From Squalus acanthias (taxonomy: Eukaryota), in NCBI GenBank assembly GCA_030390025.1, contig CM059431.1, forward strand, positions 100,442,001-100,506,000: DNA of 64,000 nucleotides, written 5' to 3'. The notes below the pieces were generated by a model that searched no databases, had not been told where the DNA came from, and saw only the letters and a program-made list of their open reading frames with translations. This document shows, in pieces, positions 1 to 64,000 of the stretch. The translations under genes were made by a program, and so were the position numbers. The stretch's first letter is position 1; every line of letters starts with the position of its first letter.

Positions 1-229
1 ACAAAGAGAGTCAAGAGGGGTAGACATGTTTACAGTTGTACACAGGTAACACTCCCATCAACAATCGAAACAATGCTCTTGCCTACAAACAGTGAGGAGC
101 AAACACATTTACGCAACAGGGTAATGCAGCGTACCATTGTTTTTTCCAGTACCAGATCATCCACTCACCGTTCAGTTTAAAGTTTAATAAATATTAATAC
201 TTAGTAATTTAATCGCTCCTGCCCTCCAG

Positions 230-410
230 TCTAACCACCCTTTTTGTCCCTGGTTCTGCACTTGCTTAAAAACTGATAAATCTCTAACTTCTTCACCTGA
301 AACCTTAACTCTGTTTCTCTCTCTACAGATGCTGCCTGACCTGCTGAGTATTTCCAGCATTTTCTGTTTTTATTTCAGATTTCCAGCCTCCGCAGTATCT
401 TGCTTTCGTT
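230..410 (+). mobile_element. Penelope-like element terminal fragment
   Basis: CTGAAACCTTAACTCTGTTTCTCTCTCTACAGATGCTGCCTGACCTGCTGAG motif, the same as at 41750-42600. Confidence 0.55.
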
Positions 411-794
411 TTCAGAGTCATTGTAATCTGGTTAGAATTCAACTTGGTTTCCAATCTACATTTCTCCTCATCTTAAGCTGCTTTTGAATTTTCAGTATTT
501 TAATTACACCACCCGTTAAGATGGGAGGGAGGGAGGAACATATTCAAGGTGCATTTTGTTCAGATACAGTGAACTCAAAATGCAGCTTGCGGTGGGGGAG
601 GGGGGCGGTAAAGTACTACCAGAAAGGTTACGACACAAGGCAAAACTAGTGCAACTTTTAGAAATTGTACTTTTCAATAATATGATCTGGCTCATACATC
701 TGATGAGCATTTTTATTTAAAATTTTAAAAAAGTTACATTTTACTTTCTTCTGCCTCAAACAAGAATAGTTAATTACATGCCACTTGTGAGCAG

Positions 795-950
795 CAATGT
801 TCCCGCTAAGCCACGCGGCGGTCCGGAGGACCCGCGCAGGCCGCTCACCGGCTTTTCAATGGAAGAAACCGCGCACACACAAAAATTTGAATGGGCCGCG
901 CAACCAGTTAAAGGGACCGTGCGACCAAAAAAAATATAGAGGAAGCATTG
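795..950. mobile_element. hAT-type MITE (156 bp)
   Basis: Imperfect TIRs CAATGTTCCCGCTA / TAGAGGAAGCATTG. 8-bp TSD GTGAGCAG (787-794) vs GTGAGCAA (951-958). Confidence 0.75.
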
Positions 951-1224
951 GTGAGCAAGACTTTTGTTTTAAGTTCAAGGTTGGACCATAATATTCACTC
1001 AAAATAGATGCACCTAATGATGGTCGTCATGTCTTTCTAAACAGTCTCCCATTCAAAGCAACACATCAACCTTTAACTGAAAGATTCATGTTTGTAGATA
1101 GCAGTAATTAGAGTAAGAGGTATCTATATTCATTTCTCCAACTGCCCCCCACCCCCCCCAAAAAAATCATTGATTTCTATCGTTTTAATAAGTAAAAGTT
1201 TACAATCAGCGCCAGTAAACCTAC

Positions 1225-1302
1225 CTTTCCAGATTTCGCTGCAGTCAAACTGTTCTGCATTTTCATCGCTTCGATTACACAGACCTCCTGACTTTCTGAA
1301 AC
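1225..1302 (-). CDS. PCCA: PCCA coding exon, biotin-carboxyl-carrier domain (penultimate coding exon by comparison with human)
   Basis: Minus-strand 78-nt exon between an AG acceptor (1303-1304) and a GTAGGT donor (GT at 1223-1224). It translates [26 protein letters not shown], close to human PCCA [25 protein letters not shown] as recalled. The biotinylated Lys codon is at 1261-1263. Too short for the ORF track. Confidence 0.95.
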
Positions 1303-1714
1303 CTGCACAGGTTGTTTAAATAAAAAAAATATAATGCTTCATTAAAAACTGCTGATGGTAAACGGCCAAAAGCCTCACATTTTATGGAAGGCCAACATTC
1401 TCACTCTTCCAGAAAAAAACCAGATGCAGGAAATGACTCGGAGAATTATACACCGAGAGAAAAATCATTACGCAAAATGAGCTCAATGGCATTGGACCAC
1501 CTGAGACCCTTTTTCTTAATTAAATTTGGAAGTTGAACCAAGCAGAAAGGCCCCCACGCTCGATCCTTGCTCTGTGCTGTCTGTGTTAGCTCTCAGCCGG
1601 GACAGGGGGGTAGGGAAGAAACACTGACTAACGTTACCGCTTCTGTGACCTTCTAATGGAAAATGCAAGTGTTGCATGGACACTGGGTGAGAACAGCATT
1701 TAGTGGGCAGCATA

Positions 1715-2646
1715 TCCTGACGCTGCAAGTCCCGGCCAGAATGGAGATGATTGGGTAATTCCCCCATCAATCGCACCTGGAGATCGCGCTGCTGTGAGTG
1801 ACTGGGATCGATTTTACACACAGAATTTGTAACATGTAACTATCCTCCACTCACTGCATTTTGCTGGAGAAATAATCCTCCTGTACTCATAAGAACATAA
1901 GAAATAGGAGCAGGAGTCGGCCATTCGGCCCCTCGAGCCTGCTCCACCATTCAATAAGATCATGGCTGATCTTCGACCTCAACTCCACTTTCCCACCCGA
2001 TCTCCATATCCCTTGATTCCCCTAGAGTCCAAAAATCTATCGATCTCAGCTTTGAATATACTCAACGACTGAGCAACCACAGCCCTTTGGGGTAGAGAAT
2101 TCCAAAGATTCACAACCCTGAGTGAAGAAATTCCTCCTCATCTCAGTCCTAAATGGCCAAACCTTTATCCTGAGACTATGCCCCCTAGTTCTAGACTCTC
2201 CAGCCAGGGGAAACAACCTCTCAGCATCTACCCTGTCAATCCCCTTCAGAATCTTATGTTTCATTCTTCTAAACTCCAGAGAGTATGGGCCCAATCTACT
2301 CAATCTCTCCTCATAGGACAAGCCTCTCATCCCAGGGATCAATCTAGTGAACTTTCGTTGCACCGCCTCTAAGGCATATATGTCCTTTCTCAGATAAGGA
2401 GACCAAAACTGTGCACAGTACTCCAGATGTGGTCTCACCAAAGCCCTGCACAATTGTAGTAAGACTTCCTTACTCTTGTACTCCAAACCCCTTGCAATAA
2501 AGGCCAACATGCCATCAGGAGACTCTGCTGCAGTTTTGGTCTGGAGATCGATCGTAGACTCCCGTAAGTTAAAACCACAAGCCCTGCCCCCACCACCCCC
2601 GCCTCCAATTCATTGGCTGACACAGTGGTGTCAATATTCACTCCGT
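1715..2646 (+). repeat. Unclassified ~380-bp interspersed repeat, copy 1, split by a CR1 at ~1890-2512
   Basis: GGCCAGAATGGAGATGATTGGGTAATTCCCCC...CATTGGCTGACACAGTGGTGTCAA shared with 28210-28582 and 34922-35305. Confidence 0.75.
1890..2512 (-). mobile_element. CR1 LINE 3' fragment
   Basis: ORF 2046-2510 has ALVRPHLEYCAQFWSPY and TRGHSLR..RRNFFTQ motifs, with a CR1 3' tail. Confidence 0.9.
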
Positions 2647-3191
2647 ATTTTAGTTTGGCTGTGGTGAACTCCTTCCTTATCGTAGTTTGCTGCTGGCCTC
2701 ATTTGAGTAAGGTGCTGGAGTGCTGCTGGTGTCTGTGGAACTAGACCTCAGACTAAATAAGCCCTTTTTTTCCCTCTTCCTAGCCAGCGGATAAGTTAGG
2801 CGGACCAGCTAACTCTACCCATAATTAAACCTGGTGTCCAAGATCAGCACCGCTGAGTGGATCTACTCTAAGTATACGCGCACGCTGACAGGCCACATGC
2901 GGAAATCCCGAACTTGCAAGGCATTTCAAAGGGAATACGACGGTGTATTCAGGTTTGAGAGTACGCCGTCATTCACACCGCAATTTCAGGGTCAACGATT
3001 TTATGTACACATAGACTGGATCAAATATTAATTCATAGACTGATGTTTATGAAGGCATGTAAACTAGTTAGTGAACTTCTTGACCGTTTTCCCACACCTA
3101 AAAATCAGACTAAGTTTGCTTTGTAACCTGTTGCAAAACTTTAATTTCAATAATTTGGGCTTTTTCCTCAATTAATTTGATAAAACACGCA

Positions 3192-3844
3192 GGGGGAAAA
3201 ATTCGGTATCGACCATTTTGGGGCGCTAACATCGCCAGGGCGTTAACTTTAGTGCCGGTGACTGCGAAATTCAGTTTCAGCGCCCCGAGGGAGGTGGAGC
3301 GTTAATTCAAGCGCTCCACTTCCTTCTTAGAGCGCTAACCCCGAATATCGCGTTCTGCGGCGCTACGCACTGGGCCACGTAGCGCTGCCGCATGGAAGGG
3401 CTCTTCCCCTCATTAAAGGGGAGGGCCCAAGCACACAACTCTGCAGGGCCCTACCTGGACCACCGGGGAGCGGGGTGCCGTGCCAGCAGCCCGGCACACG
3501 AGACCCCGCATTCAAAGACGCAACGGGCCGTGACAAGTAAGTCGGCTGATCCCCCCCCCCGCCCACCACCCCCCCCATCGCCCCGTGAGCCTCCTGCCGC
3601 TCCGGTCCTGCCCCCGGAATTGGTCGCCATCATCGCCCAGCGCAGATTCAGGGGGCGAAAAAACAGGGCGCTGCGCACGTTGATGACATCGCCATCGCCT
3701 GCGGAGCGGGCCGCTACCGGTTACCGCTGCCGCTAAACTCCCGCTGGATTTAGCGGGAGTCGTTAGCGGTGTCGCACCCGGGCGAAAAGCCGTTTACGCC
3801 CCGTTAGCGCCCCCGGAGGCGCTAAGGTACCCAATTTCTAGCCC
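3192..3844. mobile_element. GC-rich MITE-like element with GGGNNRAAATT...AATTTCTAGCCC termini
   Basis: GC-rich block in AT-rich flanks, imperfect inverted termini, internal inverted GGGGCGCTAAC/GTTAGCGCCCC motifs. Confidence 0.6.
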
Positions 3845-4451
3845 TAAATTTTGATACGAGTTACTGAAATACATTTTTTTAATCATTTTACCTTAATCCG
3901 ATGTCATTTAGTTTAGATATTGCTGTACTTAGTAATCAGATTTTATACGATAAACTACCTTTTTCACAAGTCTGTACCATGTGTTAAATCGGTCTAGCAC
4001 ATGCCAACATTTACAGCCCCACAACACAACACACATTTTTAACTTGCGGGCGAAATATTAACAAAACAAACTAAGCAAATTACATATTTAAAAGGTCCAT
4101 AATACTAGCATAATAATGAGAATTTCTAGACTGAAAAAGCTTTTCCATCTTGGAAAATGATTGGAGTAGAATTTTTTCAGTATTATTTTAAAACGTGCCC
4201 TGTTATTAAGCTGCTGGAGATTCGGGGATAGCAAAATATTCAGTATCCTCTTGCATGGCTTAAATCTTTGACACACTAAAGTCACTTCTCCTTTTACCAG
4301 CATTGCTGGGTATAGGATTCCAAAACTAGCATTTCTTTTAAAATTCTACAGCGTCGCAAGCTGGATTCAAGGAGTTCGCACAGAGGAAACGTTGGTACGG
4401 TATTGATCCTCTAGATGGCTTTAGCATACCATACAGGTATAGTGTGGTGTT

Positions 4452-4866
4452 AAGAGCATAAGAATTAAGAGCAGGAGTAGGCCATCTGGCCCTTCGAGCC
4501 TGCTCCGCCATTCAATAAGATCATGGTTGATCTTCTACCTCAACTCCACCTTCCTGCACTATCCCCATATCCATTAATTCCCAAAAATCTATCAACCTCT
4601 GCATCCACAGCCCTCTGGGGTAGCGAATTCCAAAGATTCACCACCCTCCGAGTGAAGAAATTTCTCCTCATCTCAGTCTTAAATGGCCTACCCCTTACCC
4701 TGAGACTGTGACCCCGTGTTCTAGACTCCCCAGCCAGGGGAAACATTTTCCCAGCATTAACCCTGTCAAGCCCCTTAAGAATTTTATATGTTTCAATTAG
4801 ATCACCTCTCATTCTTCTAAACTCTAAGGAATATAGGCCTAGTCTACGCAATCTCTCCTCATAGGG
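4452..4866 (-). mobile_element. CR1 LINE 3' fragment
   Basis: YEERL..LGLYSLEFRRMRGDLIETYKIL..RRNFFT.RVVNLWNSLP in ORF 4540-5067. Confidence 0.9.
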
Positions 4867-4869
4867 CAT

Positions 4870-5035
4870 AAGATGCTCCTTAAAACCTACCCCTTGGAGC
4901 AATCTTTTGGTCACCTGTCCTAATATCTCCTTCTTTGGCTTGGTACCAATTTTTGTCTGATAATCGCTCCTGTGAAGTGCCTTGGGGCATTTTACTACGT
5001 TAAAGGTGCTGTATGAATACAAGTTGTTGTTGTAA
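4870..5035 (+). mobile_element. L2 LINE 3' tail
   Basis: CTGTGAAGTGCCTTGGG..ACTACGTTAAAGGTGCT..CAAGTTGTTGTTG tail, as in other L2 copies. Confidence 0.75.
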
Positions 5036-5044
5036 ATAGGATTA

Positions 5045-5390
5045 ACATAGGAACAGGAGTAGGCCATTCAATTATTGTGGCCATTGATCTGTATCTTAAC
5101 TCCGTCTACCTGCCTTGGTTCCGTAACCCTTAACACTCTTTACCTAACAAAAAACTATCAATCTCAGTTTTGAAATTTTCAGTTGACCCCCAGTCTCAAC
5201 AGCTTTTTTTTGGGGGGGGTGGGGGGGGAGAGAGTTCCAGGTTTCCACCACCCTTTGTGTGAAGAAGTGCTTCCTGACATCACCCCTGAACGGCCTGGCT
5301 CTAATTTTAAGGTTATGCCCCCTTGTTCTGGACTCCCACCACCAGAGGAAATAGTTTCTCTCCATCGACCCTATCAACTCCTTTAATCAT
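5045..5390 (-). mobile_element. CR1 LINE 3' fragment ([10 protein letters not shown] subfamily)
   Basis: ORF 5144-5377 [37 protein letters not shown]. Confidence 0.85.
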
Positions 5391-5524
5391 CATGTGATGT
5401 CAAGTGGTATAACTTCTATGCCTTAACCGTTATTTTATTATATTGACCGCCTGGAGTTTTATAACGTAATCTGTGACTAGTGAAATGTACAGAGGTACAC
5501 ATTTAATAGTTCACAGTACACCAA

Positions 5525-6240
5525 CATAGAGTCATAACGACACAGAAGGAGGCCATTCGGCCCATCGAGTCCGTTCCAGCTGGCTGCAGAGCAATCGAGT
5601 CAGTCCCATTCCCCCGCTCTATCCCCGAAGCCCTGCAAGTTTATTTCCCTCTAGTGCCTATCCAGTCTCCCCTTGGAAACATTGGTGTGTCCGCTTCCGT
5701 CGGCAGCGAGTTCCAGGTCCTCACCACTCGCTGCATAAAAAAGTTTTTCCTCACGTCCCCCCTGTATCTCTTGCCCAAAACCTTAAATCTATGTCCCCTA
5801 GTCCTTGTACCATCAACTAGTGGGAACAGCCTTTCCCCGTCTAGCCTATCCAAACCCGTCATAATCTTGTACACCTCTATCAAATCACCCCTCAACCTCC
5901 TTTGCTCTAATGAAAACAAATCCAGCTTCTCCAACCTGTCCTTGTAGCTAAGATCCCCCATCCATTCTGGTAAATCTCCTCTGCACCCTCTCAAGTGCCT
6001 TCACATCCTTCCTAAAGTGTGGTGACCAGAACTGGACGCAATACTCTAGTTGTGGCCTTACCAGCGCTTTATAAAGGTTCAGCATAACTTCTCTACTCAA
6101 TACCTCTATTTATGAAGCCCAAGATCCCATATGCTTTGCCAACCACTCTGTCAATATGTCCCGCCACCTTCAGGGACCTATGCACATTAACTCCCAGCTT
6201 CCTCTGTCCCTGCACACTCTTTAAAACTGTGTCATTAAGT
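5525..6240 (-). mobile_element. CR1 LINE 3' fragment
   Basis: ORFs 5641-5994 and 6093-6275 ([31 protein letters not shown]). Confidence 0.9.
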
Positions 6241-6724
6241 GTATAAATGCAATTTGATTGGCGCAGGGTGCCCACGTAAATCTTCTAGAGGTTAAATGCT
6301 CACCTGCCAATCAACAATTGGCAAAACGCGGACCTCTACCCAGCTCTTAAAAGAAAGCCTTTCCTTCATTCTTCTCCTTTCAGCCTGCTCTCTCACTGGG
6401 AGAGCGGGATGGTTTGGGCTTTTTGCATCTGTTGTCAAGTGTCACTCCTTGACTTTCTGGATGGGAAGGCAATTCAAGCAGAACTAGCAGGAAATGGTCT
6501 ATTTTTTTTCTTCTCACCACCACTTCTGTTGAAGTAGATATTCCATCTGGTGGCCTGGACAAACACCGACTAAAGTCACCTGAGGGACTTGGATTGAAGT
6601 GACTGGCTGCCCGAGGCTTTTTGAAGCCACCCCACCGTCTGCCAATTGGCAAGCATTTTTCAGTTCATGCCACTCTTTCTAACTGGAAATTACTCATTTA
6701 AAAATAAAATACTGATTAAAATCA

Positions 6725-6965
6725 GTCATAGCATCACATAGAATTTACAGCAGAGAGAGAGGCCATTCGGCCCAACTGGTCCGTGCCGGTGTTTCTGCTC
6801 CACACGAGCCTCCTCCCACCCCTCTTCATCTCACCCTGTCACCATATCCTGCTATTCCTTTCCCCTCATGTGTTTATCGAGCTTCCCCTTGAATGCATCT
6901 CTGCTATTCGCCTCAACCTCTCCCTGTGGTAGCGAGTTCCACATTCGCACCACTCTCTGGGTAAG
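6725..6965 (-). mobile_element. CR1 3' tail fragment
   Basis: Shares sequence with 19345-19500, 41375-41500 and 50580-51385. Confidence 0.7.
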
Positions 6966-7069
6966 GAGGTACAAAAATAAATAAATAAATAAACAACCAC
7001 CTGTCCAATAATACAGTCAATTATGCTCAGTGTGCAGTTGTGACTTTATTGCAGCTTTTAACTGTATGC

Positions 7070-7430
7070 TAATAGGAACAGGAGGAGGCCATTCAGCCCC
7101 TCGAGCCTGTTCCGTCTTTCAGTGAGATCACGGCTGATCTGTATCTTAACTCCATCTACCCGCCTTGGTTCCGTAACCCTTAATACCCTTACCTAACAAA
7201 AATTTCTCAATCTCAGTTTCGACATTATCAATTGACCCTCAGCCTCAACAGCTTTTTTTGGGGGGGGAGAGAGAGAGTTCCAGAGTGTGTGGAAATGTGC
7301 TTCCTGACATCACCCCTGAACGGCCTGGCTCTAATTTTAAGGTTATGCCCCCTTGTTCTGGAGTCCCCCTCCCCCCCCCACCCCCCGTCCACCAGAGGAA
7401 ATAGTTTCTCTCTCTCTCTACCTGATCAAA
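7070..7430 (-). mobile_element. CR1 3' fragment
   Basis: Near copy of 5045-5390. Confidence 0.8.
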
Positions 7431-8469
7431 TTCTCTAATGAAGAAAGTGCACAGGCACCGTAGCACATATAATTAGAACATTAACGGTGCTTCCTATTTA
7501 GGGCACATCTCAAAAACAATTTCATAACTCAGCTGAAGACTTAATGATTATGACAAGAGCTCTTCAGTGTTACGCTTACAAAATGGTCACAAGTCCGAGA
7601 AGTCTTTCTGATAAACCCAATCACTGATGATGGACTTCCTTTCCTGCCTCTAATTGATGTAAAGTTTTGTCGATTGGAAACACATATCTTTCATCCAGCT
7701 TGCAGCGTCCTCTCCTTTTTGACACGAGGTCAAGGTTCACAAACGCATCAGATTATCAAACTGGCAACTCATTAGGCTGCGGGCTGCCCTGGACCAGAAT
7801 GAGGTTCGCTGGAAGGAGGGGTGGGGGGGGGGGGGGGAACCCGGCCCATTTACTCCACAGAGCTTGGCGTTTTAGGAGGTTTTGAATGTCACATAGCATT
7901 GCCACGTTTCTCAGACTTACAGACATCTCCGACTGATGATTAATTGTGAGTGATGGGAAATACGGCCAGCTGCTTGCCATGGCCTGCAACATTACTATAA
8001 TGGATATAAGCTGCCAATTTTCCAGCTTTACTGGCAAGATTTCCCTGTGCAATTAAGGAAAGTTATAAATGATATGGAAATCTATCAAGGCCCATTTATT
8101 TTCACAGAGTGGTTCCTCTCCGGAGACTTTCATCTTAAAACTTTGGGGGCAGCACAATATGTAGATAAACTGATTTTAACTCTTTAGCCTGTGTAAGTCC
8201 ATTAAGGCGCTTGCCTGGTGTAACAATGTAGTGACTGTGGGATGGCCCAAGATGATTCAAAAGTCCATCCTTTAAGGCATCTGCTACATTTTCCATGGAG
8301 GTACTACCAAATGCCCTTTAATTATTCCCATGAATGAAACCTCATGCAGAACAAGGTGCTATAGTCACACTTGGGGAAACACTGTCAGCAGAAGCACTGG
8401 ATGCAAAACTCGCAAAAAAACTAAACAGCGCACTCAAGACTTTGCATTTCACCGCATAGGTCTACGGCT

Positions 8470-8588
8470 AAAGAAAGAAAGACTTGCATTTCTCTAGCGC
8501 CTTTCACGACCACCGGACGTCCCAAAGCGCTTTACAGCCAATGAAGTACTTTTTGAAGTGCAGTCACTGTTGTAATGCAGGAAACGTA
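8470..8588 (-). mobile_element. Deu-SINE 3' fragment
   Basis: AAAGAAAGACTTGCATTT..GCGCCTTTCACGACC tail. Confidence 0.8.
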
Positions 8589-10157
8589 CATGCTGCAACA
8601 ATGCATTAGACTGACATGCATCTAACAGAAACGTGGAAGAGGAAAAAGTTCCAAGAACTTCATAAAGAGTCTCCCAAAATAATAATTTAAAATTAATATC
8701 GAGATACTTCTGGTCACACTGACACTATTACTGAAACTTTACTATATATATATATATATGCAGATGCCTGGAATTGTTCTAAACTAAAGAAGCAAAGATC
8801 GACCATTCATGGCAAGGAATGCGACGGTTTTGGTTCTGATCTTTAGAGATGTGAAATGAGGATAATACATTTACTGGATGTGGCGTACAGTAACAGCTGT
8901 GGTTTTCCCACATGAGGGAGAGCGCGCTATCATGGGCTGTGATCTGTTTTTGAACAGATGGAAAAATACATTAGAGTTTCCCCCCCCCGCCCCGCCACCC
9001 ACCCCCCCGAACAAGCTATGTATCTGCTCGAGAAAACAAATTACAATGCGATTCAGTATCGTAAGGGACGGTTGCTAAATTGATTTTTTTTTTTAAATTG
9101 CATTCTTCCAGCGGTGGTTTTTGTTTTAACTGGGGTAAAAATGAAACAGAAAGCCAGAGGATTAGATTCGATTTTGGTTTTTTTTCTTTTTGCAGCTCTC
9201 CCAGAAATGAGAGGACTGCAATGGAAATGGTGCCAGTGACATATGGCTTTCCGTGGTGCTAAACATTCATACAAAAGACAGGTTCATCAGTCATTTGTGT
9301 ATCTGGATTAAAAAAAATTACCTCCTGATGGATGGTATTTAGAGTTTACCTGCTGCTACAACATTACCAAAGAAACACAGGTTTTTAAGCCCACATGACA
9401 TTAGAAACTGCAGACCGTGAAATACTTGTGCTTGCATGCTCATATCATGCATGCCAGGTAATGTGCAGTAATAAATAAGCTTATGAAATTCTCAGCTAAA
9501 ATCCACAGCCGGGGTCAGATCTGCACAGGCCAATTAATGCAGAGCATCTGTTGTACGGGGGCAGTACGGGAAAACAATACGGAACAACTTTGGTAGTTTA
9601 AAAAAAACACACACACACTGATGGTGTTTCTTCTGAAAAGCAAATTATATCAATGAAGAAAGCCCCTTAACTTCCTGCAGGTTTTTTTTTTAAAGAAGCA
9701 TAAAGTCCTTCAGAGAACGCTCGGTAACGTCACATCTCCCCCCTTTGTTCTGTCTTGCCCTGCAATTGTCTGCCAAATGTGACAGAAGGCACAAAGAGGG
9801 TCATGTAGGTCTGACTGCAGTATCACCTTCTGTTCTCGTGCAGCACAACACAAACAAGGGGATCGGTGCAAAAAAATATATTTTATTCGAAAGAATCAGG
9901 TCCCTTCAACCATTCCCGGAGATTTCTTAAGTCAGGGATGTGAGTGAGGTTTTAAATGCCGGTGGTATTCCCCCTGGGGAAAAAACTAATACTTAAACCG
10001 GAATTGGGCCCTTGCCAATTTTCAGCCTGCTGCAGTTTTGATTACTGGACGTTAACTTTTATTCAGAGTTTGTGAAAGTACTGATAAGGAAAGAAAGTGA
10101 CAGATTACAGTTAAAATTAAATTTTTATCTCAGAGTCTCTTGGCTATTCTGTTACAT

Positions 10158-12506
10158 TAGTGGCTCAGCGGACAGACAGCACTCTCGCCTCTGAGTCAGA
10201 AGGTAGTTGGTTCGAGCCCCACTCCAGAGACTTGAGCACAGAATCCAGGCTGACACTCCCAGCGCAGTACTGAGGGAGCGCCGCACTGTCGGAGGGGCGG
10301 TACTGAGGGAGCGCCGCACTGTCGGAGGGGCGGTACTGAGGGAGGGCCGCACTGTCGGAGGGGCGGTACTGAGGGAGGGCCGCACTGTCGGAGGGGCAGT
10401 ACTGAGGGAGTGCTGCACTGTCGGAGGAGCTGTACTGAGGGAGCGCCGCACTGTCGGAGGGGCGGTACTGAGGGAGGGCCGCACTGTCGGAGGGGCAGTA
10501 CTGAGGGAGCGCCGCACTGTCGGAGGGGCAGTACTGAGGGAGTGCTGCACTGTCGGAGGAGCTGTACTGAGGGAGCGCCGCACTGTCGGAGGGGCAGTAC
10601 TGAGGGAGCGCCGCACTGTCGGAGGGGCAGTACTGAGGGAGCGCCGCACTGTTGGAGGGGCGGTGCTGAGGGAGCGCCGCACTGTTGGAGGGGCTGTACT
10701 GAGGGAGCGCCGCACTGTCGGAGGGGCGGTACTGAGGGAGCGCCGCACTGTCGGAGGGGCGGTACTGAGGGAGCGCCACACTGTTGGAGGGGCGGTGCTG
10801 AGGGAGCGCCGCACTGTCGGAGGGGCGGTACTGAGGGAGCTCCGCACTGTCGGAGGGGCTGTACTGAGGGAGCGCCGCACTGTCGGAGGGGCGGTACTGA
10901 GGGAGCGCCGCACTGTTGGAGGGGCGGTGCTGAGGGAGCGCCGCACTGTTGGAGGGGCGGTGCTGAGGGAGCGCCGCACTGTCGGAGGGGCAGTACTGAG
11001 GGAGCGCCGCACTATCGGAGGGGCAGTACTGAGGAGCGCCAGTACTGAGGAGCGCCGCACTGTCGGAGGGGCGGTACTGAGGGAGCGCCGCACTGTCGGA
11101 GGGGCGGTACTGTGGGAGCGCCGCACTGTCGGAGGGGCAGTACTGAGGGAGTGCCGCACTGTCGGAGGGGCAGTACTGAGGGAGCGCCGCACTGTCGGAG
11201 GGGCAGTACTGAGGGAGCGCCGCACTATCGGAGGGGCAGTACTGAGGAGCGCCAGTACTGAGGAGCGCCGCACTGTCGGAGGGGCGGTACTGAGGGAGCG
11301 CCGCACTGTCGGAGGGGCGGTACTGTGGGAGCGCCGCACTGTCGGAGGGGCAGTACTGAGGGAGTGCCGCACTGTCGGAGGGGCAGTACTGAGGGAGCGC
11401 CACACTGTCGATGGGGCAGTACTGAGGGAGCGCCGCACTGTCGGAGGGGCGGTGCTGAGGGAGCGCCGCACTGTCGGAGGGGCGGTGCTGAGGGAGCGCC
11501 GCACTGTCGGAGGGGCGGTGCTGAGGGAGCGCCGCACTGTCGGAGGGGCGGTACTGAGGGAGTGCCGCACTGTCGGAGGGGCAGTACTGAGGGAGCGCCG
11601 CACTGTCGGAGGGTCAGTACTGAGGGAGCGCCGCACTGTCGGAGGGGCAGTACTGAGGGGAGCGCCGCACTGTCGATGGGGCAGTACTGAGGGAGCGCCG
11701 CACTGTCGGAGGGGCGGTGCTGAGGGAGCGCCGCACTGTCGGAGGGGCGGTGCTGAGGGAGCGCCGCACTGTCAGAGGGGCGGTGCTGAGGGAGTGCTGC
11801 ACTGTCAGAGGGGCGGTACTGAGGGAGCGCCGCACTGTCGGAGGGGCAGTACTGAGGGAGCGCCGCACTGTCGGAGGGGCAGTACTGAGGGAGCGCCGCA
11901 CTGTCAGAGGTGCAGTACTGAGGGAGTGCTGCACTGTCGGAGGTGCAGTACTGAGGGAGTGCTGCACTGTCGGAGGGGCAGTACTGAGGGAGTGCTGCAC
12001 TGTCGGAGGTGCAGTACTGAGGGAGTGCTGCACTGTCGGAGGGGCGGTACTGAGGGAGCGCCGTGCTGTCGGAGGGGCAGTACTGAGGGAGAGCTGTTCT
12101 GTCGAAGGGGCAGTACTGAGGGAGTGCTGCACTGTTGGAAGGGCAATACTGAGGGAGCGCTGCACTGTCGGAGTTGCAGTACTGAGGGAGTGCTGCACTG
12201 TCGGAGGTGCCATCTTTCGGATGAGACGTTAAACTGAGGTGCTCTCTCAGGTGGATGTAAAAGATCCTATGGCACTATTTCGAAGAAGAGCAGGGGAGTT
12301 ATGCCTGGTCTCCTAATCAACATCACAAAAACAGATTAGCTGATCATTATCCCATTGCTGCTTGTGAGAGCTTGCTGTGCGCAAATTGGCTGCCGCGTTC
12401 ACTACATTACAACAATGACTACACTTCAAAAAGTACTTAATTGGCTGTAAAGCACTTTGGGACGTCCAGTGGATGTGAAAGGCGCTGTAGAAATGCAAGT
12501 CTTTCT
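10158..12506 (+). mobile_element. tRNA-derived Deu-domain SINE (SacSINE1/AmnSINE1-like) carrying an expanded internal minisatellite
   Basis: tRNA head (TGGCTCAG..GGTTCGAGCCC) at 10160-10225, the array, then the normal SINE body and 3' tail at 12205-12506. Confidence 0.85.
10263..12208 (+). repeat. 33-bp minisatellite, ~59 units (GCAGTACTGAGGGAGCGCCGCACTGTCGGAGGG)
   Basis: Directly visible tandem array; produces the 11-aa periodic ORFs. Confidence 0.97.
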
Positions 12507-12796
12507 ATAGCTTAATTAGTTTGCGCATGTTTACAGATTTCTTTGTATCTTTTAAATTTTTGCCAAACTCTTTCCCCGTCCTTCAAACAATTTTCATTTT
12601 GATTGTCTTGTGCTTTTCCCTCTGTAAAATATTTTTTACCCCAGTGAGTCACATTGAATTTCCTCAACCATTCACCTTCTCTATTTTCTTTCTTTGACTA
12701 CCTTTATGGCCCCTTTAATTGGCTCATTTGGCCACTCTTTTTAAAAACAGTTTTCTACCCTTGCTTCCTCCAAGTCCTTGGTGCAGAAGGAAGTAA

Positions 12797-13200
12797 ACAA
12801 CAACAACTTGCATTTATATAGCGTATTTAACATAGTAAACCATCCCGAGGCGCTTCACAGGAGCGTTATTAAACAAAATGTGGCACCGAGCCACATGAGA
12901 TAGTAGGACAGGTGACCAAGAGCTGGGTCAAATAAGGAGAGTCTTAAAGGGCGAGAGAGGTAGAGAGGCGGAGAGGTTTAGGGAAGGGAATTGCAGAGCT
13001 TAGGGCCTTGGCAGCTGAAGACACGGCCACCAATGGTGGAATGATTGAAATCGGGGATGCGCAAGAGACTAGAATTGGAGGAGCGCAGAGATCTCGCGGG
13101 GGGGGGGGGTTGTAGGATGGAGGAGGTTACAGAGATAGGGAAGGGCGAGGCTATGCAGGGATTTGAAAACAAGAATGAGAATTTTCAAAATCGAGGCGTT
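12797..13200 (-). mobile_element. L2 LINE 3' fragment
   Basis: CAACAACTTGCATTTATATAGCG tail; RSLRSSNSSLL..TIGGRVFS in ORF 12978-13172. Confidence 0.85.
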
Positions 13201-13609
13201 GCAAAAGAATAGTAAACAGAAACAATTTATTTTAAAATATGTAAGCTATAAATCCTTGTGACTCCAATTTGTTAAAGCACATTATTTCCTGTTCAACGGT
13301 AGAGTTTATAACTAGCGGTACCAACAGACAGATCAAACATAGTGCTGTTCACTGTGGAGGCCGGGGAATTTTTCCCAAGAGCTTCGGTACAAAAACAGGC
13401 TCGTCAATTCACACTTTTTTTGTTTTGCACAAACGTGATATTTGACAGATTAGAATTATTGTACAGTGGATCAGTTTGGACCTCACTTCAACCAACTAGA
13501 GGTCGCGAGGGGTGAAAATGGACATGGGCGGGGGAGGGGCGGTGGGTAGAGGCGCCAAACAGGTGGAATCTCACGGGCACCCGTTTAGGCCCCACCTGAT
13601 ATTCGGCTC

Positions 13610-13990
13610 CATTAGGATTGGACGTATTCCTGGAGGTCTCATCACATGACCTCCAGCCTCTAACCGTCCCGCCCCCACGTTCCCGCTATTGGTCGCCCAA
13701 CACGTCCACCCTCGCGGTGCCCCGCCTTCCCCACGGCCAATTGGAAAGCCAACAGACTCTTCATTACCCGATTGGATGACTCTCGATGAACAGCCTTTTT
13801 TCGCCATGTCCAATATTTTTTTGTAACTAATAAAACAAAAGTGTTCAAAAAAAGTTTTTTTTTGTTAAAAACCCACTATTTTTTAATGCCCATCTGATTT
13901 TTCTCCCGGACTTTGCTGGCAGCAGTGGCCTGGAGATTCATCTTTGATTCCTGGAGACTCCAGGGCAATCCGGGAGGGTTGGCAACTCTA
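13610..13990. mobile_element. Partial hAT-like non-autonomous element
   Basis: Ends GGTTGGCAACTCTA, the reverse of a TAGGGTTGCCAAC-type TIR; other end not found. Confidence 0.45.
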
Positions 13991-14290
13991 GGGGTCACGG
14001 TCTCGGGATAAGGGGTCGGCCATTTAGGACTGAGATGAGGAGGAATTTCTTCACTCAGAGGGTTGTGAATCTTTGGAATTCTCTACCCCAGAGGGCTGTG
14101 GAGGCTCAGTCGTTGAGTATATTCAAGACAGAGATCAATAGATTTTTGGATACTAAGGGAATCAAGGGATATGGGGATAGTGCAGGAAAGTGGGGTTGAT
14201 CTAGAAGTTTAGCCATGATCTTATTGAATGGCGGAGCAGGCTCGAGGGACTGTCTGGCCGAGTCCTGCTCCTAATTCTTATGGTCTTATT
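13990..14290 (+). mobile_element. CR1 3' fragment
   Basis: GAGATGAGGAGGAATTTCTTCACTCAGAGGGTTGTGAATC plus CR1 tail. Confidence 0.9.
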
Positions 14291-14559
14291 AGGTTCCACT
14301 GACCTCAATAGAACTGAAAATGAGTCGTGTTGCAGAACGGGCAGCAAGTGCGATTTTGCCTGTTTTGCGTCTCTCCCCCCCACCCCGCTCCCCCCCACCC
14401 CACCCAAGTCCAATTTCGCCGCCCCACGCACCATAAACTTCAATGCAGCCTGGGATGTAGTTTCGTCATCTCGCAACCTGCTTTATTCCAGGTACACGGT
14501 AAACCCGCGCAACACAAAGAGCATTAAGCAGACCGATTCAGGCCAGAAATCAGTAGAGG

Positions 14560-14800
14560 ACAGAGGGGAAAGCTACCTCACTACCTACACATGCCGGCTC
14601 CCTTCGTAGCAAGGCTACGAAACTCAGTCGGAAGATCATGCATCATTTTCATATCACTCAGAATAACGCACCAACAGAGAAAACTCTGTATAGATTTAAC
14701 AGTTGTGCTGGAAAGGAGTGCGACACCTAATACTACTCATTCTGGCAGTGCCCTAAAATCGTCCCCTTCTGGTCTGCGACCAACAATTGTAATCAAACAA
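14560..14800 (+). mobile_element. Degenerate L1/Tx1-clade ORF2 C-terminal (Cys-rich) fragment
   Basis: Frame from 14632 reads KIMHHFHIT...*YYSFWQCPKIVPFWS, resembling KILHR.Y.TP...H.FW.CP.I..FW. Confidence 0.65.
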
Positions 14801-15009
14801 TGTGCTGGACCTTCCTCTAAAGCCTGAACTCTTGACCTGTTTCGGGGCATTTTTCAGTTGACAATACTAATGATCCAAATGTGAGATGACTGGCTGACAC
14901 ACTGCTACATACGGCACATCAGTGTGTTTTAATGAAATGGAAAGGTTTAAATCCCCCCAACTATATTCTAATGAGCAGAGACAGATTTAACCCCTTCACT
15001 GAAAAAAAT

Positions 15010-15366
15010 CGTTCCGTGGCCTCGCTCCCTCCCTATCTCTGTAACCTTCCTCCAGCCCTACAACCCTCCGAGATCTCTCCGCGCCTCCAATTCTGGCCTC
15101 TTGCGCATCCCCAGTTTTCTTCGCGCCTCCGTTGGCGGCCGTGCCTTCAGCTGCCTGGGCCCCGAGCTCTGGAATTCCCTCCCTAAACCTCTCCGCCTCT
15201 CCTCCTTTAAGACACTCCTTAAAAACCAACTCTTTGACCAAGCTTTTGGTGACCTGCCCTAATATCTCCTTATGCGGCTCGGTGTCAAATTGATAATCGC
15301 TCCTGTGAAGCGCCTTGGGACGTTTTACTACGTTAAAGGCGCTGTATAAATGCAAGTTGTTGTTGT
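15010..15366 (+). mobile_element. L2 LINE 3' fragment
   Basis: GGCGGCCGTGCCTTCAGC..CTCTGGAATTCCCTCCC..AAAGGCGCTGTATAAATGCAAGTTGTTG. Confidence 0.88.
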
Positions 15367-15544
15367 AGACAGGTCTGAATTAAAATGAATGCAGAATGAT
15401 TAACATAGTAGGATATATATTTATTCTAAAGATCAGGAAGAACGCACGGTCCACTGACCGCAATGCAACAGGCATGAATTCTTCTTGTGGGCATGGAGTA
15501 ATCTCCACCAACTTACCAGATTTATCAAACACTGCAACGTTTGG

Positions 15545-15941
15545 TTCTATTACACTGCCGGAAAAATAACAGCGAGTTTAATGTGTAAATAACCCGGCAA
15601 CTTGCGGCGAGGAAGAGATTCCCCGTGAGTTGCGAGTCGCCACAAGTTGCCGGACGATTCGCGCCGCTCCGCCGTTAGCCTCATGAAAATGGGAGCTCGC
15701 CCTCAACCCTTCCGTGAATGTTGCTGCTTTTTGCGCCGTAAAGACAAATGAAACCCACCGCGGAAAGTTGGCCCCCGTCCTTCACCGAGGTCCCAGATGC
15801 CCCGTTACCCTCGCCGCGCCGTTATTGGCTCACACGCCCAGCAATTTGAAGGCGTAAAGTGAATAGCAGCTGAAGGGTGAGGAATAAAATCCAACTCACG
15901 CCGCTCACCACGAGGTGCCCAGCTCCAGCTATTTCTGGGCC
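15545..15941. mobile_element. Internally deleted relative of the MITE at 17415-18186
   Basis: Shares GGTCCCAGATGCCCCGTT..GCTGAAGGGTGAGG and ends ATTTCTGGGCCC. Confidence 0.6.
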
Positions 15942-16039
15942 CTTCTGTTTGACTAGGCCACGTGCAAGGCTTCTTCCCAGCCCCTTCTAATTTTACTTGC
16001 AAGTCAAAAAATACTGAAACAATAAAGACAGATCCAACA

Positions 16040-16448
16040 TTGCCTGCTCGTGCAGTGAACGCTGATTCGCAGAATTCCTTCAAGCGAGAGCTGGACCTGT
16101 TTCTGGCTGGGGCGGAGGTCGCCTCGTACAATGGCCAATCAGGGATAGAGCGGCCCTCCTGGACTAGTTTTCGATTGCCTAATGTGTCCCACATTACAAT
16201 AGTGACAACACTTACAAAAAGTCCCTCATTGGCTGTAAAGTGCTTTTGGGTGTCCTGCGGCACTATATAAATGCAAGTCTTTCTTTCTAACTTCATTTAT
16301 TATCTGGATTTTCGCCTCTCCCAGGATATTACATGGTTTATGGGTGGGAGGAAAGTGTATATATTGTGATACACAAGGTATCGCAACTATGGGACAGGCT
16401 GGGTGGACCAGAGGGTCTTTTCCTGTCCATCATTTTTTGTATGTTCTT
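16040..16448 (+). mobile_element. Divergent CR1-clade 3' end with long UTR, interrupted by a Deu-SINE tail (~16188-16290)
   Basis: SFKRELDLFLAG at the ORF2 end; UTR shared with 58375-58695. Confidence 0.55.
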
Positions 16449-16519
16449 ATTACCAGAATAGCCATTTGGAACCATTTTTCTATTTAGAACTAGACCATCC
16501 ATTTAGATTTTGTTAAATA

Positions 16520-16912
16520 TTCATTCACGGGATGTGGGCGTCGCTGACAAGGTCGGCATTTATTGCCCATCCCTAGTTGCCCTTGAGAAGGTGGTGGTGA
16601 GCTGCCTTCTTGAACCGCTGCAGTCCGTGTGGTGAAGGTACTCCCACAGTGCTGTTAGGGAGGGAGTTCCAGGATTTTGACCCAGCGACGATGAAGGAAC
16701 GGCCGATATATTTCCAAGTCGGGATGGTGTGAGACTTAGAGGGGAACTTGGAGGTGGTGATGTTCCCATGCACCTGCTGCCCTTGTCCTTCCAGGTGGCA
16801 GAGGTCGCAGGTTTGGGAGGTGCTGTCGAAGAAGCCTTGGCGAGTTGCTGTAGTGCATCCTGTAGATGGTACACACTGCAGCCACGGTGTGCCGGTGGTG
16901 GAGGGGGTGGAT
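16520..16912 (-). mobile_element. CR1-clade LINE (RSg-1-like family) 3' end
   Basis: ORF 16573-17217 C-terminus SFIVAGSKSWNSLP..GLQRFKKAAHHHLL; tail GGGCAATAAATGC..GCCCACATCCC. Confidence 0.8.
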
Positions 16913-17414
16913 GAGAAAGCAGGAAGCGAGATTGGATTTACAGAAGTTTTATTTTTCTCACGAGTGTGATCGTCCTGCGGAACAGCATTCCGACAGTGGT
17001 AGCGAGGGCTGAGCACTTGCAGTCCCTCAAAAAGGTCTTTGATGCATTTTTGGAAAACCAAGAGAAGGAAGATAAGATTTGGGGTCAGGTTAGGGACTAC
17101 TGCGGCAGGTCTAATTTCCTTTGAGAGGAATATTTGACAAATGTTTCCTGAATTAGCATCCAGTCTGGGTTTTTTTATGCCTATTAGAGGAGGTCGCGGA
17201 GGGAAAGATAGGGACATGGGGTGAATGGGGCAAGTGCAAATGGGCCAAGTTGCTTCTCGACGTTCTGAGTATATATCAATGCTATCAAAATTGTCTTTCT
17301 CAGATGTTTGTTGAGCCTTCTAAAGTCCATTGGAAGGAAAAAAAGCTTCTCTCAGCCTTTCAATGAATAAATGAATGTAGGAACCAGAAGAGAAAATGCA
17401 GCGGAATATACATC

Positions 17415-18186
17415 GGGCTGGATCTTGCTGGAACAGTAACGGTGTGTCAATGACGTACACTGTTATTAATGTGCAAATCAGCCAGTAAGTTCAGGGGATG
17501 AGGAGATACGGCGTGAATTGCGAATCTCCAGAACTTGTTGGTCGATTTACGTCGCTCATCTGTTTGCTTTTCACAAACGGTATCTCGCCCTCAGCCTCCT
17601 CCTTATTTTTTAAAATTTGCTGGATTTGCACATTAATTGCCCATTAAACTCGCCGCAGAAAGTTAGGGCTCATAATAACAGCATAAGTTACCTTTTTAAC
17701 GGCGAGATAATTGTTAATGCAATGCCAAACAACCTCTCTGGCCCAGACCCCAGAAATTGAACAATTTAAACTGTTCAATCTCATTCCTGCAGATAGTAAA
17801 TTGTTGTTAGAGATTTTTAAAAATGTCAAATTTTTAATTTTTACATTTTAGTCTTACTTTTCCTTTCGTCTCTTTTTTTCTCTCTCTTGATCCGACCTTT
17901 CTTTCCCTCTCTTTATTTATTTCTCTACCTGATTTGACTCTAATTCACCCTATTTCCTTCTCCGTCGTTCCTCTGTTTTTTTCTCAATCCTTTAATCTCA
18001 TGGGTTAAGGAGATAGACTGTTGGTCCCGTCGTTCACTGGGGTCCCAGATGCCCCGTTGCCCTTGCCGCCCCGTTACCAGCTCGCACTTCCAGCAAGTGC
18101 AAAACAATTTTGAGCTGAAGGGTGAGGGAAAAAGTCGAACTAACGGGGATCGCCACGAGATGCCCCACTCCAGCAAGCTCTGGGCC
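17415..18186. mobile_element. MITE-like element (~770 bp)
   Basis: Inverted termini GGGCTGGATCTTGCTGGA / TCCAGCAAGCTCTGGGCC. Confidence 0.65.
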
Positions 18187-18381
18187 AATGTCTTTGGAAG
18201 GAATGAACTTGAGGGTTTGAATGGCCTTTTCTTGTTGCATGCTTTCTTGCTTAGCAGTGGTTCAAACTATGTTACAATTGAAAGTGATAAGTGGTGTGAA
18301 ACCATCACATTTCATGCTAGCTGAGGCAGTTAGTGCACCCATACTCCTTCACATGAATTAGCCTTGCTCTATCTTCACTAC

Positions 18382-18446
18382 GATGTGGAGATGCCGGTGT
18401 TGGACTGGGGTGGACAAATGTGAGAAGTCGCACGACTTCGCACATT
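18382..18446 (-). mobile_element. Penelope-type 3'-end micro-insertion with 12-bp TSD
   Basis: GATGTGGAGATGCCGGTGTTGGACTGGGGTGGACAAA matches 35652 onward. TSD TATCTTCACTAC at 18370-18381 and 18447-18458. Confidence 0.75.
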
Positions 18447-18634
18447 TATCTTCACTACAGCTAATGATATAGACTGGTTTCACTTGTGATGAGCAATGTG
18501 GGTAAACTCTGCCTCCATTAGAATGAAATTCCCAATCTGCAGGGGTAATGGAAGAGACGCTGATAATACTCCATATTCAGAAGACAGAGGTAACGAGTCG
18601 TAACAACATTCTAGAGTGTTCTGGCCCACATTAT

Positions 18635-19050
18635 TCCTGGAGTTTAGATGAATCAGAGGTGATTTCATTGAAATATATAAAATTCTTAAGGGGATTGACA
18701 GGGTAGATGCTGAGAGGATGTTTCCCCTGGCTGGGGAGTCTAGAACTAGGGGGCATAGTCTCAGGATAAGGGGTCGGCCATTTAGGACTGAGATGAGGAG
18801 AAATTTCTTCACTCAGAGGGTTGTGAATCTTTGGAATTCTCTACCCCAGAGGACTGTGGAGGCTCAGTCATTGAGTATATTCAAGGCAGAGATCGATAGA
18901 TTTTTGGACACTAAGGGAATCAAGGGATATGGAGATCGGGCAGGAAAGTGGAGTTGAGGTATTAGATCAGCCATGATTTTATCGAATGGTGGAGCAGGTT
19001 TGAAGGGCCGAATGGCCGACTCCTGCTCCTATTTCTTATGTTCTTATGTT
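18635..19050 (+). mobile_element. CR1 3' fragment
   Basis: ORF 18718-18957 plus TATGTTCT tail. Confidence 0.9.
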
Positions 19051-19544
19051 TAACCACTACCTGTACCACAATGCAGGCCAACTGCACCTTTCACAAGCAT
19101 TCGTACAGAAAGTGGTACGGCTGAATGTGGTTTTATTGCAACCTGTGCTGCCTTGCACAAACAGTCCTTTACTTTGGTTCAGACTATAAGATATGTGTTT
19201 TGTGATACACTCCCAGCTTATCAATATATAGAAAATTTAAACAAAAATTATACAGCCACAGACTACACCAGGAAAATTGTAATCAAATCTGGCCGGACCT
19301 GGGAACCAGAAAGCTGTCACAATTAACAACTTGCATTTATAATAGGATTACATCGGATATACGGCACAGACACAGGCCATTCGGCCCAACCAGTCCATGC
19401 CGGCGTTTATGCTCCACTCGAGCCTCCTCCTGTCTTTTCTCATCTAACTCTATCAGCATAACCCTCTATTCCCTTCTCCCTCATATGCTTATCTAGCCTC
19501 CCCATTAATAGTGACATTAATGTAGAAAAACATCCCGACCCAAC

Positions 19545-20078
19545 ATAGAGTCATAACGGCACAGAAGGAGGCCATTCGGCCCATCGAGTCCGTGCCGGCT
19601 CTCTGTAGAACAATCCAGTCAGTCCCATTCCCCCGCTCTATCCCCGGAGCCCTGCAAGTTTATTTCCCTCAAGTGCCTATCCAGTCTCCCCTTGAAAACA
19701 TTGAGTGTCTCCGCTTCCACCACTTCCGTCGGCAGCGAATCCCAGGTCCTCACCACTCGCTGCGTAAAAAAGTTTTTCCTCACATCCCCCCCTGTACCTC
19801 TTGCCCAAAACCTTAAATCTGTGTCCCCTAGTCCTTGTACCATCAACTAGTGGGAACAGCCTTTCCCCGTCTAGCCTATCCAAACCCGTCATAATCTTGT
19901 ACACCTCTATCCAATCACACCTCAACCTCCTTTGCTCTAATGAAAATGAATCCAGCTTCTCCAACCTGTCCTTGTAGCTAAGATCCCCCATCCCCGGAAC
20001 CATTCTGGGAAATCTCCTCTACACCCTCTCAAGGGCCTTCACATCCTTCCTAAAGTGTGGTGACCAGAACTGGACATA
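19545..20078 (-). mobile_element. CR1 3' fragment
   Basis: ORFs 19619-19846 and 19677-20003; highly similar to 5525-6040. Confidence 0.9.
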
Positions 20079-20084
20079 TTGTCA

Positions 20085-20222
20085 GATGTTTGTTGGGCAA
20101 GGGTATTAAGGGTTACGGAACCAAGGTGGGTAGATGGAGTTAAGATACAGATCAGCCATGATCTGAACTGAATGGAGGAACAGGCTCGAGGGGCTGAATG
20201 GCCGCCTCCTGTTCATATGTTC
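20085..20222 (+). mobile_element. CR1 3' tail
   Basis: Reverse complement of the 7070-7200 tail. Confidence 0.8.
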
Positions 20223-21564
20223 TAGATTGTTCCGGTTGCTCCAGTGGAACGACATACGCACGGCTATTATGCATTCATTTTAACTGAAGCAAGTCCATTA
20301 TTTATAGCGGGTTAATTTACTACAGTGTCATGTTTCCTGGCTTCTGCTTGTAGACTTTTCACATGACCACTGAGCTATTTTTTTGTGAAGGAAACAGCCA
20401 ACTGTACAGCATTGAAATGCCTAGCCAAATGGCAAGGTTCCTTCCCCCACCACCACCAGCTCCCCCCCAAAGAAAATTATAAAACGCAGGAAGACAGAAC
20501 ATTTATTATAGACTAGCAGCCCCCTATTCATCCAAAGCCGAGCAGCTGTACAGTGTGAAGTGGGTTCCTCTGATGGACAGGCACAATGAGTACTCGGAGG
20601 CAGTTGGCTCCACCGCTTACTTTAACACAGATAGCTGACACTGACTTGAGGCTCAATCTTAATTCAAGAGGTTGATGGTAAAAAGGAAGGAATTAACTAA
20701 ATCCTTTTCAACTGCACCAACGTGTTTTTGTAATTAAAGCCGCACAATTAACACTGGCAATGAGCGCAGGTCACCGTGGCACAGATTATGTTCAATGCTC
20801 AAAGCTTCCAGCATAAAACAGCTGCAGGAAGAAAAAGAGCACATCCTTTATCAACTTGGCCTCGCTCCCAGCCTAGTCCTTGTGGAACGCTGAATTTTGC
20901 TTCACACATTTTGTGCTCTTCTGCTAACCTCACTTTGCACAAAAGGTATCCTATAGGTTTCGCCGTTCTCTCAAAATTGAAGTTAAATTGGGTTGTGTAC
21001 TAAGGGAACTACAAATCATGCAAATATAATTTTCCTTGTCAAAGCACTCGTGTGCATTGATGTTCTTCCAGTTAGGTTTGTGCAGCGGAGATGGGCACTG
21101 TGACCAATCCAACATTTCATTTTAGCCTCAGTACTTGCACATTTGCCCCTAATACAAAAGGGGATTTTATTTTATTTTTACATCGCTTCACTGTGGGCTG
21201 TGTAAGAATGTTCAGTTCGAATGACTGTTTTATAACTAGACAATGCTGCATTTTAGAAATTGCTTTGCTTTGTAGCAAAACAAAAAATAAATTTACATTA
21301 ACGTTTCACCACAAGATCCTTTTGCAAATATTAAATTTCACTGAACCACTAAAAAATATAATGACTTCCTCTGATAATTGCTGGGTTTATAATTGCCGGT
21401 GTAAATTCTTTACAACAACCATCTATGAGTAAAAACCTGTTAACCTCGCTTCCAAAACAACACATAATCTGTCATAACTGAATGCTCAGTGGAATCTGAA
21501 AGTTACTGAACTGTCGAGACGATGGAAGTACGACACCAAGGCAACTGGTCAAGGGTGTATAATA

Positions 21565-21823
21565 TAAGAAATAGGAGCAGGAGTCGGCCAATCAGCCCCT
21601 CGAGCCTGCTCCGCCATTCAATAAGATCATGGCTGATCTTCTACCTCATCTCCACCTTCACACACTATCCCCATATCCCTTCGTTCCCTTAGTATCCAAA
21701 AATCTATCGATCTCAGTCTTGAATATACTCAACGACTGAGCCTCCACAGCCCTCTGGGGTAGGGAATTCCAAAGATTCACCACCCTCTGAGTGAAGAAAT
21801 CCCTCCTCGTCTCAGTCCTAAAT
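21565..21823 (-). mobile_element. CR1 3' fragment
   Basis: RRDFFTQRVVNLWNSLPQRAVEA in ORF 21658-21927. Confidence 0.88.
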
Positions 21824-22002
21824 GTTGTTTTGGAAGCACAGTTAACGCGGGATATCAAGTTAGATGTCAGCCGCAAAACACTTATTTCTGATTTGATATT
21901 CCGCCTCAAGCCGGCGTTGAAACACAATCTGCATGACTCTGTGCAGCTTCAAACTCCACTTCTTCAACCCAAAGCTCTTTCAAAGGATTGTGCTCTTGTA
22001 TT

Positions 22003-22505
22003 CAGTCCAGAGAAGGTTCACGAGGTTGATTCCGGAGATGAAGGGGTTGTCTTATGAAGAAAGGTTGAGCAGGTTGGACCTATACTCATTGGAGTTTAGA
22101 AGAATGAGAGGTGATCTTATTGAAACATATAAGATTCTGAAGGGGCTTGACAGGGTACATGCAGAGAGGATGTTTCCCCTCGTGGGGGAATCTAGAACTA
22201 TGGGGCATAATTTCAGAATAAGGGGTCGCCATTTAAATCAGAAACGAGGAGGAATTTCTTCTCTCAGAGGGTCGTGAATCTTTGGAATTCTCTTCCCCAG
22301 AGAGCTGTGGAGGCTGGGTCATTGAATATATTTAAGGTGGAGATAGACAGATTTTTGAATGGTAAGAGAGTCAAGGGTTATGGGGAGCGGGCAGGAAAGT
22401 GGAGTTGAGGCCAAGATCAGATCAGCCATGATCTTACTGAATGGCGGAGCAGGCTCGAGGGGCCAAATGACGACCTACTGCTCCTACATCTTATGTTCTT
22501 ATGTA
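22003..22505 (+). mobile_element. CR1 3' fragment
   Basis: VQRRFTRLIPEMKGLSYEERL in ORF 21933-22277, plus tail. Confidence 0.9.
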
Positions 22506-22671
22506 TGAAACCAGATGCACTGCTCGAATATTGCAATTTTGCTCCTGGTGCATTGCCATCTTGGAACAGGCCAAATTGGTGTGGTGAAGTTACCTGGAAG
22601 AGACAGGTTCATACTGCGGCAGATGGGCACTGATTATAGTATAGAAACTCCCTTTAAAAAAAAAACAGGTA

Positions 22672-23142
22672 AGAAAGAAAGAAAGACTTGCATTTCTACA
22701 GCGCCTTTCACGACCACCGGACATCTCAAAGTGCTTTACAGCCAATGAAGTACTTTTGAAGTGTAGTCACTGTTGTAATGTGGGAAACGCGGCAGCCAAT
22801 TTGCGCACAGCAAGCTCCCACAAACAGCAATGTGACAATGACCAGATCATCTGTTTTTGTTATGTTGGTTGAGGGATAAATATTGGCCCAGGACACCGGG
22901 GATAACTCTCCTGCTCTTCTTCAAAATAGTGCCATGGGATCTTTTACGTCCACCTGAGAGAGCAGACGGGGCCTCGGTTTAACGTCTCATCCGAAAGACA
23001 GCACCTCCGACAATGCAGCATTCCCTCAGCACTGCACTGGGAGTGTCAGCCTAGCTTTTTGTGCTCAAGTCTCTGGAGTGGGACTTGAGCCCACAACCTT
23101 CTGACTCAGAGGCGAGTGCGCTACCCACTGAGCCACTGGCTG
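22672..23142 (-). mobile_element. Full-length Deu-domain tRNA-SINE
   Basis: Reverse complement of 23815-24260, with head, body and tail. Confidence 0.88.
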
Positions 23143-23814
23143 AAGCTAGTGCTTTTAAAGTTTAAAAAACCAATGCTGGTGGCTCATTGTAGCACTACTG
23201 TAGGGCTGATTATCTTGTCAGCTCTCTTCATTCATGAGAGTTGGAAGGGCAGTTCTCGCCACACGTGTGTTCGAATGTCCACATATGGAGCTCTGCTCTC
23301 CCCAACTTCACGACAAGAGCCAGCAGTGAAAACGCGACACCCGCCCCCCCCCTTGCATGGCTGCGATAATAGAGGCTGATGCTGCGTCCCTTGGTGCATT
23401 TTGAAAAGTGACATTGATGCACTCCTTCTCATCTCTATCGCTCATTTCACAGCCAAGGCCATTTGTGAGATTTGCTGCGACTGCAATTTGGTGCTTCAAC
23501 ACCCGCTCCCCCTCACCCCCACACTGCAATTCGCCGTCCAGCTAATCAAAACAATTCGAGTACTATGATGGCAGCATTTGCTCAGCATTCATTGCGCAGA
23601 ATAAAAGTGCTCAACTAAACTACAAGGCCTTTAGCTGGGCAGCAAGAGAACGAAAGAGCAAGTGGGAATTATTGGTGCTGTGCGCATAGTTTTTGTCCCC
23701 ATTGCTGGAGAGGGTTGAAGGCATGGCTGCAATGTTCTGCTGGATATCAGTTCAATTTCTATAAACTATCTTGTTCAAATTACACTTTTCCTCTGCTTGT
23801 AGTTTGTTAGAGGC

Positions 23815-24261
23815 TATCAGCTGTGGCTCAGTGGGCAGCACCCTCGCCTCTGAGTCAGAAGGTTGTGGGTTCAAGTCCCACTCCAGGGACTTGAGCACAA
23901 AAAACTAGGCTGACACTCCCAGTGCAGTACTGAGGGAGCGCCGCACTGTCGGAGGTGCCATCTTTCAGATGAGACGTTAAACCAGGTGGACGTAAAAGAT
24001 CCGATGGCACTATTTCGAAGAAGAGCAGGGGAGTTATCCCCGGTGTCCTGCCCAATATTTATCCCTCAACCAACATAACAAAAACAGATTATCTGGTCAT
24101 TATCACATTGCTGTTTGTGGGAGCTTGCTGTGCGCAAATTGGCTGCCGCGTTTCCCACATTACAACAGTGACTCCACTTCAAATAGAATTTCATTGGCTG
24201 TAAAGCGCTTTGAGACGTCTGGTGGTCGTGAAAGGCGCTATATAAATGCAAGTCTTTCTTT
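23815..24261 (+). mobile_element. Full-length Deu-domain tRNA-SINE (single 33-bp unit)
   Basis: A box TGGCTCAGTGG, B box GGTTCAAGTCC, body GTAAAAGATCC..GGCACTATTTCGAAGAAGAGCAGGGG, tail GAAAGGCGCTATATAAATGCAAGTCTTTC. Confidence 0.9.
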
Positions 24262-24649
24262 ATTAAATCCCCCCCACTGTCCTATTTATCCTCTCTCTCA
24301 GTATATATGGGTGCCAGTACAGAAGGTGAAGGCTGCCCTGTTTGCACAGCCTCCTCCTGCCCCAGAATTCATAGCCATGGCTGCAAAGCAGATGACCCGA
24401 CAATGGAATCTGCTGCTGCATCCACCCGCAGTCTTCTCCTCTGGAAACCTCCTCGACAACCCTCGCCGAGCCCCTTTCACCACAACAGCACAGTGTGGAT
24501 TGGGGTCATTCTCCATCAAATCATTGTTGCTGTCCTCGTAACTACCCAGTACAATGCAGCTGCGGGACTGCTCCGGGGACCTGCAGGTTTCCTGTAACCT
24601 CCTGTTTCACCCACTCCTCTCTTAGTCAACTATCTGCCTATACGGTTTT

Positions 24650-25016
24650 TATTTAATTCATGGGATGAGGGCGTCGCTGGCAAGGCCAGCATTTGTTGCC
24701 CATCCCTAATTGCCCTTGAGTGGCTCGCTGGGCCATTTCAGAGGGCAGTTAAGAGTCAACCACATTGCTGTGGGTCTGGAGTCACATATAGGCCAGACCG
24801 GGTAAGGACGGCAGATTTCCTTCCCTAAAGGGACAATAGTGAACCAGATGGGTTTTTCTGACAATCTGGTAGTTTCATGGTCACCATTATTGATACCAGC
24901 TTTTTATTCCAGATTTATTTAACTGAATTTAAATTCTCCAGTTGCCATGGTGGGATTTGAACTGGATCATTAGTCCAGGCCTCTGGATTACTAGTCCAGT
25001 AACATTACCACTATGC
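24650..25016 (-). mobile_element. Meta-domain tRNA-SINE (SlmI/SacSINE2-like)
   Basis: Reverse complement of 40001-40560; tail shared with the RSg-1-like LINE. Confidence 0.7.
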
Positions 25017-25097
25017 AACCTTGAACTTTGGATCATGTCCTCTGAAATGCACTGTCTGAAAAGAGATTCAATAGCAACTTTCAAAAGGGGAATTGGT

Positions 25098-25487
25098 GAA
25101 TTCTCATCCTTGTTTTCAAATCCCTCTATGGCCTTGCCCCTCCCTATCTCTGTTACCTCCTTCAGCTCTACAACGCTCCTAGATCTCTGCGCCCCTCCAA
25201 TTCTGGCCTCTTGTGCATCCCCGATCTTAATCGCTCCACTATTGGCGGCTATGCCTTTAGCTGCCTAGGCCTTAAGCTCTGGAGTTCCCTCCCTAAACCT
25301 CTCCGCCTCTCTCTCCTCCTTTAAGACACTCCTTAAAACCTACCTCTTCGACCAAGCTTTTGGTCACCTGTCCTAATATCTCCTTACATGGCCATGTCTC
25401 AAATTCTGTCTTGATAACGCTCCTGTGAAGTGCCTTGGGACATTTTACTACGTTAAAGGCGCTATATAAATGCAAGTTGTTGTTGCC
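25098..25487 (+). mobile_element. L2 LINE 3' fragment
   Basis: Same sequence as 15010-15366. Confidence 0.88.
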
Positions 25488-25549
25488 TGAGCTCCAAAGC
25501 AGTCCTATGTCTGGCTAGCTAAGTTAATAAGTGATTTTTACCACTCCTA

Positions 25550-26346
25550 GGGGGGAATTTGGCCAGCCCTGGGGAGGCAGGTTTGGAGGCGGGACTGTCG
25601 GGAAAATGGCAGAAACTGGGAGCGGGTACCGAACCCACTCCCAACCCCCCTCCGTGCCATCTTCCCGGGAGGCGGGTCACCGACTCGCGCAGGGACCTGT
25701 CTCCTCGAGGCGGGAAGGGGATTACAGCCACTTAACAGGTAGTTAACAGGCAGTTAAGAGGCTTATCCCCATTTTACCAACACAAGTGCGGGCTTCCCGA
25801 CGTCGGGAAACCCCGCCAGGGGTCAGCAAGCAGTGGGTCTGCAGGGGTGAGAGGGGTCGAAATGTGCGCTGTGGAGGTGAGTGATGGGTGCAAGTGTGGA
25901 GAGGTAAGTATGGGAGGTGAGTGAAAAGTGTAGGCTTCAACCGTTGGGGATCCAGAGGCTCCTCATCTCCACGGCAGAGATGACAGAATGGCTACTGCAT
26001 TCTCCGATGCAACAGCCATCTTATTTCTGCTCAGGAAAGAGGTTTGGTGAGTCTTGAGTACAAGGGCTCACCAAAGAACAGAGAATGTCAGTGTTTGACA
26101 GTTTCTCAAAGCTGTCAAATGATGAAAATTCATCTGTCAAAAATTTTTGACAGATGAAACGTCATACGCTGACGTTCTCTGTAACCGGCTTTCCCTTAAT
26201 TGGCCTGCTAAGCCCGCAGGGTGGGCTTAACAAGGTCAATCAAGGAAAAATAGCGTGGGCTGGCCAAACGTTGTTGGGGGCGGGACTGAAACCCGACAAC
26301 CAGCAGTCCCGCCCCCAATGCGTCCCCATTGAAAAAATCCAGCCCC
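25550..26346. mobile_element. GC-rich MITE-like element
   Basis: Begins GGGGGAATTT, ends AAAATCCAGCCC, with GGCGGGACTG/CAGTCCCGCC inverted subterminal motif. Confidence 0.45.
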
Positions 26347-26348
26347 TA

Positions 26349-26799
26349 GTGTCAGCCGTGGCTCGGTGGGTAGCACTCTTGCCTGAGTCAGAAGTTCGTG
26401 GGTTCAAGTCCCACTCCAGAGACCTGAGCACCAAATCCAGGCTGACACTTCAGTGCAGTACTGAGGTGCCGTCTTTCGGGTGAGACGTTAAACCGAGGCC
26501 CCGACTGCTATCTCAGGTAGATGTAAAAGATCTCACGGCACTATTTTGAAGAAGAGCAGGGGAGTTCTCCCCGATGTCCAGGGGCCAATATTTATCCCTC
26601 AATAAACATCACTAAAACAGATTATCTGGTCATTATCACATTGGTGTTTGTGGGAGCTTGCTGTGTGCAATTTTGGCTGCCGTGTTACCTACCTTACAAC
26701 AGTGACCATACTTCAAAAAAGTACTTCATTGGCTGTAAAACGCTGTAAAGGGACGTCCTGAGGATGGGAAAGGCGCTAAATAAATGCAAGTTCCTTTCT
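26349..26799 (+). mobile_element. Deu-domain tRNA-SINE with most of the 33-bp unit deleted
   Basis: CAGTGCAGTACTGAG joined directly to GTGCCGTC at ~26451-26473. Confidence 0.88.
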
Positions 26800-27357
26800 G
26801 ACTCGTCTATCGTTACCTGGTTCCTCCTTCTTGAACAGATTGTTACGTTCAATTCTCGGGCACAATTTCCATACTCAAGGATGCTTGAAAGATTATGGTC
26901 TGAGCCTCTATTAAATCCCCCCTGATTTCCCGTAACTTTCTATGATTCTGTCCTTTCATTACCACTACCATAATAGTCTATGAAAATTGAAGCAAAGTAC
27001 GCATTTAGCATCTCTGCCATGCCTTCGTCTTCCATGAGAAGATTCCTTCTAATCAGCCTATCCTCTCTGTAACTTTTTGTGTTTATAAAATCCTTTATTA
27101 TTTCCCTTTGCTATCTACCAGTCTTTCTTCATACTCCTCTAAGCCTTTGTGATCTCCTCTCTTCTCCTCCATGTTCGGCTTAATTTTCATTTGTATTATT
27201 GACTCTAGAATTATCTTATGTTTCCAAGTCTAATTTTAATGTATCTATTCATCCAGGTAACTTTAATTGTAATTCCATTTTCACCTTTAAATAAGTTCCA
27301 CTTTTAGATGAAGGTATTTGTGCTTACAGTAACATTATGTTATTTTCAAACTTTTTT

Positions 27358-27942
27358 TTTTCGTTCCTGGGATGTGGGCGTGGCTGGCAAGGCCAGCATT
27401 TATTGCCCATCCCTAGTTGCCCTTGAGAAGGTGGTGGTGAGCCGCCTTCTTGAACCGCTGCAGTCTGTGCGGTGAAGGTACTCCCACAGTGCTGTTAGGG
27501 AGGAAGTTACAGGATTTTGACCCAGCGACAATGAAGGATCAGCGATATACTTCTAAGTCAGGATGGTGTGTGACTTGGAGGGGAACTTGGAGGTGATGGT
27601 GTTCCCATGCGCCTGCTGCCCTTGTCCTTCTAGGTGGAAGAGGTCGCGGGTTTGGGAGGTGCTGTCGAAGAAGCCTTGGCAAGTTGCTGCAGTGCATCTT
27701 GTAGATGGTGCACACTGCAGCCACGGTGCGCCGGTGGTGGAGGGAGTGAATGTTTAAGGTGGTGGATGGGGTGCCTAACAAGCGGGTTGCTTTGTCCTGG
27801 ATGGTGTCGAGCTTCTTGAGTGTTGTTGGAGCTGCACTCATCCAGGCAAGTGGAGAGTATTCCATCACACTCCTTACTTGTGCCTTGTAGATGGTGGAAA
27901 GGCTTTGGGGAGTCAGGAGGTGAGACACAGAATACCCAGCCT
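27358..27942 (-). mobile_element. CR1-clade (RSg-1-like) LINE 3' fragment
   Basis: ORF 27539-27928 IYKAQVRSVMEYSPLAW..LDTIQDKA..SLHHRRTVAA. Confidence 0.88.
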
Positions 27943-28209
27943 ATATAACACTCCTCTTCTAAAGAACATCCCAGAGTGCTTTTGCGAGGAGAGAGTTGGA
28001 CATTGAACAAGAAGTAAAAGGAATTTGGGGGGGAAAGGGGAAGGCGGATAAGATGGTCAAAAAAAGGGGAAGGCTCTATGAGTTTGAAAGGAGAGGTGGC
28101 AAAGTGAAGTGGTTTTGGAAAGAATTCCAGGGGTTTAATAATTGAAACATCGACCTCTGATGATGCAAGTGGAGGAGGCAGGGCACAATAGGTTGGAGGG
28201 GGCTGCATA

Positions 28210-28582
28210 TAGTGACACCGCAAATCCAGGCCAGAATGGAGATGATTGGGTAATTCCCCCGTCAATCACGCCCGGAGACCGCACTGGGATTAATTTTATG
28301 CATGCAATTTGTATTATGTAACTATCCTCCACTCACTGCATATTGCTGGAGAAATCACCCTGTCCTTATCTGGAAATATAATCACCCTGCTGCGGTTATG
28401 AGTTCTGTTTGCTGTAGTTCATAGAGACTCTTTTTAAATAGACTCTGTAGACTGTTTGCTGTGGTGCGCGGTTTAAACAGACTCTGTTTGCTGTAAAATA
28501 GACTGCTGACTGTGAGCCCTGCCGTAAATCCCGCCCCACCTCCAACTCATTGGCTGACGCGGTGGTGTCAATAGACACTCTG
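28210..28582 (+). repeat. Unclassified ~380-bp repeat, copy 2
   Basis: Aligns by eye with 1715-2646 and 34922-35305. Confidence 0.75.
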
Positions 28583-29236
28583 GGTTAATGCAGATTGTAA
28601 CCACAAAGCAGCAGAATAACTGAAGGGATTAGAGGAAGCTACAGCAGGCCAAGCACAAATTAGAAAAGCACGTTGCTAAAAGTTCGGTTCTCAATGCTAA
28701 TTGTTTATTAAATGAGACTGCATGAAAGTTTGTGGGCTCAGGTCATTGCGACATGCAAAAAGGTCAAAGTTAATGTATTCACAGGGACTATTAATAGACT
28801 TAAGTATCGTAATCAAGGGCCGACTCCAAGCTCTATTCACGTGCAATGGGATAAGATGCCTGCTCGTTATGTTACTCAGACCTATTTGTGAACAACTTGT
28901 AGATACGTTTGCATGTTTAAGCGGCAAACTGGTGTGTTTTAACCCAACTTATAATAAATTAGCTAAATTATACAGAAATATAATTATAATTGAGCATTGA
29001 TTCTTACCTATTATAAATAAACTAGTTAAATATCGAATAACTGTTGTGGTGGGGCACAGAAATGTAAATGTAGTGAGTGCTAAGTTAAGCCAAGTGAAAT
29101 CTTATGGTCCAATGAAAAAGAAAATACTGTAAAGATTAATAGTTTGGCTCTGCACGATTCAACATCGAATGCACAGCAAGAACACTCATCTAAGACAGTC
29201 AGTGTAACAAATGGAAAATATTGCCATAACGCTTAC

Positions 29237-29377
29237 CTCATCTCCAACAGCAACAGCTACAGTGACAACTGACCCAGGCATTGGTGCTTTCAGAATGTTA
29301 CTCGTGTCCTCTGGGACTTTCTCAAGCATGTGCTTATTCAGTTCTGCTGCTAGCTTGGTCAGTACTTGGACTTTGTA
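29237..29377 (-). CDS. PCCA: PCCA coding exon immediately upstream of the EAMKM exon
   Basis: Minus-strand 141-nt exon with a polypyrimidine tract plus AG (ctttctttatttttag) and a GTAAGC donor. It translates [47 protein letters not shown], matching recalled human [46 protein letters not shown]. It splices in frame (phase 0) to 1225-1302. Confidence 0.95.
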
Positions 29378-29549
29378 CTAAAAATAAAGAAAGAACATAT
29401 AAATTTCTGAAATCAGCTATGCAATTAAAATGACCAAGCTAAATATCTTCAATCGCTTTGAAAGCTACTTGTGTTCGGTCTTTTGCCAAGACAGGTTCAC
29501 TCTAAACATGTGAAGTTAACCCTACTAACTACTGTCCCATAAACAAGTA

Positions 29550-30915
29550 CCAGCCTTGGCTCAGTGGGTAGCACTCTCGCCTCTCGTGGGTTCAAGCCCC
29601 ACTCCAGAGACTCGAGCACAAAATCTAGGCGGACACTCCAGTGCAGTACTGAGGGAGTGCTGCACTGTCGGGGGGTCAGTACTGAGGGAGCGCCGCACTG
29701 TCGGTGGGGCAGTACTGAGGGAGTGCTGCACTGTCGGGGGGTCAGTACTGAGGGAGCGCTGCACTGTCGGAGGGGCAGTACTGAGGGAGCGCCGCACTGT
29801 CGGAGGGGCAGTACTGAGGGAGTGCTGCACTGTCGGAGGGGCAGTACTCAGGGAGTGCTGCACTGTCGGAGGGGCAGTACTGATGGAGTGCCGCACTGTC
29901 GGAGGGGCAGTACTGAGGGAGCGCCGCACTGTCGGAGGGGCAGCACTGAGGGAGTGCTGCACTGTCGGAGGGGCAGCACTGAGGGAGTGCTGCACTGTCG
30001 GAGGGGCAGTACTGAGGGAGTGCTGCACTGTCAGAGGGGCAGTACTGAGGGAGCGCCGCACTGTCGGAGGGGCAGCACTGAGGGAGTGGTGCACTGTCGG
30101 AGGGGCAGTACTGAGGGAGCGCCGCACTGTCGGAGGGGCAGCACTGAGGGAGTGCTGCACTGTCGGAGGGGCAGTACTCAGGGAGGGCTGCACTGTCAGA
30201 GGGGCAGCACTGAGGACTGCTGCACTGTCGGAGGGGCAGTACTCAGGGAGTGCTGCACTGTCGGAGGGGCAGTACTGATGGAGTGCCGCACTGTCGGAGG
30301 GGCAGTACTGAGGGAGCGCCGCACTGTCGGAGGGGCAGCACTGAGGGAGTGCTGCACTGTCGGAGGGGCAGCACTGAGGGAGTGCTGCACTGTCGGAGGG
30401 GCAGTACTGAGGGAGTGCTGCACTGTCAGAGGGGCAGTACTGAGGGAGCGCCGCACTGTCGGAGGGGCAGCACTGAGGGAGTGCTGCACTGTCGGAGGGG
30501 CAGCACTGAGGGAGTGCTGCACTGTCAGAGGGGCAGTACTGAGGGAGCGCCGCACTGTCGGAGGGGCAGCACTGAGGGAGTGCTGCACTGTCGGAGGGGC
30601 AGCACTGAGGGAGTGCTGCACTGTCAGAGGTGCCGTCTTTCGGGTTGGATGTAAAAGATCCCATGGCACTATTTTGAAAAAGAACAGGGGAGTTCTCCCC
30701 AGTGTCCTGGCCAATATTTATCCCTCAAACACCACCTAAAACAGATTATCTGGTCATTATCACATTGCTGTTTGTGGGAGCTTGCTGTGCGCAAATTGGC
30801 TGCTGTGTTTCCTACATTACAACAGTGACTGCACTTCAAAATGTACTTCATTGGCTGCAAAGCACTTTGAGATGTCCTGAGGTTGTGAAAGGCGCTGTAT
30901 AAATGCATGTCTTTA
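29550..30915 (+). mobile_element. Deu-domain SINE with a second internal minisatellite expansion
   Basis: tRNA head 29550-29605, array, then SINE body and tail. Confidence 0.85.
29641..30632 (+). repeat. 33-bp minisatellite, ~30 units
   Basis: Tandem GCAGTACTGAGGGAGTGCTGCACTGTCGGAGGG. Confidence 0.97.
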
Positions 30916-31091
30916 TTGGTCAACATTTTTGGATCCTAGATCGCAGTTGCAGAAGTGGATGCGCATCAAGATAGAAAGGAAGCCAAGTTCCCAACTCCAA
31001 AGCCCACAGAAGAAAAAATCCTTGCAACATGCAGACCCCGGCACCCATAACAAAATATACAATACTTGCTTCTCCAATATATTGCGTCTTA

Positions 31092-31276
31092 GAAAGAAAG
31101 ACTTGCATTTATACAGCGCCTTTCACGACCTCAGGACGTCCCAAAGCTCTTCACAGCCAATGAGGTACTATTTTGAAGTGTAGTCACTGTTGTAATGTAG
31201 GAAACGCAGCAGCCAATTTGCGCACAGCAAGCTCCCACAAACAGCAATGTGATAATGGCCAGATAATCTGTTTTTT
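31092..31276 (-). mobile_element. Deu-SINE 3' half
   Basis: Tail and body match the family. Confidence 0.85.
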
Positions 31277-32383
31277 TTTAAATGAAGTTGACTGTACAAA
31301 TTTATTACAAACTCACAACTATGAAGACTTTGTTTTAACTGTTACCACCAGTTCCTTCCACAGGGTGTAGGATTAGATTCTGTTACCACATGTCCCAGAC
31401 AGTAAGTACCAATTTCAGTGAGGGCTAAGGGAGAAATCAGGTGATGAGCCACCTCAGGGCGCGCTCGTGCATTCCAGATCGTAACAGCTCGCTGCGTAAG
31501 AAAGATTTTCCTCAATACAAGAGGTAAATCAATTCTGAAACTTTGAAAAGTGATGACTCCCCTTTTTGAATTTTCCCAATTCAGCTCCTTAATAAAGGAG
31601 ATAAATGACTGTGTAGAAGAGGATTTTAAAATATTCTCCTCTGGAGGATTAGTGCTCTAAGCTTGCCATTCACACGAGATTCCTGCAGATGGCAGCAGAC
31701 GCTGCTCAAAGTTTGCCCCAGCGAGCATGTGAAATGGGGCTTGTAAGAATTGAGGGAAATTAGTCTTTTTAATTACTATATTAATAACTTTATATTTTCT
31801 TTCCCCGCTCCCTTTGCTTCGATTAAAGTGCGCGGATGTCCTCAGCATCCCAAGTCAGCACAGGATTAAAACAGTTCGCGGACATCTCTTCCTACAGCAG
31901 CAGTGCAATTTCTGTTCTGATTCAACAAGAGGCAACCCAGCGTGATTAACAAAGGTTTCGCTCCCTTTCTTCCGCCTTCCCCTCCCCCCACCGCCTGCTC
32001 CCACAAGATGACCTGACAAGACTGAAAGACATTCTCCTTTCTTCTCTGTCCCTCCTCTTTAAGACCGAGTCTCTACAATGGTTGAGATTTCAAACTTTTA
32101 AAAAACTATAATTTGATTTTTTTTTTAATATTCTTATCCATCTGCTGGTGGTGATAATTCACATGGTCCTCGCAGGGGCGGTGAAACTATATCCCACTAT
32201 GAAAGATCACCTTCTGTACCCCATCTATGTCGACATTCTTCATGTGCGAGTCACAGAATAGAATCAAACAGCACAGAAGGAGGCCATTCGGCCCATTGTG
32301 CCTGTGCCGGCTCTTTGAAAGAGCTCTCCAATTAGTCCCACTCCCCCTGCTCTTTCCCCATAGCCCTGCAAAATTTTCCTTGG

Positions 32384-32742
32384 AAGTGCAGTCACCAGTT
32401 ATAATATTGGGAAAAGCGGCAGCCAATTTGTGCATGGCAGGATCCCACAGATAGCAATGAGATAAATGACCAGATAATCCATTTTTGATGGTGTTGGTTG
32501 AGGGATAAATATTGGCCCCAGGACACCTGGGAGAACTCCCCCTGCTCTTCTTCGAAATTGTGCCGTGGGATCTTTTACGTCCACCCGAGAGGGCATCCGA
32601 AAGACGACACCTCCGACAGTGCGGCACTCCCTCAGTACTGACACTGGGAACGTCAGCCTGGATTATGTGCTCAAGCCTCTGGAGTGGGACTTGAACCCAG
32701 GCCCTTCTGACTTGGGAAGTTACGATTACTGAGCCAAGATGA
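32384..32742 (-). mobile_element. Deu-SINE lacking its tail, next to a CR1 tail (32260-32383)
   Basis: Family body and head match. Confidence 0.8.
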
Positions 32743-33449
32743 CACACATACCAGCAGTGCAATTTAGATATGAATGTTAGACTTGCTTTACAAAAGTAAC
32801 TAAATTTAATTTCAATACTGCTCGAAGCTTTTGGTTAAAGAGTTTGCAGAAACGCTCCCTGTAAATTCTGCTGTCACTCTAATTAATGAGTAGCCAGAAG
32901 GCAATATTTTCGTGAGATCCAAAGATTTGACTAAAGATGCACTAACCGCACTTTCACAGTCTTAAAATTCTGGTTTGTCAAGTTTTGAAAAAAAAATAAA
33001 TGATCATTTTGCAGATTCACTGTTAACACGACAGATGCAATGATCATTTGATGGTTGGGAACTAGGACTGCAGTGGACTCAATACTGCTGTAGGCTCACA
33101 GTATGAGAAGCGTACCAAGAGAAGTTACAGTTCAAAATGACAGTCAGCACAATCCGATTATTGCTAAGTGCAAAACACGACATTTTATATCAAAAATATG
33201 CTAATCCACCTTTTCTTATGCCCACTAGGATACAGTTGACAAAAAAAACTTTAAAAGACATAAATAAAGGGTATTGTGATCACCGCAAAACAGCCTTGCA
33301 TAGGAGGACAAATTGCTAGTAACTTTTGCTAAGGTGGGCACGTTTCACTTTTTGGGTCCTGCTGAATAATTTAAAACTCGACAACAAGAATAAGCTTTCA
33401 GAATCAGGCCATTCGGACCATCGAGCCCGTGCCGGCTCTCTGTAGACTG

Positions 33450-33843
33450 TAACAACTACCACTTGGATTTATATAGCGCCTTTAACGTAGTAAAACGTCC
33501 CAAGGCGCTTCACAGGAACATTATCAAACAAATTATGACACCGAGCCACATAAGGAGATATTAGGACAGGTGCTTAGTCACAGAGGTCATTTCAAAGGAG
33601 CATCTTCAAGGAGGAGAGAGAGAGAGAGGTGGAGAGGTTTAGGGAGGGAATTCCAGAGCTTAGGGCCGAGGCAGCTGAAGGCACGGCCACCAATGGTGGA
33701 GCGATGGAAATCGGGGATGTGCAAGAGGCCAGAATTGGAGGAGAGCAGAGACCTCGGAGGGTTACGGGGCTGGAGGAGTTTACAGAGATAGGGTAGGGGG
33801 CGAGGCCATGCAGGGATTTGAAAACAAGGATGAGAATTTTAAG
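33450..33843 (-). mobile_element. L2 LINE 3' fragment
   Basis: KILILVFKSLHGLAP in ORF 33592-33942, plus L2 tail. Confidence 0.88.
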
Positions 33844-34149
33844 GGTCTCAAGTGAAATGAGTTTGCAAAAATACTTCGCCCAGCTCCTAATGAACAGAGT
33901 TGCACAGCATAAAACTGCCCGCAACTTGTCACTAACTGGCATTGATTAACTGGAGACACATGGCGGGTTAATATTCAACTTTACCACCAGGACAGTAACC
34001 TGGGCCAGTGCACAGTGAACTCCTCAGCAATACCCAAGAAGGCTATTCTTGCCTCGCAAAGCAATAACTAGTTATGCCAACTGCCAAGACAGCTCGTCGG
34101 CACACCTCATAAGGCATATATCGTCAGCCAAGACTGGAGCCCACTGCAG

Positions 34150-34340
34150 CATTCTGAAGAGGAGCAGGGGAGTTCTCCCCGGTGTCCTGGGGCCAATATT
34201 TATCCTTCAACTAACATCGCTAAAAAAAAATAAAAGGATGATCTGGTCATTTACCTCACTGCAGTTTTTTTTGGGGGATCTTGCTGTGCACAAATTGGCC
34301 GCTGCGTTTCCTACATTACAACGGTGACTGCACTTCCAAA
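34150..34340 (+). mobile_element. Deu-SINE internal fragment
   Basis: GAGCAGGGGAGTTCTCCCCGGTGTCCTGGGGCCAATATTTATCC. Confidence 0.75.
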
Positions 34341-34921
34341 AATGAATCTGATCCATCAGACAGACTGGATTTTATATAAATATTTACAATATCGTTATCG
34401 AACCATAAATTATTTAAAAAATTGCACACTCTTTCAATATCAAATTGAATTGCATTAATAACTGGGTCCCAGTCTAATCCTTGAAATCCTGCCAAATAAC
34501 AAATAAATATTTATTCCAGTGTGTTAATGCAAAGATGAAGTCAACTATGACTAAACCTGTTATAAGAGACAGGTCAAAGCTCTGCGCCATCTGTTGTCGC
34601 ATCACACACACAAGTTTGTTCATCAGTGACTGAATTGGCGAGTTACATAACGAGCAAAGCCATCGCATGAATATCCAGGCATCCCAAGAATCGCCTGGTG
34701 CGTCAGTTTTATTGTACAGGCTGATTCGGCAAATTCTTAATTCTCTAATTCTGTATGATCTGAAAGGCTGGCTGCTGCTGCCCTGAGAAGGAAAAAAAAA
34801 CCCTACAACTTCGTACTTACGGGCTGCAAACACCTGGAGTTGCTCACTTTAAACCTTCTTCAATTCCCGACAGATGACCACGTTTGCTACAAAATTGAAC
34901 TTGCTGCTAATTAAGGCCGCG

Positions 34922-35305
34922 TAGAGTGTCACCACTATTCCCGGCCAAAATGGAGATGATTGGGTAATTTCCCCCGTCAATCAAGCCCGGAGATCGCGCT
35001 GCTGTGAGTGACTGGGATTGATTTTACGCACAGAATTTGTATTATGCAGCTATCCTCCACTCACTGCACTTTGCTGGAGAAATAATCCTGCTTTTATCGG
35101 GAGACGTTGCTGCAGTTTCATCCGTGAGTTCTGTTTGCTGCAGTTCGTTGAGACTTCATTTTAAATAGACACTGTAAATGAACTTTTTTGCTTTGCTGTT
35201 TGCGTCGTCTGTTGTAAAATAGGCTGTTTGCCGTGAGCCCTCCCATAAGTCCCAACCCACCTCTACAAATCATTGGCTGACACAGTGATGTCAACAGACA
35301 CTCCG
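34922..35305 (+). repeat. Unclassified ~380-bp repeat, copy 3 (most complete)
   Basis: Begins TAGAGTGTC and ends GACACTCCG, a possible short TIR. Confidence 0.75.
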
Positions 35306-35651
35306 ATGAAGCAAGTCAAATAGTCTGCTGACAGAGATTGTATCAGCTCTCATGCAACGAATGGCTACTTACGTTAAGTACCAGAGGATTGCTAGTGACT
35401 TTGGAATTGTACCCCATGTAAGACGTTCTGATTGTCTGACAGTTTATAGAGTTCAGACCCGTGGAACAGACAACACAAAACCCAATGAATCTGTGAAACT
35501 TCTTTTACTTAAAAATCAACAAGAGGTTACAAATAATTACAAATAATTACCAGAATACAAACTGTACTCAATTCATGTATTTATCACAAGCAAGCATCTA
35601 AAATCAGTTACTTTAAGATTATAAGCAAAACCACATACGTACTATTCACCA

Positions 35652-35925
35652 TGATGCGGAGATGCAGGTGTTGGACTGGGGTGGACAAAAGTGAGAAGTC
35701 GCACAACACCAGGTTATAGTCCTACAGTTTTATTTGAAATCACAAGCTTTCGGAGCGGCTGCTCCTTCGTCAGGTGAAGTGAAGAAATACAAATGAGCAC
35801 AGCATATATAGACAGAGAACAATGCCTGTGCAGAGAACAATGCCAGACGACTACATTTAATCTTTCTGACTGCCCTTTATCACACCTCGGCAGAGAAACA
35901 ATCACGGCAATCAAATCCACCATTC
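35652..35925 (-). mobile_element. Penelope-type terminal fragment with 11-bp TSD
   Basis: TSD ACTATTCACCA at 35641-35651 and 35926-35936; contains a hammerhead core followed by AATAAA on the minus strand. Confidence 0.75.
35740..35777 (-). ncRNA. Minimal type I hammerhead ribozyme motif (Penelope-associated)
   Basis: Minus strand UCAC-CUGACGA-A-GGAGC(AGCC)GCUCC-GAAA-GC-UU-GUGA: both core boxes, stem I UCAC/GUGA, 5-bp stem II, palindromic AGCU in place of stem III. Confidence 0.7.
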
Positions 35926-36214
35926 ACTATTCACCAGATGAGAGGTCAATTCAACGATGACTAGACGTAGACTAACTGTAACTGGCAACTGACCAGGTCA
36001 CCATCGACTATAGCCCCGAATATCAGTGTCCAATAACACTTATACCCCAAAACTTGGCAACTGGCCCATAGCATTCATGTTTTCCTCTCTCTCTTCCTAT
36101 CTGTTTTGGCACTTAGGTAACCAAGGCCAGACATCCAAGGATTGGAGAGAGTCCTTGTGTTTCACATCTGCAGCATTGTTGACTCGTGGTTCTCTCAGAA
36201 TTTTCAAGATCTTG

Positions 36215-36400
36215 GGGCCAGAAATTCGGCTCTCCGGCTTCCCGCGGGTGCAAGGATCGCGCGCGTACTTACCTACCGCGCCTGCCGTTGTGCTTCGGGC
36301 CCGCATGGACTTCGGCTCCTGGGCTTCCTGCAGCTGCCGGCGCGCAGTGCTTGCGTAACCCAGGGGCGTACTCACCCGTGGAGACCCGAATTTCTGCCCC
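36215..36400. mobile_element. Short MITE
   Basis: TIRs GGGCCAGAAATTCGG / CCGAATTTCTGCCCC. Confidence 0.7.
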
Positions 36401-36610
36401 AAGCTTTTGAAGGAAAAGTACCAACACATCACTTATTTTACAGATGTTTTTATCCAAGCAGTCTCTTGCCCTCAAAGCTTGTCGGTACATTTGGTCACTT
36501 TTAGATTCAGTCAAATGGAGATTCAGTCAGTGTTACACCCAGAGAGAGTTAGCACCTTTGGGAAAGGGGGGGTGGGGGGGGGCGGGGAAGTTGCCAAGAG
36601 AAAGTATAAG

Positions 36611-36778
36611 GGCCTAGAAATTCATCTCGGACGGCGGCGTAAAACGGTTGGTGGTGCATAACGGGCGGTATTGGATCAGCGGCCCGTTATACGCAACGCC
36701 TGATATTCAGTTCCGTTGACGGGCGGCCGATCCGATACTGCCCATTTTGCGTCACTGCCCGAGATGAATTTCTGGGCC
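36611..36778. mobile_element. Short palindromic MITE, PIF/Harbinger-like
   Basis: 20-bp TIR GGCCTAGAAATTCATCTCGG / CCGAGATGAATTTCTGGGCC with one mismatch, flanked by AAG on both sides. Confidence 0.78.
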
Positions 36779-36865
36779 AAGAATTTTAAAACTGCTATTT
36801 TAGTATTTTCAATTGATGCCTTTCATATTTCCTTCTAATTAAAAATTCTGTACAATCAACGTAGA

Positions 36866-37075
36866 GGAAAGAAAGAACTTGCGTTTCTCTAGCACCTTTC
36901 ACGACCTCTGGGTGTTCCAAAGCACTTTACAGCCAATGAAGTACTTTAAGAAGTGTAGTCACTGTTCGTAATGTAGGAAACGCGGCAGCCAATTTGCGCA
37001 CAGCAAGCTCCCACAAACAGCAATGAGATAATGGCCAGATAATCTGTTTTTAGTGATGTTAGTTGAGGGATAAAT
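36866..37075 (-). mobile_element. Deu-SINE 3' half
   Basis: Family match. Confidence 0.82.
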
Positions 37076-37674
37076 AGATAGTGTTAGGTTTAAGTTTGCT
37101 GTATTTGAAGTCAGATTGGGAATAAGATGATTTGCTTTTGCTACATTTAAGTAGCAATGCCTCAGATAGAAATGCTTTGAATAGTGTTAAAATTATGTTA
37201 CCCACAGACCTGGCTGACATGATCAACTTTTCGTCATTACAAACCATTCTGAGCTCATTTTTAAAATTAAAATAGACTATCGGCACTATAAATTAAACCA
37301 CCTTTATTCTGCGACATTTGATGTTGGCAAGTCTAAACTTTAATATTACGCACATCTGTCAGCACTGAAATGCTTCCCTGTAATATTTCCCACGTGAGAG
37401 CATCATCTGTGACCTTTTCCCAAAAAAGGAAATTTTGTGGGTTTTTTCCCCCAGAACCAGTCATGAACAATTTGACAGCCCGTCCATTCTGCATCTTGTC
37501 AAATGGAAAGAATTCCTAGGATTTTCTTTTCCTAGATTCTACTTTGCATGACCTCAGCAGCCTCAGAACTGGTGCTGTCACTACTTGCAGCAAGATTTCT
37601 GAAGCAGCATTTAGCAAAGTGACAACAATGCTAGCAACTTTCACAATAACTGATGGGCAAAGTTGACAACACCT

Positions 37675-37850
37675 GTCTCTCTACCTCTCCTTTTAAGTCG
37701 CTTCTTGAAACCTACCTATTTGACCAAGCTTTTGGTCACCTGTCCTAATGTCTCTTTCTTTGGCTTGGTGTCAATTTCTGTCTGATTACACTCCACTCTT
37801 AGGATGTTTCAATACGTTAAAGGCGCTGTATAAATGCAAGTTGTTGTCGT
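37675..37850 (+). mobile_element. L2 3' tail
   Basis: L2 tail motif. Confidence 0.78.
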
Positions 37851-37852
37851 AG

Positions 37853-39900
37853 ACGGAACGGCGATATATGTCCAAGTCGGGATGGTGTGTGACTTGGAGG
37901 GGAACTTTGCAGGCGATGGTGTTCCCATGCACCTGCTGCCCTTGTACTTCTAGGTGGTGGAAGTCGTAGGTTTTGGAGGTTCTGTCGAAGAAGCCTTGGC
38001 AATTTGATGCACTGCATCCTGTAGATGGTACACACTACAGCCACGGTACACCGGTGGTGGAGGGAGTAGATGTTTAAGGTGGTGGATGGGTTGCCAATCA
38101 AGCGGGTTGCTTTTTCCTGGATGGTGTCAAGCTTCTTGAGTGTTGTTGCAGCTGCACTCATCCAGGCAAGTGGATTGTATTCCATCACACTCCTCCTGAC
38201 TTGTGCCTTGTAGATGGTAGAGGCGCTTTGGGGAGACAGGAGGTGAGCCACTCGCCACAGAATACCCAGCCTCTGATCTGCCACGACATTTATGTGGTTG
38301 TTCCAGTTCAGTTTCTAGTCAATAGTGACACCCAAGATGTTGATGGTGGGGGACTCGGTGATGGTAATGTCATTGAATGTTGAGGGGAGATGGTTATTCT
38401 CTCGCTTGTTGGAGATAGTCATTGCCTGGCACTTAAGTAGCAAGTAACATTCGTGCAACACATCAGCCTAAGCCTGGATATTGTCCAGGTCTTGCTGCAT
38501 GTGGGCACGGACTGCTTCATCACCTGAGGAGTTGCGAATGGAGCTGAAAACTGTGCAATCATCAGCAAACAGCCCACTTCTGACTTTATGATGGAGGGAA
38601 TGTCATTGATGAAGCAGCTGAAGATGGCCCACTGCCGAGGATGCTACCCTGAGGAAGTCCTGCAACGATGTCCTGGGGCTGAGATGATTGGCCTCCAACG
38701 ACTACAACCATCTTCCTTTGTGCTGGGTATAACTCCAGACAGTGGAGAGATTTCCTCCTGATCCCATTGACTTCAATTTTATTAGGGCTCCTTGGTGCCA
38801 CACCCGGTCAAATGCTGCCTTGATGTCAAGGGCAATCACTCTCACCTCACCTCTTAAATTCAGCTCATGTCCATGTTTGGACCAACGCTGCAATGAGGTC
38901 TGGAGCGGAGTGGTCCTGGTAGAACCCAAACTGAGATTCGATGAGCAGGCTATTGGTGAAAAGAATCACTTTTCTGATGATTGAGAGTAGGCTGATGGGG
39001 CGGTAATTTGCCGGATTGCATTTCTCCTGATTTTTGTGGACAGGACATACCTGGGAAATTTTCCACTTTGTCGGGTAGATGCCAGTGTTGTAGCTATACT
39101 GGAACAGTTTAGCTAGAGGTGCAGCTAGTTCTGCAGCACAGGTCTTCAGCACGACAGCCGGGATGTTGTCGGGGCCCATAGCCTTTGCTGTGTCCAGTGC
39201 ACTCAGCCGTTTCTTGATGTTACGTGGAGTGAATCAATTTGGCTGAAGGCTGGCATCTGTGATGGTGAGGACCTCAGGAGCAGGCTGAGAAGGATTATCC
39301 ACTTAGCACTTCTGGTTGAAGATAGTTGCAAACGTTTCAGCCTCGACTTTTTCACTCACATACTGGGCTCCGCCATCAATGAGGATGGGGATGTTCATGG
39401 GGCCTCCTCGTCCCATTAGTTGCTTAATTGTTCACCACCATTCACAACTGGATGTGGTAGGGTTGCAGAGCTTTGATCTGATCCGTTGGTTGTGGAATTG
39501 CTTTGTTCCGTCTGTGGCATGTTGCTTCCGCTGTTTAGCATGCATGTAGTGCTGTGTTGTAGCTTCACCAGGTTGACACCTCATTTTCAGGTACCCCTGG
39601 TGCTGCTCCTGGCATGCTCTTCTACACTTCTCATTGAACCAGGGATGGTCATCAGACCGATGGTGATGAAGGAGTGAGGGAATATGTCAGGCCACGAGGT
39701 TATAGATTGTGGTGGAATACAATTCTTCTGCTATGCTAATGGCCCACAGCGCCTCATGGATGCCCAGTTTTGAGCTGCTCTGAATCTATCCCATTTAGCA
39801 CGGTGGTAGTGCCACACAACACGATGGAGGGTGTCCACAGTGTGAAGATGGGACTTGGTCTCCACAAGGACTGGTCGGTGATCACTGCTACCAATGCTGT
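37853..39900 (-). mobile_element. Degenerate CR1-clade (RSg-1-like) LINE ORF2, ~2 kb, endonuclease end through reverse transcriptase
   Basis: Frameshifted ORFs: SSDHRPVL (EN end), GPDNIP..NPANYRPISLLS..SQFGF, ALDIKAAFDRVWH, GLPQGSILG, IYKAQVR..MEY. Confidence 0.92.
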
Positions 39901-40000
39901 TTATTTCCAGATTTTCTTTCAAATTTTCAATCTGAACACAGGATGATTAGTCCAGGCCTCTAGAATATTAATCCAGTAATATAACCACAACACTAATTTA

Positions 40001-40566
40001 GGGGTACGGTAGCATAGCGGTTATGTTACTGGACGAGTAATCCAGAGGCCTGGACTAATGATCCGGAGCCATGAGTTCAAATCCCACCACGGCAGCTGGG
40101 GAATTTAAATTAAATTAATTAATTAAATAAATCTGGAATAAAAAGCTCGTGTCAGTAATGGTGACCATGAAACTACTGGATTGTTGTAAAAACTCATCTG
40201 GTTCACTAATGTCCTTGAGGGAAGGAAATCTGCCGTCCTTACCCGGTCTGGCCTATATGTGACTCCAGAACCACAGCAATGTGGTTGACTCTAAACTGCC
40301 CTCTGAAATGCCCTAGCAAGCCATTCAGTTGGATCAAAAAACACTGCAAAAAACAATAATAAGAATAAAACCGAACGGACCATCCAGAATCGAACTAGGC
40401 ACTGTGGGAGTACCTTCCCCACACGGACTGCAACGGTTCAAGGCGGCAGCTCACCACTACCTTCTCAAGGGCAATTAGGGATGGGCAATAAATGCTGGCC
40501 TTGCCCACTTGAGATGGTTTTTAAAAATTCTTTCACGGGATGTGGGCCCACATCCCGTGAAAGAAT
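40001..40566 (+). mobile_element. Meta-domain tRNA-SINE (SlmI/SacSINE2-like) with LINE-derived tail
   Basis: Head GGTAGCATAGCGGTTA..GAGTTCAAATCCC, body CATCTGGTTCACTAATGTCCTT.AGGGAAGGAAATCTGCCGTCCTTACC, tail identical in type to 27358-27500 reversed. Confidence 0.72.
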
Positions 40567-40586
40567 TTTTAAAAACCATCTCAAGT
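40507..40586. repeat. Perfect 80-bp palindrome with no spacer
   Basis: 40507-40546 is the exact reverse complement of 40547-40586. Confidence 0.97.
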
Positions 40587-40679
40587 AGCAAAACTTATGG
40601 TCTCCTACTTAATGGTACCTGTCATTTTTTCAGTAGATATGTGTCATCTTATTTTTTTTTTACTTTCAAAATCATATTA

Positions 40680-40931
40680 GAGTAAACTCTTTCGTATCCG
40701 GCACCGACGGGACCGGGATGGTGCCGGTTGATTAAAAATTCCAGATAACAGAGAGGTAGGCAATTTTTAACACAAAAAAAATAAAAACCAGTGACTAACT
40801 TGGCCACCGCAGGAAACTCGGACTCGGAAAAACTGAAAAATGTATGGATTCGGCAAGATTACCGGTTATCTATTTTGCCGGTTATTAAAGAATTCCGGTT
40901 GATTAGGTGCCGTTTAAACAAGGGTTTACTG
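40680..40931. mobile_element. Tc1/mariner (pogo/Tigger-like) MITE
   Basis: TA flanks at 40678-40679 and 40932-40933; TIRs GAGTAAACTCT..CGGCACC / GGTGCCG..AGGGTTTACTG. Confidence 0.72.
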
Positions 40932-41519
40932 TACTACAAACATTTCAAAAGGCACACTGGGCAAATTAGTTTTTTCCCCCTTTTCACACTTAGTGACAAT
41001 ATAAAGCACTCTTTGAGGTAACCTGGTAGACCATGGGTTGCATGCAGTATGCAGCTCCCCTTATATCCCCAGAGCACACCATCTAATATAATAGTTCGAC
41101 ATTACTATTTCGCCATACTGTATCTCTTTAGTTGGCCTTCCTAAGTGAGATTGTACAATTTCTGCCAATAATGGGTAGTTTTGTGCTGTGGACTCATGAA
41201 TACTAGGAACTAGATTGATGTTACTTAAGTTCATCTCATTTAAGAATCAGCATGTGGGGACATCAACTCGAAATACGAACTGGCCAGAAGCAACAGGCAG
41301 TGAATGAGAGAAACACTGCAGGAAGAAGAAGTTTTAAACTGCACAATAATTTCTCCCCACTTTTCTAATATTTACATAAAGTTACATCGAGTTTACAGCG
41401 TAGAAACAAGCCATTTGGCCCAACTGGTCTGTACCGGTGTTTATGCTCCACATGAGCCTCCTCCCACCCCTCTTTATCTCACCCCATCAGCAGATCCTTC
41501 TCTCTCTCACATGGCTGCT

Positions 41520-42602
41520 GTCGATCATCCTGCCATCGCCATTCACACCTCATCTAGAGCCATCTTTTGTTTCTTAACTTGTCCCATTACCATCTCCTTT
41601 TGCCTTGTACCATCATCCCTTTTGTGTCTTAATCTCTCCTGCCTTCCACCCTATCACAGACCTTCCCTTTTGTTCTTTCCTCCCCTCCCCCCTCTCCCTG
41701 CCCCTACACTTGCTTAAAAACCTGTTCCATCTCCAACGTTTTCCAGTTCTGACAAAGGGTCATCGACCTGAAACGTTGGCCCAGAAATTAAACACGGAGC
41801 GTTCCTGCGGGGGTAAGGCTTCCCCGCGATATCTCACTGCGCGCCTACCTTTTCCCTCCGGGCTCACACGAACTTTAGTTTCAAGGCCAGTCCCACATGC
41901 AGCTGTGCAGTGCTTGCGTGACCCACAGACGCAGTTAGTTCGTGCGAGCTGTGGGATCACGTGATTCAGTTAGAGCCAATGGCAGCACACCATCTTTCAT
42001 TCATAGTTTTGACAGGACAACTGTCAAAGCTATGAATACTATACCCCCCCAAAAGAACAGCTAAACCTCAATTAAATTTAAAAAAAAACCCATCACATTA
42101 ATAAAATAACTATAGTTAAATAAATTAACCACTTTAAACAAAAATTTAAATTTTTGAAAAAATTTAAAATCTTTTTAAAAGTTATAAAAATAAACTTACC
42201 TTTCTTTAAAGTCTCTAAAAAAGATAAACCTGTTGAAAAAATTTTAAAATAATACTTAATTAACTACTTACCTTGTTTAAAGAGGGTCTTATGCCTCCTT
42301 TCTTTATGTGTAAAATCTTCCATGCTTACCTGCGCGTTCAAAGCACTAAGTGCACTGCGTGCGCGCAGCCTGTAGCACGCACGCGGTTCACTTAGGAACC
42401 GCCCCCTTTTGAGTTCACAAAGTGCCGGTTTCCCACACATGCGCAGTGCATGCTGAAAACCGGCAATTGGAGACCTAAAACGCGAGAGTACACAGTGCGT
42501 ACTCTCACGTATTAGGTCTAATTTTCGGGCCAATAACTCTGTTTCTCGCTCCACAGATGCTGCCTGACCTGCTGATTGTTTCAAGCATTTTCTGTTTTTA
42601 TT
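41520..42602 (+). mobile_element. Penelope-like terminal fragment interrupted by a MITE
   Basis: CTGACAAAGGGTCATCGACCTGAAACGTT|MITE|AACTCTGTTTCTCGCTCCACAGATGCTGCCTGACC. Confidence 0.65.
41778..42531. mobile_element. MITE (~750 bp, GC-rich arms, AT-rich core)
   Basis: Termini GGCCCAGAAATTA / TAATTTTCGGGCC; cleanly splits another repeat. Confidence 0.75.
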
Positions 42603-42604
42603 AT

Positions 42605-43012
42605 AGCGGATCCTTCTATTCCTTTCTTCCTCATGTGTTTATCTACTTTCCCCTTAAAGGCATCGATGCTCTTTGCCTCAACCACTCCCTGTGGCAGCGA
42701 GTTCCACATTCTCACCACTCTCTGGGTAAAGAAGTTGCTTCTGAATTCCCTATTGGATTTATTAGTGACTACTTTATATTTATGGTCCATAGTTTTGGAT
42801 TCCCCCACAAGTGGAAACATCTTCTCTACGTCTACCCTATCGAACCCCTTCATAATCTTAAAGATCTCTATCAGGTCACCACTTAGCCTTCTCTTTTCTA
42901 GTGAAAAGAGCACCAGCCTGTTCAGCCTTTCCTGATAAGTATATCCTCTCAGTTTTGGTATCAGCCTTGTGTATCTTTTTTGCACCTTCTCCAGTGCTTC
43001 TATATCCTTTTT
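42605..43012 (-). mobile_element. CR1 fragment
   Basis: ORF 42581-42985. Confidence 0.88.
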
Positions 43013-43061
43013 ATGGTTTATGGTTAAATTGTGTGGTTACATAGCTTTGACATATTCGATT

Positions 43062-43252
43062 GGCCCTAAGCTCTGGAATTCCCTCCCTAAACCTCTCTCT
43101 CCTCCTTTAAGACGCTCCTTTGGCCAAGCTTTTGGTCACCTGCCCTAATATCTCCTTATGGAGCTCGGTGTCAATTTTTGTCTGATAACGCTCCTGTGAC
43201 GTGCCTTGGGACCTCTTACTACGTTAAAGGCGCTATATAAGTACAAGTTGTT
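43062..43252 (+). mobile_element. L2 3' tail
   Basis: L2 tail motif. Confidence 0.8.
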
Positions 43253-43339
43253 GATTTCTCCTCTATACAATAAGAGATTAAGAAGTTGCTTACAACTAAA
43301 TATGCATATACCAGACAGAGTTACATAAATAGAGAGCCA

Positions 43340-43995
43340 GGAACATAGGAACAAAGGAACAGGAGGAGGCCATTGAGCCCCTCGAGCCTGTTCCGCCATT
43401 CAATGAGATCATGGCTGATCTGTGACCTAACTCCATATACCCGCCTTTGGCCCATATCCCTTAATACCTTTGGTTAACAAAAAGCTTACCAATTATCGAT
43501 TTAAAATTAAGAAAGAAAGAAAGACGACTTGCATTTATATAGCGCCTTTCACGACCACCGGACGTCTCAAAGCGCTTTACAGCCAATGAGTACTTTTGGA
43601 GTGTAGTCACTGTTGTAATGTAGGAAACGCGGCAGTCAATTTGCACACAGCAAACTCCCACAAACAGCAATGTGATAATGACCAGATAATCTGTTTTTGT
43701 TATGTTGGTTGAGGGATAAATATTGGCCAGGACACCAGAGTTAACTCCCCTGCTCTTCTTCGAAACAGTACCATGGGATCTTTTACGTCCACCTGAGAGT
43801 GCTGACGGGGCCTCGGTTTAACGTCTCATCCGAAAGACGGCACCTCCGACAGCACAGCACTCCCTCAGCACTGTACTGGAGTGTCAGCCTAGATTTATGT
43901 GCTCAATTGATCTAGCATCAATTGCCATTTGCGGAAGAGAGTTCCAAACTTCTACCACCCTTTGTGTGTAGAACTGTTTCCTAATTTCTCTCCTG
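43340..43995 (-). mobile_element. CR1 3' tail interrupted by a 5'-truncated Deu-SINE (43511-43904)
   Basis: CR1 sequence stops at ..TTTAAAATTAA and resumes at AATTGATCTAGC..GAGAGTTCC. Confidence 0.8.
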
Positions 43996-46276
43996 ATTGG
44001 GATTTTATTAAAAAATGTGCTTATACCAGTTTTTGCACATGCTGCATGTGAATTTGCCTGTATAAAAACGAAGTCATCACTTTCATGCTATGCCCCCAAG
44101 TTATGCAGACTCTTTCTGAACACATGCAATAGATGGGTTCAAATTTCTCGAACCAAAGTGAGCATGCTTTACGCATTAACAACAAGATGATGCCATTGCA
44201 GCTTTTAGATAAGTAGTTAAAAAAAAGTTGCAAAGTTGCTGAAAATTAAATCGGTCATCATTGTCCTTATTTGAATAGTATACGTATGTTTCTGAATTGA
44301 TTGTAGCATTTTTCAATGTTAACTGTAAATAAGCCCCTTTTATTAAAGACAACATGTACTTCCCAGAGGTATTTTTAAAATGTATCTCTTACAGTGTACT
44401 GTACGCCATGAAAGAAAGACTTGCATTTACATAGCGCCTCTCACGACCTCAGGACGTCCCAAAGCGCTTTACAGCCAATGAAGTACAATTAAAATTAATT
44501 ACAAGTAAAATTAAAGACTTTTTATTCCAGCAGAAAGCAATATGTTTTGTGTTAAAATACAATAACAGATTGCATTATTGGTAGCAGAGGAGGAAAGCTT
44601 ACCTGGATAAGGTGAGGAAAATTGCAGTTAAGAATGACAATTAATCCTAGTTAAACATCAAGCCATGTGTCCCCCTGCTAAACTAGTTTTAAAATCTGCC
44701 AAAGGCAGTAAAGTTATCGTCGTTTTAACGTGTAAATCTCCTCTTTCTCCTCTATAAGAAATTACAAAACGCATGCTCGTACATGAAACAGTGACGAGTA
44801 GGGTACAGCTAGAAGGCTGCAAGGCTCTGTACAGCTGCAGTCACTGGAGCAGCCTGTTAGCATAATGCTTTGACAACTCCATCAGTGAAATCTCAAGGTA
44901 GCTGTCAATCACAATGCATCATTTAATCCAACAGCACTCTTAGGAGTTCTATATAAACCACATGACAGCACGTCTACAGCTCTATTTATAGGCATGCCCA
45001 GTTGTTTAGCACTGCTGCTGTAATTAGAACAAAGCTACAGGTCTAAATATATTCAGATGCTGTGTTTTTTTTCTCTCCTTCTGCATTTCAACGTACTGTG
45101 ATCATCCTTTCCTGCAATATGCAGAATTCAAAGGCCTGCATTTTATTCATTCAATATAGTTGCAGTTGCAGCTATCTATAATTAGATTAATGGTGTAGTG
45201 CAGTACAAAGCAGGCCCACTTCACATTAACCAGCAGATGAATCAGTACAAACACTTATTTTAATTCCAGATAGAGAAAGCAGTGGCTAGGGTATTTAGCA
45301 TACCCTTTACTGCGGGAACGAGATGTTAATTGTGCACCATTACCTCTAAACTACTTGCTTTGTTGTATTAATCACGGCGCTAATTGATGCAGAGATAGAG
45401 ATATAGCCACAGGCAAGAAAGCATCAAAATGAGAAGGAAAGATGGCGGAGAAAGAATTATCAAGCAAAACCATATGGAGAAGGCACTCCTTTGAAAACAT
45501 TTCCTCTTACCCACAAGCGGTGCTTCACGGACTAACATGCCAACTGTGTGGAGAAAATTAATTTTGTTTATTTTTTCAATGAGGAACCATGAAACAATTT
45601 TTCAAGGGGCTGGTCCAGTGTTGAACACGAAACAAAAGCAAATGCACTGCTTTTATATTCTAGCTTTTAGATGCAAATAGCACCAAACTACAATTAAATT
45701 TATCAAAAAATTAGCACTTAGAATTAACACAAACATACAAAGGATTAGCATTTTCAAGCCATGTACTCTATATATTTAGCAAAATGTAATTGTGCCTAAT
45801 TCAAGGACTATCTCAATGCGTTTTGGTTATCAGATCTGTTCCGATCACAGTGCTATTTTCTAAAAAAAAACCTGGACCCTTCAATTGTACTTGAATTAAA
45901 AAATTTAACCCAAACTTACAACAATGTGATATTTTAAATCTAAAACCAGTGCTCCTCTAATTGTCCTACTCAAATTATGGCCAAGAATAAGAACATCTTC
46001 TCAGATGACACAAAACTTCCAACAGTATTTTCACAAAAGTGAATGAATAATAGATTTCAGGGCAGTTTCCGGAAGCATTTATCCCTTAATGCATCAGTAT
46101 TGCTTCACATCAATTTATGGAAAACTTATTCCAGAAGTGACTTATTGCAGTTCAGCTTTAAATAAGCTGAATTCCTGTTTTGTGAAAAATAAATGAGACT
46201 TGCAGCAACAGACATTAACTAGAAACACATCAAAATTAGTTCCAGGTGAAAAAATCCAAAGTTTTTCTAAATAGAA

Positions 46277-48120
46277 ACAGAGGAACATCGGAACAGGAGT
46301 CGGCCATTCAGCCCCTCGACTCTGTTCCGCCATTCAATTCGATCATGGCTGATCTGTATCTTAACTCCATCTACCCGCCTTGGTTCCGTAGCCTTTAATA
46401 CTCTTGCCTAATAAAAATCTATCAATCTCAGTTTTTAAATTTTCAATTGACCCCGCCCGCCCAGCCTAAACAGCTATTTTTTTGGGGGGGGGGGGGGGGT
46501 GGAGAAAAGAGTTCCAGATTACAAAGAACATAAAAAATAGGAGCAGGAGCAGGCCAGGTGGCCCCTCGAGCCTGCTCCGCCATTCAATAAGATCATGGCT
46601 GAATTTCTATAACAACTCCACTTTCCCGCACTATTCCCATATTCCTTGATTCCCTTAGTATCTAAAAATCTATTGATCTCTGTCTTGAATATACTCAACG
46701 ACGCAGCATCCACAGCCCTCTGGGGCAGAGAATTCCAAAGATTCACCGCCCTCTGAGTGAAGAAATTTCTCCTCATCTCAGTCCTAAATGGCCGACCCCT
46801 TATCCTGAGACTGTGACCCCCTAGTTCTAGACCCTCTAGCCAGGGGAAAACAACCTCTCAGCATCTACCCTGTCAAGCCCTCTATAAGAATTTTATACAT
46901 TTCAATGAGATCACTTCTCATTCTTCTAAACTCCTGAGAATATAGGCCCATTCTACTCAATCTCTCCTCATGCACCCGTGGGGTTGTAAATAGCGAGGAG
47001 GGAAGCCTCAGGCTACAGGACGATATAGACGGGTTGGTCAGATGGGCAGAACAGTGGCAAATGGAATTTAACCCTGAAAAGTGTGAGGTGATGCATTTTG
47101 GGAGGACTAACAAGGCAAGGGAATACACAATGAATGGTAGGACCCTAGGAAGGACAGAGGATCAGAGGGACATTGGTGTGCATGTACATAGATCCCTGAA
47201 GGCAGCAGGACAGGTAGATAAGGTGGTTAAAAAGGCATATGGGATACTTGCCTTCATTAACCGAGGCATAGAATATAAGAGCAGGGAGGTTATGATGGAG
47301 CTGTACAAAACGCTAGTTAGGCCACAGCTGGAATACTGTGTGCAGTTCTGGTCGCCACACTATAGGAAGGATGTGATTGCATTGGAGAGGGTGCAGAGGA
47401 GATTCACCAGGATGTTACCTGGGCTGCAGCGCTTCAGCTATGAAGAGAGACTGGACAGGCTGGGGTTGTTTTCCTTAGAGCAGAGAAGGCTGAGGGGGGA
47501 CCTGATTGAGGTGTACAAAATTATGAGGGGCATAGATAGGGTAGATAGAAAGGAACTTTTCCCCTTAGTAGAGGGGTCAATAACCAGGGGGCATAGTTTC
47601 AAGGTAAGGGACAGGAGGTTTAGAGGGGATTTGAGGAAAAACTTTTTCACCCAGAGGGTGGTTGGAATCTGGAACTCACTGCCTGAAAGGGTGGTAGAGG
47701 CAGGAACCCTCACAACATTCAAGAAGCATTTAGATGAGCACTTGAAACGCCATAGCATACAAGGCTACGGACCAAGTGCTGGAAAATGGGATTAGAATAG
47801 ACAGGGCTTGATGGCCGGTGCAGACACGATGGGCCGAAGGGCCTCTTTCTGTGCTGTTTAACTCTATGAATCTATGACACTACACTTTGTGTGAAGAAGT
47901 GCTTCCTGACATCACCCCTTAATGGCCTGGCTCTAATTTTAAGGTTATGCCCCCTTGTTCTGGACTCCCTCACCAGAGGAAATAGTTTCTTCTCTATCTA
48001 CCCTATAAATTCCTTTAATCATCTTAAACACCTCAATTAGATCATCCCAAATCATTCTATATTCAAGGGAATACCAGCCTAGTCTAGGCAAACTGTTCTA
48101 ATAATTTAACCCTTTTAGTC
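46277..48120. mobile_element. Nested CR1 cluster: outer CR1 (-; 46277-46519 and 47881-48120) containing a CR1 (-; 46525-46970) and a CR1 (+; 46975-47878)
   Basis: Outer copy matches 5045-5390 on both sides; inner + copy has an uninterrupted 253-aa ORF2 C-terminus (47034-47795). Confidence 0.88.
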
Positions 48121-48549
48121 CCACAAAACTCTTTCAGTAACACTGTCCGATTAAATTTGTAGGAACCTTATTGCATATGATGTACTGTAAAGATCTGTTC
48201 TACAAGGTCTTTAGACCATTACTATTTTGGAGCTACGTTGTTGCATTTTTAGCTCTACAATTATTTCTCTAGTATTTTAAACATTATCAGATGTTTCATG
48301 CAGTTCTCCAATTCCATTAACTATTCAGTATTGGAAATGTTCAAATGTTACACAAGCCAATATGTCTGCATAGCTTGGAAGCTGGAACAAACATTCTGTA
48401 ACTTTGGGTTCATGTCATCTGGTTGTGATTATAAATTACACAAAAACCCACCGTTCAAACTTTATTCTACCTAGTTTGCAGAATATTACATTTATATTCT
48501 AAGAAATAGCATGTCTGCTCACATTTCCTGTCACATACACATACACAAA

Positions 48550-49220
48550 TCTTTGAAGGTGGCAGGACAAGTTGATATGGCTGTTGAAAAAAGCACACAG
48601 GAACCTTGGCTTTACAAATAGAGCTGTGGAGTACAAAAGCAAGGAAGTTATGCTAAACCTTTAATGACTGGTTAGGCTTCAGCTGGAGTATTGTGTCCAA
48701 TTCTGGGCACCACACTTTAGAAAGGCTGTCAAGGCCTTGGAGAGGGTTGCAGTGGAGATTTACCAGAATGGTACCAGGGATGAGGGGTTTCAGTTACGTG
48801 GAGAGACTGGGGAAGCTGGGATTGTTCTCCTTAGAGCAGAGAAGGTTAAGGGGAGATTTGGTCAAAATGATGCAGGATTTTAATAGAGTAAATAAGGAGG
48901 AAGTGTTTCCACTGGCGGGAGGGGAGGGTCGGTAACCAGAGGACACAGATTTAAGGTAATTGGCAAAAGAACCAGAGGGGAGATGAGGAGAACTCTTTTT
49001 ACGCAGCGAGTTGTTGTGATCTGGAACGCGCTGCCTGAAAGGGTGGTGGAAGCAGATTCAACAGTCACTTTCAAAAGGGAATTGGATAAATACTTGAAAA
49101 GGAAACATTTACAGGGCTATGGGGAAAGAGCAGGAGGAGTGGGACTAATTGGAGAGCTCTTTCAAAGAGCCGGCACAGGCACGATGGGCTGAATGGCCTC
49201 CTTCTGTGCTGTATGATTGT
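48550..49220 (+). mobile_element. CR1 3' fragment
   Basis: ORFs 48693-48935 and 48983-49192. Confidence 0.88.
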
Positions 49221-49539
49221 GTCACCCTCGGACAGCATACTTGGCATAGGTTAATTATATGAAAACGTCTTGCAGTTGAATAGTTCTATTTCACACTCAT
49301 AAATCAGAGACAAATCAAAACTCAGTAACTGAGAGCAATCACAATTAATCTACCATTCACAAAAAACTGAACCATTCAAAATCTTTTCATCCACAATGAA
49401 TCAAAACTCAACAATTCCTCAATAACGACTGAGGAAAATCAGAAACAGAACCAAATTGGTCAAAATCGTCTTTTGAAAACGTTCTGACTGTCATTTTTAC
49501 TTCTCACAATCTGAAACTCCAGGTTCGAAATAAAACGCA

Positions 49540-49911
49540 GAGATTTAAAAATTCTCATCCTTGTTTTCAAATCCCTCCATGGCCTCGCCCCCTCCCTATC
49601 TCTGTAACCTCCTCCAGCCCCACAACTCTCCGAGATCTCTGCGTTCCTCCAATTCTGGCCACTTGTGCATCCCCGATTTCCGTCGCTCCACCATTGGTGG
49701 CCGTGCCTTCAGCTGCTGGGCCCTAAACTCTGGAATTCCCTCCCTAAACCTCTCCGCCTCTCTTTCCTCCTTAAAACCTCTCTCTATGACAAAGCATTTG
49801 GTCACCTGTCCTAATATCTCCTTATGTAGCTCGGTGTCTGACACCTTTCCTGTGAAGTGCCTTGGGACGTTATACTATGTTAAAGGCACTATATTAATGC
49901 AACTTGTTGTA
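49540..49911 (+). mobile_element. L2 3' fragment
   Basis: YLCNLLQP..RSLRSSNSGHL..STIGGRAFS. Confidence 0.87.
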
Positions 49912-50579
49912 ATTGGTGAAGGCGGAATGTTTGACGGTGGTTTCTCCAGAAACAAAGCTCCCAACTGTACATTTTTCAAGAGAAAGGCAGAGTTCATGGT
50001 CAAGTAACATGCCAGCAGAAATAAATATATATTTATTAGCGAATTACTGTGATTAAGCATAAAATTACAATAAGGCATGCCGTGATTTTCCTTTATCAGA
50101 CCATCTAGTACCACAACTTCATATCCTTTAGCACAACTCCTGCAATCTTTCATTGCCAGAGGTTGCCACAGGCTCATGTCTGGTTGCCGATAATTAGAAA
50201 GAAAGTTTGTGGCATTTGAGTGTTACAGTATCGCACTTTCTGAGCTCAATATATTGATTATGTAGGCACTTGGAGACTTTCATGTGAGACCACCCAAATC
50301 TCATCTGATAGGTCCAGATGTTTCAGCTTTATCTGTGGTGTCTCAATTCCCTGGGAGGGTGGGGGTGTTGGGGTAGAGGGGGGGAGGGGGAGACGGGGGT
50401 GCGGAGAGGGAGTGGACTTAATCCTAAATTTGGTCTTTTTGAGGTTACCAGATTTTATTCTGATAACACTGATCGTGACCACTGTGGGAACACAATATTC
50501 AACCTGTGTTGAAGTTTAAATGGTGATAGTTCGTACTCCTGCTCTGCAACATAAACAACTTACAGTAAGTCAACACGGA

Positions 50580-51385
50580 CATACATCACATTGAATTTAC
50601 AGCATAGAAACAGGCCATTCGGCCCAACAGGTCTATGCCGGTGGGCAACACGGTGGCATAGTGGTTAGCACTGGTGCCTCACAGCGCCAGGGACCCGGGT
50701 TCGAATCTGACCTCGGGTGACTGTCTGTGTGGAGTTTGCACATTCTCCCCGTGTCTGCGTGGGTTTTCTCCGGGTGCTCCGGTTTCCTCCCACAGTCCAA
50801 AAATGTGCGGGTTAGGTTGATTTGGCTATGATAAATTGACCCTTAGTGTTAGGGGGGGATTAAATATGTGGGGTTATGGGGATAGGATGGGATATGTTAG
50901 GGGGAATTAAATATGTGGGGTTACGGGGGTAGGGTGGGCTATGTGCACTGTGGGGATTAAAGCAGGGACAGGGTACTGGATTTGAATGATCAGCCATGAT
51001 CGTATTGAATGGTGGAGCAGGCTCGACGGGCCGAATGGCCTACTCCTGCTCCTAGATTCTATGTTTCTATGTTATGCTCCACACGAGCCTCCTCCCACCC
51101 TTCTTCATATAACCCTATCAGCATATTTTTTTCTCCCTCATGTACTTATCTAGCATCCTCTTAAATGCATCTATGCTATTCACTTCAACGATTCCATGTG
51201 GTAGCGAGTTCCACATTCTCCCCACTCTCTGAGTAAAGAGGTTTCTCCTGAATTCCTCATTGGATTTGTTAGAGGCGGTCTTATATTTATGGCCCCTAGT
51301 TTTGGACTCTCATCCAAGTGTAAACATCTTCTCTACATCTACCCTATTGAACCCCTTCATAATTTTAAAGACCTCTATAAGGCCA
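50580..51385 (-). mobile_element. CR1 3' fragment hosting an HE1 SINE
   Basis: Matches 6725-6965 on both sides of the insert. Confidence 0.78.
50643..51071 (+). mobile_element. HE1-type V-SINE with CR1-derived tail
   Basis: tRNA head GGTGGCATAGTGGTTAGCACTG..GGTTCGAATC, V domain GTGTGGAGTTTGCACATTCTCCCCGTGTCTGCGTGGGTTT..CCGGTTTCCTCCCACAGTCCAAA, CR1 tail. Confidence 0.88.
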
Positions 51386-51409
51386 CCTTGCACTCTTCCT
51401 CCCCAAGAT

Positions 51410-52085
51410 CATGTACGGAAGAAAGTTAACATGTCGGTACAGCAAGTAATTAGGACAGCAAATGGTATGTTAGCCTTTATTACAAAGGGATTGGCGCAAC
51501 AGTAAAGAAGTCTTACTGCAATTATATAGGGATTCGGTGAGACCACACCTGTCGTACTTTGTACAGTTTTGGTCTCCTTACCTAAGGAAGGATATACTTG
51601 CCTTAGAGAGAGTTCAATGAAGGTTCACTAGACTGGTTCTTGGGATGAGGGGATTGTCCTATGAGGAGAGATTGAGTAGACTATATTCCCTAGAGTTTAG
51701 AAAAATAAGAGGTGATCTCATTGAAAGGTATAAAATTCTTAAGGGCGTGGCAGGGTAGATGCTGGGAAGATGTTTCTCCTGTCTGGGGAGTCTAGAACAA
51801 GGGGTCAGAGTCTCAGAATAAGGGGATCGGCCACTGAGGAGAAATTTCTTCACTCAGAGGGTGGTGAATCTTTGGAATTCTCTACCCCAGAGGGCTGTGG
51901 ACGCTCAGTCATTGAGTATATTCACGACAGAGACAGATAGAGGTTGGATAGCAGAGGACTCAAGTGATATAGGGATCGGCCGGGAAAGTGGAATTGAGGT
52001 CGAAGATCAGCCATGATCTTATTGAATGGCGGAGCAGGCTCAATGGGCCGAATGGCCTACTCCTGCTCCTATTTCTTATGTTCTG
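51410..52085 (+). mobile_element. CR1 3' fragment
   Basis: ANGMLAFITKG and downstream CR1 motifs, plus tail. Confidence 0.88.
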
Positions 52086-52387
52086 TTATCCACTAAACTT
52101 CAGGCGAAATGACAAATACAAAAATGTTTTTAAGAGAATAAAAGGTTTTTGGGGTAAATTATAGTAAATTTTAATCCAAATTCAAAGAACAAATTTACGG
52201 CTGTAATTAAACAATGGCAGGGGACAGAGAATTTCATGAGTTGAAAATGTCTGTGGTCCAAATAGGGAATACTTCAGTATTCTCAGTTGAAGCTTAAAAA
52301 AAAGGGTTGTTTTTGTATGATTACAAATAATCTTTAGGGAGAAAAAAAAAGTTGAGTGAGAAAAAAATGCTGGCGACTAATTATTGA

Positions 52388-52853
52388 AAAGAGAAACGAA
52401 AGACTTGCATTTCTATAGCGCCTTTCATGACCACCCAACGTCCCAAAGTGCTTTACAGCCAATGAAGAAATTTTTGAAGTGTAGTCACTGTTGTAATGTG
52501 GGAAACGCGGCAGCCAATTTGCACACAGCAAGATCCCACAAACAGCAATGTGATAATGACCAGATAGCCAGTTTTATTGATGTTGGTTGAGGGATAAATA
52601 TTGGCCCCAGGACACCGGGGATAACTCCCCTGCTCTTCTTCGAAATATTGCCATGGGATCTTTTACATCCACCTGAGCGAGCAGACGGGGCCTCGGTTTA
52701 ACGTCTCATCCGAAAGACGGCACCTCCCACAGTGCAGCACTCCCTCGGCACTGCACTGGAGTGTCGGCCTAGATTTATGTGCTCAAGTCCCGGGAGTGAG
52801 ACTTGAACCCACAACCTTCTGACGAGAGTGCTACCCACTGAGCCACAGCTGAG
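52388..52853 (-). mobile_element. Full-length Deu-SINE
   Basis: Family match. Confidence 0.88.
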
Positions 52854-53371
52854 ACCGATGATGGAAACATTTTAATCTTATTGGACTTTTGGCAAATGAC
52901 AGGAGATCCCAGGTCAGTGCATCATCTCATAAGTTGGCTCCTAAAGGTTACGGATTAATCCTCTTAATAAGGAATGTTAACAGTAGAGATGTCATTTTCC
53001 ACATCTGTAAAACCAGAGGGAGCACTCAAATGGAAACAAATGGCAGCAAGATAAGCGTTTTTTTATTGCTCCTACAATCACACCTCCCAAGTGTAGTGAC
53101 TGATACTGCTGACGGAAGCAGTGAAAAGGGCGAAGCTCTTTCAAGTGCTTTGGCACATCCTATGTTTTATACACATTCATTAGGAACACCCAATAGGGTG
53201 GAGAGGTAAGGATCGCTGACACCAGTACAAAAACAGAGCTAAGCAGGAACCCCTATAATTACCTTGTCTTTTCTTTAATTAAAAGCATCCCTCTTTTTGA
53301 GGTACCTTTTGGGTCAATGATGATCCTTTGCTAATTTTCCCCCATCCCCTCCTTAAAGCAACGACTCAAAA

Positions 53372-53604
53372 AAGAATGAAAGACTTGCATGTCTATAGCT
53401 CCTTTCATGACCTCAGGACGTCCCAAAGTGCTTTACAGCCAATGAAGTACTTTTTGAAGTGTAGTCACTGTTGTAATGTGGGAAACGCGGCAGCCAACTG
53501 CGCACAGCAAGCTCCCACAAGTAGCAATGTGATAATGACCAGATAATCTGTTTTTGTTATGTTGATTGAGGGATAAATATTGGCCAGGACACCGGGGAGA
53601 ACTC
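53372..53604 (-). mobile_element. Deu-SINE 3' half
   Basis: Family match. Confidence 0.85.
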
Positions 53605-53723
53605 AGTGCTGTGATAGCTTACCACAGGTGCCATAAGTCCAAAGGGAGCTAATTTAGAACATAATTTTCACAATATAAGCACAATGTTAGCCAAGAAAGT
53701 GTTTACATTTTACAAGTTTTTAC

Positions 53724-54153
53724 AGTGTCAGCCGTGGCTCGAGTCCCACTCCCAGAGACTTCAGCACAAGAATCTAGGCTGACACTTCAGTGCAGTGCTG
53801 AGGGAGTGCTGCACTGTCAGAGGTGCCGTCTTTCGGATGAGATGTTAAACCGAGGCCTCGTCTGCTCCCTCGGCTGGATGTAAAGGATCCCACGGCACTA
53901 TTTCGAAGAAGAGCAGGGAAGTTCTCCCCAGTGTCCTGGGGCCAATATTTATCCCTCAATCAACATAACAAAAACAGATGATCTGGTCATTATCACATTG
54001 CTGTGTGTGGGAGCTTGCTGTGTGTAAATTGGCTGCCACGATTCCGACATTACAACAGTGACTACACTTCAAAAGTACTTCATTGGCTGTAAAGCACTTT
54101 GGGACGTCCTGAGGTCATGAAAGGAGTTGTAGAAATACAAGACTTTCTTTCTT
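53724..54153 (+). mobile_element. Deu-SINE with head deletion
   Basis: Family match; A-B box interval collapsed. Confidence 0.85.
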
Positions 54154-54429
54154 TTAAAATGCTGGTCTGTGTTCAATATTTGAATTTCGGACTTGAAGTA
54201 ATCTGAATGTGAAGGAAGCGCTCATCCCCACTGTACAATCTTATGTTGCCATAGTAAGTTACTTACTTTTTTGCTTTTGTAAGTGAATATAAAATTTTAT
54301 TTCATTACCTATCCTACAGCTTAAAGGCCACTTGCTGGGAAAGACTGTCTACCTGCAATTATAATCGAACAACAGTCCTAACATATCATCCAAGCTGCAT
54401 GAAGAGACTACCTGAAGTCAGTCTCAACT

Positions 54430-54735
54430 GTTTCCAATGGCTGAAGGGTCGATGACGAGAGGGCACAGTTTTAAGATAATTTGCAAAAGAACCAGAGGCG
54501 ACATGAGCAAAAAACTTTTTTACGCAGCGAGTGGTTAGGATTTGGAATGCGCTGCCTGATTGGGTGGTGGATACAGATTCAATAAAAGCCTTCAAAGAGA
54601 ATTGGATAAATACTTGAAGGAGAAAAAATTGCAGGGATATGGGGAAAGAGCGAGGGAGTGGGACTAACTGGATTGCTCTTTGAAAGAGCCGGCACAGATT
54701 CAATGGGCCGAATGTGCTGCATGATTCTATGATTC
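54430..54735 (+). mobile_element. CR1 3' fragment
   Basis: TTTTTTACGCAGCGAGTGGTTAGGATTTGGAATGCGCTGCCTGA. Confidence 0.85.
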
Positions 54736-55361
54736 AAAGATGGCCATTAAATAGGTTTCATTGTAACTGTATTTAACTTTTCTTCAGTATATGATCCTAG
54801 ACCTTAAAATCTATCTACATTATTAAAAATCTCATCCTTGTAGTCAGCCTCTAACATACTGATCAGCCCAAGCTATCTACGTGACATCGCACACCAATCA
54901 GATCCCAGCATTGGTCCATGTGACATCACACGCATTTTTCAGCCTCCATGACAGTTCCTCATTTCTCCCGCTCGGATAGTCCTCTATCCGAGACAGTTAA
55001 TCTACTCTGTCAGGATTTTGTTTCCTCCCAGGTACAACACTGCCACCCCCCCACACAATCCCATGCCCCAGCTCCAGTGTCGCGCTCTCATGAAGGGGCC
55101 CTCCCTGACTGCTCCATCCCCTCTGTTTTCTACCTCTTCAGGCCCACCCAAAGTGCCTCAGCTCCACTCCCTCTCCCCCATCAAGGTCTGCCTCTAGTAC
55201 TCAGGCTGTGGCTCTGCACCCTTGAAACAAACCCAGCTCCAGTACTCCAGCTTAGTCGCCATATCCCCAGTCCAACCCCCAATGAAGCAGGCAGCCCCCT
55301 GTCCAACCTGACTGAGTGCAGGCAGCCTCTCCAATCCTATTCAATTCTCAAGGAGAACTCA

Positions 55362-55595
55362 TCTGCTCTTCTTTGAGTATTGTTGTGGGATCTTTTACAT
55401 CCACCTGAGAGGGCAGACGGGGCCTCGGTTTAACGTCTCATCCGAAAGACGGCACCTCCAACAGTGCAGCACTCCCTCGGTACTGCACTGGGAGTGTCAG
55501 CCTAGATATTTGTGCTCAAGTCTCTGGAGTGGGACTTGAACCCACGACCTTCTGACTCAGAGGCGAGAGAGTGCTGCCCACTGAGCCATGGCTGT
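55362..55595 (-). mobile_element. Deu-SINE 5' half
   Basis: Family match. Confidence 0.85.
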
Positions 55596-55959
55596 TATAT
55601 GATGGAGAGTAAACATTGTTTGCATCAGTTTAGCTCAGATGGTAGGACCCTTGTTTCTAGTAGATGTAAGTTCAACCCACAACAGGATGGGCAGGACAGA
55701 CCCAGGGATGGTGAAGGAGAAGGAAAAGGCTGGGATACTGGCTGATAGATATGATCCTGTAATTATGACTATGCCAGGCTGTTGCTTGAATACTTTGTGA
55801 GGCAGTTCTTTCAACTTAGGCTCCTTGTCTTCAGACGCTAGTGAGGACATTGCAGGGTTGGCTGGGCTGAGATTTCCCCAAGTCTTGTCTGGGCCGTTGC
55901 CAATAGGTCCAGACAATATTATCCCCCTTATTTTTGTAATTGGTAGTGATTGTTTACAA

Positions 55960-56250
55960 CTAAGCAAGGGCATTAAGAGTTAACCAATTAGTGTGGACTG
56001 GAATTACGTGTCAGCCAGACTGGAGGTAGGGCTGGTAGACTTCCTTGCCTGAAGAACACTAGTGAACCAGTTGGGTTGTTACGACAATCCAGCTTTCATG
56101 CCAACACCACAAATCATAGAACCATATAGCACAGAAGGAGGCCATCGTGCCTGTGCTGGATCAGATCTATTAAATTCAATTTCACAATTTACCTTGATGG
56201 TACTTAAAGGGACAGCCTCTGAGTTGCTAGTTCAGTGCTAGGCTACCATA
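55960..56250 (-). mobile_element. Degraded Meta-domain SINE
   Basis: CACTAGTGAACCAGTTGGGTTGTTACGACAATCCAG resembles 24835-24870. Confidence 0.55.
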
Positions 56251-57354
56251 TTGAGATTGAAGGCAACAAAAATAAAGCACTAAACTGTGCACAAGAGATT
56301 AAACAAAAAATATGGAAATGCACCAGTTAAGAATCAACTCGAACCCTCTTTATTTTTAAGAGTAATCCTTGTCTACTTATAATTACGGGGTAACTATAAC
56401 TTCTAAGGCCTTGAATTTATTTCAGTGAGAGAGACAACTGAGACATCGTGTTTGCATCAGCTTTCGTGGGCAACAATAGTTACAGGTGTTTAAGGTGTGG
56501 TTTAAAATGTGTGCAGCTCATAGATAGCCCAGACAGGTAATTATATTACAAAAGCAATTTGCTGGAATAAATGCTACTTTCACAACCTGACAAATGACAA
56601 CATTCACAGTCAACGGAAACCTCAACAAAAGTGCACATACACCTATCTGTTTGTACAGATGACCTTTAAATCTCAGATGCACTGGTCTTGTCTGCTGTGT
56701 GAATCCTATAGTACCTTACAGCTCAACAAACATAGCTCCCAGCACTCAGTACCCAAGCAGTAATTAGGCAACGTGTCCCTAATCCAGCAAGGGAAAGTAT
56801 GTTGCCGAGATCATGGAATTTCTATGGAAAAATATTAACAGCAGACGAAAAGCATGGAAGTCAAAGGAAAAACAGAATTTTCAATGTCTCGACGGAAGAA
56901 ATCAAAAACATCCTTAGCCACAGCCAGCATCTGTGTACAATACTCACCGAGCCACCTCAGAACACTGGATGCTGGAAGAGAAAAGTGGCCTCAACTCACC
57001 CACACATTATGGGCGTCTTCAAGTGTGATCTCAATCAGGTTTTCAGAACTCCTTGAACAGCTGAACGAGTTATTAATACACTAGACGGACTGGAATTACA
57101 AACGTTTGGCATTCCAATCCATTATTCTGCCACAAAAGAGTAGTGGTGTTTTTTTTAAAAAATCCGTGGAATGATACAGCACAGAAGGAGGCCATTCGAC
57201 CCATCGTGCTGGATTTAACGCCCCCATTGACACGGCTGGCTAACGCAGTGCTTGGCTGAACCATACAGACCAGAAAGATTCCTAGTTTTGATCCCATGTT
57301 TAGTGCTAGTTTTAGCTGATGCTCCCAGAGAGTAGTGAGCCTCTGGAATACATT

Positions 57355-58347
57355 GAAAGAAAGACTTGCATTTATATATCGCCTTTCACGACCACCGGAC
57401 ATCCCAAGGCGCTTTACAGCCAATGAAGTATTGTTGAAGTGTAGTCACGGATGTCATGTAGGAAACGCGGCAGCCAATTTGCACACAGCAAGCTCACACA
57501 AACAGCAATGTGATAATGACCAGATAATGTTTTTTGTTATGTTGATTGAGGGATAAATATTGGCCCAGGACACTGGGGATAACTCCCCTGCTCTTCTTCG
57601 AAATAGTGGCCATGGGATCTTTTACGTCCACCTGAGAATAGACGGGGCCTCGGTTTAACGTCTCATCCGAAAGACGGCACCTCCGACAGTGCGTACAGTT
57701 TTGGTCTCCTTATTTAAGGAAGGATATACTTGCATTGGAGGCAGTTCAGAGACGATTCACTAGGTTAATTCCAGAGATGAGGGGGTTGACTTATGAAGCA
57801 AGGTTGAGCCTATACTCATTGGAATTTAGAAGAATGAGAGGTGATCTTATTGAAACACACAAGATACTGAGGGGGCTCGACAAGGTAGATGCAGAGAGGA
57901 TGTTTCCCCTCGTGGGGAAATCTAGAACTCGGGGGCACAGTTTCAGAATAAAGGGTCACCCTTTTAGAACTGAGATGAGGAGGAATTTCTTCTCTCAGAG
58001 GGTCATAAATCTGTGGAATTCTCTGCCCCAGAGAGCCGTGGAGGCTGGGTCATTGAATATATTTAAGGTGGAGATAGACAGATTTTTGCAAGATAAGGGA
58101 GTGAAGAGTTATGGGGAGTGGGCAGGGAAGTGGCTTTGAGCACAAGATCAGCCATGATCTTATTGAATGGCGGAGCAGGCTCGATGGGGCCAAGTGGCCT
58201 ATTCCTGCTCCTATTTCTTATGTTCTTATGCAGCATTCCCTCAGTACTGCACTGGAGTGTCAGCCAAGATTTTTGTGCTCAAGTCTCTGGAGCGGGACTT
58301 GAACCCACAACCTTCTGACTCAAGAGGCGAGGGTGCTGCCCACTGAG
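57355..58347 (-). mobile_element. Deu-SINE split by a CR1 insertion
   Basis: SINE breaks at CTCCGACAGTGC (57692) and resumes TGCAGCATTCCCTCAG (58229). Confidence 0.88.
57693..58228 (+). mobile_element. CR1 3' fragment nested in a SINE
   Basis: ORF 57735-58139 plus tail. Confidence 0.9.
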
Positions 58348-58374
58348 CCCCGGTGGGTGCTGACACTCTGCACT

Positions 58375-58697
58375 GCCTTCAAGAGGGAACTAGACTGGTT
58401 CCTGGCTGGGGCAGAGATCGCATCATACAGAAGGTAAGTGTCTTCGCAGATAACACTTGATCTGTGTGATCTCCTGATTCGATTGCCTGAGGGGGTTGGA
58501 GAGGAATTTTCCCAGAGTATTTTTTCCCCTTATTGGCCCCAGGTTTTTCGCCTCTCCCAAGAGATTACATGGCTGCAGAAGGGGTGGGGGAGGGAGAGGG
58601 AGGAGGTATCTGGTCACGATGCTCCGGCCATCATGAGTGTGGGGCAGATGTGATGGACCAGGTGGTCTATTCCTGCCCATCAATGTTTGTTTTATGG
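58375..58697 (+). mobile_element. Divergent CR1-clade 3' end with long UTR
   Basis: Homologous to 16040-16448. Confidence 0.55.
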
Positions 58698-58794
58698 TGC
58701 CGATAACAGTACAGCTAGCTTCAGTGCCCCAGAGTGAGGGAGAGAACATTAAAAAAAAATCAGCCAGCATCAATTCCTACTCCTGATCGCTGTC

Positions 58795-59488
58795 TAACCG
58801 CCTATTTCCACCTCCATAACATCGCCCGTCTCCGCCCTTGCCTCAGCTCATCCGCTGCTGAAACCCTCATCCATGCCTTTGTTACCTCTAGACTTGACTA
58901 TTCCAACGCTCTCCTGGCTGGCCTCCCACATTCCACCCTACGTAAACTTGAGGTCATCCAAAACTCGGCTGCCCGTGTCCTAACTCGCACCAAGTTCCGT
59001 TCGCCCATCTCCCCTGTGCTCGCTGACCTACATTGGCTCCTGGTTAAGCAGCGCCTCGATTTCAAAATTCTCATCCTTGTTTGCAAATCCCTCCATGGCC
59101 TCGCCCCTCCCCATCCCTGTAATCTCCTTCAGCCCAACAACCTCCCGCCCCCAGCCCCGAAATATCTGCGCTCCTCTAATTCTGCCCTCTTGAGCATCCC
59201 TGATTATAATCGCTCAACCTTTGGTGGCCGTGCCTTCTGTTGCCCTAAGCTCTGGAATTCCCTGCCTAAACCTCTCTACCTCTCTCTCCTCCTTTAAGAC
59301 GCTCCTTAAAACCTACCTCTTTGACCAAGCTTTTGGTCACCTGCCCTAATTTCTCCTTATGTGGCTCGGTCTCAAATTTTCTGTCTTTTAATACTCCTGT
59401 GAAGCGCCTTGGGACGTTTTACTACGTTAAAGGTGCCGTTATAAATACAAGGTGTTGTTGTTGTTATATAAATACAAGTTGTTGTTGT
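58795..59488 (+). mobile_element. L2 LINE 3' fragment
   Basis: ORF 58734-59297 ETLIHAFVTSRLDYSNALLAG..IQNSAARVL..PVLADLHWL, the L2 signature. Confidence 0.93.
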
Positions 59489-60029
59489 AGAGACTGTGTT
59501 TGGATTTGCATGCACATGTCCACAAGTGTCAGGTGAGGAGAGGATCTGGTTCGCTAGGCTGCTCCCAGCATTGAAAACACCGACCGACACTCAGGGTGAT
59601 TTTAACCCTACTCACTCAGCAGAAACCTGGCGGGTGGGCAGTTAAAATCGCCCCTGGCTCTTACCTGCCCGAAAGTCGCCATGATCGCAACATCAGCAAT
59701 TTTAACCTGCTCTCCTGAGCGGGCAGTAAGGACAGGCGCCTGGAGCCAACAGGGTCCTTCTTTACATATGCATGTTGCGGCTCGATGACATCATTGAGAC
59801 CCGACTGTAATTTTAACTCGGGCCTGAGCGGGGAATCCACCTGGTGTTACAATCTAGACACACATGTGAAGGTTGGTCGCTTGGACGAGGTACTGGAGGG
59901 TAAGCGATGTCTCCAGGACTCTTCACTATGGAGTATGGTGCTGATTCAACTACACAGCTAAAATAGGATATTTGGGCCTCACGTGAAGGCTGTCATCTGA
60001 ATAAACAGCATACTGTTGATAGACTACAA

Positions 60030-60551
60030 AGAACAGGAGGAGGCCATTGAGCCCCTCGAACCTGCTCTGCCATTCAATGAGATATGCGAACTTACTCAAT
60101 ATACCCGCCTTTGGCCCATAAAAATAATAAGCTTTCAATCTCACCCTTTGTGTGTAGAAATGTTTCCTAATTTCGCTCCTAAAAGGTCTGGCTCTAATTT
60201 TTAGACTATGCCCCCTAGTCCTAGAATCCCCAACTAGCGGAAATAGTTTCTCTCTATCGACCCTATCTGTTCCCCTTAATATCTTGAAAACTTCGATCAG
60301 ATCACCCCTTAACCTTCTAAATTCCAGGGAATGCAACCCTAGTTTGTGTAATCTCTCCTCGTAACTTAACCCTTGAAGCATTCTGGTAAACCTACGCTGC
60401 CCTCCCTCCAAGGCCAATATATCCTTCCTAAGGTGCGGTGCCCAGAACTGCTCACAGTGCTCCAGGTGTGGTCTAACCAGGGTTTTTATAGCCGCAGCAT
60501 AACTTCTACCCCCTTGTATTCTAGTCCTCTAGATATAAAAGCCAGCATTAC
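60030..60551 (-). mobile_element. CR1 3' fragment
   Basis: ORF 59950-60417. Confidence 0.88.
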
Positions 60552-61574
60552 ATGGTCTAATATTTGGACAAAAGTTGACTGCTACATTCTACTATAAAAG
60601 AATGATAACTTTCACTTTAATGCGTGCAGAAGATTGATGAATTCGTCAGTCGTACTTCCTCATTTTAATTTTTCTAGCGATAAATTTCACCACTATTTTC
60701 CTTTCTCCCACTCAGCTGATTCACTGAGACTTATTCCAAACTCCAATTTGGCAGCTCATTTTTTTTTTAGGAAGTACTGATTGGAGGTTGGGAATTGAGT
60801 GTATGGTTCACAACGCGCTGGAGAGGGGCAGAGTGCAGAAAGAACTCCTGTGAACGAGGTCGAGAAAAAGCATGAACTTTTGTCATACATTTTAGGTATC
60901 TGCAAATTTTGCTTGGGGAGAGGGCTTGATGCCTGTGATCTTTCCTCAGTCTTGAATCCTGCAGTGTTTTACGTACAACACCATTCACTTGCCCAAAGGT
61001 GATGGGCTGCACATCAGCCTCGACGGGACCGTATCTCAGCTGCAGCAAGTGCCTCCGTAGGTTTCCATGACTCTCGGCTAACCTTCCGGTCCTTGATCCC
61101 AATCAAGAGGCACCCGAGCCTAGAAAATTCAGTTCCAAACTATTACCGGACATTTTAAGTCTCAGATGTCACATTACGCTACATATTCTGGCAAATGGCA
61201 CCCCCCCCCTCCCCCCCACAAGGACTGAAAAGGACAGCCAAGCAGAATGGAAAGTTACAGAGCCCATTGCTACTAAGAGAGCCTGTAGCTGCGGCATAGC
61301 TCGGTGGAGGTCGATCTCCAACCCACCCTCTTGAGACTTGGGCAGGGAAGGTGAATGGTACAGGACTGATGAGATTTGAAACGTCCGATCTGTACCCACA
61401 CTTCAGACAACAAGCTTGTGGAACTAAATTTGCACATTCTGGTTGATCAAATTAATGGAACATAACTTAGCGTGTACTGCTTCTTCAGCCGCTAAATAAA
61501 ATCACTTGCGTTGATAATTTGGAGCGGGTTTGATTTCTTAACTATGTTTATAATGCTGCTGATAAAAATAACCA

Positions 61575-61850
61575 CATGGACAGACTGGAGAAGCTGGGGT
61601 TGTTCTCCTTAGAGCAGAGAAGGTTGAGAGGAGATTTGATAGAGGTGTTCAAAATCATGAGGGGTCTAGACAGAGTAGATAGAGAGAAACTGTTCCCTTT
61701 GGCAGAAGGGTCGAGAACCAGAGGTCACAGATTCAAGGTGATTGACAGAAGAACCAAAGGCGACACGAAAAAAAACCTTTTTAGGCAGCGAGTGGTTAGG
61801 ATCTGGAATGCGCTGCCTGAGAGGGTGGTGGAGGCAGATTCAATCGTGGC
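61575..61850 (+). mobile_element. CR1 fragment
   Basis: ORF 61576-61893. Confidence 0.88.
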
Positions 61851-61907
61851 ACAACAAACCACTGTTCTTTTCCTACAAATGTTGAAATGGTGATAATTAT
61901 TCTACTA

Positions 61908-62381
61908 CAGTGTCAGCTGTGGCTCAGTGGGTAGCCCACTCGCCTCTGAGTCAGAAGGTTGTGGGTTCAAGTCCCACTCCAGGCACTTGAGCACATAAAG
62001 CTAGGCCGACATTCCAGTACAGTGCTGAGGGAGTGCTGCACTGTCGGAGGTGCCGTCTTTTGGATGAGGCGTTAAACCGAGGCCCCGTCTGCCCTCTCAG
62101 GTGGATGTAAAAAATCCCATGGCCACTATTTTGAAGAGCAGGGGAGTTATCCCCGGTGTCCTGGGGCCAATATTTATCCCTCAACCAACATCACTAAAAC
62201 AGATTATCTGGTCATTATCACATTGCTGTTTGTGGGAGCTTGCTGTGCGCAAATTGGCTGCCGCGTTTCCCACATTACAACAGCGACTATACTTCAAAAT
62301 AGTACTTCATTGGCTGTAAAGCGCTTTGAGACGTCCGGTGGTCATGAAAGGCGCCATAGAAATGCAAGTCTTTCTTTCTTT
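61908..62381 (+). mobile_element. Full-length Deu-SINE
   Basis: Family match. Confidence 0.9.
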
Positions 62382-63265
62382 ATATATTGTGGCACCACCG
62401 ATAACTCAAGCAAGCTGGACAATTTGACTGGAAATACTGACAACTGTTTCTGGTGCAGTCTGAGCTGCAATAACAAAATCCCCACCACCTGAGACCACAG
62501 GGGCCAGGATATGGGTTACTTATAGCAACCGTGAGCCAGCTAACAAGAATAGCAGGAAAGCTGCTGAATTTGAAGCGACGCAGTCCTTTGAAGTCAGCTA
62601 CTTAGCGGCTATTATAACCATTCAAGTGAAATCTTTGAAGGCAGGTTATCCTCTGCTGCATCATGTCCTGTTGTTGTGAATGAATTATTTCCTTTTCCTT
62701 CATTTTTCACGTTTGTGACACTGACACTTTAATTGTTTTCGTTGTTAACTACAGGCTTGGGGAACTGAAACACTTGACTGGCAAAGCAACAAAATTAATT
62801 AGTGAACTGAAAGAACTGTGTGCGCATAAAAATCCACAAATCGTCACACTCACATAGCCTGCATTAAACTACATATTCTGGCAAATGACAGCCAGTAGGA
62901 TGCAAATTAAATATTCATGACCAGCAATTATTCGACTTAACTATAAGCAGCCATACTATGTAGCCTGCTCTTGTTGTATTTCTTTAGAATTGCTTATGCA
63001 CCATTATTCATAGCCCATCTAGTCTTCTGCTGTTAATCAAACCAGTTCTAGTATGTTTTTCCAAGAATACTTTAAATGTGGTGAAAATGTAGTCAAGTGG
63101 CTACCTCTGTCAGGTGTTATTTACGTAATTTGCCTTTTTGTTCCTATGCATCTATTACTAGAGGAACGAGAGGTTTGAAAAAAAACACGTATTTGCTTTT
63201 TTGCCCCACACAGAGTTTTAGTTTTATTTTTTTAACTCTTTCCTTTACTCTTCATTATTCTTTGT

Positions 63266-63671
63266 GTGTCAGCTGTGGCTCGGTGGGCAGCACTCTCGGT
63301 TCCAAGTCAGAAGGTTGTGGGTTCAAGTCCCGCTCCAGAGACTTGAGCACAAAATCTTAAGTTGACACTCCAGTGCAGCGCTGAGGGAGTGCTGCACTGT
63401 CGGAGGTGCCGTCTTTCGGATGAGACCTTAAACCGAAGCCCCCGTCTGCTCTCTCAGATCCTTTAAAAGATCCCACGGCCACTATTTTTCCGAAGAAGAG
63501 CAGGGGAGTTCTCCCTGGTGTCCTGGCCAATATTTATCTCTCAACCAACATCGCTAAAACAGATTACCTGGTTATTATCACATTACTGTTTTGGAAACTT
63601 GCTGTGAGCAAATTGGCTGCCGCGTTTCCTACATTACAAGTGACTACACTTCAAAAAAAGTACTTCATTGG
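63266..63671 (+). mobile_element. Deu-SINE lacking the extreme 3' tail
   Basis: Family match. Confidence 0.87.
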
Positions 63672-64000
63672 TACCTTTCAAGCCACTGATTTGAAAAGCA
63701 TGATTCATAATTTAATCTGTTTTAAATTTTAATGTTTTATTACACAAAACATGTGTTATATAAACAGACTACCCTGTGGGGAAAACTGTGCAACATAGAA
63801 TGTATTCTAATTAGAAGGAAGATCATTATAATTCATTTGTAACTTAAGAGCTGTAAAGAGCTCTCGCACACAATCCCATATTCCACAGTTCCCTCATTAC
63901 GCATCACTTTCTTTTCCATTACCTTTCCCCCTTTCGCTATTTCCTACTTGTAATTTTCCGTTTTCTATGTCCCATTTTTCCTTCTGTTCTCTTTCCTGTT

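Follow-up and report, generated by a model that had tools for sequence, protein, structure and literature searches.

Sequence changes shared by two 33-bp minisatellite arrays in Deu-domain SINE hosts of different subfamilies in Squalus acanthias

How do two copies of one SINE come to carry the same 33-bp minisatellite, and are the two arrays of independent or of common origin? The question is raised by a stretch of 64,000 nucleotides of the Squalus acanthias genome (GenBank assembly GCA_030390025.1, contig CM059431.1, positions 100,442,001 to 100,506,000 of the forward strand), hereafter the window. A preliminary description had noted here two Deu-domain SINE copies expanded to about 59 and about 30 units, and TRF on the 64-kb window bears this out: array A extends over 10264-12207 (period 33, 59.0 copies, 91% matches) and array B over 29643-30630 (period 33, 30.0 copies, 91% matches). 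An 18-mer spanning the unit junction occurs 41 times in the window and not once in 100 shuffles. Parsed into units, array A consists of 58 full and two half units (10263-12207; one false split in its unit table, at 12125, was corrected manually) and array B of 30 units (29642-30630), both on the forward strand. All whole-array comparisons rest on these two arrays (n=2), both within the window.

In the alignment, each array is bounded by the SINE head on one side and by the tail on the other; the unit occupies the linker that joins the tRNA-type head to the Deu domain, directly 5' of the latter. Copy A (forward strand) comprises head and linker of subfamily 1 (10160-10262), the tRNA-type head containing an A-box-like (about 10161-10171) and a B-box-like motif (about 10210-10218), and, beyond the array, the Deu domain (from the right-hand GTGC), body and LINE-like tail (12207-12509). 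Copy B (forward strand) comprises head and linker of subfamily 2 (29550-29641) and, beyond its array, Deu domain, body and tail (30630-30914). Heads and tails had been described as intact; they do flank both arrays, but the sequence missing from head and Deu domain amounts to 13 and 37 nt in copy B and to 8 and 20 nt in copy A. Inside the arrays, ordered blocks are duplicated (213 nt from 10963 in A; 395 nt from 29823 in B), which shows that the arrays grew in the genome after insertion and not during reverse transcription alone.

The assignment of the family to the Deu-domain SINEs is confirmed: over its first 33 nt, the AmnSINE1 Deu row agrees with the local consensus at 32 positions, and the next block of the Deu alignment is also clearly matched (both by eye; alignment in the supplement of PMC7245038). 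The last 55 nt of the SINE are common to a second family of 5'-cut fragments resembling a LINE end, to which neither Pfam nor a protein search gave a name. Two motifs visible in the head of the local consensus are A-box-like and B-box-like, a likeness that we presume from the general box consensus. Searches with ARAGORN and Rfam returned no match for the tRNA head, as is usual for decayed tRNA heads. Target-site duplications were sought in seven copies, none convincingly found. Copy A contains no run of four T across its 2.35 kb, so a Pol III transcript of the whole array would be possible.

Thirteen SINE copies in the window span the unit site: two are expanded (2/13, 95% interval 2-45%), nine hold a single uninterrupted unit, one is deleted and one is split, and none has 2 to 29 units. 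By alignment and diagnostic sites, the single-unit copies of subfamily 1 lie at about 22670-23149, about 43504-43906 (5'-truncated) and about 52378-52855, all on the reverse strand, and at 61909-62376 (forward, full-length); those of subfamily 2 at 32380-32745 (reverse, 3' part absent), 53735-54150 (forward) and about 55349-55597 (reverse, 3' half absent). The copy at 63266-63671 (forward) has mixed diagnostic letters. The ninth, at 23815-24261 (forward; unit at 23923-23955), combines the native T with C at unit positions 16 and 19 (C16/C19), the letters of the array type, according to alignment and unit comparison. In agreement with the preliminary description, which had seen one unit in other copies and most of it lost in another, the subfamily-2 copy at 26346-26799 (forward), nearest to B in alignment and tree, has a 20-nt unit deletion between two GAGG repeats. 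Finally, sequence and diagnostic sites identify a subfamily-1 copy at about 57354-58353 (reverse), in which about 535 nt of another repeat family (57694-58228) have inserted into the single unit and split it.

The subfamilies are told apart by five linked diagnostic sites. Host A has subfamily-1 letters at three of the five and private letters at the other two, host B subfamily-2 letters at four. A comparison of expanded and unexpanded copies had been proposed earlier as a check on independence; run on the 13 copies of the window, it places the expanded hosts in different subfamilies, although an AU test does not reject a clade of A and B (p 0.107). The hosts differ by 13.4%, neither being closer to the other than to unexpanded copies, and host B groups with the unexpanded copy at 26346 in the tree (support 88/82). 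Three derived backbone letters are common to A and B, each of them present in further copies. Measured against the local consensus, the backbones diverge by 7.8 and 8.0%, and both are old. Given the difference in subfamily and the 13.4% divergence between the hosts, it is unlikely that both expanded SINEs descend from one recent expanded master.

The interiors of the arrays, however, agree. A slip between the GTGC microrepeats would leave a T at the unit junction; the prevailing junction has a G. Array A has 50 GG, 4 TG, 2 AG, 2 GC and 1 GT junctions (n=59), and array B 27 GG, 2 GT and no TG (n=29). Accordingly, position 0 of the unit is G in 47 of 54 (A) and 28 of 29 (B) full 33-nt units, and T in all eight single 33-nt units; the native-type TG units of array A are confined to its 3' end (11911-12207). 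The arrays had been said to have different dominant variants. This is not the case: the commonest unit of A is identical in 33 of 33 letters to the joint commonest of B, with seven copies in each, and a second unit is also common to both (three copies in A, one in B). The shared top unit carries C16/C19; the first and last units of array B have T16/T19, yet C16/C19 occurs in 8 of its 29 units. Outside seven variable sites, units of A and B differ by 3.5%, compared with 3.3 and 3.4% within the arrays and 8.2% among single units; over all sites the A-B distance is 10.5% versus 8.4 and 7.6% within the arrays. The shared G junction and the identical C16/C19 top unit suggest that the two arrays, as they now stand, are not independent, and the shared changes would point to a common source. 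Nevertheless, all shared changes run from A/T to G/C, so that GC-biased conversion could yield them in parallel; the rough chance of such an overlap among 13 A/T sites is about 0.06 to 0.12. Since the single copy at 23815 has C16/C19 too, this unit may derive from a SINE subfamily.

The first unit of B and its native 5' flank together form an imperfect 12-bp hairpin (29639-29667, forward); it folds as described before, with -10.8 kcal/mol as DNA (z -2.8 for 29630-29680; z below -2 in two of five copies folded). It is the most stable spot of the SINE in two of three copies scanned, the exception being 22670, and the RNA fold of the whole SINE is no better than shuffles (z -0.17). In the shared top unit the hairpin is nearly gone (about -1.7 to -1.9 versus -6.5 kcal/mol for the native unit), and the private common variants G3 and G6 of A and C5 of B each mend one hairpin pair (-5.9, -8.6 and -9.0 kcal/mol). 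The GTGC direct repeats do bracket the unit 33 nt apart, as noted earlier, but they are commonplace: one SINE copy contains 54 direct repeats of at least 4 nt at 20-60 nt spacing, so that the GTGC pair is not special by itself. From the proposal that hairpin and microhomology together drive slippage, we retain the slip, whose junctions are present in array A (4 of 59) and in contig joints, and not the hairpin as the engine of array growth, given that the top unit folds weakest. The junction G (G0) can pair with C27 across the unit junction, and long-loop G-tract patterns number 24 and 13 in the arrays and zero in the T-junction block. Mean G4Hunter is only about 0.8, and a canonical short-loop G-quadruplex was discarded, no pattern having loops of 12 or less.

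Public contigs of four runs from three samples (X1 and X4 from one sample, X5, X6) were searched with the single-unit copy at 23815, itself C16/C19, as bait; they gave 2991 loose ends and 1452 joints, and junctions were counted from those among the matches listed. Loose ends at the 3' edge of the unit run into a G-junction unit in at least 200 contigs of X1, 214 of X4 and 115 of X6; for X5, the G junction is absent among the loose ends listed. Run by run, at least 6, 9, 18 and 1 contigs contain T-junction joints, and among the joints listed all four runs include some that go back 33 nt with four letters fitting both sides. In all four runs the depth of the unit bin exceeds that of its two neighbours by a factor of 3 to 16, contig depth not being equal to copy number. 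C at position 16 accounts for 69, 69, 95 and 72% of run depth with the C16/C19 bait, as against one of eight single units in the window. Based on the same G junction and the unit excess, the 33-bp family looks genome-wide. X6 shows no difference in 151 nt of unique flank and may therefore not be an independent species. In unit excess, a four-fold gap separates X1/X4 from X5; it is not taken as a sign of differing array length, because library bias can produce it. Patterns of unit DNA had no matches in viral contigs, metagenome contigs or prokaryote genomes. A protein search with the translated array gave two matches, both unrelated repeats on inspection. A wider search gave 222 matches to E 0.001, and a pattern scan of the 150 listed picked six; among the matches listed, four translations (P0037, P0079, P0025, P0112) read as diverged versions of the unit, with GG, GT and probably GA junctions, all G-initial.

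Our preferred explanation, which we hold tentatively and at somewhat less than even chances, is that the array was born by microhomology slippage and that one derived array lineage then spread among SINE copies by ectopic conversion. A slip from GTGC to GTGC around the hairpin would have doubled the 33-bp unit and left T junctions, of which relics are seen. One array lineage would then have acquired the junction G and the C16/C19 unit. Ectopic gene conversion or repair by template switching would have carried this lineage into SINE copies already in place, with homology provided by the head (100 nt) and the tail (300 nt); the donor may be DNA or the cDNA of an array-bearing transcript. The recipient would retain the letters of its subfamily and in many cases the native units at the array ends. 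Each array would subsequently turn over locally by block duplication, a pattern seen in both, while private variants may mend the hairpin via fold-back templated repair or GC-biased conversion. This reading is suggested by the discrepancy between hosts that differ in subfamily and by 13.4% and interiors that agree in junction and shared units; that T junctions remain only at the 3' end of array A also counts for it. Against it we count the AU result, the three shared backbone letters, the A/T-to-G/C bias and the C16/C19 letters of 23815. No end of a conversion tract has been mapped, likewise a point against it. In an extended form, which we consider unlikely, the array would be a selfish SINE sub-element homing into the same site of old copies by ectopic or cDNA-mediated conversion, with young related arrays in old unrelated hosts at thousands of loci. 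A host function for the arrays is not proposed.

Alternatively, the GTGC slip could have doubled the unit in each copy separately, and identical changes could then have recurred through GC-biased conversion and fold-back repair, or because only junction-G arrays grow long; the junction G would add a G4-run to every unit and allow another small hairpin to form over the junction. Such convergence is a serious contender, though we judge it rather doubtful. It accords with hosts of two subfamilies, with T-junction relics in array A and T-junction joints in all four runs, with an unstable site elsewhere (the deletion in 26346, the insertion in 57354), with the G0-C27 pairing and the G-tract excess of the arrays, and with G-initial junctions in all diverged translations; independent origin from flanking short repeats is also the published model for Alu and B1 minisatellites, to judge from the available part of PMC6947457. 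It requires, however, that A and B each acquired an identical transversion along with two linked transitions, so that their top units became identical, and must accommodate the lack of T junctions in B (0/29), the weakest hairpin in the shared top unit, the low G4Hunter mean with no short loops, and the frequency of 4-nt microrepeats in the SINE.

Distinctly unlikely, in our estimate, is dispersal from array-bearing masters: sources with at least two G-junction units would have been retrotransposed, whether in each of the two subfamilies or with heads and tails swapped afterwards in mosaic fashion, and the inserted arrays would then have grown in place. The SVA elements (SINE-VNTR-Alu) of hominids contain a VNTR in every copy, which travels with the master. 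Like SVA, the dogfish family combines a GC-rich VNTR-type array with a non-autonomous retroelement; unlike SVA, 11 of 13 copies are without an array and the expanded hosts fall into different subfamilies, so that the family is not SVA-like. Masters would account for the common interior with no need of conversion, a Pol III stop run is absent from copy A, and dispersal of a minisatellite by its host element is an accepted route (PMC6947457, available part; SVA is named in passing in the portion of PMC8327921 at hand). Yet the backbones are old and of different subfamilies, each with single-unit members, copies of 2-29 units are missing among the 13, array A has native T junctions at its 3' end, and none of the seven copies inspected offers a convincing target-site duplication by which to date it. 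An assembly artefact, with false expansions or mis-joined copies of one repeat, is hardly credible: both arrays are known here from the assembly alone, but each has private variants and ordered block duplications, both are short enough for long reads, and tandem unit junctions recur in contigs of four runs and three samples.

SINE-derived minisatellites are already known. The mouse has a VNTR family, (GGCAGA)n, that derives from B1 (Bois et al. 1998); in Alu there are the minisatellites of Jurka and Gentles (2006), both works cited via PMC6947457, PMC9659126 and PMC3389668, and of Ahmed and Liang (2012, PMC3389668), where multilocus clusters number 185 of 5,932. The dogfish arrays resemble them in expansion in place inside SINE copies with short direct repeats at the flanks (the Haber and Louis model) and differ in SINE superfamily and taxon; moreover, that model has flanks of 5-10 nt compared with four (GTGC) here, and the prevailing junction letter is not the one that the flanking repeats would give. 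Their unit falls within the range of 10-100 nt, is homologous to a segment of a transposable element and is amplified in place inside it at more than one locus, which makes them multilocus TE-derived minisatellites. In squamates, sSat1-3 are SINE-derived satellites (Vassetzky et al. 2023, PMC10702118), in which subvariants alternate and copy number differs between orthologous loci. There too, multiple loci bear tandem arrays of an internal tRNA-SINE segment, with units similar within and between them, and at least four middle monomers are demanded (59 and 30 here). Units of sSat measure about 70-290 nt, mostly keep one SINE end and show a subtelomeric bias, whereas the dogfish unit has 33 nt and both arrays are intronic and keep both SINE ends, the latter being uncommon according to that paper; its available portion contains no test of differing ancestry for host backbones and array interiors. 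By description only, the host family is like the SacSINE1-type Deu-SINEs of cartilaginous fishes, described by Luchetti et al. (2017, PMC5499810), with a tRNA-type head, a Deu domain, a LINE-like tail and a length of about 460 nt; in whale shark, copies reach 463 bp. The main text of that paper, as available, has neither "tandem" nor a minisatellite. The literature searched reports no shark SINE-derived minisatellite and contains neither the unit nor the SINE body letters, and the parts of the zebra shark preprint and the spiny dogfish paper at hand do not mention one.

How minisatellites are born and how like arrays spread over many loci is still debated, known models explaining 6% of TE-derived cases (PMC3389668, in part). 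The SINE host of each array here can be dated and bears subfamily markers, and, if the family is genome-wide, this would offer thousands of natural replicates that would separate local birth, master transport and conversion between loci. From their sequence, the arrays are candidate length markers for sharks; they are also a trap for gene prediction, array B having open frames of 116-398 codons on both strands.

Both arrays lie antisense within PCCA. A 141-nt exon at 29237-29377 (reverse strand) matches propionyl-CoA carboxylase alpha chains (E about 4e-14), and the next exon lies at 1225-1302 (reverse strand; limits from AG and GT signals), which we take to contain the biotin-attachment motif. 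A simple scan of the PCCA strand found no cryptic splice sites in either array, and no effect of the arrays on PCCA is indicated. Array A lies in the 28-kb intron after the 141-nt exon and array B in the intron before it, where the distance to the acceptor (29377/29378, reverse strand), previously given as about 170-260 bp, is 172 nt for SINE B and 264 nt for the array itself.

Two SINE copies of the window, A (10160-12509) and B (29550-30914), contain real arrays of an internal 33-bp unit, each flanked by the head and tail of a ~460-nt SINE. As the preliminary description had proposed, Tandem Repeats Finder reports a period of 33 for both, with 59.0 copies in A (10264-12207) and 30.0 in B (29643-30630); an 18-mer across the unit junction occurs 41 times in the window versus 0 times in 100 shuffles. 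Seventeen SINE copies or fragments are alignable, and 13 of them reach across the unit. Two carry the expansions, nine possess a single whole unit, and copy 26346 has lost most of it through a 20-nt deletion between two GAGG repeats, all in line with that description. In copy 57354, the single unit is interrupted; the insert (57694-58228), a ~535-nt fragment of another repeat family with further copies at 1886, 4451, 18632, 22003, 46271, 51462 and elsewhere, lies in the right hairpin arm. In A a 213-nt block and in B a 395-nt block is exactly duplicated, which shows that the arrays grew in the chromosome and not only during reverse transcription. Two 16-nt half units in A (11022-11037, 11235-11250), copied within the 213-nt block, mark the order of events there.

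The Deu domain alignment printed in supplement file 1 of PMC7245038 includes AmnSINE1, whose row, compared by eye with the local consensus, agrees at 32 of the 33 initial positions. The domain starts exactly at the right-hand GTGC; therefore, the unit is the linker that joins the tRNA-type head to the Deu domain. Directly 3' of the unit, at alignment columns ~170-210 and over a second small inverted repeat, both expanded copies as well as 23815 and 32380 have Deu deletions of 8 to 37 nt, four of 13 copies in all. In structure and length the SINE resembles SacSINE1-type elements of cartilaginous fishes, as described in PMC5499810, and suggests a shark-type source for the window. Its final 55 nt are common to a second family of 5'-cut fragments, for which Pfam and protein searches yielded no name. 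These ~400-nt fragments (12796-13202, 15006-15373, 25099-25485, 33451-33840, 49542-49910, 59048-59462) end in (GTT)n, several with nearly identical start points, and probably represent the partner LINE's 3' end. A 285-codon open frame at 46938-47795 (+) with a weak RVT_1 match (E 0.024, below the cut-off) is likely a LINE remnant. The window also contains a two-copy 47-bp tandem repeat (50847-50944) and self-inverted stretches (39938-40327, 40507-40586).

Five linked sites separate two SINE subfamilies. Copy A has subfamily 1 letters at three sites and private letters at the other two; copy B has subfamily 2 letters at four of five. Outside the unit they differ by 13.4% (range of all 78 pairs, 6.3-20.9%), and in a tree of 13 rows, with the four 3' fragments omitted, B groups with the unexpanded 26346 (88/82). 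Since the hosts are of different subfamilies, the single clade of expanded copies that would speak against repeated seeding is not what we found; the hosts appear not to form one clade, although a tree constrained to A+B is not rejected (AU p 0.107).

The array interiors tell a different story from their hosts. After removal of one false split, the GAGG-TG-CAG junction, which slippage from one GTGC repeat to the other must produce, is present at 4 of 59 junctions in A, confined to the 3' end, and at none of 29 in B; GG prevails in both (50/59 and 27/29, with GT at 2/29 in B), and all eight single 33-nt units have T at the junction position. One and the same unit ranks first in A and joint first in B, with seven copies in each, and carries C16 and C19, both missing from B's own first and last units. 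A second identical unit occurs three times in A and once in B. Excluding seven variable sites, units differ by 3.5% between A and B, 3.3% within A, 3.4% within B and 8.2% among single units, a gap that is not decisive alone because arrays seeded well after insertion could produce it too. Judged by their units, the arrays appear not to be independent, contrary to the earlier view of different dominant variants. Among single units, only 23923-23955 carries the array-type C16/C19, perhaps as the product of array collapse or of conversion by an array.

The T-type relics support array birth through a GTGC slip, which would duplicate the unit and leave such junctions behind. We tentatively favor spread by ectopic conversion, in which an existing array lineage would enter resident SINE copies; a shared interior in unrelated hosts is what this would leave. 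Separate births followed by parallel change suit the divergent hosts and sit less easily with identical units in both arrays; we consider them somewhat less likely. Transport by array-bearing masters, compatible with the unrejected A+B tree and at odds with the subfamily letters, seems a little less likely again. As four consecutive T are absent from copy A and occur once in copy B, in the tail, an RNA step is possible under conversion or masters. An assembly artefact is highly improbable, given junction-crossing contigs in public runs.

B's native first unit folds into the hairpin drawn before. Within the arrays only 8 bp of it are left by the G junction, and the C16/C19 unit common to both is predicted to be nearly hairpin-free (-1.7 and -1.9 versus -6.5 kcal/mol in native units). 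Four-base microrepeats are frequent in the SINE (54 in one copy), so GTGC by itself is insufficient to explain the site. Apart from CpG decay, three private variants are common: array A has G3 and G6, array B has C5. Each rebuilds one hairpin pair (-5.9, -8.6, -9.0), and like the shared changes all three run from A/T to G/C. Fold-back templated repair mends hairpin pairs, and GC-biased conversion drives A/T to G/C; we infer that the variants are as expected under either. Pairing of G0 with C27 would allow a small hairpin spanning the junction, and G0 yields one four-G run per unit; no short-loop quadruplex pattern was found from these runs.

Both arrays lie in adjacent introns of PCCA, antisense to the gene, whose minus-strand exons are at 29377-29237 (propionyl-CoA carboxylase alpha chains, E ~4e-14) and ~1302-1225. 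Array B is indeed close to a splice acceptor (264 nt); in a simple scan of the PCCA strand, neither array showed splice signals.

SINE-derived tandem repeats are already known from squamate sSat (PMC10702118), which likewise shows between-locus likeness of units, and from mouse B1 and human Alu minisatellites (PMC6947457, PMC3389668, PMC9659126). In the mostly open-access literature searched, we found neither a shark SINE-derived 33-bp family, including in the searched passages of two shark genome papers, nor a host-versus-array ancestry test for such repeats.

Contigs of four public runs from three samples (X1 and X4 share one) were aligned to the single-unit copy 23815. Unit-bin depth exceeds that of the two neighboring bins 3.1-3.6-fold (X1), 3.0-3.6-fold (X4), 14-16-fold (X5) and 5.5-6.1-fold (X6), with two Deu/body bins equal to or above it in X1 and X4. 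C at unit position 16 accounts for 69, 69, 95 and 72% of depth versus one of eight single units in the window, the bait itself carrying C16/C19. Loose ends at the unit's 3' edge run into a G-junction unit in at least 200 (X1), 214 (X4) and 115 (X6) contigs; in X5, this continuation is absent among the six rows listed per run. T-type joints occur in at least 6, 9, 18 and 1 contigs, respectively. X6, labelled as another organism, shows 0 differences to the unique flank over 151 nt. The excess suggests, rather than measures, a large genome-wide family, since depth is not copy number, the bait has C16/C19 and the contig counts come from a minority of the rows. Four predicted proteins among the matches listed resemble diverged arrays with G-type junctions. 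Within the aligned region (23593-24582), joints from the SINE 3' end (24261) back to its 5' end (23817) occur in at least 71 (X1), 73 (X4) and 47 (X5) contigs; whole-SINE head-to-tail dimers seem common in the genome.
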